A stretch of 64,000 nt of DNA from Octopus vulgaris (taxonomy: Eukaryota), in assembly GCA_951406725.2 (NCBI GenBank), contig OX597819.1, forward strand, positions 128,402,001 to 128,466,000. The letters are read 5' to 3'. Numbering within the stretch: the first letter of the stretch is position 1; each line of letters starts with the position of its first letter. Below are positions 1 through 64,000 of the stretch, in pieces. The translations under genes were made by a program, and so were the position numbers. The notes beneath the pieces are model-generated. The model saw only the letters and a list, made by a program, of their open reading frames with translations. It searched no databases and had not been told where the DNA came from.

Positions 1-1
1 C

Positions 2-740
2 TTGAAAAACATCGAAAAAGGCAATACGATAGACAATTACAGGCTGATATCTTGCTTCCCATTTATGTGGAATAGTCGCAGAGTCAATGTACGGACATCT
101 GGTAAAAATGGAGTCCTGTCACATGAACAGAAAGGTTGCAAGCGTAAGTGCAGAGGTACCAAGGATCAACTCCTGATAGACAAAACTGTACGTAGATATT
201 GCAAGAGGAGGAAAACTAAGTTAGCTATGTCATGGATCCATTATCGTAAGGCATACGATATGATCCCACATTCTTGGATTATTTGGTATTTGCATCGAAT
301 GTTGAGCGATTGCTTGGAAAAAGTATGACGAAGTGGAGGACGGAACTGACAGCATATGGAAGAAGTTTAGGGACAATAGAAATCAGGAGCGGCGTTTCTC
401 AAGGGGAATGCCTGCCCCCACTGATCTCTGTACCGTGCATGATACCACTAACACTGGTTCTGAGGAAAGCAAACACTGGGTGTGTATTCAGGATCCGCCA
501 ACAAAAAGTCAAACCACTTGTTATTCATGGATGTCCTCAAACTTTATAGTAAAGATGAATCATAAGTCAGTTCCCTCGTTGATACGGTGTATACTTTCAG
601 TGCTGATATCAGAATGGAGTTCGGACTGAAAAAGTGTGATGCGTTACTCTTGAAGAGAGGCAAAATTAAATGTATGGACGAGCTAGCGATACTGTCGGGG
701 GGGGGGGGTTATGGAGCAAATAGAAGAGAGGGGCTATACA
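2..740 (+). mobile_element. Decayed non-LTR retrotransposon RT fragment, R4/Dong-like clade
   Basis: Frameshifted translation gives EQKGCKRKCRGTKDQLLIDK, W(I)HYRKAYDMIPHSWI, IRSGVSQGECLPPL and a HLLFMD-like motif, typical of RLE-type (R4/Dong) RT domains; stops and frameshifts present. Confidence 0.8.
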
Positions 741-914
741 TTGAGTATAGCCCCTCTTAAAGTATAGCCAACATTAAGTATAAAAATGTGCATTGTCCGG
801 TTAATTAAAAAATTCTATAAGTGGCTGAAGATTGCTCGACATTTTAAAACTGATGTAATACTTTCAGTGTTTAATAAAATGAAGTAGCATGAAACGATTG
901 TACTACACTACCTT

Positions 915-1311
915 GGAGGCGCAATGGCCCAGTGGTTAGGGCAGCGGACTCGCAGTCATAGGATCGCGGTTTCGATTCCCAGACCGGGCGTTGTGAGTGT
1001 TTATTGAGCGAAAACACATAAAAGCTCCACGAGGCTCCGGCAGGGATGGTGGTGATCCCTGCTGTACTCTTCCACCACAACTTTCTCTCACTCTTACTTC
1101 CTGTTTCTGTTGTACCTGTATTTCAAGGGGCCGGCCTTGTCACTCTCTGTGTCACGCTGAATATCCCCGAGAACTACGTTAAGGGTGCACGTGTCTGTGG
1201 AGTGCTCAGCCACTTACACGTTAATTTCACGAGCAGGCTGTTCCGTTGATTCGGATCAACCGGAACCCTCATCGTCGTAACCGACGGGGTGCTAAAGAAA
1301 AAAAAAAGAAG
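915..1311 (+). mobile_element. tRNA(Arg)-derived SINE, copy 1 (octopus OK/OR-type)
   Basis: tRNA-like head GGAGGCGCAATGGCCCAGTGGTTAGG...ACTCGC...GGTTTCGATTCCC with A/B boxes; A-rich tail; 13-bp direct repeat ACACTACCTTGGA at 905-917 and 1312-1324; near-identical copy at 34450. Confidence 0.9.
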
Positions 1312-1345
1312 ACACTACCTTGGATATCCTTGTTGCTTATTTTGA

Positions 1346-1441
<96 letters not shown>

Positions 1442-2010
1442 ACATGTTCTGAACAATATAAATCTATCTCTTTACAAGTCCCAAGTTACAATGGTGGTTG
1501 AAAATAAAATTGGGAATTTGTACCATGTATGATTCAATTACGCCAGAAAAATATGTCCTGGGTATCACATGTGAAAGACAAGACAGGCAAAGGGTTATTA
1601 ATCCTGTTATTGAAGTGTCAGTTAAATAGATACCTATATTTTTGTTTTAAGTAGATGATTATACATACTTAGTGACAGCCAAAGGACTGATATACAGAAT
1701 TTGGGTGGAGGTGCTTTCCACGAAATGTTCAGAACGACCAATAACGTGTAGATAGGATTTAAGCACCGTCAAGCCTTACCTCAAGGTAGATTCGTATAAC
1801 AGCACTGATTCCTCAATAGAACGTTTTTCTCTGGTTCCACAATAGTAACAGTACTGTTTCCGCACTGATTCCACAATAGTAAGTTTTTCTGAAGATCATC
1901 CGGTAGCGATGATTTCCAAATAGCCCTGAGCGCAGAAAGAATAGCTCGCATTTCTGCGCGACGAATGTTTGCATTCTTTTCTGTGGCTGCGATGTTCCTG
2001 CTTATGTATA

Positions 2011-2413
2011 CTCTCTCTTTACTCTTTTTCTTGTTTCAGTCATTTAACTGTGGCAATGCTGGAGCACCGCCTTTAGTTGAGCAAATCGACCCCAGGATTT
2101 AGTCTTTGTAAGCCTAGTACTTATTCTATCGGCCTCTTTTGCCGAACCGCTAAGTTACGGGGACGTAAACACAACAGCACCGGTTGTCAAGCGATGTTGG
2201 GGGGACAAATACACATGCACAAACACACACATATATATACATATATACGACGGGCTTCTTTCAGTTTCCGTCTACCAAAATTCACTCACAAGGCTTTGGT
2301 CGGCCCGAGGCTATAGTAGAAGACACTTGCCCAAGGTGCCACGCAGTGGGACTGAATTCGGAACCATGTGGCTGGTAAGCAAGCTACTTACCACATAGTC
2401 ACTCCTACGCCTA
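2011..2413 (-). mobile_element. CORE-type tRNA-derived SINE (OR2-like)
   Basis: Minus strand reads GGCGTAGGAGTG..GTGGTAAGTAGCTTG...TTCAGTCCCACTGCGTGGCACCTTGGGCAAGTG (CORE-like CCTTGGGCAAGT), internal CA/TA microsatellite and (AAGAGT)n tail; at least 6 further copies in window. Confidence 0.85.
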
Positions 2414-2605
2414 TACGAAGAAATCTATAAATTTTAGAGAGTCTCGTTCGACTGGACTTATTGAGACCTTCTAGATGTAGCAGGTGTATTCAGTCTGTGA
2501 CGTGGGGACATAAGGACTAATATCGTCTACTTCAATTTGAAGCTCATGTAGAAGGTTGGTAGCTTCTGAGAAGATGTCTGAAGAGAACCGTATTATCAGC
2601 ATAAT

Positions 2606-3193
2606 TTTAATAAATTAAAATTACTTGGCTGTTAATTAAGTATACCAGTGTCTACCTTAGCATTAAGATCAGGTAAGCTTAACAAAAAAAAAAAGAAAAA
2701 CTACGAAAGTTCAGAGCCATCAATGCATTGACACTGTCATTGGACTGTCATGGATGGAGATGGACGAAAGGATTAAAAATATCGTTTACTTTTGATTTGT
2801 TTTTTAATAGTATTAGAATATTGGTTTCAAATTTTGAGCACATGACCAACAATTTCGGGGAAGGGGTTAAGTCGATTATATCTACCCCAATGTTCAACTG
2901 GTACTTATTTTATCGACCCAGGAAGGATGAAAATCAAAGTCAACCTAGGCAGAATTTGAACTCAGAACGAGAAGATGGATGAAATACTGCAAAGCATTTT
3001 GTCCGGCGTGCTAACGAATCTGACAGCTCACCGCCTTGGTAGTATTAGAATATTACCAAGTATATATATTTCTTTAATAAATTAAAATTACTTGGCTGTT
3101 AATTAAATATGCCAGCATCTACCTTACCATTAAGATCAGGTAAGCTTTAAAAAAAAACTATGAAAGTTCAGAGCCATCAACGCATTGACACTG
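2606..3193 (+). repeat. Local ~125-bp direct duplication (2606-2736 / 3073-3193) bracketing a SINE
   Basis: Both copies read TTTAATAAATTAAAATTACTTGGCTGTTAATTAA...GATCAGGTAAGCTT...GAAAGTTCAGAGCCATCAAYGCATTGACACTG. Confidence 0.85.
2823..3039 (-). mobile_element. Meta-domain-like SINE with TSD
   Basis: Matches the window's most abundant SINE (GGCGGTGAGCTG...TTCTGAGTTCAAATTC...TTTCATCCTT..GGGTCGATAAAATAAGTACCAG); 15-bp TSD TAGTATTAGAATATT at 2808-2822 and 3040-3054. Confidence 0.85.
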
Positions 3194-3594
3194 AGCTTCG
3201 ACCACGTCTGTCCAACGTATAAGGGATTAAGTCGATTACATCGATCCCGCCAGTGCGCAACTGGTACTTAATTTATCGACCTCGAAAGGATGAAAGGCAA
3301 AGTCAACCTCGGCGGAATTTGAACTCAAGTATAAGAGCCTGTCATCGCTTATTTATGACTTGGGTTTTGACACTCTTACACACACGTATCCGGAAGACCA
3401 ACAGGTTCGAACAAGTAACCTCCAACCCTGCAGCTCATTACAAATAAAATTACTCTTAAAATTAATCCATCTACTTTTTGGGTGGGGGGGTCATATTAAA
3501 CGGTTAATGGTAGATGGATCCATTTTAATAATTGAAAATCCACCACTCAGACGAAATCTTGGTTCTTACCCGTGTTTTAATTCTTCTGTATCAG

Positions 3595-3712
3595 ATTACA
3601 GCGTAATAAAATACCTACGGCCACGCGGTATGATAGATGTACAACGAAAGATTCTGATACATCAATCATATTTGATATTATATTACAAAATAAAACAAAA
3701 GTGAATACGACG
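3595..3712 (+). CDS. Candidate internal coding exon (118 nt), unknown product
   Basis: Pyrimidine tract plus CAG acceptor (ends 3594), GTATGT donor at 3713; one frame open throughout (LQRNKIPTATRYDRCTTKDSDTSIIFDIILQNKTKVNTT). No homology recognised. Confidence 0.25.
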
Positions 3713-4368
3713 GTATGTATATATATGTTTTAAATGGCTATCATGATTATTATACCACGATGCAATTGTAAATATTGAATGACTGATTGATATGATTTCC
3801 TCAGAATTGGATAAATTGTTATTTGTTGCTAAAAGAGGCCTCTTTTATTCTTGTTCATTTGTTTACTTGTCTATTTAGTTTTAGTTTTTGATTTTTGGCA
3901 TTTTGTTTTGTTTTGTTTGTTTTGAAGTTGTTTTTGTTTTTGTTTTTTGTTTTGTTTTTGTTTTTGTTTTTTTAGTTCCGACTTACTTTCTTGCAAGTTA
4001 AAAATGTCTTTTCATTAAGTTTGTACTAAGATGAAACATTCGTTTGATAGCCTTCGCTTTGTTTGAAAGGTATTTCCGTAGACTTTTATAATTATAGCAA
4101 CGTGCGGCTCGATTTAGCAATTTTTGAAAAACATTTCCGTGAAATGTTTCGCATTCTTAAAGAAATTTAAGAATCGTTTTATGGATATTCTCCATAAAAG
4201 AGAATTAGTTTCAGACAAACATAAAGAAATCATTACAAAAATAAAATAAAATAAAATATAATTTATGATTATATCTTTTTTAGTTTTTAAGTTTTAGGTT
4301 TTTTTAAATCATATTCATTAACGATCAATTGAAGAATATAAATAGCGGACAACAACAACAACAACAAC

Positions 4369-4418
<50 letters not shown>

Positions 4419-4559
4419 GCAACAACAATAAGTATAATGATAACAAATGTAAAGATCTATGTTTTTGGCAAAATCGATTTCAGCAAATTCGTGTAAGTAC
4501 ATTAGGCATATGTGTGTGCGTGTGTGTGTGTGTGTCTAGAAAGTGAGAGGGAGAGAGAG

Positions 4560-4707
4560 AATAAGAAAGAGATGTATGTATGCATATATGTGTGAGTGTG
4601 TATACACGTATGCAAACATATATAAATATATACACATATATACAGAAAAGGTATATGTTTATATATATATTTAAATACATGCACACACAGAAACATGTAA
4701 GTGTGTG

Positions 4708-4764
<57 letters not shown>

Positions 4765-4783
4765 ATATATGCATACATATACG

Positions 4784-4825
<42 letters not shown>

Positions 4826-4918
4826 CATGTATATGTATGTCTGTATATATGCATACATATATGTAAATATATATATAAATATATATTTATACATGTATAT
4901 GTATGTATGTATATATGT

Positions 4919-4969
<51 letters not shown>

Positions 4970-5008
4970 TATATTTATGTATATATTTTATGTATATATC
5001 TATATATG

Positions 5009-5041
<33 letters not shown>

Positions 5042-5282
5042 GTATATATGTATATATGTAAGTATATATATAAGTATATGTGGATATATATATATATGGA
5101 TATATATATATATGTATACATGTATATATATGTATATATATGGATATATGTATATATACACATATATATATATGTATATGTATATATATGTATGTATATG
5201 CATATATATATATTTATATGCATGTATATATGTATATGTATATATATGTGTGTGTGTATAATATATACACTTGTGTGTGTGT
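4560..5282. repeat. Degenerate (TA)/(TATG)/(TG) microsatellite field
   Basis: Alternating purine-pyrimidine low-complexity sequence; source of the YIYI/MYVC ORFs. Confidence 0.95.
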
Positions 5283-5811
5283 AGAATTATATTGATATAA
5301 ATCTGTTGACAAGATTTAAGCAGACTATTTTATGGTTGTATTTACATGATCATGTGTGTATGCGAGTGCTTGTCTTTGTGTACCTGAGTTCATGTGTTTA
5401 CGTGTACCTCCTGAATGTGTGTGTGTGTGTGTGCGTGTATTCACCCGTGTGTGTCTGTATGTGTGTTTCTAAGTATGTCCGCGAGTGGCTACGTGCAGGT
5501 ATTCTTGCATGCAGGTATGAACAGGCAAATAAATATATATTTACGTGGAAAAAATGGCATTGGACAGAAGAAACAAGGTAAAAGATATTGTGGAGCGAAA
5601 GCAGGAATGACCAACCATAACAATCATATTCGTCAACGTAATATTTGCGGGGGCCGGGGGGAACAGAAAAAGGGGAAAAAATTAAAAGGGATCGAATGTA
5701 ATATGAGATAAAACTGTAAGACTAATAAAAAGAGACACTGATACATATATGTGTGTGTGTGTGTGTATGTGTATATATAAATGTACGTTTTTGTATATAA
5801 GCACACACACA

Positions 5812-6345
<534 letters not shown>

Positions 6346-7777
6346 GTGGCGTGTGTAGTGCGTGCAGCATACATTTATCGATTGATTCAGCAAATTTGAT
6401 GTTTCAATATAAGGTAGAGATAAGCATTTATTTTGTATTGTTTTGTTGTTGTATTTGTGGTCGGTTGTAGTGGTGGAGAAGGTGTTGGCGGTGAATGTGG
6501 GTTTTGTGGTGCTGGTGGTGGTGGTGGTGGTGGCGGCGGCGGCGGCGGTGATGCAGGGCGCTGGTGAAGCGTAAAGGTGACGAGTTGTAGAGATTGTTGT
6601 TGTTGTTGTGGTGGTGCTAGAGTATGCGGGAGGGTGGGGGAGATAACGTAGTGGTCGAGAGTTGTATAAATTGTTTATCTTCCTTTCAAATTCTGAATCA
6701 TCAGGGATATGTATGCGTGTAAGTGTATGTATATATATGTATATATATGTATGTATATATATATATATATACACACACATATATATATATAGATACATAT
6801 ATATATATATACATATATATATATGTATGTATGTATGCACATGTGTGTAAAGCAAGAAAGAAAACTTAAATATACATACATATATTTTGATATGTATAAA
6901 GTATATTCATATGTAAATATATACAAACTCACACGCACATATGCATATATATGTATGTATACATATATGTATATATGTATGTGCACGCGCGAGTGTGTGT
7001 GCATCTGCATGTATATATTTGTATGCTTCTGCGAATGCATACATACTTGTGTGCATGCATACATATACACATACACACGTACATACATATATATGTATGC
7101 ATGTATTGTATATATATATGTATATGCATGTATACACACACACACACAGACACACACACACACATACACACACATACACACATACATATGCATAGACATA
7201 ACGTAAGATGGCGCCGACTTAAGAAATCGTTTGCTCGATCCCCAACTCAAATATATTTGCCGTCCACAACCACCACCACCACCACCTCCACAACCACCAC
7301 CAGCACCACCGCCTCCACAACCACCGCCACAACCACCGCCACAAACACCACTCCTACTCTCATTATCATCACCGCATCATCCAATATGAGAAAATAAAAA
7401 GAAATATCTAACTATTTCTAATACTAACATTCTCATCAAACTTCCTCATAAAGTTTACTGAGGCATTTCAAGAAAGCAGAAATAGTCTTACCTCAGTACT
7501 TTCATGTTAATCTGAGTTTTATAGCTTCATGGTGAAAAGCGATACACTACCAGAGAACAGTTGTTGATCGTAAAAAGATCACCGAAGATACATATATTAT
7601 GTGTATGTGTATGTAACTACAAAAGTATATATATATATATATACATAAATATATATATATATCTGTCTATATATATATGTGTATATATATATACATAAAT
7701 ATATATATATATCTATTTATATATATATGTGTATATATATATATATATATAAATATATATATATATCTGTTTATATA

Positions 7778-7810
<33 letters not shown>

Positions 7811-7852
7811 TTATATGTATATATAAATATATATTTATATATCTGTTTATAC

Positions 7853-7886
<34 letters not shown>

Positions 7887-7917
7887 ATATATCTATATAT
7901 TTGTTTATTTATAGAGA

Positions 7918-7962
<45 letters not shown>

Positions 7963-8608
7963 GGAATGTAAATATATGTGTATGTAAAATATACATATTT
8001 ATAAACATATGTATATACACGTTATTTTTTTGCATCCATTTTATATACGTATAGATGTGTTACCTGTGAATGTGTGTGTAGGTTAGCTGTGTGACACAAG
8101 GTAAGTTTTATTACTTACCTATAAATATTTCAATAAGCTTAGATCCTTCAGAAATTTAAATATTAGTAGGTAATGTTGTTTATTTGATTTTTTTTTAGTT
8201 TTATTTTACTTTTCGTTCTTTCATTTTCCCCCCAGACATCGTCTTAAATACGTGTTTATTTATTTTTTATTCATTAGCCCTGATATCACCCATTCCATCA
8301 CCAAACCTACATAGGGGCCCCTATGTGGTCACTCATCCCGCTAGAAATAGAAACTAAATCTCACTCAAATCATGAAAAAAAAACGATGGTTACGTTATAT
8401 AATATAGGTGAGGGGTTCCCCGAGCGTAGGAAAAGGGTTAAAGTGTCTTTGATCACAAGTTTGATGGATCAGGTTGGACGTAGAAATAAACATCGCCGAC
8501 AACAACAATTAAACCTTCGTATGTGATTTAACCACAAAGGCCAGCAATTTTGTGAAGAGGCAATTTGTCGATTACTTCTGCAGGATTTGAACGAGCCAGA
8601 AGAAATAT

Positions 8609-9027
8609 CTATTTCTTTACTACCCACAAGGGGCTAAACACAGAGGGGACCAACAAGCACAGACAAACAGATCAAGTCGATTATATGGACCCCAGTGCGT
8701 AACTGGTACTTATTTAATCGACCCCGAAAGGATGAAAGGCAAAGTCGACCTCGGCGGAATTTGAACTCAGAACGTAGCGGCAGACGAAATACATATTCTT
8801 TTACTACCCGCAAGGGGCTAAACGCAGAGAGGACAAACAAGGACAGACAAACGGATTAAGTCGATTATATTTACCCCAGTGCGTAACTGGTACTTATTTA
8901 ATCGACCCCGAAAAGATGAAAGGCAAAGTCGATCTCGGCGGAATTTGAACTCAGAACGTAGCGACAGACGAAATACCACTAAGCATTTCGCCCGGCGTGC
9001 TAACGTTTCTGCCAGCTCGCCGCCTTA
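8609..9027 (-). mobile_element. Meta-domain-like SINE, full copy plus tandem head-less second unit
   Basis: Two consecutive units (about 8609-8793 and 8794-9027); only one carries the GGCGGCGAGCTGGCAG head. Confidence 0.85.
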
Positions 9028-9064
9028 TAAGAAATATTCACAATAGCAACACGTACTAACAGGG

Positions 9065-9525
9065 AGGCTCTTACGTGGTTCGTGAAATAGCTACAATATC
9101 TCCCTCAAATCACGTCCTAACTTCTTAAGAAAGTTAGATGTTGTGTTCTGTTTCGTTATCTAGAAATAGCAGCGAAATCGCCTATAAATCTCACATGACT
9201 GTCTTTAAAAAAACACGTTGTATTAATATGATGCTGAATTTCCTGCGCTAGAATGTCCAGCAAATCATAACTTGCCGGTTTAAAAGATGATACGGTCATT
9301 AATGTTGTCCTCTATTCGTCTTAGAAAAGGATACATTGAATAATGTGGCACTAGGTTACCTGCAAATAGTAAATAGATGTTCACTGAAACTGCTAGAAAT
9401 AGTAGTCATATCTTTAAAAAGGATATTTAAGATAATGTGATCCAAGGTTCACTGGACGTAGGAATTAAACGGGATAGGCATAGCTGGAATGTCTTTGGTC
9501 GTAGATTTGCTCGATCAGGGCTACT
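9065..9525 (+). repeat. Degenerate tandem copies of an old dispersed repeat (GCTAGAAATAGCAGCCAAATCTCCCTCAAATCAC core)
   Basis: Three to four diverged copies here; the same motif recurs near 8340, 15120, 19380, 22085, 46320 and 54440 and inverted near 15650 and 63250. Confidence 0.6.
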
Positions 9526-10138
9526 TTAGTAAATGTAGCCTTCCTCTTCGATCAACGTTTTATAAGAAAGGAATTTACTTGTTATTTCTCGCAAAGTCGA
9601 GCGACAAAGAATGATAAAAACTAATGTGAAATCGAAAAAATTCATAACAAAATTTATGCTTAATATTTTTAGACAGAGCTTTCTCCCCAAGTAATTGTCT
9701 CGATAAACCCTTTCATTTAAATTCAAATAATACGATTTTTCTCATAAAAACGCTAAAAATATTTTGATTTCTTTAAATTATCCCCTTTTTCCGTACAACT
9801 CCTTTTGTAACTATTATTTTGTGACAAGGTTTTCGCCATAAGTTTTATCTCATACAGCTCTTCCATTTGAATACAACTATTGTGTAGTTTTCTATCTTAA
9901 TAACTGAGATATTTTGATTCAAAATCAGTTTGGGGTTTGCTAGCCATTTTTGTTTTCGTCATTTTTTCGTAACTAAGACTTTTCACTAAAAGATTATTCG
10001 TAATAAACACATTCTTTAAAGCCCAATTAATCTATACTTTTCTTATAAAATAACTGAGATTTTCTGATTTAGAGTCAGTTTTTCGCATTTCTCTCTCATT
10101 TTTGACCACACATATTTTGACCTAACTTTCAATTTTCA

Positions 10139-11233
10139 ATGAATCAAATTTCAATTATTTTATCTCAAAAAGTAGCTGTCATAAGAATGTCAAATCTATC
10201 GGACTTTCAAAGAGGTCAAATTGTTGGTGCTCATATGGCAGGTGCTAGCATAATGAAAACAACCGAAATGTTTTGTTTATCATTAAGTCCTGTCTCGAAA
10301 GTAATGACAGCCTTTGAGAGAGAAGGAAAAATCTCGTTGTTGAAACAAAACTCCGGAAGAAAACCAAAACTTTCAGATAGGGGCCGTCAGACTCTTACGC
10401 CAATTGTTAGAAAGGATCACAAAAGTACAGCTCCCAAAATTACTGCAGAGCTTAATGACCAGTTCGAGAACCCGGATTTCACGGGAGGGCTGAAATCAGA
10501 AAACCACTCCTTTCAAAAACAAACATTGCAAAGCGTTTAGAGTTGAGTAAAAACCTACAGAATTGGTTCCTAGAGTAGTGGAAGAATGTTATTTTCTCGG
10601 ACGAGTCATCCTTTACCGTATTTCCGGCCACCGGCCGAGTATACGTAGGTAGACAGCCAAAGGAAGCATTTGACCCAGACTGCCTTCTTCCAATTCTTAA
10701 ACATGGAGACGGATCTGTGATAATCTGGTGGGGGGCTATATCTTGGAAATCCGCCAGCTCAATGGTTTCCCTTCATAGCAGAATTAATAGTCAAGACTAT
10801 TTAAGCATTTTATCTGATCAGATTCATCCTATGCTTTCGGAACTGTTTCCGGTGTGAAACGCAATCTTTCAGGATGATAATGCACCAATTCACACAGCTA
10901 ATGTTGTTACTGAATGGCACGAGGAACATTCTAGTGAAGTTGAACATCTGATCTGGCCACCATAGTCCCCAGATCTCAATAATATTGAACATTTATGGTG
11001 CATTTTAGAAAAATAAGTAAGGAGTTGATATCCTCCACCATCATCACTACAGGAACTGGAGACTGTTTTAGCTGAAGAATGCACAAAAATTCCTTTGGAA
11101 ACAATTCAGATTTTGTACGAATCCATACCTCGTAGAATTCGAGATGTAATTACTTCCAAAGGCGGTCCTACTCCATATTAAAATGAATTTGTTTGAAATT
11201 TTAAGGTGTTTCCATTATTTTGTCCAACCACTG
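10139..11233 (+). mobile_element. Tc1-family (DD34E) transposon, decayed, right TIR present
   Basis: LSDFQRGQIVG HTH, NSGRKPKLS linker, FSDES (~10594), FQDDNAPIH (~10867), WPP*SPDLNNIEHLW (~10953); terminal ...TTATTTTGTCCAACCACTG followed by TA; stops and frameshifts. Confidence 0.92.
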
Positions 11234-11584
11234 TAAGTATGTATATGATGTATATGTACAGATTTGTGTTTTGATTTATGTGTGTATTCTGATGCATAAG
11301 GTTTCTTATCTAGAAAAGCTCATGTATATTTAAATGATAAACTTCTGGAAAGTTTTACAGATTTTTACAGTTCCAATGAGCGATTGGATCTGTAGTCCTC
11401 GAATCAGCTTTCTCCTTATGTATGTATGTATGTATGTATGTATGTATGTATGTATGTATGTATGTATGTATGTATGTATGCATGTATGTAAGAAATCCCA
11501 GAAGGCAGCTAAAGAAATGAAGTGAGCTAATTTTCACAGATTCACACAAACACGCTCACGCACACCCCATATATATATCCATCC

Positions 11585-11715
11585 CCAACACACCGTCTCC
11601 GATGAAGGGATATAATTAATAAATACCCTGGAAACAGCTGTAAGACCGTCTATCTATAAATGTTCTAATATCTACACAGCCTTTGTCTTTTATCTCATTA
11701 CGCAAAAAATTCTTA
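11585..11715 (+). ncRNA. Penelope-like mini module with minimal hammerhead ribozyme motif (11595-11646)
   Basis: GTCT-CCGATGA-AGGGATAT..ATACCCT-G-GAAA-CAGCTG-TA-AGAC: stem I GTCT/AGAC, palindromic stem III, GUA site; flanked by (TA)n. Confidence 0.6.
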
Positions 11716-11749
11716 TATATACGTGTGTGTATATATATATATATATATT

Positions 11750-12060
11750 ACCTTGATCACTTTGACCGGCCAGTCCGACGGGCGTCCATTTGACACCGCT
11801 GGTCACAGCACGCTGTCCACTCCTCTCTGGATCGCGCCTTTCTCATCCACGTGATCCCAATCGTCCTCCTGAAATAGTAACTCCACCGTCGTGGAGGCCT
11901 TCCGAGTGGTCGTTTTCACTCGTGCGGATACCACTCGACAACTGCGTGTGTCCACCGATTATCGGTGAGCCGGGTGACGTGTTCAGCCCATCTAAACTTG
12001 CTGCGTGTATACTCTGCGATGACATCCCTCACGTCGGACTTCTTTCTGATGACCTCGCTA
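11750..12060 (-). mobile_element. RTE LINE 3' end
   Basis: Minus translation EVIRKKSDVRDVIAEYTRSKFRWAEHVTRLTDNRWTHAVVEWYPHE*KRPLGRPPRRW, the typical RTE C-terminus. Confidence 0.85.
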
Positions 12061-12069
12061 CTCGTGATC

Positions 12070-12190
12070 ATCGTAATCACATCGTAATCATCGCTGAAAC
12101 CACGGATCAGCTTCAGACCATGCTGACAGAGCTCGACATCAAAAGCTCTGCAGTAGGTCTCAAGATGAACCGCATGAAACGAAGTTCATG
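12070..12190 (+). mobile_element. RTE LINE RT fragment in opposite orientation to the adjacent 3' end
   Basis: HIVIIAETTDQLQTMLTELDIKSSAVGLKMNRMK matches the region following the (F/Y)ADD motif of RTE RT. Confidence 0.75.
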
Positions 12191-12566
12191 CGGTCAGAAG
12201 TTCATATATAAAATTGTATTTTCACATAATCAGCGACTTTTTATAACAGTTTTAGAGTAAAAATGTTAGCGCGTGTTTTCATAAAGTGAATTTCACACAT
12301 GCAAAAGAAAAAAAAGGAGTGTCATATTTTACTGAAAAGTGTTTATAACAGAAAAAAGTTTTCGTAAAAATTGTTTTTGAATTCAAAAGCAAAAAATATT
12401 TTGTACATTTTGTTAGAAGATGAAAAATTCTTGGGCCGATATATTATGTTTCTGGTTACCGATTATTCAGACGAATCGTTTGAATTGCCGGCAACGTGAA
12501 ACCCTGTAACGATTCAAGACGCTGCAATTTCTAATACAATACAATACACCCACTGGCACACAAACA

Positions 12567-12611
<45 letters not shown>

Positions 12612-13009
12612 GCATATATATGCATATGTGTGTGTATATGCATTCAAATATATACATGTATATCTACACATATAAATATACATACGCACATACATATATA
12701 TGTGTATGTGGTTCTGTGTGTATATGGCGTTGACTTTCTGTTTTTACGCGCCAGTTATGATTTGAGCGGTCTTGCATGATTACCTTTGTGAAAAGTGACA
12801 AATATCGAAGCATCCTGCCGTTTTCTACCATTATCTTATCAAACAACACGCCACACCTTAAGGAGAGGCCATGACCTATAATATGTTACGTATGTATCTG
12901 TCTGTTTTACCTGTATGTTTTTTTGTTTTTTTAATCATTCGCATCCTTCCAGCTGGTTTCTAACAATGAAACGAAGCCCAACTCTGGAATTTCGCTAACA
13001 ACAACGAAG

Positions 13010-13240
13010 AGTAATACTTGTCTTGACTTGACAGCATTCACCCGGGGTGGGTTGAGCTGGCTTCATTCATCCTCAATGCTGCATCTCTCACAAACGCCGA
13101 CCAAACCTGGCGATGTGAGGCTAACGACCGCGTGATCTCCAACCACTCCTTATTCCAGCGGCGAACGCCGTAGATATGGGATTGGGTTCCAGATCAGCCT
13201 TGACTGTCATCAGCCAGGTTTTTCGTTGTCCACCACATCC
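13010..13240 (-). mobile_element. RTE LINE 3' fragment
   Basis: Minus translation includes GGQRKTWLMTVKADLE and a W...ASHRQVW-like segment. Confidence 0.6.
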
Positions 13241-15764
13241 TTCAAATATTCCTCATGAAGAGTAATACGTTGAAGTTTAGAAAAATATTGTACGTATGTG
13301 GGAGAGCTTAGGACAACTTGGGTTTGTTGTTGTTGCTAGATAAATGTAAATCAAACCCATTTGATCATAGGGCTTTCTAGTCGTGACCAACCTGACTTTT
13401 TATGAGTATATAGGACTATTTTTCCTGACCTGCAGGATCCGCCCGTTTTTGCATTGACACAATTATGTTGCGCCAATCGACGCTCTGACATTGGTGGACG
13501 TCACCGTTAGCCTGGTCACGAACGCCTCCTTTCTGTCACGATAGTACCGGTGATCCAAAGTGGAATTGAGCTTAGAACGCAAACATCAGAACAGATATTA
13601 CAAGGACCCTTGTCCAACGATCTAACAATTCCACTAATCGACCATCCTGTATTTATTATATTTACCCTGAAAGGTTGAAAGGAAGAGATGACTACGGCTG
13701 GATGCAGTGGGTTGAAACAAATACCACAAGGCATTCTATCTGCTCCTCACAAGCTCCAGTTCTTGCTGCAGCGTGGTGTCTTGTGTTTCTCAATAACCCC
13801 GAGAGCTATGGCTGCGAAGCGCTAGTTCCTGATTGGGCCTCCCATGTTGAACAAGTCAAAGGATAGAGGCCAGATTAATATGACCCAACTCTCCCCAAAA
13901 GTAACATGTTTGCATAGGGCCAGCAATTCACTTAGAAAAAAAGCAAAGTTACTGAAGCATCGACAACAATTCAAAGCCAACAATACTTAAGATAGGAAAG
14001 TCTTCCTTCAAGGAAATATTAGACGTGGTGCAGGAAAATCCGATCCAGCGATCTTCTTGGAGAAAAGCGCAAAAGACATCCCTAGTCGAGAACAGTTGAT
14101 AAAACGCTGTCGATTGCTTATGCCTCATAAGAAGCGAAGGGCTTAAATAAGTAATAAGTCTATACAAATCTCTAACTGTTCTTCCAGTTGGTTGCCTACA
14201 ATGTAGACGGTGGTGATGGACGCGTTTATCCTGGTGTGTTTAAAATTTTATTACGTCAATAATATTGTTATTAAATGTTGAAGCAGCGAAGTGTTCAAAT
14301 CATTAGGACGTTGACAAGAATTCCACAGAGCATTCATTCTGATACTCTGCACTCAGAGTGCTAATATTACCGAGGTTTTGGTTTACATTCGTTCGGTGTA
14401 AGCAGGTAAAAAAAGTATTAATCCAAGGTGGCGACATGAAGGAAATATCAGAGAGTCAGGCATGATTCGTTGCAGTATCTCATCTGGATCTTCACGTGCT
14501 GACAGCAGCATCTGCAATATGAAGTTCATTGGCACGAATCGGCGGCCTTTCCCTTGAATAAACATTGGTACCATGGAGAGAGAGAAGAGTGAGATGCATA
14601 GCAACTGCCAACCTTCCTCAAAATCCCTTGCCTAGGTCTATGCATACATGTACAGTTGTACGGTCGACCCTGACAGATGAAAGCCCAGATATTGCAGTGT
14701 GCTTATATTTCAGTTTTAGATATGGTTTTTATAACATGATATTGCAGAAATATTTTTCTTTTGAAGCCCATTGCGTGTCACCTTAAAACACATAATGAGT
14801 TAGGGTTGGCATTTGTACCATATGGTCACCATTACTGATATAATTATTTAGTCTTTTATCAAAGATGCAGTCTTTAATCTGGTTGGTTGAACGAGCATAT
14901 AGGGATTTTCTCGCTGACCGAATTGATAGGATATCGAATTTCCTGGTATGAGTTCGATGTTTTGTATTTCATCGCTACCTGTGCGTTGAGTCTAATTGGG
15001 TACTAATAGCATCAGCAAATTAGCGCTAATTAGGTACTACAGCACCAGCACTGTAAAACTAATGTGTGTTTCCGATTTCCGAGTCAACAAAGAAGCTTCT
15101 ACCAGGTCTCTCACCGTGCTAGATATAGTGACCGAGTCCTCGATACATAAAATCATGGAACGGTTGCGGATGTGGAACACGGCCACTCGATCAAAGCTGA
15201 TCTGGGATTAAACTGCCACAATAATGATTTATGATTTAAACGCAAAGCCTGCAATTTTTAAGGGATGTGGGTTCGTTGACTTTATCAACCCCAATACTAA
15301 AATTAATACTTGATGAAAAACAAAATTGACATCGACGGGATTTTAATTCTGAATTTAAATAGCTGGAACAAATACCGTGAAGCATTATTTTTGGCAAACA
15401 ATTTCTTAACATTTAATTAAGCAATTCAGTGTGGAATATTTTTGGCTTATTTCTGTAATAAACTTGTCGAATAGTTGTTTTTTGGTATTGATTAGTCTTA
15501 AATGAGCATTGATCGCGCATGCCCATGAATAGAAGCGTTCCGGTGGTGATCATCATGCTGTTAAGTGGTTGTGGTAGACACACAGCTTATTTAAAACTGC
15601 ATTACTCTATATGTCCTAATTTTTAAGAAAGTAGAGTGGGATTTGAGGGAGATTTATACTATTTCTAGTTGGATGATCATCTACGTAGAGGTCCCTTTTG
15701 GCTCGTTTCGAAAAACAGATAAAAGAATGAGCAAATAACTGGATGGATAGAGAGACAAAACTGA

Positions 15765-15797
15765 CAGACAGACAGATAGATAGATGGATGGATGGAT

Positions 15798-15892
<95 letters not shown>

Positions 15893-15924
15893 GGATAGAT
15901 AGATAGATAGATGGATGGATGGAT

Positions 15925-15977
<53 letters not shown>

Positions 15978-15985
15978 CAGATAGA
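15765..15985. repeat. (GATA)n/(GATG)n microsatellite
   Basis: Direct reading. Confidence 0.95.
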
Positions 15986-16153
15986 TGTAATCGTCATGTA
16001 TGTAACAGAATAAAAACGGGAGATTGTTTATTACTATGGGTTTTCAATTGAAAAAAATGCTATAATTTTGTTGTATACCATTGTCTTCGAAGACAAAGAA
16101 CTTCAAAGCAAAAGGATGACAGTCGTGTACACACATACGTGCGCACACACGCG

Positions 16154-16213
<60 letters not shown>

Positions 16214-16545
16214 CGGTGACATTTCGAAATTAGACAAACAATTAAAATGAAAATAATTTCTAGCTTTAGATGTCTTTTAGAACATTAGAAATAAAAGAAA
16301 GTTTAGAGGAGAAAAAAGTCAAAGGTTGATAATTCAAAGTAAGAAAGTTTGTTATTTCAATAAATATTATTTCTGAAAGAGGAGAGAAAGAGGGAGAGAG
16401 GGAGTGACTGACGGACACACAGACAGACAGTTCCCTTTTGAGTTGAGTTTCGTCGGATGACAGAGATTTGTAAAGCCTTGAATATACTCTAAAATTATTG
16501 TATTTTGTGGTCCAACGCTTGATACGAAAGCAAAACAGTTTCTAG

Positions 16546-16900
16546 AATGTGACAGTCTTACACAGGACGATGTTACTTCTTAGCCCCAGGAAAATATCTT
16601 TTTCCAACTGGCTACCGACGCTTGGTCTGTGTCCGTATACTGTGAGCAAAGTCAGGGACTTAGAATTTGTGGTTTTTCTTTTTACGCGATCAACGACTGT
16701 GTGCCGCGATTGTCCTGTACCGCGGAAGGGAAATAACCCAGAGACCATTGGTCTACAGGTATCGCTAATACTTGAAAGGAAGCAATAAACTCCCTTGCTA
16801 TCACTATACGGACACAGACCATGTGTCGGTAGCCAGCTAGAAAAGATGTTTTCCTGGGGCTAAAAAGTAGTAACATCGTCCTGTGTAAGACTACCACATT
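16546..16900. mobile_element. Foldback/MITE-like element with ~100-bp imperfect terminal inverted repeats
   Basis: AATGTGACAGTCTTACACAGGACGATGTTAC...GCCCCAGGAAAA...GGTCTGTGTCCGTATA (16546-16648) is complementary to 16794-16900; ~145-bp spacer, no ORF. Confidence 0.8.
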
Positions 16901-16923
16901 GTGTTGGCAAATAGACTTGACAC

Positions 16924-16966
<43 letters not shown>

Positions 16967-17379
16967 ACATATAATGGTTCACACGCAAGTCATTTCTTCA
17001 TCAGCTATCAAATGTTGACAACTAGTTCGTCACATCCCGACCATAATCCCCTTTCAGAAGTACTCAACTACGTTGGTGATGCATGAGAATGTCCAGGTTA
17101 GTCGAGGGAAATTCTCATTTTTCGCTCATAATCAACAGAAATCCGGGAGCTAAGACCTTTAACAGTAAGACATGTAGGATTACCCAAAACCTTTCACCTT
17201 GTTGTCGGGGTTTAGTTTCCTTAATATCAGAGTGCATCGTCTCTACATTAGTATTTTTCAAAGCGACGGAATTTAGCTCTGAATACATCAAGGGAATTTG
17301 AACTCAGAACGTAGAGGCATACGAAATGCTGCCAAACATTTTGCCTGGCGTATTAACGATTCTGCCAGTTCACCGATTT

Positions 17380-17935
17380 TACAATAATAATGATGATGAT
17401 GATGATGGTGATAATAAATGCCCTGATGCAGTACCAGGCAGTGGCTATGCCCTGATGCAGTGCCAGGTAATGGCTTTCATAGCCTCTCAACTTAGCTGAT
17501 TAGAAGTGCTATCATGTATATGTTTTGTCTTCGTATAAAAGATGTTTGTCAGTTGCTTGACCGTAACCAGTTGAGTATGTTAGTAGCTGACGATATATGC
17601 ATCTCTGATCACGAGCAGAAGTAGCGGAGGAGCATCATAGCCATGTGTTGAGTGGAATTATTTGGGGTTTGAGTAATTCACCTCTGGAAACATGGGGACC
17701 TTTTGAGTGAGACGAGCTACTCGAACCGAAGAAAATTCTAACTGGGCCCCACCTGCAAGTTCATGCGCTGTTAATCTCGATATGTGAACACCATGTCGCG
17801 CACATATGGTTGTGATGCACGTGCCTGGTGCACCCTTATCAGACGAGTAGTCATGATGGGTATATTGGGCTTCGTTATTTGTACCCCAGTGTCACTTAGA
17901 TGGCATGCGCTGCTCTCTCACTCAATACTGATAAT
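17380..17935. mobile_element. Probable LINE-derived UTR remnant bounded by (AAT/GAT)n, with an internal 28-29-bp tandem duplication
   Basis: Flanked by trinucleotide runs; ATGCCCTGATGCAGTRCCAGGYARTGGCT duplicated at ~17419-17476; GC level above background. Confidence 0.4.
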
Positions 17936-18279
17936 AGTTTCAAGGCCATCGCTAGGCCAGCATTTTAGTGGGGAAGATGTTAAGCGATTACATCGATCTC
18001 GATGCTCAGCTGGTAGCTATTTATCGACGCTGAATAGGCGGAAAGCCAAATCGTACTCGGCAGAATTTCAACGCATAACGTATAGCACCGTAGCTAAATA
18101 CCCTAAAGTATTTTGTTCGATGACCTAACGATTTTGCCAATTTAATAATAATCACGACGTTGAGGACAGTACAAAAGTAAAACACAATAAAACAACAAAC
18201 AAGAAATGATCAGGTTTTTAGATCGAGTGGAAAGATAACAACAACAATAACATATAATTATTTCTAATTTAAGTACAGG

Positions 18280-19135
18280 TCAAGCGGCGAGCTCGGCAGA
18301 ATTTTTAGCATGTCGGGCAAAATGCTTAGAGGCATTTCGTCCGTCTCTATGTTCTGAGTTCAAATTCCGCCGAAGTCAACTTTGCCTTTCATCCAATCGG
18401 GAATTGATAAAATAAGTACCCTTCAAGCACTGAGGTCGATGTAATCGACTCCCCCTCTCGGAATTTCTGGCTCTGTGCCAAAATTTGAAACCAATATTGG
18501 TAAAAGTCCTGGGTTTGTTGATTAAATTGACACAGGTACTTGTTCGGAACCCTAAATTTATCGATCTTCGAGGAGTGAAAGACGAAGCTGATTTCGATAG
18601 GATTTGAACTCAGTATATTTAAAGCCGGAAGAAATATCACAAGGCATTTTGACCGACGAGCTAACAATTCTGCAATTCCATCACAACTTAAAAAGCCGTA
18701 AATAATTAGCTCTGATTTAAGCACAAAGCCAACAATTTTGAGGGGAAGGGGAGGAGAGTAATCAATAACACCGACCTCAGTACTGAACTAGTTCTTTATT
18801 TTATCGAATCCGAGTGGATGAAGAGCAAAGCTAATCTCGACGGGATTTGAATTTAGAAGATAAAATGCCGGGAGAATACTGCAAAATTATTTTCTTCTGA
18901 TGCCAAGAAACATAAATAATCTCCTGATGCCAAGAACAAAGCCAAACATTTTGCGGGTGGGGACTAAGTCGATTACATCGACCCCAGTACTCAACAAGTA
19001 CTTATTTTATCGACTCCTAATAGATGAAAGGCAAAGTTGACCACGGCGGAATCTAAACTCAGAAAGTAAAGACGGACAAAAAGCAGCTAAGCATTTTGTC
19101 CGGCATGCTAACTATTATGCAAACTTGTCGCGATT
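18280..19135. mobile_element. Cluster of four older Meta-domain-like SINE copies in both orientations
   Basis: Plus copy ~18280-18495; minus copies ~18530-18680, ~18715-18900 and ~18940-19135, all matching the SINE core with divergence. Confidence 0.75.
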
Positions 19136-19269
19136 TAAGAAGCATAAATAAAATTAAAAGAAAACAGAATAAGAACAATCACCATTAATAGTACCGACAA
19201 TAGTAGAATACCATCGCAAACATTCAAATGAAATCTTTGATGTTGTATACACCACTCTTCCAGCCATTA

Positions 19270-19710
19270 GATAAACCAATGAAATCTCAAAGCATTCGTC
19301 AATTTCCTCTGATTCCGAATTTTATCCAATGAAATTTCGGTCTATACAGAGATGATCTCTGTACAGTCGTTCAACTCACAAGAAATAACCACCAAATGCC
19401 CCCTCAAAGCACATCCTACCGATTTAAATGAAGAATACATTGGATGACGTACGTGGGAATGGGAGCATTAAATCTAGAAATATACACCGGATGGTCATGG
19501 CCGAAAAGTCTTTGATCATATGTTTGTTCAATCAGGGCTGAATCGGGTTTACACAACCACAATAACTATGACAACAGACCAATGAAATATGAAAAATTAA
19601 TAACATTTCCTGCTACCATCGCCACAACTATAATAGCGAGTCTATGTTCTGATTGGACAAATAGTTTAACGAAGAAAAAACTTTGAACTTAGTCGTCACC
19701 CAATAGAGAT
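19270..19710 (+). promoter_or_regulatory. Candidate promoter: cluster of CCAAT boxes and CRE half-sites
   Basis: CCAATGAAA at 19276, 19326 and 19579; ATTGG at 19439 and 19652; CCAAT at 19700; TGACGT at 19445; CGTCA at 19694; downstream strong donor CAG|GTAGGT at 20470. Confidence 0.4.
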
Positions 19711-19967
19711 TGTTTTAACATCAAACGCAAACGCTGACATACGAAACGTACACGCAACCAGACACAAATACATACATGCATACATACATACATGTATAAA
19801 AGTATATACTTACGTACGACCGTACATAAGACTATCGATATTAGTGGGTGGCTAAAGAGAATTTATAAAAGTGAAACCTATGTAAATGAGACGTAAATTT
19901 TTTGGTGGTGGAATGGAAGGTGGGGGTATACAGCTTGCAACAAAATCATGCCGCCGACAACGAAAAT

Positions 19968-20043
19968 GAAAGAAGAAGAAGAAGAAGAAGAAGAAGAAGA
20001 AGAAGAAGAAGAAGAAGAAGAAGAAGAAGAAGAAGAAGAAGAA
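19968..20043. repeat. (GAA)n microsatellite (second tract at 20708-20797)
   Basis: Direct reading; explains the poly-F and poly-R ORFs. Confidence 0.95.
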
Positions 20044-21095
20044 TGAGATTAATTTTAATAATAGGTGGAGCCTAAAGTTTAGATTCAAAGTGCAAAGACT
20101 TGGTATGATGAGGTTGAATTGTTGGCCTGGCTTCTGACGTTTCAACGAATATCAAAAAAAAAAAAAAAAACTCATTAAACAAAAACAAAAACAAAATCAT
20201 CAAAATGAAAAGCCACACTTTTTTTTATATATATATATATTATTAAGGGTTCGTTTTCGTAGCTGATGGAAAAATCATTATTGACCACATTTTTTTCATT
20301 TTAAACTGATGTGTATATATATTGGGGCAAAATTCTTGTATTGTGTTTTTGCTGGTTTATTTTGTAGTCATTGCTTGTTTTTTTTCTCTTGAGTTCTAGG
20401 AAATATTGTATGTACGAATGAATGTATTATGGTGGTAGCGTTGGTAATGATCGAGATAAAAAGCTACAGGTAGGTGTGTTTCCGTACATGTGTATGTATG
20501 TGTGTGAGTGAATATGTGTATATATATAGAGAGAGAGAGAGGGGAAGAGAGAGAGAGAGGGGAGAGGGAGAGAGCGGTAGATTAAACATGATGAGAATAT
20601 TTATTCTCCCTTAATACAGTTTACAAATTTGAAAATATTTGACCCTAGCGTTCACCCCACTCTGCTTTCACTCGCGAGTAGAAACAGTACCTGCCGCAAT
20701 CGAGCTGGAAGAAGAAGAAGAAGAAGAAGAAGAAGAAGAAGAAGAAGAAGAAGAAGAAGAAGAAGAAGAAGAAGAAGAAGAAGAAGAAGAAGAAGAAAAC
20801 TGCTAATATTACTACAATGTCCTGCCTTCACACAATCTCAGTGTTACAACCATCGCCACCCTGCGAGACATAACTGCCAACAGTACCGTCTCAAACCTAA
20901 TCATGAGGACCATCTCCAACACTACCTCCGACACCATCATCTCTAGAGTTACCATCATCAAAACACTTGTGTTCGCTTCTCTTACCAAATGAGCGCATGA
21001 TTAAATTTATGATTAGCATATGAATGATTTCACACACAAACACCGCCCTCACATATATAGACAAACACATAGATATATACACATAGATGCATGCG

Positions 21096-21167
<72 letters not shown>

Positions 21168-21312
21168 TATATACATACACATATGTACATACTTACACAT
21201 ATATGTATATGTACATATGTTTATGTATATATGCATATATATATTATGTATATTATTATATGATTGAACACCACACATCTATTTCCAAGTAAGTTTATCT
21301 TATATGTATATA

Positions 21313-21399
<87 letters not shown>

Positions 21400-21523
21400 G
21401 TGTGTGTATGTGTGTATGTATATATATACACCATGCATATATATATATGCATATATGTGTGTATATATATATATATTTATTATATACATATATATATGTA
21501 CGCGCAAACACATGGACATACAC

Positions 21524-21577
<54 letters not shown>

Positions 21578-22359
21578 GTATTTGTATGCTCGTACACGCA
21601 CACACACGCACACACACACAAAGTATGTTTGTACCTATGAATATATGAATATATGTGGGTGTAAGGGGTCTTAATCCAGAAACAAGAATTTGGTGTCGGC
21701 ATTCAGCAAGCAGGGAGGAGGCGGCGTCAGTTTCTCGCGCCACCAGTAGCGAACGGGGATTTTTTTGCAATCCAATCTTCTTTCAAAATTTTGCGACTGA
21801 ACTTTTTGCAAAAAGATACATGGGAATCAAAAGAACGGAACCAGTAATTGATATAGCAGACATTGCGATATTTCCGTCATTGCACTTGGAATAGGGAACG
21901 ACAGTGAAAAGAGAGAAAAAGGGACAGGCTGACAGGCAGACACACAGACAGACACAGCGCAAAGAAAATGAATGGAAGATCAAAACAAGAGATGAGAACT
22001 GAAAAAAAATAACTTCTAACAATGTCTACACAGCGGATGAACGATTTCGACGCTGAAAGTGCGTCTATGTGGTCAATCTCCATGCTAGTAATAGCAGCAA
22101 AATTTTCCTCAAATCATATTTTGAATTTTTCTATAAGGAAGAGACACATTGGACAATGTAACACAGTTCGCACCTAAAAAGTTAGGGTTTTTAGTCACTC
22201 GTGGTTGGCTTTTATTTAAGGGCTATTCGATTGGTGCTGTCTGGGGCTACTTAACAATGTGATGGTGAATATTCAGAAGAATAGTCGTATGTAACCCAGC
22301 ACAATACAGTGGTATTCTTCATACATTATATATATATATATATATATATATCATATATA

Positions 22360-22526
22360 GCCGGAGTAAACACATAAATGTGAAACAAGGTGGAAGAAAA
22401 GTACTCAAATGCCAGAGGTATTATTTAAAAGCAGCAGAAATTTAACAAAACTGTCCGACGAACGGGAACGTGAAACTCCGAGTAACAGGTTTTGTAAAAT
22501 TTCTGCTGCTTTTAAATAAAGTATAT

Positions 22527-22530
<4 letters not shown>
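22360..22530 (+). ncRNA. Penelope-like mini module: hammerhead ribozyme motif (22451-22488) at the apex of a ~34-bp hairpin
   Basis: CTGT-CCGACGA-ACG-GGAA-CGT-GAAA-CT-CCG-AG-TA-ACAG; stem I extends through 22421-22454 pairing with 22485-22519; embedded in (TA)n on both sides. Confidence 0.75.
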
Positions 22531-22585
<55 letters not shown>

Positions 22586-22595
22586 GCAACAATTA

Positions 22596-22655
22596 TAGTA
22601 GTTAGGATTACTGGCTTTCACCCCAGCGGCCCGGGTTCGATTCCCGGTATGGGAA
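22596..22655 (+). pseudogene. 5'-truncated tRNA-Glu(UUC) pseudogene
   Basis: TAGTAGTTAGGATTACTGGCTTTCACCCCAGCGGCCCGGGTTCGATTCCCGGTATGGGAA matches metazoan tRNA-Glu(TTC) from the D-loop to the 3' acceptor strand; 5' acceptor strand absent; 11-bp direct repeats TATGCAACAAT at 22583-22593 and 22664-22674. Confidence 0.85.
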
Positions 22656-22794
22656 AGTATTACTATGCAACAATAATATATGTAAACAAACTTTATAGAA
22701 CAGCCATTTTATAGTGGCAAAACATCTTTCATTTTGTTTTCAGAAGCGTCGAATATGTATTGTATTGTACAGACGCGGTTATAGCCATGAAAAC

Positions 22795-22904
22795 AGCAGA
22801 AAGACTGGGTATCATTACACTTACAAGACGGAAAAAATTGTTGATGAACAGCCACGGAAACTTTTTTCCGTCTTATAAGAGTAATAATACACAATCTTTC
22901 TGCT
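22795..22904. repeat. 43-bp imperfect inverted repeat with a degenerate hammerhead-like loop
   Basis: 22795-22837 pairs with 22862-22904 with 5 mismatches; loop contains TTGATGA (22841-47) and GAAAC (22857-61). Confidence 0.8.
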
Positions 22905-23214
22905 CTGCATTCGAAATATTACCTTCTTTCCTGTACAAGATATATATATATATATATATATATGTAATTATTATTTGAAGGAATATAAATCCAAACTTAC
23001 AGGGAAAAAAATTCAATTTAGAAATACTAAATCAAATTTCACACAATATAATATATATATATATATAAAAAATTAGAAAAAACCACCTTTTATCAATTCA
23101 AAATGAACAATTAAATTACACCATCTAGAAAATTACATATAACAGAAATATTAAAATTAAAATAACAATAAAATATCAATGATTAAGTAAATTGCAAAAG
23201 AAAATAATTTTAAA

Positions 23215-23275
<61 letters not shown>

Positions 23276-23339
23276 TTATGAATATGCCCCTCGTTTAAGA
23301 AACAGATTGGGTTTATTTACATTTGTGAAGAAAAAAAGA

Positions 23340-23452
23340 TACCCTTCCCTCCACCCCAAACCCTAACTAACCCTAACCCTAAAACAGATTGAAATGCAAT
23401 AGATCGATACTAGGGTTATAATTATGGGTGACAATTTCATATGACACCGCTA
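23340..23452. mobile_element. Short repeat with (TAACCC) telomere-like units, possibly Helentron/DINE-like end
   Basis: CCCAAACCCTAACTAACCCTAACCCTAAAA followed by GGTGACAATTTCATATGACACCG. Confidence 0.35.
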
Positions 23453-24638
23453 GAAAAAACTGCCGTTCAAACCGAAAAGATCCGAATATTTTAACAACTT
23501 TTATACAATTCCTAATAATATCTAATCATAAAAATATAATAATAGTATATTTTAAACATTGAATGGCTATGAAGGTCCACCCAAGTTAAAATAGGAATCA
23601 AAGGTATTCATAGGTAAAAAAAGGGTTGAGAACCGTTGATTTAGAGAGTCTGGAAAGCAACTTCTAGGAACATTTTTTAGTAAAAAATTATGCAATAACT
23701 AATTGGCAGGGATCCAAAATCTGTCCAGTTAAAATAAACCACGTGAAATATTTTTATTTTAAGACTAACTTTTAGCTTGAATTTTCTTCCAAGGAAACGT
23801 TGCATTTGAGATAATTATTTTCTATTCTTTAAAAGCATTTCGCTTTATATTTATTACTTTCAAACTCTTTTGTTTTTTTTCTTCCATATATCAACAACGT
23901 TGAGTTTTAATTTAATTTTTCAAGACTCAGTAGCTGCTGTTGATTCTTATTTATTTCAATATTTGGCTGGAAAAAAAAGACGGCTACTTAGTTATTTTCG
24001 ATAAAGCAAATCAATGTATTTATTATTTATTTTTGCTAAATATATGTAAATAATTTCATTCCATTAATACGTTATTTGCCGAATGAAAATGAACAATAGA
24101 ATTTAGGTTCGCTGAGAGAATAAACATTACCTAGTTTAAATTCTCTTCGAAATAAGAGGGAATTGCCTTAAGGGAGTGTTTTCTCCGATGAAAAATCTCA
24201 TAAATAGCTTTCTAACAGAGGAAACTTTTATGCATTTGGTCTTTCGTGACGAAACTTGCAAGTCGTTGACTTTTTTTTTTTTTTCTTTTTCTTATTCTGA
24301 AAATATGCGAGGTCCTTCAAGCAGAAAAGAGGTCGAATCTTTTTTACCAAACGGAGCGTGGGCCAAGACAAATCTCTTTAAAAAGGTGATCACGATTCAA
24401 AAAACTTGGGAAGGCCTGAAGGAAACAACGTGATTTAACGATGAAAATTGATTTCATTGGTTGAATAATGCAATCCAATGATGGCCAAAATACGGCAGTA
24501 GCTTCACCTGGTTTTCTCCCATGCATGTACAATGCTTTTCTTCTGGGACACAACCGATTGCAAAAAAAAAAAAACATTTTTGTACATGACTACTTTTTAT
24601 TATATAAAGATATTTACTTAGGTAGGCATATAAGTATG

Positions 24639-24695
<57 letters not shown>

Positions 24696-24789
24696 TTTGG
24701 TTGTATGTATGCTGCCATGCATGCATGATTATCAGTTTTGCAAATTCACTGCCTGACTTATTTACGTTCTTATTAATATTGATTTTAAA

Positions 24790-25207
24790 TTTTTGCACAA
24801 GGCCAGCAATTTCGAGGGACGCGACAAGTCGATTACTTCCACCCTAGTATTCAGTTGGTACTTATTTTATCGACCTCAAATGATGAAATACAAATTCGAC
24901 CTCAGCGGAATTTGAACTCGGAGCATAATGACGGGCGAAATGCCAAGCATTTTGCCCAGTGCCCTAACGATTCTTATTTCTTTATTGTCCACAAGGGGCT
25001 AAACACAGAAGGGACAAACGAGGACAGACAAACGGATTAAGTCGATTATATCGACCCCAGTGCGTAACTGGTACTTATTTAATCGACCCCGAAAGGATGA
25101 AAGGCAAAATCGACCTTCGGCGGAATTTGAACTCAGAACGTAGCGGCAGACGAAATACTGCTAAGCATTTCGCCCGGCGTACTAACGATTCTGCCAGCTC
25201 GCCGACT
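24790..25207 (-). mobile_element. Two adjacent Meta-domain-like SINEs
   Basis: Older copy ~24790-24973 and young copy ~24974-25207. Confidence 0.8.
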
Positions 25208-25572
25208 TTACGACCTTAACATTGACGTCCAGTTAGTGTGGTGACGGTTTCCATTCGAAGCAATCATATGCACTAATTTTGTATATGTGTGTGCGTGTGC
25301 TTTTTGCGTTATTTTTTTTTTTAATAAGATGGCCCGTGCTGGGAATATATTTCCGGACGTTTGAGAAGCTTACTGCAAACAGATAAAACGGATGGTTGAG
25401 AATAGTGAGCAGCCTACTTGAATTTCAAGGAGCGTAACCAGGCCAATCTGTTTCACCAATGCCCTCGCAGCGACCTTTAATACAACAGTATATAGTTATA
25501 TATTTTATATGTGAGCGCGTGTGTATGTGCGTGTGTATTTGTATGAATACAGAATATCTGTGTACTCACACA

Positions 25573-25609
<37 letters not shown>

Positions 25610-25770
25610 CCTGTATTTCTGTATATGTGTGTATGTATGTTTATGTGTATGTACGTGTGTATGTGTGCGTCTGCGTGTCAATGTGAATCTGTATATCTAT
25701 CTACAGATGTATAGTTTATTCAAACTTAAATTCTTTCCTCGCAAATCAGTTTCACGCACACGCCCCCCCC

Positions 25771-25840
<70 letters not shown>

Positions 25841-25841
25841 A

Positions 25842-25933
<92 letters not shown>

Positions 25934-25957
25934 ATATATATGTATGCATGTATGTAT

Positions 25958-26013
<56 letters not shown>

Positions 26014-26479
26014 AAATAAGAAAATGAAGGAATAGATTTCTTTCAATCATCAACTACTCGATAATACCTTTATACATATTATACATACTCGATAATCACT
26101 TTATATATATATATATATACAACCATATACAATATATAAATAAGAGAACAATGAAAACAAAAGAAATAAGTCAGAGAACCAGAGTCTATATTTGAACACA
26201 AAGATGAATAAGGATATATGAAATAATTCAAAACAAAAGATTTTGATTTATTGAAATTATCTCCGCTTCCAGAAGAAGCAGAGCAAAGATTGGTTGGAAC
26301 TGGTAAGAAATCCAATATACTCGTTAACGTAAATACGTTATATGATCCTCAAATGGACTCACTTTTAAAGATGCGAATAAAGATCATTTAAGACCGTTTT
26401 CTTAATTTTTCTTTATGATATTTTAAAATTCATCGATCAAGTTATTGTCTTCGATAAGACGGTTTTCTGACAGAAATGT

Positions 26480-26865
26480 TACCGCCCTGGAAAAATTGCT
26501 TAGCGGAATTTCTTCCGACTTAATGTTCTGAGACAAATGTCACTGGGGTTGGCTTTCCCCTTCATGCTATCGAGGTCGATAAAATAAGTACCAGCTGAGT
26601 ACTAGGGGTCGGTATAATCGACTGTCCCCCTCCCTTGAAATGCTGGCTTTGTGTGGCAAAGTTTAAAATCAATATTATAGTCTTCAAATCGTTAGCTTGC
26701 CGGGCAAAGTGCTAGGCGGCATTTCGTCCGTCTTTAGTAAAGGTCGACTTTGCATTTCATCCTTTCGGGGTCGATAAAAAAATACCAGTTGAACACTGGG
26801 ATCGATGTAACCGATTTACACTTTCCCCCGAAATTACTGGCCTTGTGCCAAAATTTGAAACCGAT
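26480..26865 (+). mobile_element. Two older Meta-domain-like SINE copies
   Basis: GGTCGATAAAATAAGTACCAG core at ~26575 and ~26770. Confidence 0.7.
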
Positions 26866-27206
26866 GTTACAGTCTTCGACATTCAAAGTGTTCGGGCTTT
26901 CAAGTGTTCCATATTAGGATTTTTCGGTTATTTGAAATTCGGCTTTCTTCCATTTCCCCCAATGATTCAAAGCCTATAAATAAATAACAGAAACTTGATA
27001 AATATTCAAAAGATGTCACCCAAGATTCATTGTTTTATTCACGAGAATTCACGAGAATCCTCGCGAACTAAACGAGTCTGTGTTTTCCAAAATGGAGGCG
27101 AACACCTTTCTCCATATGATCGGCTTGAAAAATTAAGACACTAGGATACATTTCTACTTTTCTTAACATGAAAACAATGGTAGCCTTAATTCACAAATAA
27201 AGAAAT

Positions 27207-27531
27207 TATATCCACCAATGCAGTGTTGAGCACTCATTTTCATCGTTCGACATTTACGTATATATACACACATATAACATACACATATATCTGCATATAC
27301 ATACATATATATATACATTAATTGTTATCGCCATATTAATATGGCAGTCTTATAGATATAAGACTAAAGCTGTCGCTGATTAGCTCCATGAGGCCATCGC
27401 CTTAAGCTAGCTATTTGACACACAAACTGTGTCCATTATAACCTTATATATATGTGTATGTTATATGTGTGTATATATACGTAAATGTCGAACGATGAAA
27501 ATGAGTGCTCAACACTGCATTGGTGGATATA
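27207..27531. repeat. Perfect 84-bp inverted repeat enclosing a palindrome-rich spacer
   Basis: 27207-27290 is the exact reverse complement of 27448-27531; spacer holds GCCATATTAATATGGC (27330-45), AGTCTTATA-GA-TATAAGACT (27346-65) and GACACA..TGTGTC (~27417-33). Confidence 0.9.
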
Positions 27532-28529
27532 TATACACACACACAAACACACACACGCATATATATAAACCTCTTTCTGGCTAATATCCCAGACGAAGCT
27601 ACGTGAAAGAATGAAGCACCGATGAGAGCTATGGTTTCCTACTTTTACCAAAAGAACAGCCATCCACACAGAGAGAGAGAGCTGGGCAAATGAAATAAAA
27701 GCAATAGAATTCAAATTTTGCCCCTTATATATTTAAACGTCATCAATCACACGACGTTCATTTTGTTTTGTGACGTGTGCATATTTTCTCTATGTTTATT
27801 TTAGCGCCTTGTGCTGTATTATGAGTAATGCTTCCATCATTAATCGCGTATCTATTGTTGTGTGGTTCCGCATAGTATGGCTACGTTAACCACAAATGTC
27901 TTCCTATCTAACTTTGTTTTGTGTTGTGTGACGTTGTGTCTTTCAATTGTTCCTTTTGTCTGGGGATCCTACGAGAGGATGTTGTACTTGTTTGGGCAAC
28001 GAACAGCCGGAGTCATGAAGTTTACAACTGCTTCTAATCGTATTTATAAATTACATTGTTGTTGATAAGGTTTTTTATTTCATTTCAACATTTTTGTAAT
28101 GGTTTTATGGTTGTTATTTTATAGTTTTGTGGGATGCGTTTTATGTTCCGTTTCATGAGCGGTTTTTAGAGTGTTAGTATGTATTTGATTCATACAATAT
28201 ATTTTATGTAGGACTTGTCAACTTTATGGTGTGTAACGCCTAATATATTTGTGTTTTATGCACATATATTCTGTAGCTCGATCTACTAAGTCTATTAAAA
28301 TATGCTTTGTTAATTAGCGGTTGTTTTATTCAATGGGTTTCTTTAATTAGATCTTCGTTTGTAGGTGAGAACCTACACGAACTTATATATTGGGTTTTTA
28401 CCACTGGTAATTTGTAGAGGTGTAGACATTCGCTGTCAAAATGTAGATATTATATCTTTATTTATGTCTCTGGTGTTCATGGATGCGATGCATCTGTTCC
28501 TTTCTCTCTGGATCTTTATTAGAAGAGAT

Positions 28530-28761
28530 TCTCTCTCTTTACTCTTTTTCTTGTTTCAGTCATTTGACTGCAGCCATGCTGAAGCACCGCCTTTAATCGA
28601 GCAACTCGACCCCGGAACTTATTCTTTGAATAGCCCAGTACTTATTCTATCGGTCTCTTTTGCCGAACCGCTAAGTGACGGAGACATAAACACACCAACA
28701 TCGGTTGTCAAGCAATGCTAGAGGGGGGCAAACACAGACACACAAACATACACGTACACAC

Positions 28762-28856
<95 letters not shown>

Positions 28857-29023
28857 TATGACGGGCTTCTTTCAGTTTCCGTCTACCAAATCCACTCACA
28901 AGGCTTTGGTCGGCCCGAGGCTATAGTAGAAGACACTTGCCCAAGGTGCCACGCAGTGGGAATGAACCCGGAACCATTTGGTTCGTAAGCAAGCTACTTA
29001 CCACACAGCCACTCTTACGCCTA
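28530..29023 (-). mobile_element. CORE-type SINE (OR2-like) with expanded internal (TA)n
   Basis: Same head and tail as 2011-2413. Confidence 0.85.
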
Positions 29024-29719
29024 TGTTAAATTTTAGTTATAAAGTTATTTACTAGATATTCATTTCATTTCTCGATGTCGTCTGCAATATTCAGTTCAAC
29101 AGATATAAATACTTGAACATGCTTAAAGCTAGGAGAGATTCTCTCCTCTTGAGTATCAGTCTCCAGAGCAACCACGTGATTGTAGTTCTAGTATTACCGA
29201 CAGTAGTGAAGGCGGCAGAATCGTAGCATGCCGGGCGAAATGCTTAGCGGCATTTCATCCGTTCAAATTCCGCCGAGGTCAACTTTGCCTTTCATCCCTT
29301 TCGGGCTTTCGGGGTCGATAAATTAAGTACCAGTCAAGCACTGAGGCTGAAATAGCTGGCCTTGTGGCAAAATTTGAAATCAATATTATCAACAGAAGCT
29401 GGTGGCAGGTTGTTGCGGCGAGATAGAAATAAAGAATACCGACCTTAAATCATCCCGACGAATAACACAACATCAAAATGTAGACAGAAATTTCCATTTT
29501 GCACCCTGGAAGGACGTACATACATACATACATACATGGTGGCTGCCCCCTCGTTATCGAGTATGGCCATTGCACGAAGCTTAATCGATGTTGTTATCGT
29601 GCAATGCCTGTGCAAGAAGATATTTTTTATGAAGTGAAGAAAGGTCGTGCACTGAGCCAATCCCACTCACTAAACAACAGCAGCCATAATCCGGAAAGAA
29701 GAACAAGTCAACATCATCG

Positions 29720-30092
29720 GTAACCACTGAGCCGTAGGTTTTATGTCGGAGTTATCCCAGTTACCTGAGTTACCTTCTCCTAGAAGGATGCCCTAACAAA
29801 GCCTAGGAGTCCTTCACTCCCAATGGTTTAATCGCGCGATCGGGTATTCAGTCCGATTATTTCTATGTCCCCGCGCATGATACAGCTTTAAGACATATAT
29901 TGGATGGCCGTTGACTCTCAAGAGTTCCTCTGCCCTTTGACGGGTTTTGTTTTTCATCCCGCATGGTGACCAATGAACACCCTCCTCACCAAGCAAGCTT
30001 GGTGGGGTTGCCGGTTTAGTTGCCGACGACCCGACCATGCAACAGGTTGTACTGGGTTACATGTTACCAGTAGCACTCGAAAGTGACCTGTC
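29720..30092 (-). mobile_element. Probable LINE 5' region remnant abutting the (ATAC)n array
   Basis: GC-rich non-coding block with internal hairpin CTCACCAAGCAAGCTTGGTGGG, directly joined to the microsatellite; family not securely assigned. Confidence 0.35.
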
Positions 30093-30253
30093 ATTCATAC
30101 ATACATTCATACATTCATACATACATGCATACATACATTCATACATTCATACATACATACATACATACATACATACATACATTCATACATACATGCATAC
30201 ACACACACATACATACATACATACATACATGCATGCATACACACATACATACA

Positions 30254-30285
<32 letters not shown>

Positions 30286-31100
30286 CATGCATGCATACAT
30301 GCATGCATACACACACAAACACATACATACATACATTCATACATACATGCATGCATACACACATACATACATACATACATTCATACATACATACGTACAT
30401 TCATACATACATACATACATACATACATACATTCGTACATACATGCATACACACATACATACATACATACATACATACATACATTCATAAATACAAACAT
30501 ACATACATACATTCATACATACATACATACATTCATACATACATGCATACATTCATACATACATGCATGCATACACACATACATACATACATTCATACAT
30601 ACATACATACATACATGCATACATACACACACACATACATACATACATACATACATACATACATACATACATACATACATACATACATGCATACATACAC
30701 ACACACATACATAGATACATACATACATACATGCATACATACATGCATACATACACACACACATACATACATACATACATACATACATACATACATTCAT
30801 AAATACAAACATACATACATACATTCATACATACATACATACATTCATACATACATTCATAAATACATACATACATACATTCATACATGCATGCATACAT
30901 ACATACATACATGCATGCATACATACATACATACATACATTCATGCATACACATAAATACATACATACATACATTCATACATACATGCATACATACATAC
31001 ATACATTCATACATACATACATACATTCATACATACACACACACATACATACATACATACATACATACATGCATGCATACATACATTCATACATACATAC
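30092..31100. repeat. ~1-kb degenerate (ATAC)n tetranucleotide array
   Basis: ATAC with ATTC/ATGC/ACAC variants; source of the HTYI/MYVC ORFs. Confidence 0.97.
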
Positions 31101-31531
31101 ATGTGTTGTGCATGTGTGTGTGTGTCGTTCCTGTATCTCTTATATATTATATTTGTGCTTATGTTACATCATTCTATATTGTGTCTAGATAAAATGCAAT
31201 CAAAGTGAGTTCTAGGAGGAAGCCTATGGTTGCTCCAACATTTTGAGTTATAAATTACCCCACGAACACCGAAAAGGTATTTCCGTTGTATATGTCACTT
31301 ATTTCATTGTTCCACAAACTACATACAAACAGGCATGCGCGCGCAAACATACACATGCACACACACACACATAGACACATGCACACAGACATAGACACAC
31401 ACACAGCATATAATATATATATATGCACACACACACATATATACACATATGTATATACCTATATATATATACATACACACAGAGACGTACATACACTACA
31501 AACACACATGTATTTATATATTTATATATTA

Positions 31532-32052
31532 CTAGCAGTATCGCCCGGCGTTGCTCGGGTTTGTAAGGGAAATAACTATATAAGCATTTTTAGAGAGTTA
31601 CTTCCCTTATAGATGCCAATTCGGGCTTTCTTAGCCATTTCTGTTTTGGTGTCTTCAAGCCATGAAGTCGTTGTTCTAAAAGAACGCTGGTCTCCTTGAC
31701 AACGCTTTACGACGTTGATTTCCTTACACTCCCTTCCCCACAGCTTCACGAGGGAAGGAAGAAGGGGGAGAAGGAAACAGGTGCTGGCGTGACCATGGAC
31801 GCCAACTCCGCCGCCATCGACACACGAAAAAATATGCATTAAAATGGAATAAAAAATTATGTTAAATTATTTTTAAAATCGTAGACTCATCATAGACGCG
31901 CGCTAATACTCAGATGGGCTTGATATGAATCACGACTATAAGATACCCGAATTTGGTTAAACTGCACCGCAAAATGTGGGAGTAGTTAGGAATCTAAATC
32001 GAAGGGGACAGACACTCACACAACTACAGTTTTATATATATAAATATATAGA
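31532..32052 (-). mobile_element. Non-autonomous Helitron
   Basis: Minus strand starts TCTATATA.. and ends with hairpin CCCGAGCAACGCCGGG then ...CTGCTAG|T, the canonical TC...hairpin-CTRR ends. Confidence 0.8.
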
Positions 32053-32061
32053 CATTATATA

Positions 32062-32475
32062 TAGTGGCTGTGTGGTAAGTAGGTTGCTTACCAGCCACAT
32101 GGTTCCGGGTTCAGTCCCACTGCGTGGCACCTTGGGAAAATGTCTTCTACTATAGCCTCGGGCCGACCAGTGCCTTGTGAGTGGATTTGGTAGACGGAAA
32201 CTGAAAAAAAGCCTGTCGTATATATGTATATATATGTATGTGTGTGTGTTTGTGTGTCTGTGTTTGTCCCCCAACATCCCTTGATGTTGATGTAAACACA
32301 CCAACCGATGCTGGTGTCCCCGTAACTTAGCGGTTTGGCAATAGAGACCGATAGAATAAGTACTAGGCTTGCAAAGAATAAGTCCCGGGGTCGATTTGCT
32401 CGACTAAAGGCGGTACTCCAGCATGACCGCAGTCAAATGACTGAAACAAGTAAAAGAGTAAAGAGAGTAAAGAGT
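32062..32475 (+). mobile_element. CORE-type SINE (OR2-like)
   Basis: Plus-strand copy with (AAGAGT)n tail. Confidence 0.85.
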
Positions 32476-32488
32476 ATTATATTTGTAA

Positions 32489-32891
32489 CTAGCAATATCG
32501 CCCGGCGTTGCTCGGGTTTGTAAGGGAAATAACTATATAAGCATTTTTAGAGAGTTGTAGCCAAAAACTAGCAAAAGAAATGCATTAAAAATGGAAAAAA
32601 AATTATGGTAAATTTTTTTTTTAAATCGTTGACTCATCGTAGACATTTTTAGAGAGTTACTTCCCTTATATAATAGCGAAAAAAATGCATTAAAATGGAA
32701 AAAAATGATGGTAAATTTTTTTTTAATCGTAGACTCATTGTAGACGCGCGCTAATACCCAGAATGGCTCGATATGAATCACGACTATAAGATACCCGGTT
32801 TTGGTTAAACTGCACCGCAAAATGTGGGAGTAGTTAGGAATCTAAATCGTAGGAGATAGACAGCACACAACCTCACTTTTATATATAAAGA
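32489..32891 (-). mobile_element. Non-autonomous Helitron, related to 31532-32052, with internal duplication
   Basis: Same 3' hairpin and CTAG end and same 5' block; internal segment CATTTTTAGAGAGTT...GCATTAAAATGGAAAAAA..GGTAAATTTTTT..AATCGT.GACTCAT repeated twice. Confidence 0.8.
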
Positions 32892-33079
32892 TATATATGC
32901 TTTATAAATTATATTTTGCATGTTGCATACATTTATTATATATTTTAAATATATAAATATTATAGATACACATACGCATGCATGCACACACGCACAGACG
33001 CACACACACTACACACACACAGATACCTAACTACTTGCATACCTCCATACATGCACGTACATATGTATGTGTGTGTATC

Positions 33080-33630
33080 GTATTTCGTCTGCCGTTACGT
33101 TCTGAGTTCAAATTCCGCCGAGGTCGACTTTGCCTTTCATTCTTTCGGGGTCGATAAATTAAGTGCCAGTTACGCACTGGGGTCGATATGATCGACTTAA
33201 TCTGTTTGTCTCTCCTTGTTTGTCCCCTCTGTGTTTAGCCCCTTGTGGGTAGTAAAGAATTAGGTATTTCGTCTGCCGCTACGTTCTGAGTTCAAATTCC
33301 GCCGATGTCGACTTTACCTTTCATCCTTTCGGGGTTTATAAAATAAGTACCAGTTACGCACTGGGGTCGATATGATCGACTTAATCCGTTTGTCTCTCCT
33401 TGTTTGTCCTCTCTGTGTTTAGCCCCTTGTGGGTAGTAATGAAATAGGTATTTCGTCTGCCACTACGTTCTGAGTTCAAATTCCGCCGACGTCGACTTTG
33501 CCTTTCATCCTTTCGGGGTCGATAAATTAAGTACCAGTTACGCACTAGAGTCTATATAATCGACTTAATCTGTTTGTCTGTCCTTGTTTGTCCCCTCTGT
33601 GTTTAGCCCCTTGTGGGTAGTAAAGAAATA
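33080..33630 (+). repeat. Tandem trimer of head-less 184-bp SINE units
   Basis: TATTTCGTCTGCC recurs at 33081, 33265 and 33449 (period 184); flanked by ATGTATGTGTGTGTAT at 33063-33078 and 33631-33646. Confidence 0.9.
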
Positions 33631-34449
33631 ATGTATGTGTGTGTATATATGTATATATGTATAGCTTTATACGTATGTACATGTACGTGTATATATACAT
33701 GTGTGTGTGCGTGTTCGCGCATGCGTGTGTGCGTGCGCGTGTGAATGTAGGCAGTAGATTATCAGAATTTATTAGAGCGTAACTGTTGCAGCATTTCCTT
33801 ACGTTCTGAGTTCGAATCCCGCTCAGTTCAATTTTACTTTTCATATTTCCGGGAGTGATAAAATAACTGTTTGTTAAATATTTTTGTTCATCTAACCTCT
33901 GCTCCAAAATTTCCGATTTTGTGACTATTTTAAAAATGATAAATAGACAGGCAAGCAGACAGACAGACAGACGTGTGATTGGACAAACGAAAGAAAGAGG
34001 AACTCTACACATTTTGTTGGATTTACGTATATTATTATTTAAAAAAAACGGTTTGATTCGGGCCCCATAGAACTTAAGGTATCGTAGGCTTTTAACGGGA
34101 ACCTAGCTCGTCAGGCCCCATATTTTCCGACATATAGGCGCACTATTTTCTCCAAAACGTATCCTCAAAAAAATCACCCTGCTTTTTATATGCTGAAAAT
34201 CAGGTTTTAGGTAAACTTAAGTAACTTACAAGTGCTGTGGTAGGCCTACTGGCATCTATTTTTAGAATGGTTAGCAATTAAATATAGTAAATTAAAAATA
34301 TAGCTATACACATGCAGTTATAGTAATGAATTAAAAATATATTTATTCAGTGTATTATAATCAAATCTGTGTCTCCAGCAGCTGTGTGTTTGTTCACATG
34401 AGAGAATCGTTAACATTAGTTATTAATTAACGCAGTACATACCAGGAGT

Positions 34450-34832
34450 GGAGGCGCAATGGCCCAGTGGTTAGGGCAGCGGACTCGCGGTCATAGGATC
34501 GCGGTTTCGATTCCCAGACCGGGCGTTGTGAGTGTTTATTGAGCGAAAACACCTAAAAGCTCCACGAGGCTCCGGCAGGGTATGGTGGTGATCCCTGCTG
34601 TACTCTTTCACCACAACCTTCTCTCAATCTTACTTTCTGTTTCTCTTGTACCTGTATTTCAAGGGGCCGGCCTTGTCACTCTCTGTGTCACGCTGAATAT
34701 CCCCGAGAACTACGTTAAGGGTACACGTGTCTGTGGAGTGCTCAGCCACTTACACGTTAATTTCATGAGCAGGCTGTTCCGTTGATTCGGATCAACCGGA
34801 ACCCTCATCGTCGTAACCGACGGGGTGCTTCC
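34450..34832 (+). mobile_element. tRNA(Arg)-derived SINE, copy 2
   Basis: Near-identical to 915-1292; 13-bp TSD ACATACCAGGAGT at 34437-34449 and 34833-34845. Confidence 0.9.
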
Positions 34833-34978
34833 ACATACCAGGAGTACTTCTTTGATATAAATTACCACTTCGGAAACTTTTATTAAAAAAAATTGGTGTG
34901 AGGAGGAATTGTAAAGAATAATCAAGGGGTCTAAAGTTTAGGTAGCCGCTGACCAGTAGCGGTATTTGTTTTGGTAGT

Positions 34979-35212
34979 AAGGCGGTCGAGCTGGCAGAAA
35001 CGTTAGCACGCCGGGCGAAATGCGTAGCCGTATTTCGTCAGCTGTTACGTTCTGAGTTCAAATTCCGCCGAGGTCGACTTTACCTTTTATTATTTCGGGG
35101 TCGATAAATTAAGTACCAGTTACGCACTGGGGTCGATATAATCGACTTTATCCGTTTGTCTGTCCTTGTTTGTCCCTTCTGTGTTTAGCCCCGTGTGGGT
35201 AGCAAAGAAATA
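34979..35212 (+). mobile_element. Young full-length Meta-domain-like SINE
   Basis: 18-bp TSD GGTATTTGTTTTGGTAGT at 34961-34978 and 35213-35230. Confidence 0.9.
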
Positions 35213-37248
35213 GGTATTTGTTTTGGTAGTTATGGCGTCGGTCTCAGTGTATACTCAGTGTACTCAGTGCCAGCGCTTACGCAGACAAATTTTAAAATTA
35301 TCAAAATCCCATTATGGAGTCAACGATACGACATGCCTACACAGTTTCGCAAAGGAACATAACAACCGAGCTGATGCAAGGCAATTCAGGCCTCTCCCTA
35401 AAGAGAAGATGGTCTGTGATTGGCGTAAACAAGAAAAGAAACTTCAGCAAACAGGAAGAATTAAACACCACCTTCGCAAACCGAAACCTAAATGGACGTA
35501 ACTTGAAAATGAGATAAAGACCTGGGTTTCAAATCAACGAAGCCAAGATATTTGCAGCGTCGGTGAAACAAATCATTTACGAAACCAAAGTAAGAGCGGC
35601 TGCAGGAGCTCATAATGATTTTTCTGGTGCTGCCAGGTGGTACTAAAGATTCATAAAACGAAACGGATTAGCCATGCGAACAAAAACAAAAATAGCACAC
35701 AAGAAAATAGCAGAGTATGAAATCAAAACTGGTGAGTTTCATCGATTTGCTTTAAATATCAGAAAAACAACAAATATTGAACTGGGACACATTGCAAATA
35801 TGGATAAAGCAGTCGTGAGGTTTCGTATACTGACCAATAAGTGTGTTGACGTGAAAGATAACAAAACTGTGACTATCAAAACCTGCGGTCGTGAGAAATG
35901 CCATTGTACATGTGCATTGGCCTGCACTGGTAACACCGAATTACCACCGTTGCTCATATTCAAACGGAAAACAATGCTGAAAGAAAATATTCCACCAGGT
36001 ATTATCATCCATGTTCACTCCAGATGATGGATGGATGAGGATGGAGTAAAATTCTGGTTAGAAACAATGGGGTCATGGTTTCTCGGTGGACTTCTCAAAA
36101 GCCATCGCTTGTTATGTTGAGTCAGTTCCGGGCTCGTGTAACAAAATCCATCAAGAGTAGAATAAACAGATTAAACATTCAACTGGCTGTAATACATGGA
36201 GATCAACTGCAACCTCTGGATTATCAATAAATCTTAATGACGATATGTGTAAAGAACAGAACAAATGGATAATATTCTAATCTGAGCAAACACCAACAGG
36301 CCGGATGAAGAAACTTACAACAGTTCAAGTTTACCAGTTGCTGGAAAATGCTTGGGGTCCAGTTAAAACAAAGACAATAGCAATTCTCTCGATGGTGCAG
36401 ATGATGGCTTTTTATGAGGATTCAGACACCTCTGACTCAGATGGCATTGATGATCCCGAGGAGGAGGGCATGGTTGAAGATACAGCGACAGTGAATTTGA
36501 TGAGCGTTACGTTATGATAAGTCAGTAATGGTTTTTGGTGGCGCTTTGAAAGTAATATATTAAAAATGGTTTTAACATTCTCACTTTTATCATACAAAAA
36601 TAGTTCATATTTTCTCGTGTTTTATACGTTTTAATAAATATAGGCAAAATATCTTTTTGCATTGTAAATATAATTCTTATCGTACTGTGTTGCTTGTGTT
36701 TACTGGCAGTTCATTATAATAAAATATGTATCACAATTCTCACAAATTTGTAGGAAAATAACTTAGATAATTAAGCAAACATATTCTAGTTACTAAGACT
36801 GCGAAACTACGGTAAATATTCAGCAGTACTCTTTCGTCATCGCAAGTTCTGATGATGCTACAACATCCAACCAAGCGATAGAGCGGTGTTAGTGGAAAAA
36901 ATAAAAAATGGATAAATTAGTAGAGATATTTAAAGAGAAGATTAAAATAACTCAAATATATATTCGTTCTGATAATTTCTCCAACGTGATTGGACTGGAG
37001 GACGTAATTGAATATATAACTGATAAGTAAATAGAACAATTACAAACTGTATAACAAAATGTATAAGGAACCGTAAAACGAAACTGCGAGTTTGGGGGAC
37101 TCGTAAGCCATCCCATTTCCCATTACACAGAACTCATCTCATATTCATTATTTGTTTTATGTACCCCAAATTTTGCAATGTTTGTATGTAATTGTAATGT
37201 CCACTCTATATTCAGGCTACATGCCTATAATAAAGAAAAAACCATGCT

Positions 37249-37633
37249 TACTCATTTACTTGTTTCAGTCATTTGACTGAGGCCATGCTGGAGCACCACC
37301 TTTAGTCGAGCAAATCGACCCCGGGACTTATTCTTTGTAAGCCCAGGACTTATTCTATCGACCTCTTTTGCCAAACCGCTAAGTGACAGGGACATAAACA
37401 CATCAGCATCGGTTGTCAAGCAATGCTAGGCGGACAAACACAAACACACAAACACACACATACATATATACGACAGGCTTCTTTCAGTTTCCGTCTATCA
37501 AATCCACTCACAAGACATTGGTCAGCCCGGGGCTATAGCAGAAGACACTTGCCCAAGATGCCACGCAGTGGGACTGAACCCGGAGCCATGTGGTTGGTAA
37601 GCAACCTACTTACCACACAGCCACTCCTGCGCC
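37249..37633 (-). mobile_element. CORE-type SINE (OR2-like)
   Basis: Colinear with 2011-2413. Confidence 0.85.
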
Positions 37634-38074
37634 TTGTCTACAAGTGATGATGGATGATGGTGCGTATTGCTTGAGCAATGATGATAACTTTATATTAGGG
37701 ATGGTAGTTAGTAGTATCAGCTGTGCTGATTCTTGATAATATTAATGGTGATTCTTGATAATTTTAGTGTTGTTGGTTGGTAGTTGCTAGTCTTATTAAC
37801 GATGGACAATACTGTAGAGGTCAGTGGCGATATTTGATAGAGTTAAGATAAGTAGTGTAACTCCGCTTACCATAATAGCTTACCAAAGAGCCTCAGTCTA
37901 AAAGTTCGTGGTTCTATGCATGAAGAAAATGTGTGAGATATACAGCTAGGGGACCCGAGGTTAGCTGCAGTTCTTTTTTTTTTTGTTTGTTTTTTTTCTT
38001 ACTTTAGACAAAATTGGGGTGAGCCTACCCGTGCACCTTCATTCCCGAATCCCGAAAATACGGCATACATACAT

Positions 38075-38088
38075 GCAGACAGACAGAC

Positions 38089-38120
<32 letters not shown>

Positions 38121-38322
38121 GCAGACAGGCAGGCAGGCAGACAGACAGACAGACAGACAGAAAGACAGACAGACAGACAGACTAACAGGCAGGCAGGCAG
38201 GCAGAGAGACAGGCAGACAGGCAGGCAGACAGACAGACAGATAGACAGACTGACAGGCAGGCAGGCAGACAGGCAGGCAGACATACAGACAGACAGGCAG
38301 GCAGTCAGACAGACAGACAGAC

Positions 38323-38362
<40 letters not shown>

Positions 38363-38382
38363 GGACGGACGGACGGACAGAC

Positions 38383-38420
<38 letters not shown>

Positions 38421-38453
38421 GGACGGACGGACGGACGGACGGACGGACGGACG

Positions 38454-38527
<74 letters not shown>

Positions 38528-38540
38528 TAGATGGATGGAT
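38075..38540. repeat. (GACA)/(GGCA)/(GGAC)n tetranucleotide array
   Basis: Direct reading. Confidence 0.95.
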
Positions 38541-39771
38541 ATACAGTCACATATTTAGAACGTTGCCACTCGTTTGCAATATGGTTACCTATCTCTCTAC
38601 TTCCTGTCTCGATCGCAAAACACCATTCCTAACAAGCTTGTTGGACAACCCGAGAGCAATACGATCCAATTTACATTTTACTTAACATGCAAGTCTTTGA
38701 GTGGATAAAAAAAGAATTCCAATTGAGATTTCTTTTGTTTTGTTCTTTAGTCCTTTTAGCATCTTAGTAATCTAAAGAGTCGACTTTTTCTCTTTGAAGC
38801 ACAAGCTTAAGATATAAAACAAAGAATTAACAAGAAAATATATAAAAGATGGATGATAAATAGAAGCAGAAGTAAGTCGTAAAATTATGATGGAGTGAGT
38901 GAAACGTTTACCATTATCAGTATCATTTCGTTTTGTCTTCGTCGCTCTTATCTTTCATTTCTTTTATTCTTGAAAGCCAGCTACAATTAGCAACAAGAAG
39001 ATGCCATCGTAAAACACTTAGGAGATGAAAAGAGACAAAAAACAAAACGAAGAACTTTTTTTTATTTATTTTTACTGTATTTTATTTATTTTAAAGAAAA
39101 AAAAACATTCGCTGAAGATTACAAAATATAACAAAAGAAGAAATGTAATTCGGTAAGAACTGAGACAACTCATAACAGCAATTCCCTTGACGTAGCCGCA
39201 GACTTGCGAAATCTATAAAGCAGTGAAGAAAATACCATTTTGTTATGATCTAAATTCAAAATCACAGCCATGGCTACTTCGACTTTCATTACTTCAAGTT
39301 AGACATAAAAAGAAAAATACTGGCCTAATGTAATCGAGTTTTATACTATGAGACGGTGCAGACACTACACCCTCAGACACCTTAGACGCATCTAGAAAAT
39401 GGGCCCTACAGCTGAAAGCCTAAATTTAATCACAGATACGCTCCTGTTTCTGACCCACGGACGTGTTTGTTTCATCTTCCTGCAACAATAATGGTCTATT
39501 CTTCTCAGAGATATTTGGTCTTATGCTAACATCCACGCAGACACTCTTACCTCATTCGTTGCTTTCTTCTCATACCGATATTTTGTTATGGTATAAATGG
39601 TTTTCAAGGAACCAGGATGGTGGTCACAGTATATAAATACATAAATACAGATACGTGTGTGTGTGTGTGTGTGTATGCGTGTACAAATACACGCACATAT
39701 ATACATGTATGTATGTGAGTTTATGTATGTACATATATCTGAATGTATATATATATATAGAGAGAGAGAGA

Positions 39772-39938
39772 CATTCTCTCCTTTTTTCTCTCCTTGTTTT
39801 TTTTTTTCTGTGTCCTTTTCTGTAGAAGAGCGTAGGCTCGAAACGTAAAATACTTTTTCTATTCCTGAGCGTTATACTAATACATCTGTTTGTTTTGTAC
39901 AGCACCTGTCTTCGTCTTTTGTTTTTTTCGTAAACTCT

Positions 39939-39941
<3 letters not shown>
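39772..39941 (+). ncRNA. Penelope-like mini module with variant hammerhead motif (39816-39850)
   Basis: TTTT-CTGTAGA-A-GAGC-GTAG-GCTC-GAAA-CG-TA-AAA, followed by TTCCTGAGCGT... and ending in (TA)n; paralog at 61480-61640. Confidence 0.55.
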
Positions 39942-40011
<70 letters not shown>

Positions 40012-40021
40012 TATACATATA

Positions 40022-40190
40022 AAGAAAAAAAGGTAGAAATGCTAATATAATTTTATCATGAAGTACGTTTTGTAAAGGTTAGTACCGGCTTCAATCTTTT
40101 CGGCTTTTTCGACTAAAGATATAACAAGAAAAACAATTAAATTGAAGAAAGAATTAGATAAAATGTTTTATAAATATTTCCATAATCTTC
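40022..40190 (-). ncRNA. Degenerate minus-strand hammerhead-like module (40079-40116)
   Basis: Minus: TTAG-TCGAAAA-AGCC-GAAA-AGATT-GAAG-CCGG-TA-CTAA; stem I TTAG/CTAA, palindromic CCGG stem III, abuts (TA)n. Confidence 0.4.
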
Positions 40191-40456
40191 AGATGAACAG
40201 AAAATTTCCTTCTCTCTTTCTCTCTCTCTCTCCCCTCCTCCTCCTCCTTCTTTGTGAAGGCTCGGTAGGTAGTAGCAGAAATGAAGAAATAGTGTAACGT
40301 TTTGAACCATGAAGAATTTGTACCGGATTTTTGCAGAGTTTGAATTTTTTTTTAATCATTTGTTTGCAATTGTCTGATAATACAGACATAGACTTGCCCA
40401 AATGCATCAATAAATTAACATTGATATTTTTTCACCGTTGTTACAATCATCTGAAA

Positions 40457-41455
40457 TGGAACTCTCAAAGCGCGATATTCGAGCAATTTTGCTATTCAAC
40501 TTCAAAAAAGGATGTAAAGCAGCTGAAACGAAACGTTTGGTGAGGAAATGGTTTAAACGAATTCACAGTGGAGACCTGAACCTTGAAGATCGTGAGCGTA
40601 GTGGACGCCCATCTGTCATCGATGACGGTCAATTAAAGACCGTCATTAAGAAAGATCCACGTAAAACCACTTGTGAGCTGGCAAAAGAATTTCAAGTTAG
40701 CCAGAAAACTGCCAGCAACCATTTGCATGCGATCGGAAAATCAAGAAAGCTCGACAAATGGGTACCACACGATTTGAATGAAAATCAGAAAATGTGCAGG
40801 TATGAAATTTGCTCGATGAAAAGTGGATTCTGTACAATAATAGAAAACGTTCTTTGCAGTGATTGAACCAAAATGAAGTACCGAAAACCTTCTCTAAACC
40901 CGAGCTCTTCAAAAAGAAAATTATGGTGACTGTTTGGTGGTGTACCATTGGACTCACCCACTATAACTTCTTAAAACCCGGTAAAACTATTACTGCAGAA
41001 ACATATTACCATGAATTTGCCAAAATGAACGAAAAACTGCTACTTCTCCGTCGCAGACTGGTCGGCAGAAGAGGGTCAATCATTCTTCATGACAATGGTC
41101 GACCACACGTTTCACTAATGACGCTCCAGATTTTGAAGGAACTTAGCTATAAAGTTCTTCCCCACCCAGCTTATTCCCCAGATCTTTCTCTTACCGACTA
41201 CCACTTTTTCAAGCACCTTGATGGTTTCCTGTGAGAGGAGCTCAAAAATCAAACCGATGCTGAAAGTGCGTTGAAAGAGTTCATCAGCTCCAGAACTCCA
41301 GATTTTTATGCCACCAAAGTAAACAAAATCGTAACTCGTTAGCAAAAATATGTTGATTGTAATGGTGCTTACTTTGACGAATAAAATGTTCGCTCTGTTG
41401 AAATATGTTGTGATGAATTTCATGTTTCAAAACGTTGCTTACTTTTTACTCAGCC

Positions 41456-41458
<3 letters not shown>
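40457..41458 (+). mobile_element. mariner (DD34D-type) transposon, decayed
   Basis: MELSKRDIRAILLFNF, RSGRPS, KWVPHDL, ILHDNGRPH, HPAYSPDLSLTDYHFF; deletions and frameshifts. Confidence 0.92.
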
Positions 41459-41514
<56 letters not shown>

Positions 41515-41521
<7 letters not shown>

Positions 41522-41628
41522 ATCACGTGACCGACCAGGGTATCAGATGTTGCTAAACATTGCTGGTCACAATGCTCTTCGCATTGTTTTAGCCTTCAAA
41601 TGACGCCACCCCGCTGGCTAAGCGACCC
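41515..41628 (-). mobile_element. Short probable RTE LINE 3' tail in (TA)n
   Basis: GC-rich block with ATCACGTGATCACGTGA terminus between TA tracts. Confidence 0.4.
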
Positions 41629-41633
41629 AATAC

Positions 41634-41692
<59 letters not shown>

Positions 41693-42874
41693 TTAGAGAC
41701 AAAACCACTATTATGCAAATCAAACAAAGAAAGACTTAATCCAATACATAAAAAATTTTATATAAATTAAATATAATTAAGATTAATTAAGATTAATTAA
41801 TATTATATTATATTTTACTATAAAATTGGATTCAATCATAAATCTGATTTTTCCCTGTAAATTTGGATTTATTCCCTAATATTTATTATTATTATATATA
41901 TATATATAACTATTGAAAAGGCTACAAGATGCAACGAAAATTTTAGAAAAATAAAAAAGAAATAAGTGGAAATTTTACCGGTGAATGTGTTAAATTATAA
42001 GGCACTAAAAGAGAATGACTTTCCCCAGACACAACAGAATATGCTTCAATACACGAACTCACATAAAGAATCCTGCAAACCAAATCCAAATACGACATAT
42101 GTATGTATATATGTATGTACACACACACACACACACGCACACACGTGTATGTGTGTGGGAGGTCTGTATATGTGCATGTATTCGTGTGTTTTATGTAAGC
42201 AGGAGAAAAGATAGATTGATATATAAAGTGAGCAGACTTTTCTTTTCTCCAGTTTCTCCAGTAAAAAGCACTCGTGTATCAGGACTGTTGGTACCAGTAA
42301 TTACAACATAAGTGTTTAGTACTATTCAACTCGCATCATGCTATCTCCGTTGTTCTTTGTGTTCGAGTGTCTTTATTTAATTCCCCAGTTAGTCAAGTAC
42401 TCGGCTGATAATGGTAATTATATTGTCGTGTGTTCTTTCTAGTGCAGGTTGTTTTCTTTAGTATTTTGTTTTGCTTTGCTTTGTGTTTTTTGTGGGGTTT
42501 TTTTTTTGTCATATGGTGATGGAATTACTCTGGGGTCTTTTGTTGGTGTTGCTTTATTTATTTTTTTTTTTTTTTTTCCTGAGGCGAAAGTAAAATAGTA
42601 TTTTTATATTTTTACCTATAGAAAGAAATGAAAGCAGGAATACTTCCCGAGCTCGAGTATTACGATGAATAAAGTAGTTAGAACACACATACATACATAC
42701 ATACATATATACGTACATACATACATATACACACGCATACATACATACACACACATACATACATACATGCACACACACACACATACATACATACATACAT
42801 ACATACATACATACATACATACATACATGCATACATACATACGCACACACATACAAACACACACGCGTGTGTGT

Positions 42875-42941
<67 letters not shown>

Positions 42942-43059
42942 TATATATATATAGTCTTTAACATTTTAACTAGTTTCAGCCGCAGTCATACTCATTTACT
43001 CTTTAACTAGTTTCAGCTTGAAAGCCGCGGTCATGCTGGGGCACCACCGCTGGCTTTGA

Positions 43060-43290
43060 AGCACCTCTATTATTTGAAAGCCTCCTCTGATATGTGGCAT
43101 TTGGTGAGTGAGGAAGTTTCATGCTGCTGCCCTCATCTCTGTATCCTGTCGTGAGGTACACAAACAGGACAGGGCGCCAGTGCATGGTGCCGAGGATCTC
43201 AACCAGATACTGCAACGGCGTGGGTTTCAGGGGCCCAAAGCTATTCAACATCCATCGAAAATGCCTCAGGGACTCCGTTTATATCTGTAC
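43060..43290 (+). mobile_element. CR1/Jockey-like LINE 3' coding remnant
   Basis: NRTGRQCMVP...RYCNGVGFRGPKLFNI..KCLRD resembles the CR1-group C-terminal F..RG..LFN.LP motif. Confidence 0.55.
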
Positions 43291-43345
43291 AAGCCGACGA
43301 AACTACAGACTGTGCAATGCGTGCCCAACTGCCGATCATAAGATA

Positions 43346-43862
43346 TACTCTTTACTCTTTTACTTGTTTCAGTCATTTGACTGCGGCCCCTTTAGTCGAC
43401 CAATTCGACCCCGGGACTTATTCTTTGTAAGCCCAGCACTTATTCTATCGGTCTCTTTTGCCGAACCGCTAAGTGACGGGGACGTAAACACCAGCATCGG
43501 TTGTCAAGCAATGCTAGGGGGACAAACACAGACACACAAACACACGCACATACATACATACATATATATACACACATATACGACAGGCTTCTCTCAGTTT
43601 TCGTCATAAAGAAATTGGTATTTAATTAAGGCGGTGAGCTGGCAGAAACGTTAGCACGTCGGGCGAAATGCTTAGCGGTATTTCGTCAACCGTTACGTTC
43701 TGAGGTCAAATTCCGCCGAGGTCGATTTTGCCTTTCATCCTTTCGGGGTCGATAAATTAAGTACCACTTACACACTGGGGTCGATGTAATCGACTTAATC
43801 CGTTTGTCTGTCCTTGTTTGTCCCCTCTATGCTTAGCCCCTTATGGGAAATAAAGAAATAAG
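43346..43862. mobile_element. Partial CORE SINE (minus, 43346-43605) followed by Meta-like SINE (plus, 43628-43862)
   Basis: Matches to other copies in window. Confidence 0.8.
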
Positions 43863-44427
43863 GATTTAAACATGCGCATTTCATTCACTGCTATGCGCAT
43901 AAACTTAACTTAGTCTTGAGTAAAAGTGCCAAGAAGGTGAGTGGAGTAAAAATGTTTTTTTTCTTATTTAGTAAATTTACATCTTCCAGTACCGAGCAGA
44001 AAAAAACGTTTTCAGGCAATTTAATGTCAGTATTCTATCCCTGTGCGAAACAATACGGTGCTATAGATCAAGAACTGTGTCAGCTTATTGCATGAAAGCT
44101 TGAGAAATGCCTTCACAAGTATTCTAAGCTCTAGGGATGAAGAAACACTTTGTCAAACAGACATTGCCAAAATTGAATGATTTCACATTCACGTTTTTCA
44201 TCAAATGCTTTCATAACATTCTTTCTCTGGCTGGAAATGTCTTTGATATCCTCCAGTGTAAACTACTCGACATAAAGCAGGGTCAAAGTAAAGTAAACGA
44301 CTTCATTCATTGTGTTGAAGGTTATCTATCATAAGGACGAACGGAATAAAAACATTCTGCACGATACAGCTGCTGTCGTTGATGGCTTTTGAGAAGTCCA
44401 CCGAGAAACCATGACCACATTGTTTCT

Positions 44428-44721
44428 AACCAGAATTTTATTCCATCCTCATCTATCAATCATCTAGAGTCAACATGGATGATAATACCTGGTGGAATAT
44501 TTTCTTTTGGCATTGTTTTCCGTTTGGAATATGAGCAAAGGTGGTAATTCGGTGTTACCAGTGCAGGTCAATGCACATGTCAAATGTCATTTCTCACGAC
44601 CGGAGGTTTTGATAGCCACAGTTTTGTCATCTTTCACGTCAACACACTTATTGGTCAGTATATGAAACCTCACGAGAGCTTTATCCATATTTGCAATGTG
44701 TCCCAGTTCAATATTTGTTGT
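44428..44721 (-). mobile_element. Internal pogo transposase fragment, paralog of ~35768-36078
   Basis: Reverse complement closely matches AACAACAAATATTGAACTGGGACACATTGCAAATATGGATAAAG...ATTATCATCCATGTT..ATGGATGAGGATGGA. Confidence 0.85.
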
Positions 44722-44987
44722 TCGATCCTCCTCCTAGATAAAGAGTCAGAGGTGCACAAATTAATTACAAAACTACCTATTTTGAAGTAATTGCTAACAT
44801 TCTAATGTCCGTACGATAGAGATTTTTTCTGGCATTCAGAAGTATGCATTTTTTTAAGTACTAGACATTAATAAGTTTGAAGAGTTTGCTGATTCGTTTC
44901 CCATACAACATGCAAACTCTCTAGAAAACTAGCATCCATATATTGTTGACTGTAAAAGCTTAGTGAACGAGCCAACCTCGTGAGTAC

Positions 44988-45160
44988 CGCCAGCGATTTT
45001 TTTCCTGTCTTCCCTTCTCGGGATCTTTCCTTCTCCTATGTTTCCGACGAAGAGCTCCGCTCGAAACGTTAAACCCTCCTTCTTCCCTTCTTTCCTGAGC
45101 GTCCAATAATACTTTATTTGTTCCACGTCCTCGCGTTGTTGTGTTTTCTTGTTTGGATTA

Positions 45161-45166
<6 letters not shown>
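44988..45166 (+). ncRNA. Penelope-like mini module with minimal hammerhead motif (45040-45074)
   Basis: GTTT-CCGACGA-A-GAGC-TCC-GCTC-GAAA-CG-TT-AAAC; followed by TTCCTGAGCGT as in the 39772 family; ends in (TA)n; interrupts the hAT remnant. Confidence 0.65.
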
Positions 45167-45225
<59 letters not shown>

Positions 45226-45801
45226 CCAGTGATTTCAGCTAGTGCTGACCATCCCCTTAACATTAATCGCAAATGAGAGAAGTTTCTCGACGCTGGATCG
45301 AATCCGCTCATATCTGAGAAGCACAATGGCCCAAGAACGGCTGTCTTCACTGGCTCGTATTTCCATCGAGAAAAGCATTTTGAACGACTTGGACAACAAG
45401 AAGGAGCTGCATGACAGAATATTACACGAGTTCGCCATGAAACCAAAACGACTGGAGTTCGTGTATAAATGAAGTAATTTTTATATTAAAACTATATTTT
45501 TGTTGCATTCTTTCGTTAGAAGCAGAAAACTTACTTACTGTTGAGTTATCAATGCACATATAAGTTTGCGGTGTGCATTACGTCTCTTACCTTCTTGATA
45601 TATGTCTTATACGAAATCCGGGATGAGCCCGAGTGACGCTGATGACCTGGAGTCGCCTCCGCCGAGGTCGACTTTGCCTTTCATCCTTTCGGGGTCGATA
45701 AATTAAGTACCAGTTGCGCACTGGGGTCGATGTAATCGACTTGATCCCTTTGTCTGTCCTTGTTTGTCCTCTCTGTGTTTAGCCCCTTGTGGGTAGTAAA
45801 G

Positions 45802-45846
<45 letters not shown>

Positions 45847-46639
45847 CACACACACACAAACAAAAAAATCATACATGTGTGTGTGTAGTTTTTGCATATC
45901 ACCGCTTGGCGCCATGTCTGCTTGTTTACGCGCTGTAACTTAGTGGTTCAGTGAAATAGCAACAGAGATCTTGCACAGAAAACCGTCAACACTACGCAGT
46001 TTGTGAGGCAATTCTAAATTTCTTTACATAAAGATACAACATAACGCTGAATGCAAGCAATAATAAACACAGAATGGGGGGAGACTGTACGCCGACGATG
46101 GCAAAACATTTTAGCCCAACATGTTGAAATTTTAGTTTCTTTAACAATCCTGATATTACAGTGTCACTTACGTGTAGGCATGTATTTTGGCTTTAGGTAA
46201 ACTTTCTACATTGCAAGAAATTCTTCTTCAAAGTCCATCAGGTGTTACCTAAAAATTTATGGCGTGTTACAGCCAACATGTGGAGTACAGGTTCGTCATC
46301 ACAAAACTACGTTGTTGCTCGAAATAGCAGTTCAATATATCTTAACTTACACCCTACCACCTTAAAAACATGAATATGATCTTAAATATATTGCATATAG
46401 AACACAAATAGGACGAAATGATCGCTGTTGCAATATGTTTTGATCATAGGTCTGCTTAATCAGACGTGACCCGGGACAACGATAAAACATGCAAATCGAA
46501 ATTACTTATAGTTTGGTAAGTGGTAACTTACTAGAAATAGAAAAGCGCAAGGTGAATCTCTTTCGTATTTCTATATTCTCGAGTTACAAAACCATCAAGA
46601 TCGACTTCGCTTGCTGTCTTACACTCTACTAAAGCAAAA

Positions 46640-47105
46640 AACTGGCAGAATCATTAGCACACCGGACAAAATTCTTAACGGTATTTCGTCCAGCGAGCTG
46701 GCATAAGGCGGTGAGCTGCCAGAAACGTTAACACGCCGGGCGAAATGCTTTGCGGTATTTCGTCTGCCGTTACGTTCTGAGTTCAAATTCCGCCGAGGTC
46801 GACTTTGCCTTTCATCCTTTCGGGGTCGATAAATTAAGTACCACTTACGCACTGGGGTCGATATAATCGACTTAATCCCTTTGTCTGTCCTTGTTTGTCG
46901 TCTCTGTGTTAAGCCCTTTGTGGGTAGTAAAGAAATAGGTATTTCGTCCGGTTTTAAGTTCTGAGTTCAAATTCCATTGAGGTTGACTTTGTCTTTCATT
47001 CTTTCGGGGTCGATTAAATAAGTACCAGTTGAATACTGGTGTCGATGTGATCAACTCACCACCACCACCTCCAAACTGCAGGTCTTGTGACAAAATTTTG
47101 AACCA
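46640..47105 (+). mobile_element. Young Meta-like SINE nested inside an older copy
   Basis: Duplicated GGTATTTCGTCC at 46680-46691 and 46938-46949 flanks the inner copy; the older copy resumes after it. Confidence 0.85.
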
Positions 47106-47199
47106 ATCTTACATATTCCACTAGAGTAAGGAAGAAATCGAATAAATCAACGATACTCCTTGTACCAATATAAGAAATCATTATTTATAAAGCTTAGGT

Positions 47200-47311
47200 T
47201 TAAATTGCAAACCAATCTATCAGCTTCCTTTATTAATTAAAATGTTACAAGGAGAAACTGATCACTATGACGTCATAAAGACAAACCTGCTTTTTGAATC
47301 TTTGCCGAGGT
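47200..47311 (+). promoter_or_regulatory. Candidate promoter and short non-coding first exon of the OTU-like gene
   Basis: CCAAT at 47212, perfect CRE palindrome TATGACGTCATA at 47266-47277, donor GAG|GTAAGC at 47310, acceptor TACAG| ending 47478, 18 nt before the ATG. Confidence 0.5.
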
Positions 47312-47496
47312 AAGCGAAATTTCGACCACAGCAACAGTTTTGTTTAAAGTAATAATTCTTGAAGGTTGTTGATGCTGTTTGCATCAAGATCAGTCGTTTT
47401 CAAACGTTGATTTTTTTTTTAAACAAAGCTTCGTAATTTATTACTATTATTATTTTAAATAATTGCGAGAGACTACAGATTTCATTCTTTATATCG

Positions 47497-48081
47497 ATGG
47501 ATGCTAATACACCTTATCACACAACGAGAAATCGGAGAGGAAGAAGAAAACAGTTCACTGACTTCATTATATGCCCTACAATTGGACGCACTCGTATAGA
47601 TTTAGCGGACAGAACGGTTACGTATGCCGAGGTGACCGGCGTGAATTCACTATTTCGCGTTGTGAGCAAAATTTTGACGGGAAACGAAGATCATTTCCTC
47701 AAATTCCGTCTATTGCTGACAACATTTGTGGACATCTTTCGAAACCTCAATTTCAACTGGCATAGTATGAATCCCAACACTGCATTGAAAAATCTTAGCT
47801 CTGGGAGAACAATCGATTTAGATGTTATCTTTCAAGCTCTCGCTACGTTGCTGAATTGCCGGATCTATTTGTATACGAATACCTATCCGAATAGTTATTC
47901 GTGGCTACGCTACGACACCCTATTAGCGGCAAAAGACTCGGACCGATCCACCGTTAATCGGTTTAGAAGCAACCGACTCCTTATATTCATAAAGACTAGA
48001 GCCGACAAATTTGCTATAGCTTCAGGAGTGCAGCCATTCATTGATCTTCCTTTACCAGCTGATCTCAGAAATTTGCTCTAA
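47497..48081 (+). CDS. Intact single-exon ORF, OTU (ovarian tumour) domain-like protein, predicted catalytically inactive
   Basis: 194 aa of normal complexity in non-repeat DNA; GVNSLFRVVSKILTGNEDHFLKFR aligns to OTU DGNCLFRAxS..L.G....H..LR, IFQALATLLNCRIYLY to the ei.Ala.ll...I.vy helix-strand, LIFIKTRADKF to the His strand; AATAAA at 48112. Confidence 0.7.
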   Translation: MDANTPYHTTRNRRGRRKQFTDFIICPTIGRTRIDLADRTVTYAEVTGVNSLFRVVSKILTGNEDHFLKFRLLLTTFVDIFRNLNFNWHSMNPNTALKNLSSGRTIDLDVIFQALATLLNCRIYLYTNTYPNSYSWLRYDTLLAAKDSDRSTVNRFRSNRLLIFIKTRADKFAIASGVQPFIDLPLPADLRNLL

Positions 48082-49939
48082 AACAAAATTCATATCACAA
48101 AAGATAATCGAAATAAAAAAAAAAATCAGTATCAATAACAGAGTAAACGTGACTATGAAATGAGAAAAAGTTCAGTAATGATAATTAGAAAAAAAAAACA
48201 TGAACATCTACTCTCGATTCTCCATTCTTGCTTTAGGTGAAATAGTGTCAGTATTAATAAATGCTGCTTGCCAATGACAATGGTAGGTAAACTACACAGC
48301 TCGAAGTATTTTCGTTATTGTAATCAGGAATGAGCCAAACCTTGAGGTTTGTATAGGAAGAAATAGTTTACTTCCCTTTATAGTAAACTTTTGCGGGAAA
48401 AGTCAATTAAACAACAATATAATTTTATTTTAATTCATAATTAATTCTATCTTTTGTTTTCACTCCCGGGGTTCGATTCCCAGTTACTAAAACCATTCTT
48501 AAATATATATGAATATCACAGAAACCTCACTTATTGTTTTTTTCCCTCTCCTATAACTAAAGCTCAAACACTTTATACATCTATGTAAAGTTGCTATTTT
48601 TCCGTGAATGGTGACGACCGTGACACACCAATAAGATTTTGACAAAACAGTTCGCGCCTGCTTTCGATTTCTGATTGCGGATCCACTTAATTTAGGTAGT
48701 CAGCTCTTTAATTTCCTAGTTCTCGTCCTTGAAAGTTCCATAACTTAACAAAAGTATTGTTTGTTTGCTTTAAACTTCCTTGCTAATTCTAATAGTTTAT
48801 TATGTTGGTAGAGGTAAGGTTCCTTTTTAAACTTCAGCAATACTAAAGAAGAAAACCTCATTTAAAGTTTTGAGTAATTTGTAATTAATTTAAATCAAAT
48901 CTATTGATTTGATTTAAATTAGTTGTCAGGTATTTTGACAATTCATTATAAGTGAAATGATTTTATCCTTTATTTTCTATCTTTTTTTCCCTTTAGTAGA
49001 AAAAGCAAGTTAACTTCACTTACACCATTTATACTCTTTCCCAAGCGAATTAAAATGAATATTAAACGGTATATCAGTCAATGTTTGATATAAGATGCAT
49101 TTTATTCTAAACAGCTTACAATGCTTGAAGTGCTGTTGGTGTTGTTGCAAAAATAAAACCCGAAAGGCCTCTACCTGAAAAGAAAAACAGTCTAGAACTC
49201 TCATATAAACTGTTCTTTCTTCTTTAAGCTATCAGGGTAAGGGGAACGAAATTCATAGCCGATCTGGGTGAGATCTGAAATCACAACCGTTAAGCACCAA
49301 ATGTGTTATCTATTCTCTCATGAAATAATCTAATCGCTTTTTCTATCATCGTATGTACCAACTAACTCGAGCGTCCAAACTTTACATATCAAATTAATCT
49401 ATATGACTAAATATGTATTTTACTTTTAAAGAAAGACGATAAAAATTGTAGCGGGTGAATTATTGAAACAAATAGCAGTGGACTCTGTGTCGTCTGATGT
49501 AGTCATATGTGACTAAATATTTATAATTCGCTATTTTTGAATGCATGAAATCAATGAACATACGAAACATGATTCGCCATATTTAACATGTGTTGTTGTT
49601 ATTTTACATAACATGTCATTTATCACAGGGAATTCTAATCGTTTCTATTAGTATTGTAGATAAATGGTTAATATTGATAAGCAAGGGATTCCAGTTTGGT
49701 GGCCAACCATTTGGAACTAAGGGAATACAATTGCTGCTGATCATCCGATTTTTATCTTCAGGATTAGAGGGGCTCATAGCGAAACGGGGTCGTTTCTCTC
49801 GAGTTTTATCAATAAAATTTCGTTTAATTTCATTTTTCTATACCTTAGTCAATTATTTTACAATTCTATAGAGATATATGGCAGCTCGTGGTGACCCGTG
49901 GCTTTAAAGAACAAAATGTAATTAATAATAATAATAACA

Positions 49940-50143
49940 ATGCGACCACTGCCCCATCTATGCTGTTCCATTCAAAGAAAGACCAAATATGCTGGTGCAT
50001 CGCCAGATAAATATATGACTGCTCGACCACATTTTCGAATCGTGCATGCGGAAAGCTATTCATTGTATAAGAGAAAGGCGGAGGGTGATACTTATGACAT
50101 CGGGGCACGCATCGATTCGCTAGCATCAATCGAAATTGGAGAT
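49940..50143 (+). CDS. Candidate first coding exon of an unidentified spliced gene
   Basis: 68 open codons from ATG (in-frame TAA at 49919) ending exactly at a phase-0 GTAAGT donor (50144); upstream acceptor TTCTATAG| at 49870. Confidence 0.45.
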
Positions 50144-50599
50144 GTAAGTTAACAATTTAGATTCTAATCAGAAAATTTGACAAGAATTGCGAAGAGGTGG
50201 GAGAGAAGAAGAAGAGTAACAAAAAGGAAGGGAGTAAAAAAAAAACAATGTCTTTAAAAATATAAAAATATTGAATAATTTTTCTTTGTTTCACAAATAA
50301 AAGCTGAAAATAGCAAACAAATAATTTAAACAATTGATATTTCATTTATATCGTGGCTGCTTCTACATGCTTTTCGTTCCTTCTCTCTACCATACCATGC
50401 GCCCACCTAAACCTGTTCTTCCTGCCCCACTTCCTCCTTACTCTCTATTTCGATCAAACTCTCTTTCCACTATCAAGAAGCCAACTTAATCATCTGTTGT
50501 TCTTCAACGCTTGTACGGGCTTCAGTGGACACATGTTAGGGTCATTTGGCACGATAGATCTTCGATTCGTGATGTTTGACAATGAAATATCCTTTAATC

Positions 50600-51070
50600 A
50601 GCAGTAAACTGGCACACCACCACCACCACCGCCGCCACCAACGCCAACACCACCACCGCCACCGCTAACATACCTTCTTTGAATGCCATCATCATCATCA
50701 TCATCATAGTCATCTTCGTTATCGTCATCATCATCGCAATAACGTGAACAGTGTTTAACACGGGCTGGCCAAGAACGCCCAGACAACAACAACAACAACG
50801 ACGACGACAGCAACGGCAACAACAACGACAATAATAACTAAAGCAACAAACCACAGAAAAAGCCGTTTGAAGAAACACGCCCCCCGCCATAACTCCTATC
50901 TACAGAACTTGACATGAAGAGTTCGCGTGCTGACTACGTCCAGTCAATTGAAGATTATCATTGCCTCCGCTTCCCGCCCTCCCCCCAGCATCATGTCTGT
51001 CACTTCTCACCCCATTTACCTTGCCTACCCCAATTCTCTATCTATCTATTTATCCATCTATCTATATATC

Positions 51071-51116
<46 letters not shown>

Positions 51117-51540
51117 GCTACCAACCAATGTTATCTTCGCTTTTTCAACACAACTACCACCACTGCAAACCGACTCGTCGCCGCCGTCACCACCATCGCA
51201 CAACCACTATCCCCACCACCAGGAGCACCATCACCTACATAATGCCTACCACAACAACAACAACAGCAGTAACATGGCTGCCATCACCATCGCTGTCGTC
51301 CACACTACGAGTACCATTACCTTAATCACCATTACAACCTATCAACACTATCGCCGCCACCACCACCACCACCACTACAGTCATTCACTACTCTCCTCAC
51401 CACCACCACCACCACCATTATACTATCTTCACAGCAACGCCGACACCGCCATCACCGCCTCTACCTTCCACAGTACTGCCTGTACTAGAAGAGTGTGCCA
51501 CATCGTCACATTGCCGTTACATCGCCACTGCTGTTCTTAC
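50600..51540. repeat. (CAC)/(CAA)/(CAT) trinucleotide low-complexity region
   Basis: Direct reading; produces the poly-H/P/T/C ORFs. Confidence 0.85.
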
Positions 51541-52368
51541 CATTAACATAAGACAGAGAGAAAGAAAGAAAGAAAGAAAGAACGAGAGAGAGAGGTGGGG
51601 GGTAAAGAGTCGAGATGGCTTTGGTTCTAGTTTTAGCTTTTAAGCTAAATAAAGAGCAGGGAAGCGTTCAATTGGAGGGAAGTAGACGTATTATGAAATA
51701 TTAATGCAATAACATCTATGAGTGATCATAGACATTTAATTAGAATCTGCAAGGCAATTAGTGATTAACTCACGGAAAGAGAGAAGGACTTGTAACAGCA
51801 GTCGATGCTAGTGTGCATCTACAGAAATGGAGGTCGTTTGATTGGGTTAAGTGTGCATGGAAACAAAACTAAACAGGTTACTGGGGTCAGTGAACGAGAG
51901 AATTCGCTAACCCCGCCTACAGAATTCAAACGGGGGGGCCTCATACAAGTCTTTCCTTCCCACTTTTATTTATTTATTTATTTGGTCTCTTTATCTCCCC
52001 CTGAAACACTAACTGTAAATAAGTCAACAATAAATATAACTAAAAATAAATGTTATTAAACTAAGAATAAGAAGAACAACAACCGAAACCGTTCCTCCCA
52101 CATTATTAAAAACTCATTATTTGACTCGACTAATTTCTTATTTAACGTTCCACGGACATTAAAATACTAATACTACTGCTAATAATAATTATAATACTAA
52201 TTAATGACTTTTCATAGGCAATCGGCAAATAAAAAAAAATCGACAGTTGATTGGGGGAGATTATAATCGCTTAAACCAATCCCTAGTATCTGACTGGTAT
52301 CGATCCCCAGGAGACTAAAGATAACTAACCCGATGCAGGATATGACCTCATAACTGTAATTAAATACC

Positions 52369-52600
52369 TATTTCTTTACTACCCACAAGGGGCTAAACAC
52401 AGAGGGGACAAACAAGGACAGACAAACGGATTAAGTCGATTACATCGACCCCAGTGCGTAAATGGTACTTATTTAATCGACCCCGAAAGGATGAAAGGCA
52501 AAGTCGACCGCGGCGGAATTTGAACTCGGAACGTAGCGGCAGACGAAATACCGCAAAGCATCTCGCCTGGCATGCTAACGATTCTGCCAGCTCACCGCCT
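52369..52600 (-). mobile_element. Young full-length Meta-like SINE
   Basis: 12-bp TSD TAATTAAATACC at 52357-52368 and 52601-52612. Confidence 0.9.
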
Positions 52601-53372
52601 TAATTAAATACCGTAAGTCAGACACTCTACCGATTCCCCCAATACACTGGCCTCGTTAATAATGATTTCTAATTTAAACACACGATTAAAAATTTTTAAG
52701 AGCGAATGCAGTCGGTCGTATTGGACGGTGAATTGGCAGAGATGTTCGAGCATCGGATATAATGTCTCGGTGTATTTGTTCTGATTCTCTGCACTCTAAG
52801 TTCAAATACCGGTGAGGTCAACTTTGTCTTTCATCCTTTCGGGGACCTTTAAAAAAAAAATAGTAACAATCCAGGACGGAGCATTTGCGGAACTGTAGGA
52901 GCGTCTGTCTGGATACTGTGCGGTATTTGTTTCGGCTATTTGGGTCCTGAGTTCAAACTCCACTGTCGTTTCAGCAATAAGTATTTAGTTGTTTAATCAG
53001 CTGAGCTGTCTCATCAAATTAACAAGTGGCTGAGTATTCCACAGACGTATGTACCCATTTATGTAATTCTCAAACAATCGGTATAGCACAACATATGACA
53101 AGTAAAATCGATCTGATTGGCTTCTACACAGTTTTGTTGTGTCAAGGGAGGGTCATTATCCCAATATTATTACCACACGCACAAGTTCAAATTCCACTCC
53201 TATATAATTAGTTACTTGGTTACAGATCCAACTAACTAATCGATTGCTCGTTTAATTTGGTTAAATAATTGTTTTTATTTGCCAACACTCTCTTATTGCT
53301 ACTTGCAACCTTTTCCGTGGTGGTGGTGGTGGTGGTGGACAAACACAGACACGAAGACACACGAAGACATAC

Positions 53373-53416
<44 letters not shown>

Positions 53417-53593
53417 AAGGCAAAGTCGACCTCGGCGGAGTTCAAATTCCGCCGAGGTCGCCTTTGCCTTTCATCCTTTCGGGGTCGATAAATAAAGTAC
53501 CAGTTTCGCACTGGGGTCGATGTAATCGACTTAATCCCTTTGTCTGTCCTTGTTTGTCCCCTCTATGTTTAGCCCCTTGTGGGCAATAAAAAA

Positions 53594-53595
<2 letters not shown>
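53417..53595 (+). mobile_element. 5'-truncated Meta-like SINE with inverted 5' segment
   Basis: AAGGCAAAGTCGACCTCGGCGGA (53417-39) is the reverse complement of the following TCCGCCGAGGTCGCCTTTGCCTT. Confidence 0.8.
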
Positions 53596-53652
<57 letters not shown>

Positions 53653-53689
53653 TGTATGTATGTGTGTCTGTGTCTGTGTGTGTGTGTGT

Positions 53690-53920
53690 GAAGGCGTATG
53701 GCTCAGTGGTTAGAGCGTCGAGCTTACGATCGTGAGGTTGTGATCACTTAGATCTTTAGCGCTTTCTCCCATTCTAGTGGGGTTTTCAAATCTCCACTAG
53801 AATGGGAGAAAGCGCTAATAATCTAAGTGATATGATATATATATAAAAAATGTAATATATAAATAAATATCTGTAAATATAAACCATCCGATCTTCTGAG
53901 TACCTCATTTCTTCTAATAT
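53690..53920 (+). other. Truncated tRNA-like SINE head joined to a 38-bp hairpin module
   Basis: GGCGTATGGCTCAGTGGTTAGAGCGTCGAGCTTACGATCGTGAGGTTGTGA stops before the B box; 53743-53780 pairs with 53794-53831; short tail then (TA)n. Confidence 0.7.
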
Positions 53921-54926
53921 ATATATATATAAAATATACGACGGACATTTTTCATTTTCGGTCAACCAAATCTAATCACAACCCTTTGGTCGACCCGAGG
54001 CTATAAAAGAAGGCACCCAAGGTCCTACACAGTAGAATTGAACCCGGAACTATGTGTTAAGAAGCAAACTTCTTGCCACATAGTAACGCCTGTGCCTGTA
54101 AGTGAGAGTGTTTACCATAACTTCAGCTTAATCCATGCCTTATATACGAAATTGTACAGATGGAAACTGTGAAGGAATCTGAAGGGTAAATTCTACTTGT
54201 AATTCAAAATGGACAGCCTTATCCCATATCATATCACGCTGGTTCTGTCTGAGGATTATATTAAAGATACACATTTGTGTGGAATACTCATCTACTGTGA
54301 TAAGTGGGTAGTTCAGTTCAAGGAACAACTGGAATGGTCAGTGTTGAAACCGATAGAAGTCCATTTACTTTTGATCTATTCACACACTGCCGAACAAGTT
54401 AACAAGAGAACCTCTACGCGGTCGCTCAACTTGCATGACTTAGCAAACAAATCTCTCTCAAATTTCACCCTACTGTCTAAAAGAAAGGAGGGCCATGTTG
54501 GAAAATATGATTTTTGGTTTGTGAGATAATAAAGGTTTCGAATTTTGGCTCAAGGCCAGCAACTTCGGGGGAGGGGTAAGTCGTTTACACCGACCCCAGT
54601 GCTGCTCAACTGGTACTTATTTTATCGATCTCGAAAGGATGAAAGGCAAAGTCAGCCTCTGCCGTTTTGTGGCTGTTCCTGGCAAATAAGATGATTATAA
54701 AGGAGCTTCCCCGTCTGTTTGATAATAGTTGTTTATAGACCTTAATATCTAAAAAAATAGATACGAATAATTTTTCCCGTAAAGTTTCTTTAAAAATAAA
54801 ACGAGAAAAGGGAAATAACTCAAATAGACTAAGGATATAAATTTGAATAAAATAAACTTTAAAATTATGCTGAAGTAAATTCATGATACAGTTTCGATTC
54901 CGAATTGAAGCAACTACCCTACACTA

Positions 54927-55158
54927 AGGTGGCGAACTGGCAGAAACGTTAGCACGCCAGGCAAAATGCTTCGCGGTATTTCGTCTGCCGCTACGTTCTG
55001 AGTTCAAATTACCCCGAGACCGACTTTGCCTTTCATCCTTTCGGGGTCGATTAAATAAGTACCAGTTATGCACTGGGGTCGATATAATCGACTTAATCCG
55101 TTTGTCTGTCCTTGTTTGTCTCCTCTGTGTTTAGCCCCTTGTGGGCAGTAAAGAAATA
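54927..55158 (+). mobile_element. Meta-like SINE
   Basis: Colinear with 34979-35212. Confidence 0.85.
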
Positions 55159-55278
55159 TCTAACCTTTTATGAACTCAAATTCCTCAAGTTGTAAAGCAA
55201 GGGCAGAATGGACAATGCAGTTTCGAGGGGATTTAAAATAAATTCATTTCCTTTGTCTCTGATGTCGTTGAGAAAATC

Positions 55279-56200
55279 TATAATAATAATAATGAAATTA
55301 CTGTATACAGTGCTCAGGTGCACCACAACTTGTCAGAAAGTGCATATAAAGTACATGCAGTAATGTAGAAATGTCTGGAAAGTGAACATGCTTGTGTGTG
55401 TATGGAGGGAGAAAATCAAGTGTAGTGTTGGCGAATCTCAGGAAGCATGGAAGTCTTGAAGGATGCAATGCTCCGACAACTAACAACCGATGCCGGCAGT
55501 TTGTTCCACGCTTCAGCAACTCTCAGCGTGAAAAAATGTTTCCTGAAGTCATGGGAGCTGTGCTGTTTTCTTACTTTGTAAATATGTCCACGGGTGTTAG
55601 ATGGGTGGAGTTTGAAGAGGTGCTCAGTGTTATTGTTTGTGCGATGGTTGATAATTTTATGGGTGTCTGCCAGGTCAGCTGCCAGACGTCGGAGTTTCAA
55701 TGTGTCCATGCCCAGGGAAGTAAGGCGTTCAGGATATGGCAAATGCCTGATGGAGGGTATTCTTTTGGTTGCACGTCGCTGAACAGCTTCCAGACGATTG
55801 ATGTCCTGGGCAAGATAGGGGTTCCAGACCGGTGATGCAAATTCCAGGTGAGGTCTTACCATAGCTATATAAAGCCGCAGATAGATAGCCGGAGAGCGGC
55901 TCACAAAGGATTTGGTGAGTGATGCCAAGACACCCTCAGCCTTCTTGACAATTTTGGCGATGTGTTTTGTCCAACGCAAATCACTGTCGACAATAACACC
56001 CAGGTCACGTTCACTTGAAGATTTTTTGAGACTAGTGTTGTGGAGGGAGTAGGTGGACGCTGGGTTTCTCCTCCCAAAATGCATGGTGGTACATTTGTCC
56101 ACAGCCAGCTTGAGTTGCCAGTCCATGATCCACTGCTGCATTGTGTCCAGGTCTGCTTGCAATAGAGATCCATAGTGTACAGGATTTGACCTCTTTATTT
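55279..56200 (-). mobile_element. 5'-truncated CR1-group LINE with uninterrupted ORF2 C-terminus
   Basis: 248-aa open frame: DLDTMQQW..DWQLKLAVDKC, ERDLGV, LYIAMVRPHLEFASPVWNP, LEAVQRRATK, FFTLRVAEAWNKLP; short 3'UTR and (ATT)n tail. Confidence 0.92.
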
Positions 56201-56912
56201 AAATCACAACTTATTTGTTACTTCCTTCTACATCCTGGGTTCTTTGTACCCAGTGGAGAAGAACTAAAACATCTGAATCCACTACTCAACTACCAGCAAT
56301 CCCAACATAGATGCTTGTCGTGACCATGTAACATTAAAATTATCAACTTGTACTAAGACACTGAACATTATTAATTTACAAAACTTATGAATTAGAAGAG
56401 ATTAAATAAGTTTATCAATTAATTAACACTAATAAGCTAAAACACAAACTTCTTATTAATTCACTCCATTACTAATGAGTGAAGCTTAAGACACACTTTT
56501 CATAATACTTACTAAACCACAAAACATTACAGTTAAGCATCTAAAAAATTTTATTCAGATAAATTCAGTTCTCATACATGTAATTAAGTGTGGGCTAACA
56601 TACTTTAAAATGAGAAGAAAAGTACTGATGACAATATTTATGCCAAAGCAGAGAACTCCGAAATTTAAATTAATTAAAACTGAAATGAAGAAAAAAAAAC
56701 AGTAAAAATTTAGTTTGATCTTTGGTGCATACAATGACAACTCTTAGAACATTTCAAACTTATTACACCTCCTCAAGAAAACAAAGACTAATGAAGTAAT
56801 TGATTCTGATATTTGGTGAATATAGTAACAACTACTGACACGTTCCAAAATTATTAGACGTCCTTAGCAAGACAGATTTTTTAGAAAGACTTTTAGAGGA
56901 TGTAGTTTATTC

Positions 56913-57307
56913 CATATTTGATTTGAGAAAAGTAATTTTTGAACCTCTGTAAAATGTTTGTTGAAGTTTTGGAATATGTATATTCGAAATGTGTTTTGAA
57001 AATGTATTTTGAAATGTTGAGAAAGGTATTTTTGAAACTCTGTTTGCTGGAATTTTATGAAAAATATTCTGAAAATGTATTTAGAAATTCGGTGAAATAT
57101 ATTGTTCTGTGGAAAAAACTGACGAAAATGTAACCTCTCGATTCCGGGGATCGAGTGGACATTTACACCTCATTTGTAATTATCTATTCATAATTCATTA
57201 TTAATTTTTTATTTTTTCTTGTCTTGTCATTAGCTATTGTTATTTTAAGTTCTCCGGATGTGCTGTCCAATTCTATGTATAACCTTTATGGTGAATAAAA
57301 AAAAATC
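56913..57307 (+). mobile_element. Retroposed polyA-tailed fragment with 16-bp TSD
   Basis: AATAAA plus A-run at ~57294-57305; TSD AGGATGTAGTTTATTC at 56897-56912 and 57308-57323. Confidence 0.75.
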
Positions 57308-57711
57308 AGGATGTAGTTTATTCGATATGTTGATGGATTGACATGTATAGTTGTTCTAGGAGTCATGTCTATCCAAAACACGACTCGTGTTTTAAATAGA
57401 CATAACACCTAGAACAACTTCTCATAAAACATTTGTAAGAACACAATACCCATGTAATTCTTAAGTCTACCTTTTTCTTTATTAAGTTCTTATTTTTTTC
57501 TTATTGTACTACAGATAAGTACTCTTTGACAACTCTGATTCTTAAAATGAACTTATTGTCATTCTGTGCGAAACGATCTTTTAGCGAATTGAATAGATAT
57601 TTTATCCCATATTAACATCTAATTTACGCCATTTTACACCGGTATCAACGTTAGAGATCTTTTGGAAACTACTCCAATTAAAGGACGAATCCTCATTCAA
57701 CCCTTTTTATG

Positions 57712-57756
<45 letters not shown>

Positions 57757-58149
57757 AAGATAGGTATGTAGGTAGGTATGTAGGTAGGTAGGTAGGTAGG
57801 TAGGTAGGTAGGTAGGTAGGTAGGTAGGGGACTACGAAGGAGTCTCAGGGAGTAGCGTCCCTGCCTTCCTGAGCTAGTTTTCCACCACATTTCTTAAAAA
57901 TCGTGGTGGAGGCCTTGGTCACAGGATCACTCATGTCTAGAAACCGAGGTTGGGGGTAAACAAGGACATGCTCCCTGTAGAAAATCAAGCTCCCAAAAAG
58001 TTTCATGGTAGCAAAGAAGAATGGACACCAGCCAGCCCAAAGGTTGGAGTGGACTGCACCTTTCTACCTAGGTTGCTATGGCATTGAGGTAGATCCGGAT
58101 TTAAAACACTGGATGATGACGATGTTATCAACGTATATATATATGCTAA

Positions 58150-58211
<62 letters not shown>

Positions 58212-58380
58212 CATACATACATACATACATACATACATACATACATACACACATACTTACATACATACATACATATATATATATATATATGCATGTATGT
58301 ATGTATATTTATATATATATATATATATATATATCAACAATAACAATGATTCCCTTACTATTTACAAATATATATATATA

Positions 58381-59442
58381 CTAGCAGAGATACCCGGCGT
58401 TGCCCGGTTACATTCAGTTGAAGAATTAGACTTTTCTGTTATATTTTCTGTATGAACTGGGATATCTTTGTTTGGAATTTCATCAAAATTGCAGATGAGG
58501 GTTATTTCCCTCTTTACACACCCTAAAAAATTGTAATCGTGCCACATGGAAACCAAAAGACGAATGATCACAATAAGCAGTCAGTTACCCTTCCCTAGTC
58601 GTTACCACTCCCAACGTAGGATTCCTCACAATCCAGGTGACAGGCACAGCCGTAAGATGCATTATGAATCTATAGCAATTGGAAGGGCGTGACCCAACTG
58701 AAATCAACATTAACAACTTTGTGACGTGAGGGCTTAGGAGAAATTAAAGTGTTACCTCTGGAGTTTGCAAATGACCACTATACTGATACGTAACTGGACA
58801 GAATGAATTTAAAATCTATAAATGTCTTTGAATAACCAGTCACTCATCTGGGAAGGCCTTGTAATCAATGTTACCATCTGGGGACTATGTGTGACCGAGT
58901 GATAATAAAAAGACTGAAAGGAGGTCTGCAATCAAATAACTTTACTCAACACTTTGCAACTGAATCAGTGGAGATAAAGATGTCGCTCATTTACTTAACA
59001 ATTTATGCACCACAATGCAGAAATCAAAATCTAAATGTATGTCAAAGCAAACTGTTACACTGTTGTACCATTGAATTAGAAATAATGCCCAACTTTTATG
59101 CTCGGGTAACCCTACAGCTTCCAAGAGCACAACTGTATTCGTTTTTGCTTAGATAAAATGACAAAATTGTGGGTGTTAAGTCCACATGGAGGGGTCTTTC
59201 TAACTTTGTAAGAAGATGAAATTTTATAAATATTACTTCATTTGTGTCTAATATCTATGGTTAAAATTTCCTCAATAGCAAAAATATATGAATTGTCATG
59301 GAGGTTAGGGCCCTTATGCTTAGAATATAATTTCCAAATTTCCTAAAGATCCATTCAGTACTTTTGACCTAGTTTTGGATCATAAAAGAAATTACTAAAA
59401 TTTGGGAGTTAAGGCTCCCATTAGGGTGTTATATACATAAAT

Positions 59443-59447
<5 letters not shown>
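58381..59447 (-). mobile_element. Non-autonomous Helitron (different internal sequence)
   Basis: Minus 3' end: hairpin ACCGGGCAACGCCGGGT then ATCTCTGCTAG|T; putative TCTATAT 5' end near 59447. Confidence 0.65.
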
Positions 59448-59533
<86 letters not shown>

Positions 59534-59771
59534 TACACACACACACACAAAGATAAATTGATAGATACAACTGAGTGAGCAAACAAAAATATGAGACACG
59601 GCCTAGTACTTTTTATGTTGATAAGCCTAGTACTTATTCTATTAGTTTGTTCTTGTGAAACCAGTAAGTTTTGTGGATGTAAATAAATGAACAGCAGCTG
59701 TGAAGCAGTGATGAGGGCGAAACACAGACACAAAGACACACACATACACTTACATATATACATATATATAC

Positions 59772-60395
59772 GATTGATTTGAGCTCAGTTTCAAGGGATA
59801 GGTTGTAGGTGACGGTAGAGCCAAGATAGGTAAACTTCTCCACCTTCTGTAGTCTGTGGTCTCCGGAGCCTTGTTACTTGCAAGGGAGTCAATATCCTTG
59901 GTGAGCTCTGCTATAGATGGCACACTGTCAAGTTCACACATGACTGGCAAGATCTTGACACCCTCGATTGCAGCCTCAGCTACCGTGGTCTCTCGTGAGT
60001 AGAGATCCTGGTAGTACTCCATCCATCTATCCATTTGCTTGCTTTGGTCCTTGATGAGATCCCCAGTAGTTGATTTCAGAGGGGCTGACTTGGTTGCGGA
60101 TGGACTGAGGGCCTTCTTCAAACCGGCATACATCCCACGGGTGTCGCCACTGTCAGCAGCTGGCTGGATACTCTGACAGATTTCCTGCCAATACCTATTT
60201 GCACAGCGTCTGGCAGTCAGTTGGGTTTTATTCCTTGCCTTTCTGAGTTCTTCGAGTGACTTTATAGAAGAATCACTCTTGTATTACATCAGAGCTGCAC
60301 GCTTTGTTTCGATAACTGTTTCCAGCTCTGAGAGCCCAGCACTGAACAAAATCTGGGTTTTGCCTTTCTCTCATGCCGAAAGTATCTATTGATGT
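59772..60395 (-). mobile_element. RTE (BovB-like) LINE internal fragment
   Basis: TARRCANRYWQ, MYAGLKKAL.P..K.APLKS.TG..I.D...QM.RW.EYY.DLYS, KAP; then EKFTYLGSTVT..LSLE.EL after an internal deletion. Confidence 0.85.
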
Positions 60396-60404
60396 CGTAT
60401 ACAA

Positions 60405-61035
60405 AGCTTTCCTGACAGTAGACTTGAGCATTGATTGTTGCACTAGGTGGTAACAATATAAAGTGAATTACGCCTTTGCAATCGCACCAGATAGAGTAGA
60501 ACCTTTTTCCCATGAAGTTCCCTTCTCGGTTGTGGTCGAGCATTTTCCCTTTTACCAAGCCACTGTTTACGACGTTTAACATTTCGATAGAAAATCCATT
60601 TTTCGTCACAAGTCTATCGATAAAGGGTGAAATGAGTTTGCGAGAATGGAGAGAAGAGCAGATGTCAACTCGGTATTTGCGGTTGCTTTCGGACAATACC
60701 TGAGGCACCTATTTTCCAAGTTTAGGAATCTTTCCATGTTATTGAAGATGACGATGAACTGTTGTATGGTTTGAAGTAAGCTTTATTGCCAATTCTTCAA
60801 CTGATAATGACGGATTTTCTTCAAGTAATGCCTCATGGAGCTTATCATCAAACTCAACTGGACATCCTATTCGATCTTCATCTTCAATTTTGCAAACGAT
60901 CTCCTGCAAGTTCTTTCATTCAAGCACTTTCCCATAAACTGAGTGTATGTTTCGAGTCACTTCGGCTGCAAAGTTACCTTTATTGTACTCACAGAATTAT
61001 ATGTGCCTTAAATGCTCCTTGGATACTTCCATGTT
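60405..61035 (-). mobile_element. mariner transposase 5' half, decayed
   Basis: Minus translation includes ED..R.G, WVP-like PQVLSE..RKYRVDICSSL, LVT.E.W, SIWCDCKGVIHFILLPPSATINAQVYCQ. Confidence 0.8.
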
Positions 61036-61060
61036 GAAAGGGTTTTAATCAAAGCAATTT

Positions 61061-61420
61061 TAGGGTGTCCACGAAGTCTGGGTACATGGAATAAAATCAT
61101 AACATTAACAAATATAAGAAATAATAACTTTCCTTTTTTACTTTTGTTTAAATTAAATTTAAAAAATACTTTACTTTTCTAAATTTATATGTCATTTTTT
61201 CTACAGAAGAAAGAATCCCAGATCGAATGATGGATCTGTCTAAAGAAGAAAGAATCGAGTTAGTATTGTTAAGTGGACGAGAGGGATGGTCTTATCGCAA
61301 AATTGCGGAAGAATTTAATCTTCGACACCCTTATAGGTAACCTATTTTTTTACTGCCTTCGGGAAATTGATCAAGAAATTTAAAGAAACAGGCAGTGTTT
61401 TGGATAAACCCCGTACCAAG
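61061..61420 (+). mobile_element. Tc1/mariner-superfamily (DUF4817 HTH-type) left end
   Basis: AGGGTGTCC TIR-like start; MDLSKEERIELVLL...SYRKIAEEFNLRHP...KLIKKFKETGSVLDKPR. Confidence 0.7.
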
Positions 61421-61479
61421 TTACCACACATATATATATATATATATTTCTAGTTGCCATGATAGATTTTTAGCCACTA

Positions 61480-61638
61480 CACACATTTTTTTTCTCCTTG
61501 TTTTTTCTGTATCCCTTTCTGTAGAAGAGCGTAGGTTCGAAATGTAAATGATTTTTCTATTCCTGAGCGTTGTACTAATACTTCTGTTTGTTTTGTACAC
61601 CACCTGTCTTCGTCTTTTGTTTTTTAGGTGATCTCTCC

Positions 61639-61640
<2 letters not shown>
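61480..61640 (+). ncRNA. Second copy of the CTGTAGA hammerhead-like mini module (more degraded)
   Basis: CTGTAGA at 61519, GAGC-GTAG-GTTC, GAAATGTA; colinear with 39772-39941; ends in (TA)n. Confidence 0.5.
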
Positions 61641-61685
<45 letters not shown>

Positions 61686-61723
61686 CATACATACATACAT
61701 ACATAAATATATATATACATATG

Positions 61724-61755
<32 letters not shown>

Positions 61756-61785
61756 CATATGTATATACATACATATTTTATATTT

Positions 61786-62160
61786 TGCTCCAGTCATTTG
61801 ATTGCACCCAAGCTGGGGAACCTTTTTTAATGCTTTTACTCGCATAAAACGACCCTAGGACTTATTTTCCCAATCCTGGAACTTATTCTATCGTTTTCTT
61901 TTTACTGAACCGCTAAGTTTTATGGACGCAAACACGCCAACACCGGTTGTCAAGTGGTGGAGGGGGAACAAACAGGAACACACACACACATAGATATATA
62001 TATACGACAGGCTTCTTTCAGTTACCATCTATCAAATCCACTCACAAATCTTTGGTTGACACGAAGCTACAGTAGATGACACTTGTCTAAGGTGCCATGC
62101 AGTGGGACTGAACCCGGAAGCATGTGGTTGGGAGCAAGCGTCTTACCACACAGTCACGCA
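61786..62160 (-). mobile_element. CORE-type SINE, diverged
   Basis: Colinear with 2011-2413. Confidence 0.75.
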
Positions 62161-62404
62161 GATAGTCATAGTCGGCGATATAGCTTGCAGCTGGCCTTGT
62201 TCGGTATGCGGTCTTGATAAGTCAAAACAATGGCGAGACATCGATGTCTGTCTCGCTTGAGCGTGGCTTACTTTCAGGTAGTTTTTGCACCAGGCGCATG
62301 GAGAATATATTCTCTTACACCTAAAAATCGCAGCCGACCCACAAACTAAAAACCGCATATACCCTGTGTATTTGCGTTCGATTTTGTTTATATTTCTATA
62401 AAAT

Positions 62405-62581
62405 AATAAATGCGCCCTTTTAAAGCCTGGCCTAGCCCGGTTTCTATGGCGTATGTGTTCCCCAGCTGGACGGGACGCCAGTCCATCGCAGCGTTACTCA
62501 TTCTTGCCTGCTGAGTGGACTGGAGCAACGTGAAATGAAGTGTTTTGCTCAAGAACACAACGCGTCGCCCGGTCCAGGAAT
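62405..62581 (-). mobile_element. 5'-truncated SINE with V-domain-like segment
   Basis: Minus: GTGTTCTTGAGCAAAACACTT...GCTGCGATGGACTGGCGTCCCGTCCAG. Confidence 0.6.
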
Positions 62582-63489
62582 GTGTATATATACGTGTATA
62601 TATACAGACAGTCGCAATGGACAAACATTTTATTCATTTTTTTCAAAATTTATTTCGTTTTACTTTATTTGTTAATCTGTTATCAGTTTCCCTAAACTTG
62701 GTATCTTGACATTTTTACTCCTTTACTTGATAGTATTCCAGCCAAATATTATTCACCTTTCAAGGAACTATTACTTGCATAAACAGAAAATAGATTTTTG
62801 AACCAAAAGTACTTCGAATCCAACCATGAAAATTGCTTTAAATATCTGGTGCAACTACCGGAAACCTTTATGATGATATTCCGAAGAGAGAGCGTTTCTA
62901 TGAGAAGCGGAAAGAAGATGCCAACAAATCGAATTTTGGCTTGAGAACTTAACAACTGTCGACCGATTTATTCAGCCTTTTAAAGATATTCTTTTTCACT
63001 AAGAATAGCTTAAGTTCAAGAAATCAATTGGAATGATTTCAATAGAATTTTTGGTTATTGTTGATGGACCCTCGGGTTAGCAACGAATAAACACGTTAGC
63101 AACGAATAAACACGTTAGCAACGAGGTTGAAGACGTCCCTTTTGTTACCATCCCATTGTTTTATATATCTAAGATTGCATTTTCCAGCGTAACCTTCCTT
63201 TTCTGTTTTAAAAACAGAAGTGTGTGATTTAGTTTCGATTCGGTTACTATTTCTAGTAAGTCAAATGACCGCATGTAGATTCTCTCATTGGCTTGTCGGA
63301 AACTTTATTCTTTAAGTGTAAGATAAACAACATTCTTCAAATTCACAATGACGAGCAGAATTGCAGATTTCACCTCTCCCGCTTCATGGAATACACTTAA
63401 ATAAATAAATAAAAATACTAATAAAAATATGAAAAAAAAGAAGGTAAAACATAAAAATAAGAAAAGGAACTGCAATGTTTGTGAGCTTT

Positions 63490-63885
<396 letters not shown>

Positions 63886-64000
63886 ATTGTATTATCGTGA
63901 TTAATTGTTACTTAGTATTTGTCTTGCCAACTTGAAAAAGTAAACTAATCTTCTAGATAATGACAGATTAAAAGTCCAGGAGGTATTTTCAAAATATAAA

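Follow-up and report, generated by a model that had tools for sequence, protein, structure and literature searches.

Truncated 3' ends of five Penelope-like families at (TA)n in an Octopus vulgaris locus carry minimal hammerhead motifs with variant cores

The window analysed here, a stretch of 64,000 nucleotides from Octopus vulgaris (contig OX597819.1, positions 128,402,001 to 128,466,000), contains several short modules next to (TA)n, each with what resembles a minimal hammerhead ribozyme whose core departs from the usual CUGANGA, and the question it raises is what these modules are and what such ribozymes might do. We propose that six of the modules are the 5'-truncated 3' ends of five families of Penelope-like elements (PLEs) at (TA)n, and that their hammerhead, the activity of which is putative, is likely weakened and dimer-dependent and still selected, a reading to which we assign a probability of roughly 0.55.

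The first-pass annotation had placed a hammerhead at seven sites. Type-I minimal hammerhead motifs are real at six of them (11595, 22451, 39816, 40079, 45040, and 61516), representing five repeat families (Table 1), and the type-I topology and cores that had been described (CCGAUGA at 11595, CCGACGA at 22451 and 45040, and CUGUAGA at 39816) were confirmed. The three-way junction, stems I and II, G12-A13-A14-A15.1, U16.1-H17, and the 3-8 pair are present, in decayed form at 61516 and 40079, while stem III is palindromic, as claimed, and the stem sequences vary yet keep their pairing in ~20 clusters. A descriptor with the core C[CU]G[AU]NGA, which was composed post hoc with the motifs already seen, gave four matches in the window versus a mean of 0.17 in block-wise dinucleotide shuffles, none of 100 of which reached four, and the core CCGAnGA alone gave three matches versus 0.02. 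The motifs at 61516 and 40079, genuine members of their families though decayed, both fail the descriptor by virtue of a broken palindrome or GAAG in place of GAAA. The relaxed core suggested earlier, YYGWNRA, also exceeded its shuffled control (4 vs a mean of 1.08), yet 3 of 100 shuffles reached four. Since the loosest descriptor yields about one match per shuffled window, it might be argued that the motifs are chance matches within AT-rich repetitive DNA, but this is already refuted for six sites, and has a negligible probability there, given the excess obtained with the tighter descriptor, the homologous copies in thousands, and the occurrence of the motif at the expected spot in PLE 3' UTRs. 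Chance does apply to the seventh site, 22841, where what was taken for a decayed-core hammerhead is a tRNA-headed SINE read on its antisense strand at a fold-back centre, and the "core" is missing from other copies of the SINE. A scan of the window with ARAGORN gave no tRNA gene. Local scans of 44990-45150 and 22400-22520 gave no Rfam hammerhead family at E<=10, and the whole-window Rfam scan, for which the best 150 of 407 matches were examined, was dominated by microsatellite matches.

Table 1. Features of the window, with predicted cut sites of the hammerhead motifs
Feature	Position	Strand	Predicted cut
Family B stub (Hydra-type, 5'-truncated), followed by (TA)n	11589..11712	+	
Family B type-I minimal hammerhead, core CCGAUGA (U4C), palindromic 8-nt stem III	11595..11646	+	after 11642
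Family C: 3' tail of the element, inverted, as is typical of Penelope insertions	22360..22441	-	
Family C forward stub, ends at (TA)n	22442..22522	+	
Family C hammerhead, core CCGACGA (U4C)	22451-22488	+	after 22484
Not a hammerhead: fold-back copy of tRNA-headed SINE body	22775..22940	.	
Family D stub (Neptune/Nematis-type), ends at (TA)n	39782..39941	+	
Family D hammerhead, core CUGUAGA (A6U)	39817-39850	+	after 39847
Family E stub (Neptune/Nematis-type element)	about 40030-40293	-	
Family E decayed hammerhead; family core UUGAAAA (U3-A8), C4 private to this copy	40079-40116	-	
Family A stub (Neptune/Nematis-type, sister of D), ends at (TA)n	44975..45164	+	
Family A hammerhead, core CCGACGA (U4C)	45040-45074	+	after 45070
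Second family D stub, decayed	61450..61640	+	
Hammerhead of second family D stub, core CUGUAGA	61516-61549	+	

The nature of the modules becomes clear from longer copies, which in all five families run upstream into a GIY-YIG ORF of the same element on the same strand. This bears out the Penelope origin that had been proposed, and PLE-type RT was found upstream of the endonuclease (EN) as well in three families, A, D, and E (tblastn to a 781-aa ORF), while B and C yielded the EN end only. The RT-EN ORF lies ~2.3 kb upstream in family A (L383 and L379), ~450 nt upstream in family E (L153/L160), and also upstream in family D (L387, L388, L390, and L391); in family B the GIY-YIG ORF lies ~1.4 kb upstream of the core (L384), and in family C a Hydra-type EN, UTR, hammerhead, and tail form one continuous run (L409). 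The 3' UTRs of the parent coding elements are about 0.45-2.3 kb. Intact relatives have RVT_1 and GIY-YIG matches, and one element (L217) has the full layout of inverted pLTR, ORF, UTR, CCGAAGA hammerhead, tail, and (TA)n. The EN of families A and D contains CX4CxxC plus CxxC..H..H, and by such linker and zinc-finger motifs, on which the clade names rest, A, D, and E appear to be Neptune/Nematis-type and B and C Hydra-type. Two other structures were considered and rejected. One would join families E and A as a pair of ribozymes within a single element, but their junction is present in only 1 of 40 scored matches and is therefore a nested insertion; the other would start family C at its stem I, which was a query-bias artefact in that position-ordered copies extend further upstream.

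Because longer copies of every family lead into a coding element, the modules are not stand-alone mini-elements, and the "tiny elements" envisaged earlier are instead the 3' ends of coding elements, most copies being simply truncated. The opposing view, that they are independent tiny non-autonomous elements of a SINE- or retrozyme-like kind amplifying as 130-200-nt units, can point to a clustering of 5' ends in family A (14/30 at 96-111 nt before the cut site) and family D (9/46 at 89-98 nt before it) and to the majority of C copies that start near stem I. We consider it very improbable, however, as 5' ends are otherwise scattered, no head-to-tail unit arrays occur among the best matches, and the upstream coding element was found for every family.

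Copies of these families share a fixed 3' end and show variable 5' ends through truncation, inverted insertions, and tail extension. (TA)n follows the 3' end in 26/30 copies of family A, 23/29 of B, and 23/30 of D against a background of 1.7%, and in 26/30 of C, which supports in these four families the TA targeting that had been suggested, and a (TA)n target of family E was seen by inspection. That the modules abut (TA)n is correct for their 3' side but not for the 5' side, where other sequence is often found, and the length of 130-180 nt ascribed to them does not hold for the 40079 stub, which spans about 40030-40293. In the genome searched (2.8 Gb, 227 contigs), copy numbers range from 407 to the 17,642 exact matches of family D, with control matches at 0. 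The exact matches total 31,656, which puts the density at no less than about 1 per 88 kb, and 20 arbitrary 10-kb stretches contained three D-like copies spanning the hammerhead and two fragments; hence the density of ~1 per 10 kb noted for this locus is local only and the genome-wide density is lower.

Are the unusual cores then a property of individual copies or of families? Non-canonical cores are family-wide, as the first-pass annotation had claimed. U4C is found in 74/100 copies of family A, 88/100 of B, and 86/100 of C, and it is dominant in these three and in a fourth coding element (the L217 family), across two EN types, while A6U is near-fixed in family D (96/100). In family E the core is UUGAAAA, in which the only change is U3-A8; of the two changes in the UCGAAAA core reported at 40079, U3-A8 is family-wide whereas U4C is private to that copy, C4 being found in 0/13 exact-flank matches. 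The masters of B and C read CCGA, as by hand counts T4 and A5 are similarly frequent (11 vs 14 per 100 in B, 11 vs 11 in C), which is what symmetric CpG decay predicts. In family A, 20/100 copies are canonical and form their own subfamily. A and its sister family D differ in the outer pair of stem I, which is G-C in the former and C-G in the latter. The cores of the B, C, and D masters would thus be missed by a standard CUGAnGA search, as had been predicted, but family A would not, because of its canonical copies, nor would family E, because U3-A8 is a published variant. We rejected C-to-U editing that restores CUGA, since the position-4 T share was ~6-26% in four contig sets, which are only guessed to be RNA, and not above the genomic 24/100.

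Changed core letters in thousands of copies and in whole families suggest a weakened but still selected ribozyme. In the first 100 matches of family D, positions 3, 4, 5, 6, 8, and 9 are constant at 99, 97, 97, 96 (U), 96, and 100%, and N7 takes all four bases (U42/A25/C23/G10, hand count). A tree of 59 D copies, 20 of which were chosen by a pattern that fixed the core, has nine changes at N7, three at position 6, and 0-1 at other core positions, with a mean of 3.4 in the free columns of the same tree. As 40% of the free columns show polymorphism at >=10%, the rough chance of six quiet core columns is 0.6^6 ~0.05, and we regard the apparent selection signal on the D core as modest. From known PLE biology, the endonuclease of the element would nick (TA)n and its RT would copy the RNA from the 3' end, usually halting after 100-300 nt to leave the stubs. 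Two hammerheads in tandem or inverted transcripts could pair via the palindromic stem III and cleave slowly, and small PLE hammerhead variants are described as cleaving as dimers (Lunse, Weinberg and Breaker, as summarized in the review PMC6765202). With a slow core, most transcripts would retain the 3' tail needed for insertion and a minority would be processed. The more specific proposal, that A6U and U4C hammerheads are active and selected and were repeatedly detuned by PLEs, leaving the 3' tail on most transcripts, we put forward tentatively, at somewhat less than even odds.

An indirect genomic search for cleavage was negative, in that 0/134 incidental copies start exactly at the predicted cut site, with four starting within 5 nt. 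Monomer MFE folds did not recover the hammerhead fold. In pairwise mutagenesis of the CUGA-turn region, activity was low for every single or double mutant but the 3-8 swap (PMC9901934). An alternative keeps the PLE stubs but holds that their variant hammerhead has lost cleavage and that its fold serves as a signal for RT protein recognition or template priming; core and stems are conserved although U4C and A6U are expected to reduce activity, copies read through the cut site, and PLE minimal hammerheads cleave poorly even with a canonical core (PMC4209133). We think this unlikely, as the conserved set is the catalytic pattern (C3, G5, G8, and A9, with N7 free and H17 rarely G) and natural cores with weak activity exist, U4C in a viroid, where in vitro activity is lowered but infectivity still supported, and A6C in phage Bcep176 (PMC3088659). 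A third view is that the hammerhead is dispensable and that U4C and A6U, whether neutral or mildly harmful, hitch-hiked in a few master elements, in keeping with the spread of Naiads without canonical hammerheads (PMC8557442), with the presence of variant cores in the most abundant families here, and with a selection test whose outcome is suggestive only. We judge it quite unlikely, given that U4C recurs in four families with two EN types between them (A, B, C, and that of L217), that no other disruptive core change is family-wide among the clusters found, and that N7 varies among D subfamilies and its neighbours do not.

If the proposal of active, detuned A6U and U4C hammerheads holds, the catalytic-core consensus would be wider than assumed and CUGANGA searches would miss tens of thousands of PLE hammerhead copies in this genome. 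The families offer a natural experiment, as sister subfamilies with canonical and variant cores have both been amplified (CUGA and CCGA in A, rare A6 and common U6 in D), and the motifs are RNAs of 35-50 nt that are suited to side-by-side assay. Should A6U cleave, nature would have replaced a core base that is regarded as essential, and search descriptors would have to widen; should it not, the fold would be retained for a purpose other than cutting.

Much of what is described here is already known, including the element architecture, the U3-A8 core, minimal hammerheads and their palindromic helix III, and the placing of 5'-truncated 3' ends beside (TA)n. The minimal hammerheads of metazoan PLEs (Cervera and de la Pena, 2014, PMC4209133) share with ours the type I form with a short helix I, an unpaired nucleotide after A9, and a palindromic helix III. 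They too occur as single copies in the thousands, attributed to PLE truncation, and they also include pairs on opposite strands and the U3-A8 variant; their consensus is CUGANGAH, and the rows compared include neither a U4C or A6U family nor octopus. The C-terminal GIY-YIG is shared with the EN+ PLE clades Neptune/Nematis and Hydra (Craig et al., 2021, PMC8557442), as are the (TA)n targets, the tails, and the pLTR copies in inverted orientation. The CX2-5CxxC linker with CCHH of that study is found in A and D, and in E via a 47-58% identical intact relative, and B and C have the Hydra-type linker, in which CxxC and CxH surround E and N. The copies read here have Y or F in place of the second Cys of CxCX5C. 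According to that study, Hydra and other C-terminal-EN PLEs all carry canonical hammerheads, whereas two Hydra-type families here are U4C. Metazoan non-LTR retrozymes (PMC7229834; bioRxiv 10.64898/2026.07.22.740005) share the type I hammerhead and the Penelope connection, but they are non-coding tandem units and the modules here are dispersed ends of coding elements, with no arrays of head-to-tail non-coding units among the best matches. The literature listings examined, which did not extend to Lunse et al. (PMC5785218), hold no prior description of U4C or A6U cores in PLEs, and A6U is not in the main text of Perreault et al. (2011, PMC3088659). What appears to be undescribed is the dominance of U4C in families A, B, and C and in the L217 element, together with the near-fixed A6U of family D, in which N7 is free. 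Natural U4C, A6C, and U3-A8 cores of low but real activity are known from that study as rare single cases, whereas the variant cores described here have come close to fixation in families whose genomic copies number from hundreds to more than 17,000.

The type-I hammerhead descriptor, drafted with the motifs already in view and run on both strands of the window, was combined with a reading of each site and gives four intact motifs, with no canonical-core hammerhead found by the scan on either strand. With the core C[CU]G[AU]NGA the window has 4 matches against 0.17 per shuffle and 0 of 100 block-wise dinucleotide shuffles get to 4, while the looser core of the first-pass annotation (YYGWNRA) gives 4 against 1.08, a number that 3 of 100 shuffles reach. 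Seven sites had been proposed; besides these four, two are decayed members of genuine families, and the site at 22841, taken for a hammerhead with a decayed core, is ruled out. The sequences related to it form a SINE headed by a tRNA-like part, with A and B boxes identified by eye. What was read as a "core" corresponds to the antisense middle of one fold-back copy and is absent from the others.

This SINE (also at loci L166-L190) often inserts as fold-back inverted copies beside (TA)n, like the stubs of Penelope-like elements (PLEs), and is possibly mobilised by a Penelope-like reverse transcriptase (RT). ARAGORN found no tRNA gene for the tRNA-Glu-like fragment in the window, and the two 184-bp repeats are apparently one SINE-like unit in opposite orientations. 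The decayed frames comprise Tc1/mariner- and pogo-like transposases and LINE RT fragments. Elsewhere (L121:2300-4550; G000:C1, from 20000001) a non-LTR retrozyme-like tandem array, with five forward and two inverted copies in units of ~353-359 nt, carries a canonical CUGACGA type I hammerhead.

Features located in the window (window coordinates)
Feature	Position	Strand	Family	Remarks
Type-I hammerhead, intact	11595	plus	B	
Type-I hammerhead, intact	22451	plus	C	
Type-I hammerhead, intact	39816	plus	D	
Type-I hammerhead, intact	45040	plus	A	
Hammerhead, decayed	61516	plus	D	
Hammerhead, decayed	40079	minus	E	
CCUGAGCG	39864-39872		D	3' of cut site
CCUGAGCG	45095-45103		A	3' of cut site
tRNA-headed SINE	22693-22940			
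tRNA-Glu-like fragment	~22610-22657			anticodon + T arms, by eye
184-bp period tandem repeat	8597-8976			2.1 copies
184-bp period tandem repeat	33080-33630			3.0 copies
Decayed transposase/LINE RT	10121-10857			by eye, ORF translations
Decayed transposase/LINE RT	35214-36027			by eye, ORF translations
Decayed transposase/LINE RT	40414-41234			by eye, ORF translations
Decayed transposase/LINE RT	55416-56198			by eye, ORF translations
Decayed transposase/LINE RT	59750-60283			by eye, ORF translations

Searches of the genome (2.8 Gb, 227 contigs; window handle G000:C6:128402001-128466000) seeded from the window sites gave five dispersed families, A-E. Patterns with fixed flanks and the seven core letters left free match 11,827 (A), 407 (B, covering one subfamily only), 1,767 (C), 17,642 (D) and 13 (E, an older family) times, and control patterns 0 times. 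The summed density is at least ~1 per 88 kb, and 20 arbitrary 10-kb stretches hold three D-like copies spanning the hammerhead and two fragments, the strict descriptor finding one A6U motif and no U4C there. The window is therefore richer than the genome average, and the rate of about one per 10 kb does not extend to the octopus genome. The 3' ends are fixed and adjoin (TA)n (A 26/30, B 23/29, C 26/30, D 23/30; background 1.7%), 5' ends vary between copies, inverted copies occur often, and tail extensions are seen in B and E. Within a family the 5' ends gather at characteristic distances upstream of the cut site (A ~105, D ~62 and ~93, E ~150, B ~260 nt). Family A words occur at 58-83% in two other organisms, themselves coded B and C (runs X16-X19), so this family is common to relatives.

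Walking upstream through longer copies reached a same-strand Penelope-like ORF in all five families, which makes it highly improbable that the modules are independent mini-elements. The RT thumb and GIY-YIG endonuclease (EN) end ~450 nt before the E module (L153, L160), D has RT-EN in L387, L388, L390 and L391 with the EN motif ~0.9-1.1 kb before the core and collinear among copies, and A has RT-EN followed by a CA-rich stretch of ~2.3 kb, collinear between L383 and L379, with four of the six long A loci fetched lacking an ORF match. The EN lies 1.4 kb before the core in B (L384), and in C it is followed without a break by the UTR, hammerhead, tail and (TA)n (L409). Judged against PMC8557442, A and D, with a CX4CxxC linker and a CCHH-type EN, would fall in Neptune/Nematis, and B and C, with the Hydra-type linker and CxxC/CxH motifs, in Hydra. 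A further coding family (L217, L221) has a CCGAAGA core, and the window stubs match the last part of the textbook PLE layout of L217. In a young family (including L211, L212 and L230), many open 781-codon RT-EN frames with RVT_1 and GIY-YIG matches lie upstream of a U3-A8 hammerhead (core UUGAUAA) ~870 nt past the stop; a further ORF precedes the RT-EN frame, and this apparently intact family is a candidate active element. Across 1.68 Mb of heavily selected fetched sequence, 20 clusters have at least two motifs, with cores CUGA, CCGA, CUGU or UUGAnAA and stems that differ yet still pair. From known PLE biology, the endonuclease would nick (TA)n, reverse transcription would begin at the RNA 3' end, and copying would frequently stop early and invert.

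Core bases were counted by hand in the first 100 matches listed per family. The two CpG transitions of CCGA, T4 and A5, are balanced in B (C4 88, T4 11, A5 14) and C (C4 86, T4 11, A5 11), so their masters were CCGA and canonical copies are decay products. Family A (C4 74, T4 24, A5 4, fully canonical 20) is split into a canonical branch and one with U4C, since ten canonical and ten CCGA copies show separate tail variants when aligned. The E core is U3-A8 with C4 in 0/13 matches, and the double variant noted at 40079 is thus a private mutation.

In D, U6 occurs in 96 and canonical A6 in 2 of the first 100 of 17,642 matches, both of the latter belonging to a divergent branch. Positions 3, 4, 5, 8 and 9 are constant in 96-100, and N7, the position that hammerheads leave free, is U42, A25, C23, G10. 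A tree of 59 copies, built with the core excluded and after removal of two overlapping L445 rows, has nine changes at N7, three at position 6 and 0-1 at each of the other core positions; the 102 free columns average 3.4. Quiet positions flanking a variable N7 suggest selection on the A6U core (rough chance ~0.05), a signal weakened by the 20 of 59 copies picked with the core fixed. Family A closes the outer end of stem I with G-C, family D with C-G.

We give a probability of roughly 0.55 to a hammerhead that is weakened but still under selection; a dead one whose fold is kept by selection for structure is unlikely, and neutral hitch-hiking of the variant cores slightly more so. None of 134 incidental copies begins precisely at the predicted cut site, four begin no more than 5 nt from it and the majority extend through the motif, so the copied templates were uncleaved there or re-ligated; read-through therefore fits a slow and a dead ribozyme equally. 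Against activity, mutants in the CUGA turn, the 3-8 swap excepted, are reported to have low activity (PMC9901934), and cleavage is weak even in canonical PLE minimal hammerheads (PMC4209133); for it, a viroid with natural U4C stays infectious and a natural A6C core cleaves at under 0.1 per minute (both in PMC3088659). Predicted MFE folds of monomers are not hammerhead, and the palindromic stem III may bring two motifs into the dimer described for PLE hammerheads (predicted self-duplex B -11.1, C -7.8, A/D -1.7 kcal/mol). In both A and D the conserved CCUGAGCG is able to base-pair with stem II through the latter's 3' strand, at the expense of the hammerhead fold (MFE structure of A), and is a possible off-switch.

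Family-wide U4C or A6U in PLEs was not found in the literature searched, and within that literature these cores would be the new part. The element architecture is known: PLEs have already been described with minimal hammerheads, a palindromic helix III, an additional base following A9 and the U3-A8 variant, and published work also covers solo copies left by truncated elements, inverted pLTRs and the targeting of TA repeats.

What the first reader, a model, noticed from the sequence alone, without database searches (positions are those of the whole stretch)
22421..22519. Best hammerhead candidate: complete core at the tip of a 34-bp hairpin
Seen: CTGT/ACAG stem I, CCGACGA core, ACG-GGAA-CGT stem II closed by a GNRA tetraloop, GAAA, ACT-CCG-AGT stem III and a GUA cleavage triplet (cut predicted after 22484). 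Stem I extends to ~34 bp with one mismatch and one bulge. Inference: the long stem I could let this copy fold and cleave as a monomer. It may have arisen from the inverted pLTR junction typical of Penelope elements.
Basis: partly seen in the sequence, partly recalled or inferred. Interest (0 to 1): 0.72.

Follow-up and report, generated by a model that had tools for sequence, protein, structure and literature searches.

The report
Head-to-head Penelope stub with hammerhead
The hammerhead-ribozyme motif and the 33-base-pair hairpin are really there, but the hairpin is two head-to-head end pieces of a very abundant repeat, likely a Penelope-like jumping gene, and the long stem is predicted not to help this likely pair-dependent ribozyme cut itself, so this is an ordinary example of a known kind.

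Summary
Observation confirmed: a type I hammerhead motif (core 22455-22461, GUA triplet, cut predicted after 22484) sits at the tip of a 33-bp hairpin with one mismatch and one bulge; 0 of 100 shuffles give it. Reads from four runs of related organisms show a high-copy family whose own stem I is only about 11-12 bp. The long stem comes from an inverted, 5'-truncated second copy (22360-22451) that carries a ~65-nt tail the other copy lacks; both ends abut (TA)n. The monomer idea does not hold: helix III, a palindrome with a free centre base, is the weak helix (+2.1 kcal/mol alone, -7.8 as a duplex), and lengthening stem I leaves the predicted hammerhead share unchanged at 0.07%. The core is the known slower U4C variant, here family-wide. 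Cleavage is untested. One lead remains: the inverted junction lies in the ribozyme's own stem I, and a second, older hairpin 275 bases away has a hammerhead-like tip too.

The parts
22327..22359 (.). Left (TA)n tract, likely the insertion target
   Evidence: family copies abut (TA)n before 22361 in 65 contigs of X1 and 47 of X3 (table 7)
22360..22420 (-). Tail of the inverted copy (about 65 nt with the missing bases), present at this end only
   Evidence: beyond 22528 the family goes on with the reverse complement of this stretch (114 RNA reads; 25, 17 and 20 contigs in X4, X1, X3); opposite-strand joint 22399-22528 in X24, X4, X3
22421..22451 (-). Inverted, 5'-truncated copy of the element's 3' end = left hairpin arm; about 12 family bases are missing just left of it (after 22420); 22443-22451 is shared with the sense copy
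   Evidence: pairs with 22488-22519; table 4 (12 bases put in behind 22420, 3 RNA reads) and table 7
22443..22526 (+). Sense copy of the element's 3' end, beginning at the family's own 5' arm of stem I and ending at the short end into (TA)n
   Evidence: 21 of the 24 longest listed pieces begin at 22441-22450; loose (TA)n behind 22526 in 56 RNA reads and 27, 25, 35 contigs
22443..22497 (+). Family-sized hammerhead with its native stem I of about 11-12 bp (22443-22454 / 22485-22497)
   Evidence: family match begins at 22443/22444; 22496 is T in 72-96%, which pairs with A22444
22455..22461 (+). Hammerhead core CCGACGA (positions 3-9), U4C variant
   Evidence: position 4 is T in only 1.9-7.3% across four runs
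22462..22471 (+). Stem II, 3 bp, GGAA loop; A10.1-U11.1 instead of the usual G-C; predicted -1.0 kcal/mol
22475..22483 (+). Helix III region, a 9-nt palindrome with a free centre base (22479); predicted dimer interface
   Evidence: +2.1 kcal/mol as hairpin, -7.8 as self-duplex; 22479 is A in 30-49%, T in 26-51%; no change listed at 22475-22478 or 22480-22482 at the 5% threshold
22484..22485 (+). Predicted cleavage site after the GUA triplet; cleavage untested
   Evidence: by motif; no pile-up of read ends in related copies (table 6)
22527..22585 (.). Right (TA)n tract

Best explanation
This is a stub of about 170 bases made of two head-to-head 3' end pieces of a high-copy repeat lying between two (TA)n tracts, likely left by one insertion of a Penelope-like retroelement, and its hammerhead is likely a passenger that would cut well only as a pair and is predicted to gain nothing from the long stem. 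Shown: the motif, the hairpin, the high copy number, the head-to-head layout, the one-sided tail, the (TA)n flanks, and a family stem I of only 11-12 bp. Inferred: (1) the element is Penelope-like, from layout and ribozyme type, with no ORF linked; (2) the insertion arose when the element's enzyme primed reverse transcription on both strands of a nicked (TA)n target, once at the long (tail) start and once at the short start, and the two cDNAs joined through the 9-nt match 22443-22451 that the ribozyme's own stem I arms provide (about 45% for this route, 35% for fold-back self-priming at the same stem followed by trimming or a loop flip, 20% other); (3) in the source element the ribozyme works as a double hammerhead through the palindromic helix III, perhaps with protein help; (4) this copy, if transcribed on the + strand, folds into a locked hairpin that cuts slowly or not at all at cellular Mg2+.
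For: Family: 2188, 3442 and 4577 contigs laid in three DNA-type runs and 397 reads in an RNA run. Hairpin is not the family norm: loose non-hairpin sequence before 22443/22444 in all four runs (46 reads; 48, 43, 66 contigs); RNA depth 16-17 at 22441-22443 against 177 at 22456; 3 of the 24 longest listed pieces span both arms. Two 3' ends, as for a tail: (TA)n behind 22526 and onward family sequence behind 22528, both in all four runs. Same orientation recurs with other breakpoints: 8 distinct listed joints link the inverted tail (22381-22399) straight to 22444-22461 (tables 5 and 5c; 15 of 25 joints shown). Published layout: inverted 5'-truncated copy, tail at one end, (TA)n bias (PMC8557442); inverted pLTR overlapping the direct one by 15 bp, palindromes at the junction, mostly head-to-head (PMC3846280); both strands cut and extended, two start sites that define the tail, AT-rich targets, protein-assisted hammerhead (PMC11167929). 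Dimer: palindromic helix III as in other animal Penelope hammerheads, and the one tested single minimal motif did not cleave (PMC4209133); double hammerhead -87.0 vs -82.0 kcal/mol for two monomers, cost per core 0.6-1.1 vs 3.4-3.5. A second motif with the same CCGA core and a 4-nt palindrome lies about 100 nt before a (TA)n tract at 45044.
Against: No reverse transcriptase or GIY-YIG frame is linked to it: Pfam found none near it (80 of 134 nearby frames sent, part of the rest already, 150 frames of the window), and no genome is held. The tail is about 65 nt against 30-40 in print. Stem II lacks the G10.1-C11.1 pair and the extra base after position 9 of the published minimal consensus. The window's own species is not among the runs (best share 0.22), so family figures come from relatives; contig depths are not copy numbers. 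The joints have short sides (23-31 nt) at 80% likeness, where the tool warns of false joints, and my stretch cannot show junctions further upstream, so no enrichment at stem I is shown. A 3-bp helix III can form in a monomer, and energy models handle three-way junctions poorly.
Confidence: 0.8

Rival explanations
1. One reading: the long stem I turns this copy into a ribozyme that folds and cleaves as a monomer, and may have been kept for that.
For: All core positions but U4 are canonical; helix III can form 3 bp; 23 of 23 outer pairs are intact; full hairpins exist in two relatives (X1 record 1, X3 records 9 and 10). A closed stem does hold the two core strands together.
Against: Predicted hammerhead share 7.3e-4 with either stem length, helix III pairing 0.03; U4C considerably lowers activity in vitro (PMC3088659 citing Ambros and Flores 1998); A-U at 10.1-11.1; mismatch and bulge lie next to the core; the family already has an 11-12-bp stem I; intact arms are what a fairly young insertion gives without selection.
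Confidence: 0.07
2. Same stub, other route: one antisense strand folded back at the stem I palindrome and primed its own copy; the one-sided tail came from endonuclease trimming, or the loop was flipped later between the arms.
For: Self-priming is the published reading of palindromes at inverted Penelope junctions (PMC3846280); endonuclease resolution is a published reading of the tail (PMC8557442); the junction sits in the native palindrome.
Against: Each strand of this locus holds in its second half something its first half lacks (the core on the top strand, the tail on the bottom strand), so plain self-priming cannot give it without a second step; tail-to-hammerhead joints without arms cannot come from fold-back at stem I, unless they are later deletions or false joints.
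Confidence: 0.3
3. The hairpin is itself a small mobile unit (MITE-like or retrozyme-like) or a small-RNA precursor that spreads or acts as a hairpin.
For: Strong, nearly perfect 99-nt hairpin; three listed contigs of relatives span both arms; a second hairpin lies 275 nt away.
Against: Most copies are not hairpins; no tandem array as retrozymes have (no second copy in the window; definition in 10.64898/2026.07.22.740005); sequence of the same element runs on beyond the left arm, so the arms are not termini; no Rfam microRNA at gathering score.
Confidence: 0.05
4. The hammerhead motif is a chance match in the loop of an ordinary inverted repeat.
For: No Rfam hammerhead model scores it; non-canonical position 4; minimum-energy fold differs from the hammerhead.
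Against: 0 of 100 shuffles; across the family the two positions that vary freely are position 7 and the centre of loop 3, the two a double hammerhead leaves free; an unrelated repeat at 45044 has the same core and placement.
Confidence: 0.03

Closest known systems
Type I hammerheads with a small palindromic helix III in the pseudo-LTRs of animal Penelope-like elements (Cervera and De la Pena 2014, PMC4209133; Aedes repeat-type dimer in Perreault et al. 2011, PMC3088659, Fig. S8 legend)
   Same: Type I topology, short palindromic helix III predicted to pair between molecules, many dispersed single copies from truncated elements, several families in one genome.
   Different: Core CCGA (U4C) as the family majority; stem II only 3 bp with A10.1-U11.1 and no extra base after position 9; native stem I of 11-12 bp, longer than the 2-6 bp described.
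Typical insertion unit of endonuclease-bearing Penelope-like elements: inverted 5'-truncated copy, overlap or palindrome at the junction, one-sided tail (Arkhipova et al. 2013, PMC3846280; Craig et al. 2021, PMC8557442; Frangieh et al. 2024, PMC11167929)
   Same: Head-to-head copies that overlap at the junction, tail on one copy only, two family 3' ends, (TA)n target, no clear target-site duplication.
   Different: Whole insertion is only about 170 bp; tail about 65 nt rather than 30-40; the junction palindrome is the ribozyme's own stem I; no ORF linked here.
Natural U4C hammerhead variant of a viroid (Ambros and Flores 1998, seen only as cited in PMC3088659)
   Same: C at core position 4.
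   Different: There a variant with much lower in vitro activity that still allows infection; here the majority state of a high-copy animal repeat, and also of a second repeat in the window.
Animal non-LTR retrozymes (10.64898/2026.07.22.740005)
   Same: Non-coding, type I hammerhead, proposed derivatives of Penelope pseudo-LTRs.
   Different: Retrozymes are head-to-tail tandem arrays; this is a single head-to-head pair.

Membership tests
Type I hammerhead ribozyme | Three helices around C3 U4 G5 A6 N7 G8 A9, G12 A13 A14, A15.1-U16.1, H17 | tested here: met
   All present except U4, which is C; U4C is a known natural variant with lower activity
Type I hammerhead ribozyme | Canonical U at position 4 | tested here: not met
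   C in the window and in 93-98% across four runs
Type I hammerhead ribozyme | Match to a curated hammerhead covariance model | tested here: not met
   None in Rfam 15 at gathering score or E <= 10; the textbook-like minimal motif at 45044 is missed too, so the library is a weak test for this type
Type I hammerhead ribozyme | Mg2+-dependent self-cleavage after H17 | not testable with these tools
   No assay; no read-end pile-up in related copies, a weak test
Penelope-type dimer hammerhead | Short, palindromic helix III / loop 3 | tested here: met
   9-nt palindrome with free centre; +2.1 vs -7.8 kcal/mol
Penelope-type dimer hammerhead | G10.1-C11.1 pair and an extra base between positions 9 and 10.1 (published minimal consensus) | tested here: not met
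   A10.1-U11.1, no extra base; the 45044 motif has both
Endonuclease-bearing Penelope-like element | ORF with Penelope-type reverse transcriptase and GIY-YIG endonuclease | tested here: inconclusive
   None at this stub; upstream family sequence could not be followed beyond 30 nt; no genome held; no copy in metagenome, viral or prokaryote contigs
Endonuclease-bearing Penelope-like element | Inverted 5'-truncated copy joined head to head, with overlap or palindrome at the junction | tested here: met
Endonuclease-bearing Penelope-like element | Optional tail at one end (30-40 bp in print) | tested here: met
   One-sided tail and two family ends (22526, and the end equivalent to 22360); length about 65 nt, outside the printed range
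Endonuclease-bearing Penelope-like element | Hammerhead near the 3' end, within the pseudo-LTR | tested here: met
   Predicted cut 42 nt before the short end and about 110 nt before the long end; pseudo-LTR bounds not mapped
Non-LTR retrozyme | Head-to-tail tandem units each with a hammerhead | tested here: not met
   Single head-to-head pair; no second copy in the window; tandem copies elsewhere in the genome not testable
MITE | Inverted repeats at the element's termini with a target-site duplication | tested here: not met
   Element sequence extends 61 nt beyond the left arm, and most family copies lack the inverted arm

The most novel reading that the evidence does not exclude
The hammerhead of these elements acts at the integration step: self-cleavage makes the RNA 5' end at which one cDNA runs off, and the ribozyme's long native stem I gives the match through which the two oppositely primed cDNAs anneal. 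Hammerhead-tipped hairpins would then be a regular product of Penelope insertion and a genomic record of ribozyme cleavage, which would give the Penelope hammerhead, whose role is stated in print to be unclear, a testable job. For: the inverted copy stops within about 4-13 nt of the cut site; a second, older head-to-head pair at 22752-22940 also turns at a hammerhead-like tip (pattern in 63 of 200,000 shuffles of its tip). Against: any self-complementary stretch would attract junctions without cleavage; other joints have other breakpoints; cleavage was not needed for insertion in vitro in the anole element (PMC11167929).
Probability: 0.15. Interest if true: 0.55.

Novelty: new member of a known kind. 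Interest (0 to 1): 0.2.

Why it matters
As it most likely stands it matters little: animal genomes hold thousands of such Penelope stubs with small hammerheads. Two details have modest value. The family-wide CCGA core in two unrelated repeats would be missed by searches that demand CUGANGA (the core string used in PMC8557442), so hammerheads in this lineage may be undercounted. And if inverted junctions prove to cluster at the cleavage site across many copies, this would be a cheap, genome-wide handle on what the Penelope hammerhead is for.

Tried and rejected
No whole genome is held, so copies could not be counted or followed upstream. Exact-pattern scans found nothing in metagenome contigs, viral contigs or prokaryote genomes, as expected for an animal repeat. 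Rfam: no family at gathering score; at E <= 10 only microsatellite-driven microRNA hits and a weak tRNA hit nearby, no hammerhead. ARAGORN: no tRNA. Pfam on 150 window frames (239 passed my filter) and 80 of 134 nearby short frames: only LINE-like RT, Tc1/mariner and hAT fragments far from the finding. No RNA holder listed for the stretch: no evidence on expression of this locus. No read-end pile-up at the cut site in run X24 (247 reads at 22484, 242 at 22485; about 6% of the run read, strand not resolvable, another species): not taken as evidence against cleavage. RNA editing: A>G and T>C changes are higher in RNA than in DNA contigs, but so are C>T and G>A (9 A>G, 6 T>C, 8 C>T, 7 G>A), so rejected as unproven. 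Five short motifs of the two repeats were not in the one supplementary file of PMC8557442 held as text; in what I saw it is a metadata table, so sequence files may be missing. Lunse et al. 2017 on Penelope hammerhead variants is not held; it may already list U4C cores, so I do not claim the variant is new. Searches for the junction idea in print: 'Penelope' + 'twin priming' (3 listings) and 'Penelope-like, hammerhead, inverted, template switch, palindrom' (11 listings); none looked on point from the listings; most subscription papers are not covered. 'hammerhead + CCGA + uridine turn' gave 0; 'hammerhead + U4C' gave 1. A shared origin of the two hairpins was considered because both arms hold AGCAGAAA; alignment score was low (27), so they are treated as different families.

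Full report
Observation. The hairpin 22421-22519 has 33 pairs, one A.A mismatch and one bulged G and folds far better than shuffles (z -7.96, 0 of 200). A strict descriptor finds this motif once in the window and in 0 of 100 shuffles. Rfam has no matching model, but it also misses the minimal motif at 45044.

Setting. The window is AT-rich animal-type DNA full of microsatellites and dispersed repeats, with only transposon fragments among 150 frames scanned. From recall, not from any call, its commonest repeats look like octopus SINEs; the organisms are coded. Penelope-like elements are reported as abundant and partly recent in Octopus vulgaris (PMC13282606, passages; 'hammerhead' occurs 0 times in its main text). 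No genome is held. The run search found no run with half of the words; the best share was 0.22, so all family data come from relatives.

What the family shows. I laid three contig sets (X4, X1, X3) and one raw RNA run (X24) on 22352-22535 at 80% likeness. 2188, 3442 and 4577 contigs and 397 reads were laid: a high-copy repeat. (a) Upstream of 22443/22444 most copies do not continue into the left arm but into other family sequence (46 reads; 48, 43, 66 contigs). RNA depth is 16-17 at 22441-22443 and 177 at 22456. Of the 24 longest pieces listed (10,464 not shown), 21 begin at 22441-22450 and 3 span both arms. So the native stem I is about 11-12 bp, and the 33-bp stem belongs to a minority of copies; I cannot tell whether the three full hairpins are orthologues of this locus or separate insertions. 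(b) Downstream of 22528 the family goes on with the reverse complement of 22394-22420 (114 reads; 25, 17, 20 contigs), so 22360-22451 is an inverted copy of the element's own 3' end, lacking about 12 bases after 22420. (c) The family has two 3' ends, both meeting (TA)n: a short one at 22526 (56 reads; 27, 25, 35 contigs) and a long one about 65 nt further (equivalent to 22360; 65 and 47 contigs in X1, X3). This locus has one of each. (d) Eight distinct listed joints link the inverted tail straight to 22444-22461 (15 of 25 joints shown; sides 23-31 nt, so some may be false).

What it is. An inverted 5'-truncated copy, a tail at one end only and a (TA)n target are the published layout of endonuclease-bearing Penelope-like insertions (PMC8557442, passages). 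Overlap of the inverted and direct repeats, palindromes at the junction and head-to-head order are described in PMC3846280 (passages). Two reverse-transcription starts that define the tail, cutting and extension of both target strands, and AT-rich targets were shown in vitro for an anole element (PMC11167929, parts 1-2 of 4). Small hammerheads with palindromic helix III are standard in such elements (PMC4209133, parts 1-2 of 4). Against a firm filing: no ORF is linked, and the tail is longer than the printed 30-40 bp. I file it as a likely Penelope-like stub; the ORF test is open, not failed.

How the hairpin arose (inferred). The sense copy begins at its own 5' arm of stem I; the inverted copy ends at the complement of the 3' arm. 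The right arm has the extra G (22489), which is the majority base in X1 and X3 (G changed in only 28% and 36%), while the left arm lacks the matching second C; so the crossover lies in the 9-nt match 22443-22451. The top strand holds the core only in its second half and the bottom strand holds the tail only in its second half, so one strand folding back on itself cannot make this in a single step. Two cDNAs primed on opposite strands at the two start sites and annealed through stem I make it directly; I put that at about 45%, and fold-back plus trimming or a later loop flip at about 35%.

Does the long stem help the ribozyme? In the energy model, no. The hammerhead fold costs 4.45 kcal/mol in the full hairpin and 4.46 in the family-sized piece (share 7.3e-4 in both); the equality partly follows from the model, which treats a closed stem's interior as independent. 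Helix III is +2.1 kcal/mol as a hairpin and -7.8 as a duplex of two molecules. The double hammerhead is 5 kcal/mol below two monomers, and the cost per core falls from 3.4-3.5 to 0.6-1.1. The family pattern fits: the centre of loop 3 is A, T or C, while the bases beside it, unpaired in a monomer but paired in a dimer, show no change at the 5% threshold. In a double hammerhead stem I pairs between molecules, so a 33-bp stem formed during transcription would more likely trap the weak monomer (inference). A single minimal Schistosoma motif gave no detectable cleavage, dimers little; the anole ribozyme needed its protein; a review states the dimer view (PMC6765202, passages). U4C lowers activity considerably in vitro (PMC3088659, passages). 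Position 4 is T in only 1.9-7.3%, so C is the family state, not decay of this copy. Depth-weighted DNA shows the core kept (G5 changed 1.4-3.1%, G12 0.1-0.4%, U16.1 0.1-0.3%; contigs under-report rare variants), while RNA reads show decayed copies (G5 46 of 177, G12 40 of 257, U16.1 34 of 258, position 17 to G 26 of 247): selection in the source elements, drift after insertion. No read ends pile up at the cut site, a weak test.

Neighbours. A second hairpin at 22795-22904 (z -7.88) is part of an older head-to-head pair, 22752-22940 (67 of 91 aligned columns alike), and its tip reads like a decayed core; such a pattern fell in 63 of 200,000 shuffles of the tip and 56 of 63,971 windows (pattern chosen after seeing it). 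Two of the five non-microsatellite hairpins in the window have such tips. A third motif with the same CCGA core lies at 45044, about 100 nt before (TA)n.

Novelty. A new member of a known kind. Earlier notes of this scan report the same kind of head-to-head hammerhead stubs in other animals; they are unchecked leads, not support, though one pointed me to PMC3846280. The open, more interesting reading is that ribozyme cleavage and stem I set the inverted junction; I did not find it in two searches (listings only), and I give it 15%, because microhomology alone explains the junction and cleavage was not needed for insertion in vitro. Lunse et al. 2017 could not be read and may bear on the U4C point. 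Interest 0.2.

Noticed in passing
window 22752-22940: Older head-to-head pair from another repeat; hairpin 22795-22904 (z -7.88) with a decayed hammerhead-like tip at 22841-22861; both copies end alike next to AT-rich tracts.
   Followed up: partly
window 45040-45166: Minimal hammerhead motif with the same CCGA core, extra base after position 9, 4-bp G-C stem II and a 4-nt palindrome for helix III, about 100 nt before a (TA)n tract; likely the 3' end of another Penelope-like family.
   Followed up: partly
window 22594-22655: 5'-truncated tRNA-like piece (Rfam tRNA 17.8 bits, below threshold; TTC anticodon, so likely Glu) flanked by an 11-bp direct repeat at 22583-22593 and 22664-22674: likely a retroposed tRNA copy, lying between the two hairpins.
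   Followed up: no
window 22441-22514, run X24: RNA reads of the family show 9 A>G and 6 T>C sites that are rare in DNA contigs of the same species label, but also 8 C>T and 7 G>A sites; A-to-I editing is possible, not shown.
   Followed up: partly
window 53743-53831 and 57349-57419: Two more near-perfect hairpins (89 and 71 nt) without a hammerhead core.
   Followed up: no
window 27207-27258 and 27480-27531: Perfect 52-bp inverted repeat 221 nt apart, MITE-like.
   Followed up: no
window 33080-33630 and at least eight other places: Abundant ~184-240-bp dispersed repeat, in places in head-to-tail tandem, tRNA-like at its start; likely a SINE.
   Followed up: no
window 2-325, 55419-56198, 40414-41231, 60292-60708, 10121-10537, 45233-45469: Broken LINE-like reverse transcriptase, Tc1/mariner and hAT transposase fragments; none next to the finding.
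   Followed up: no
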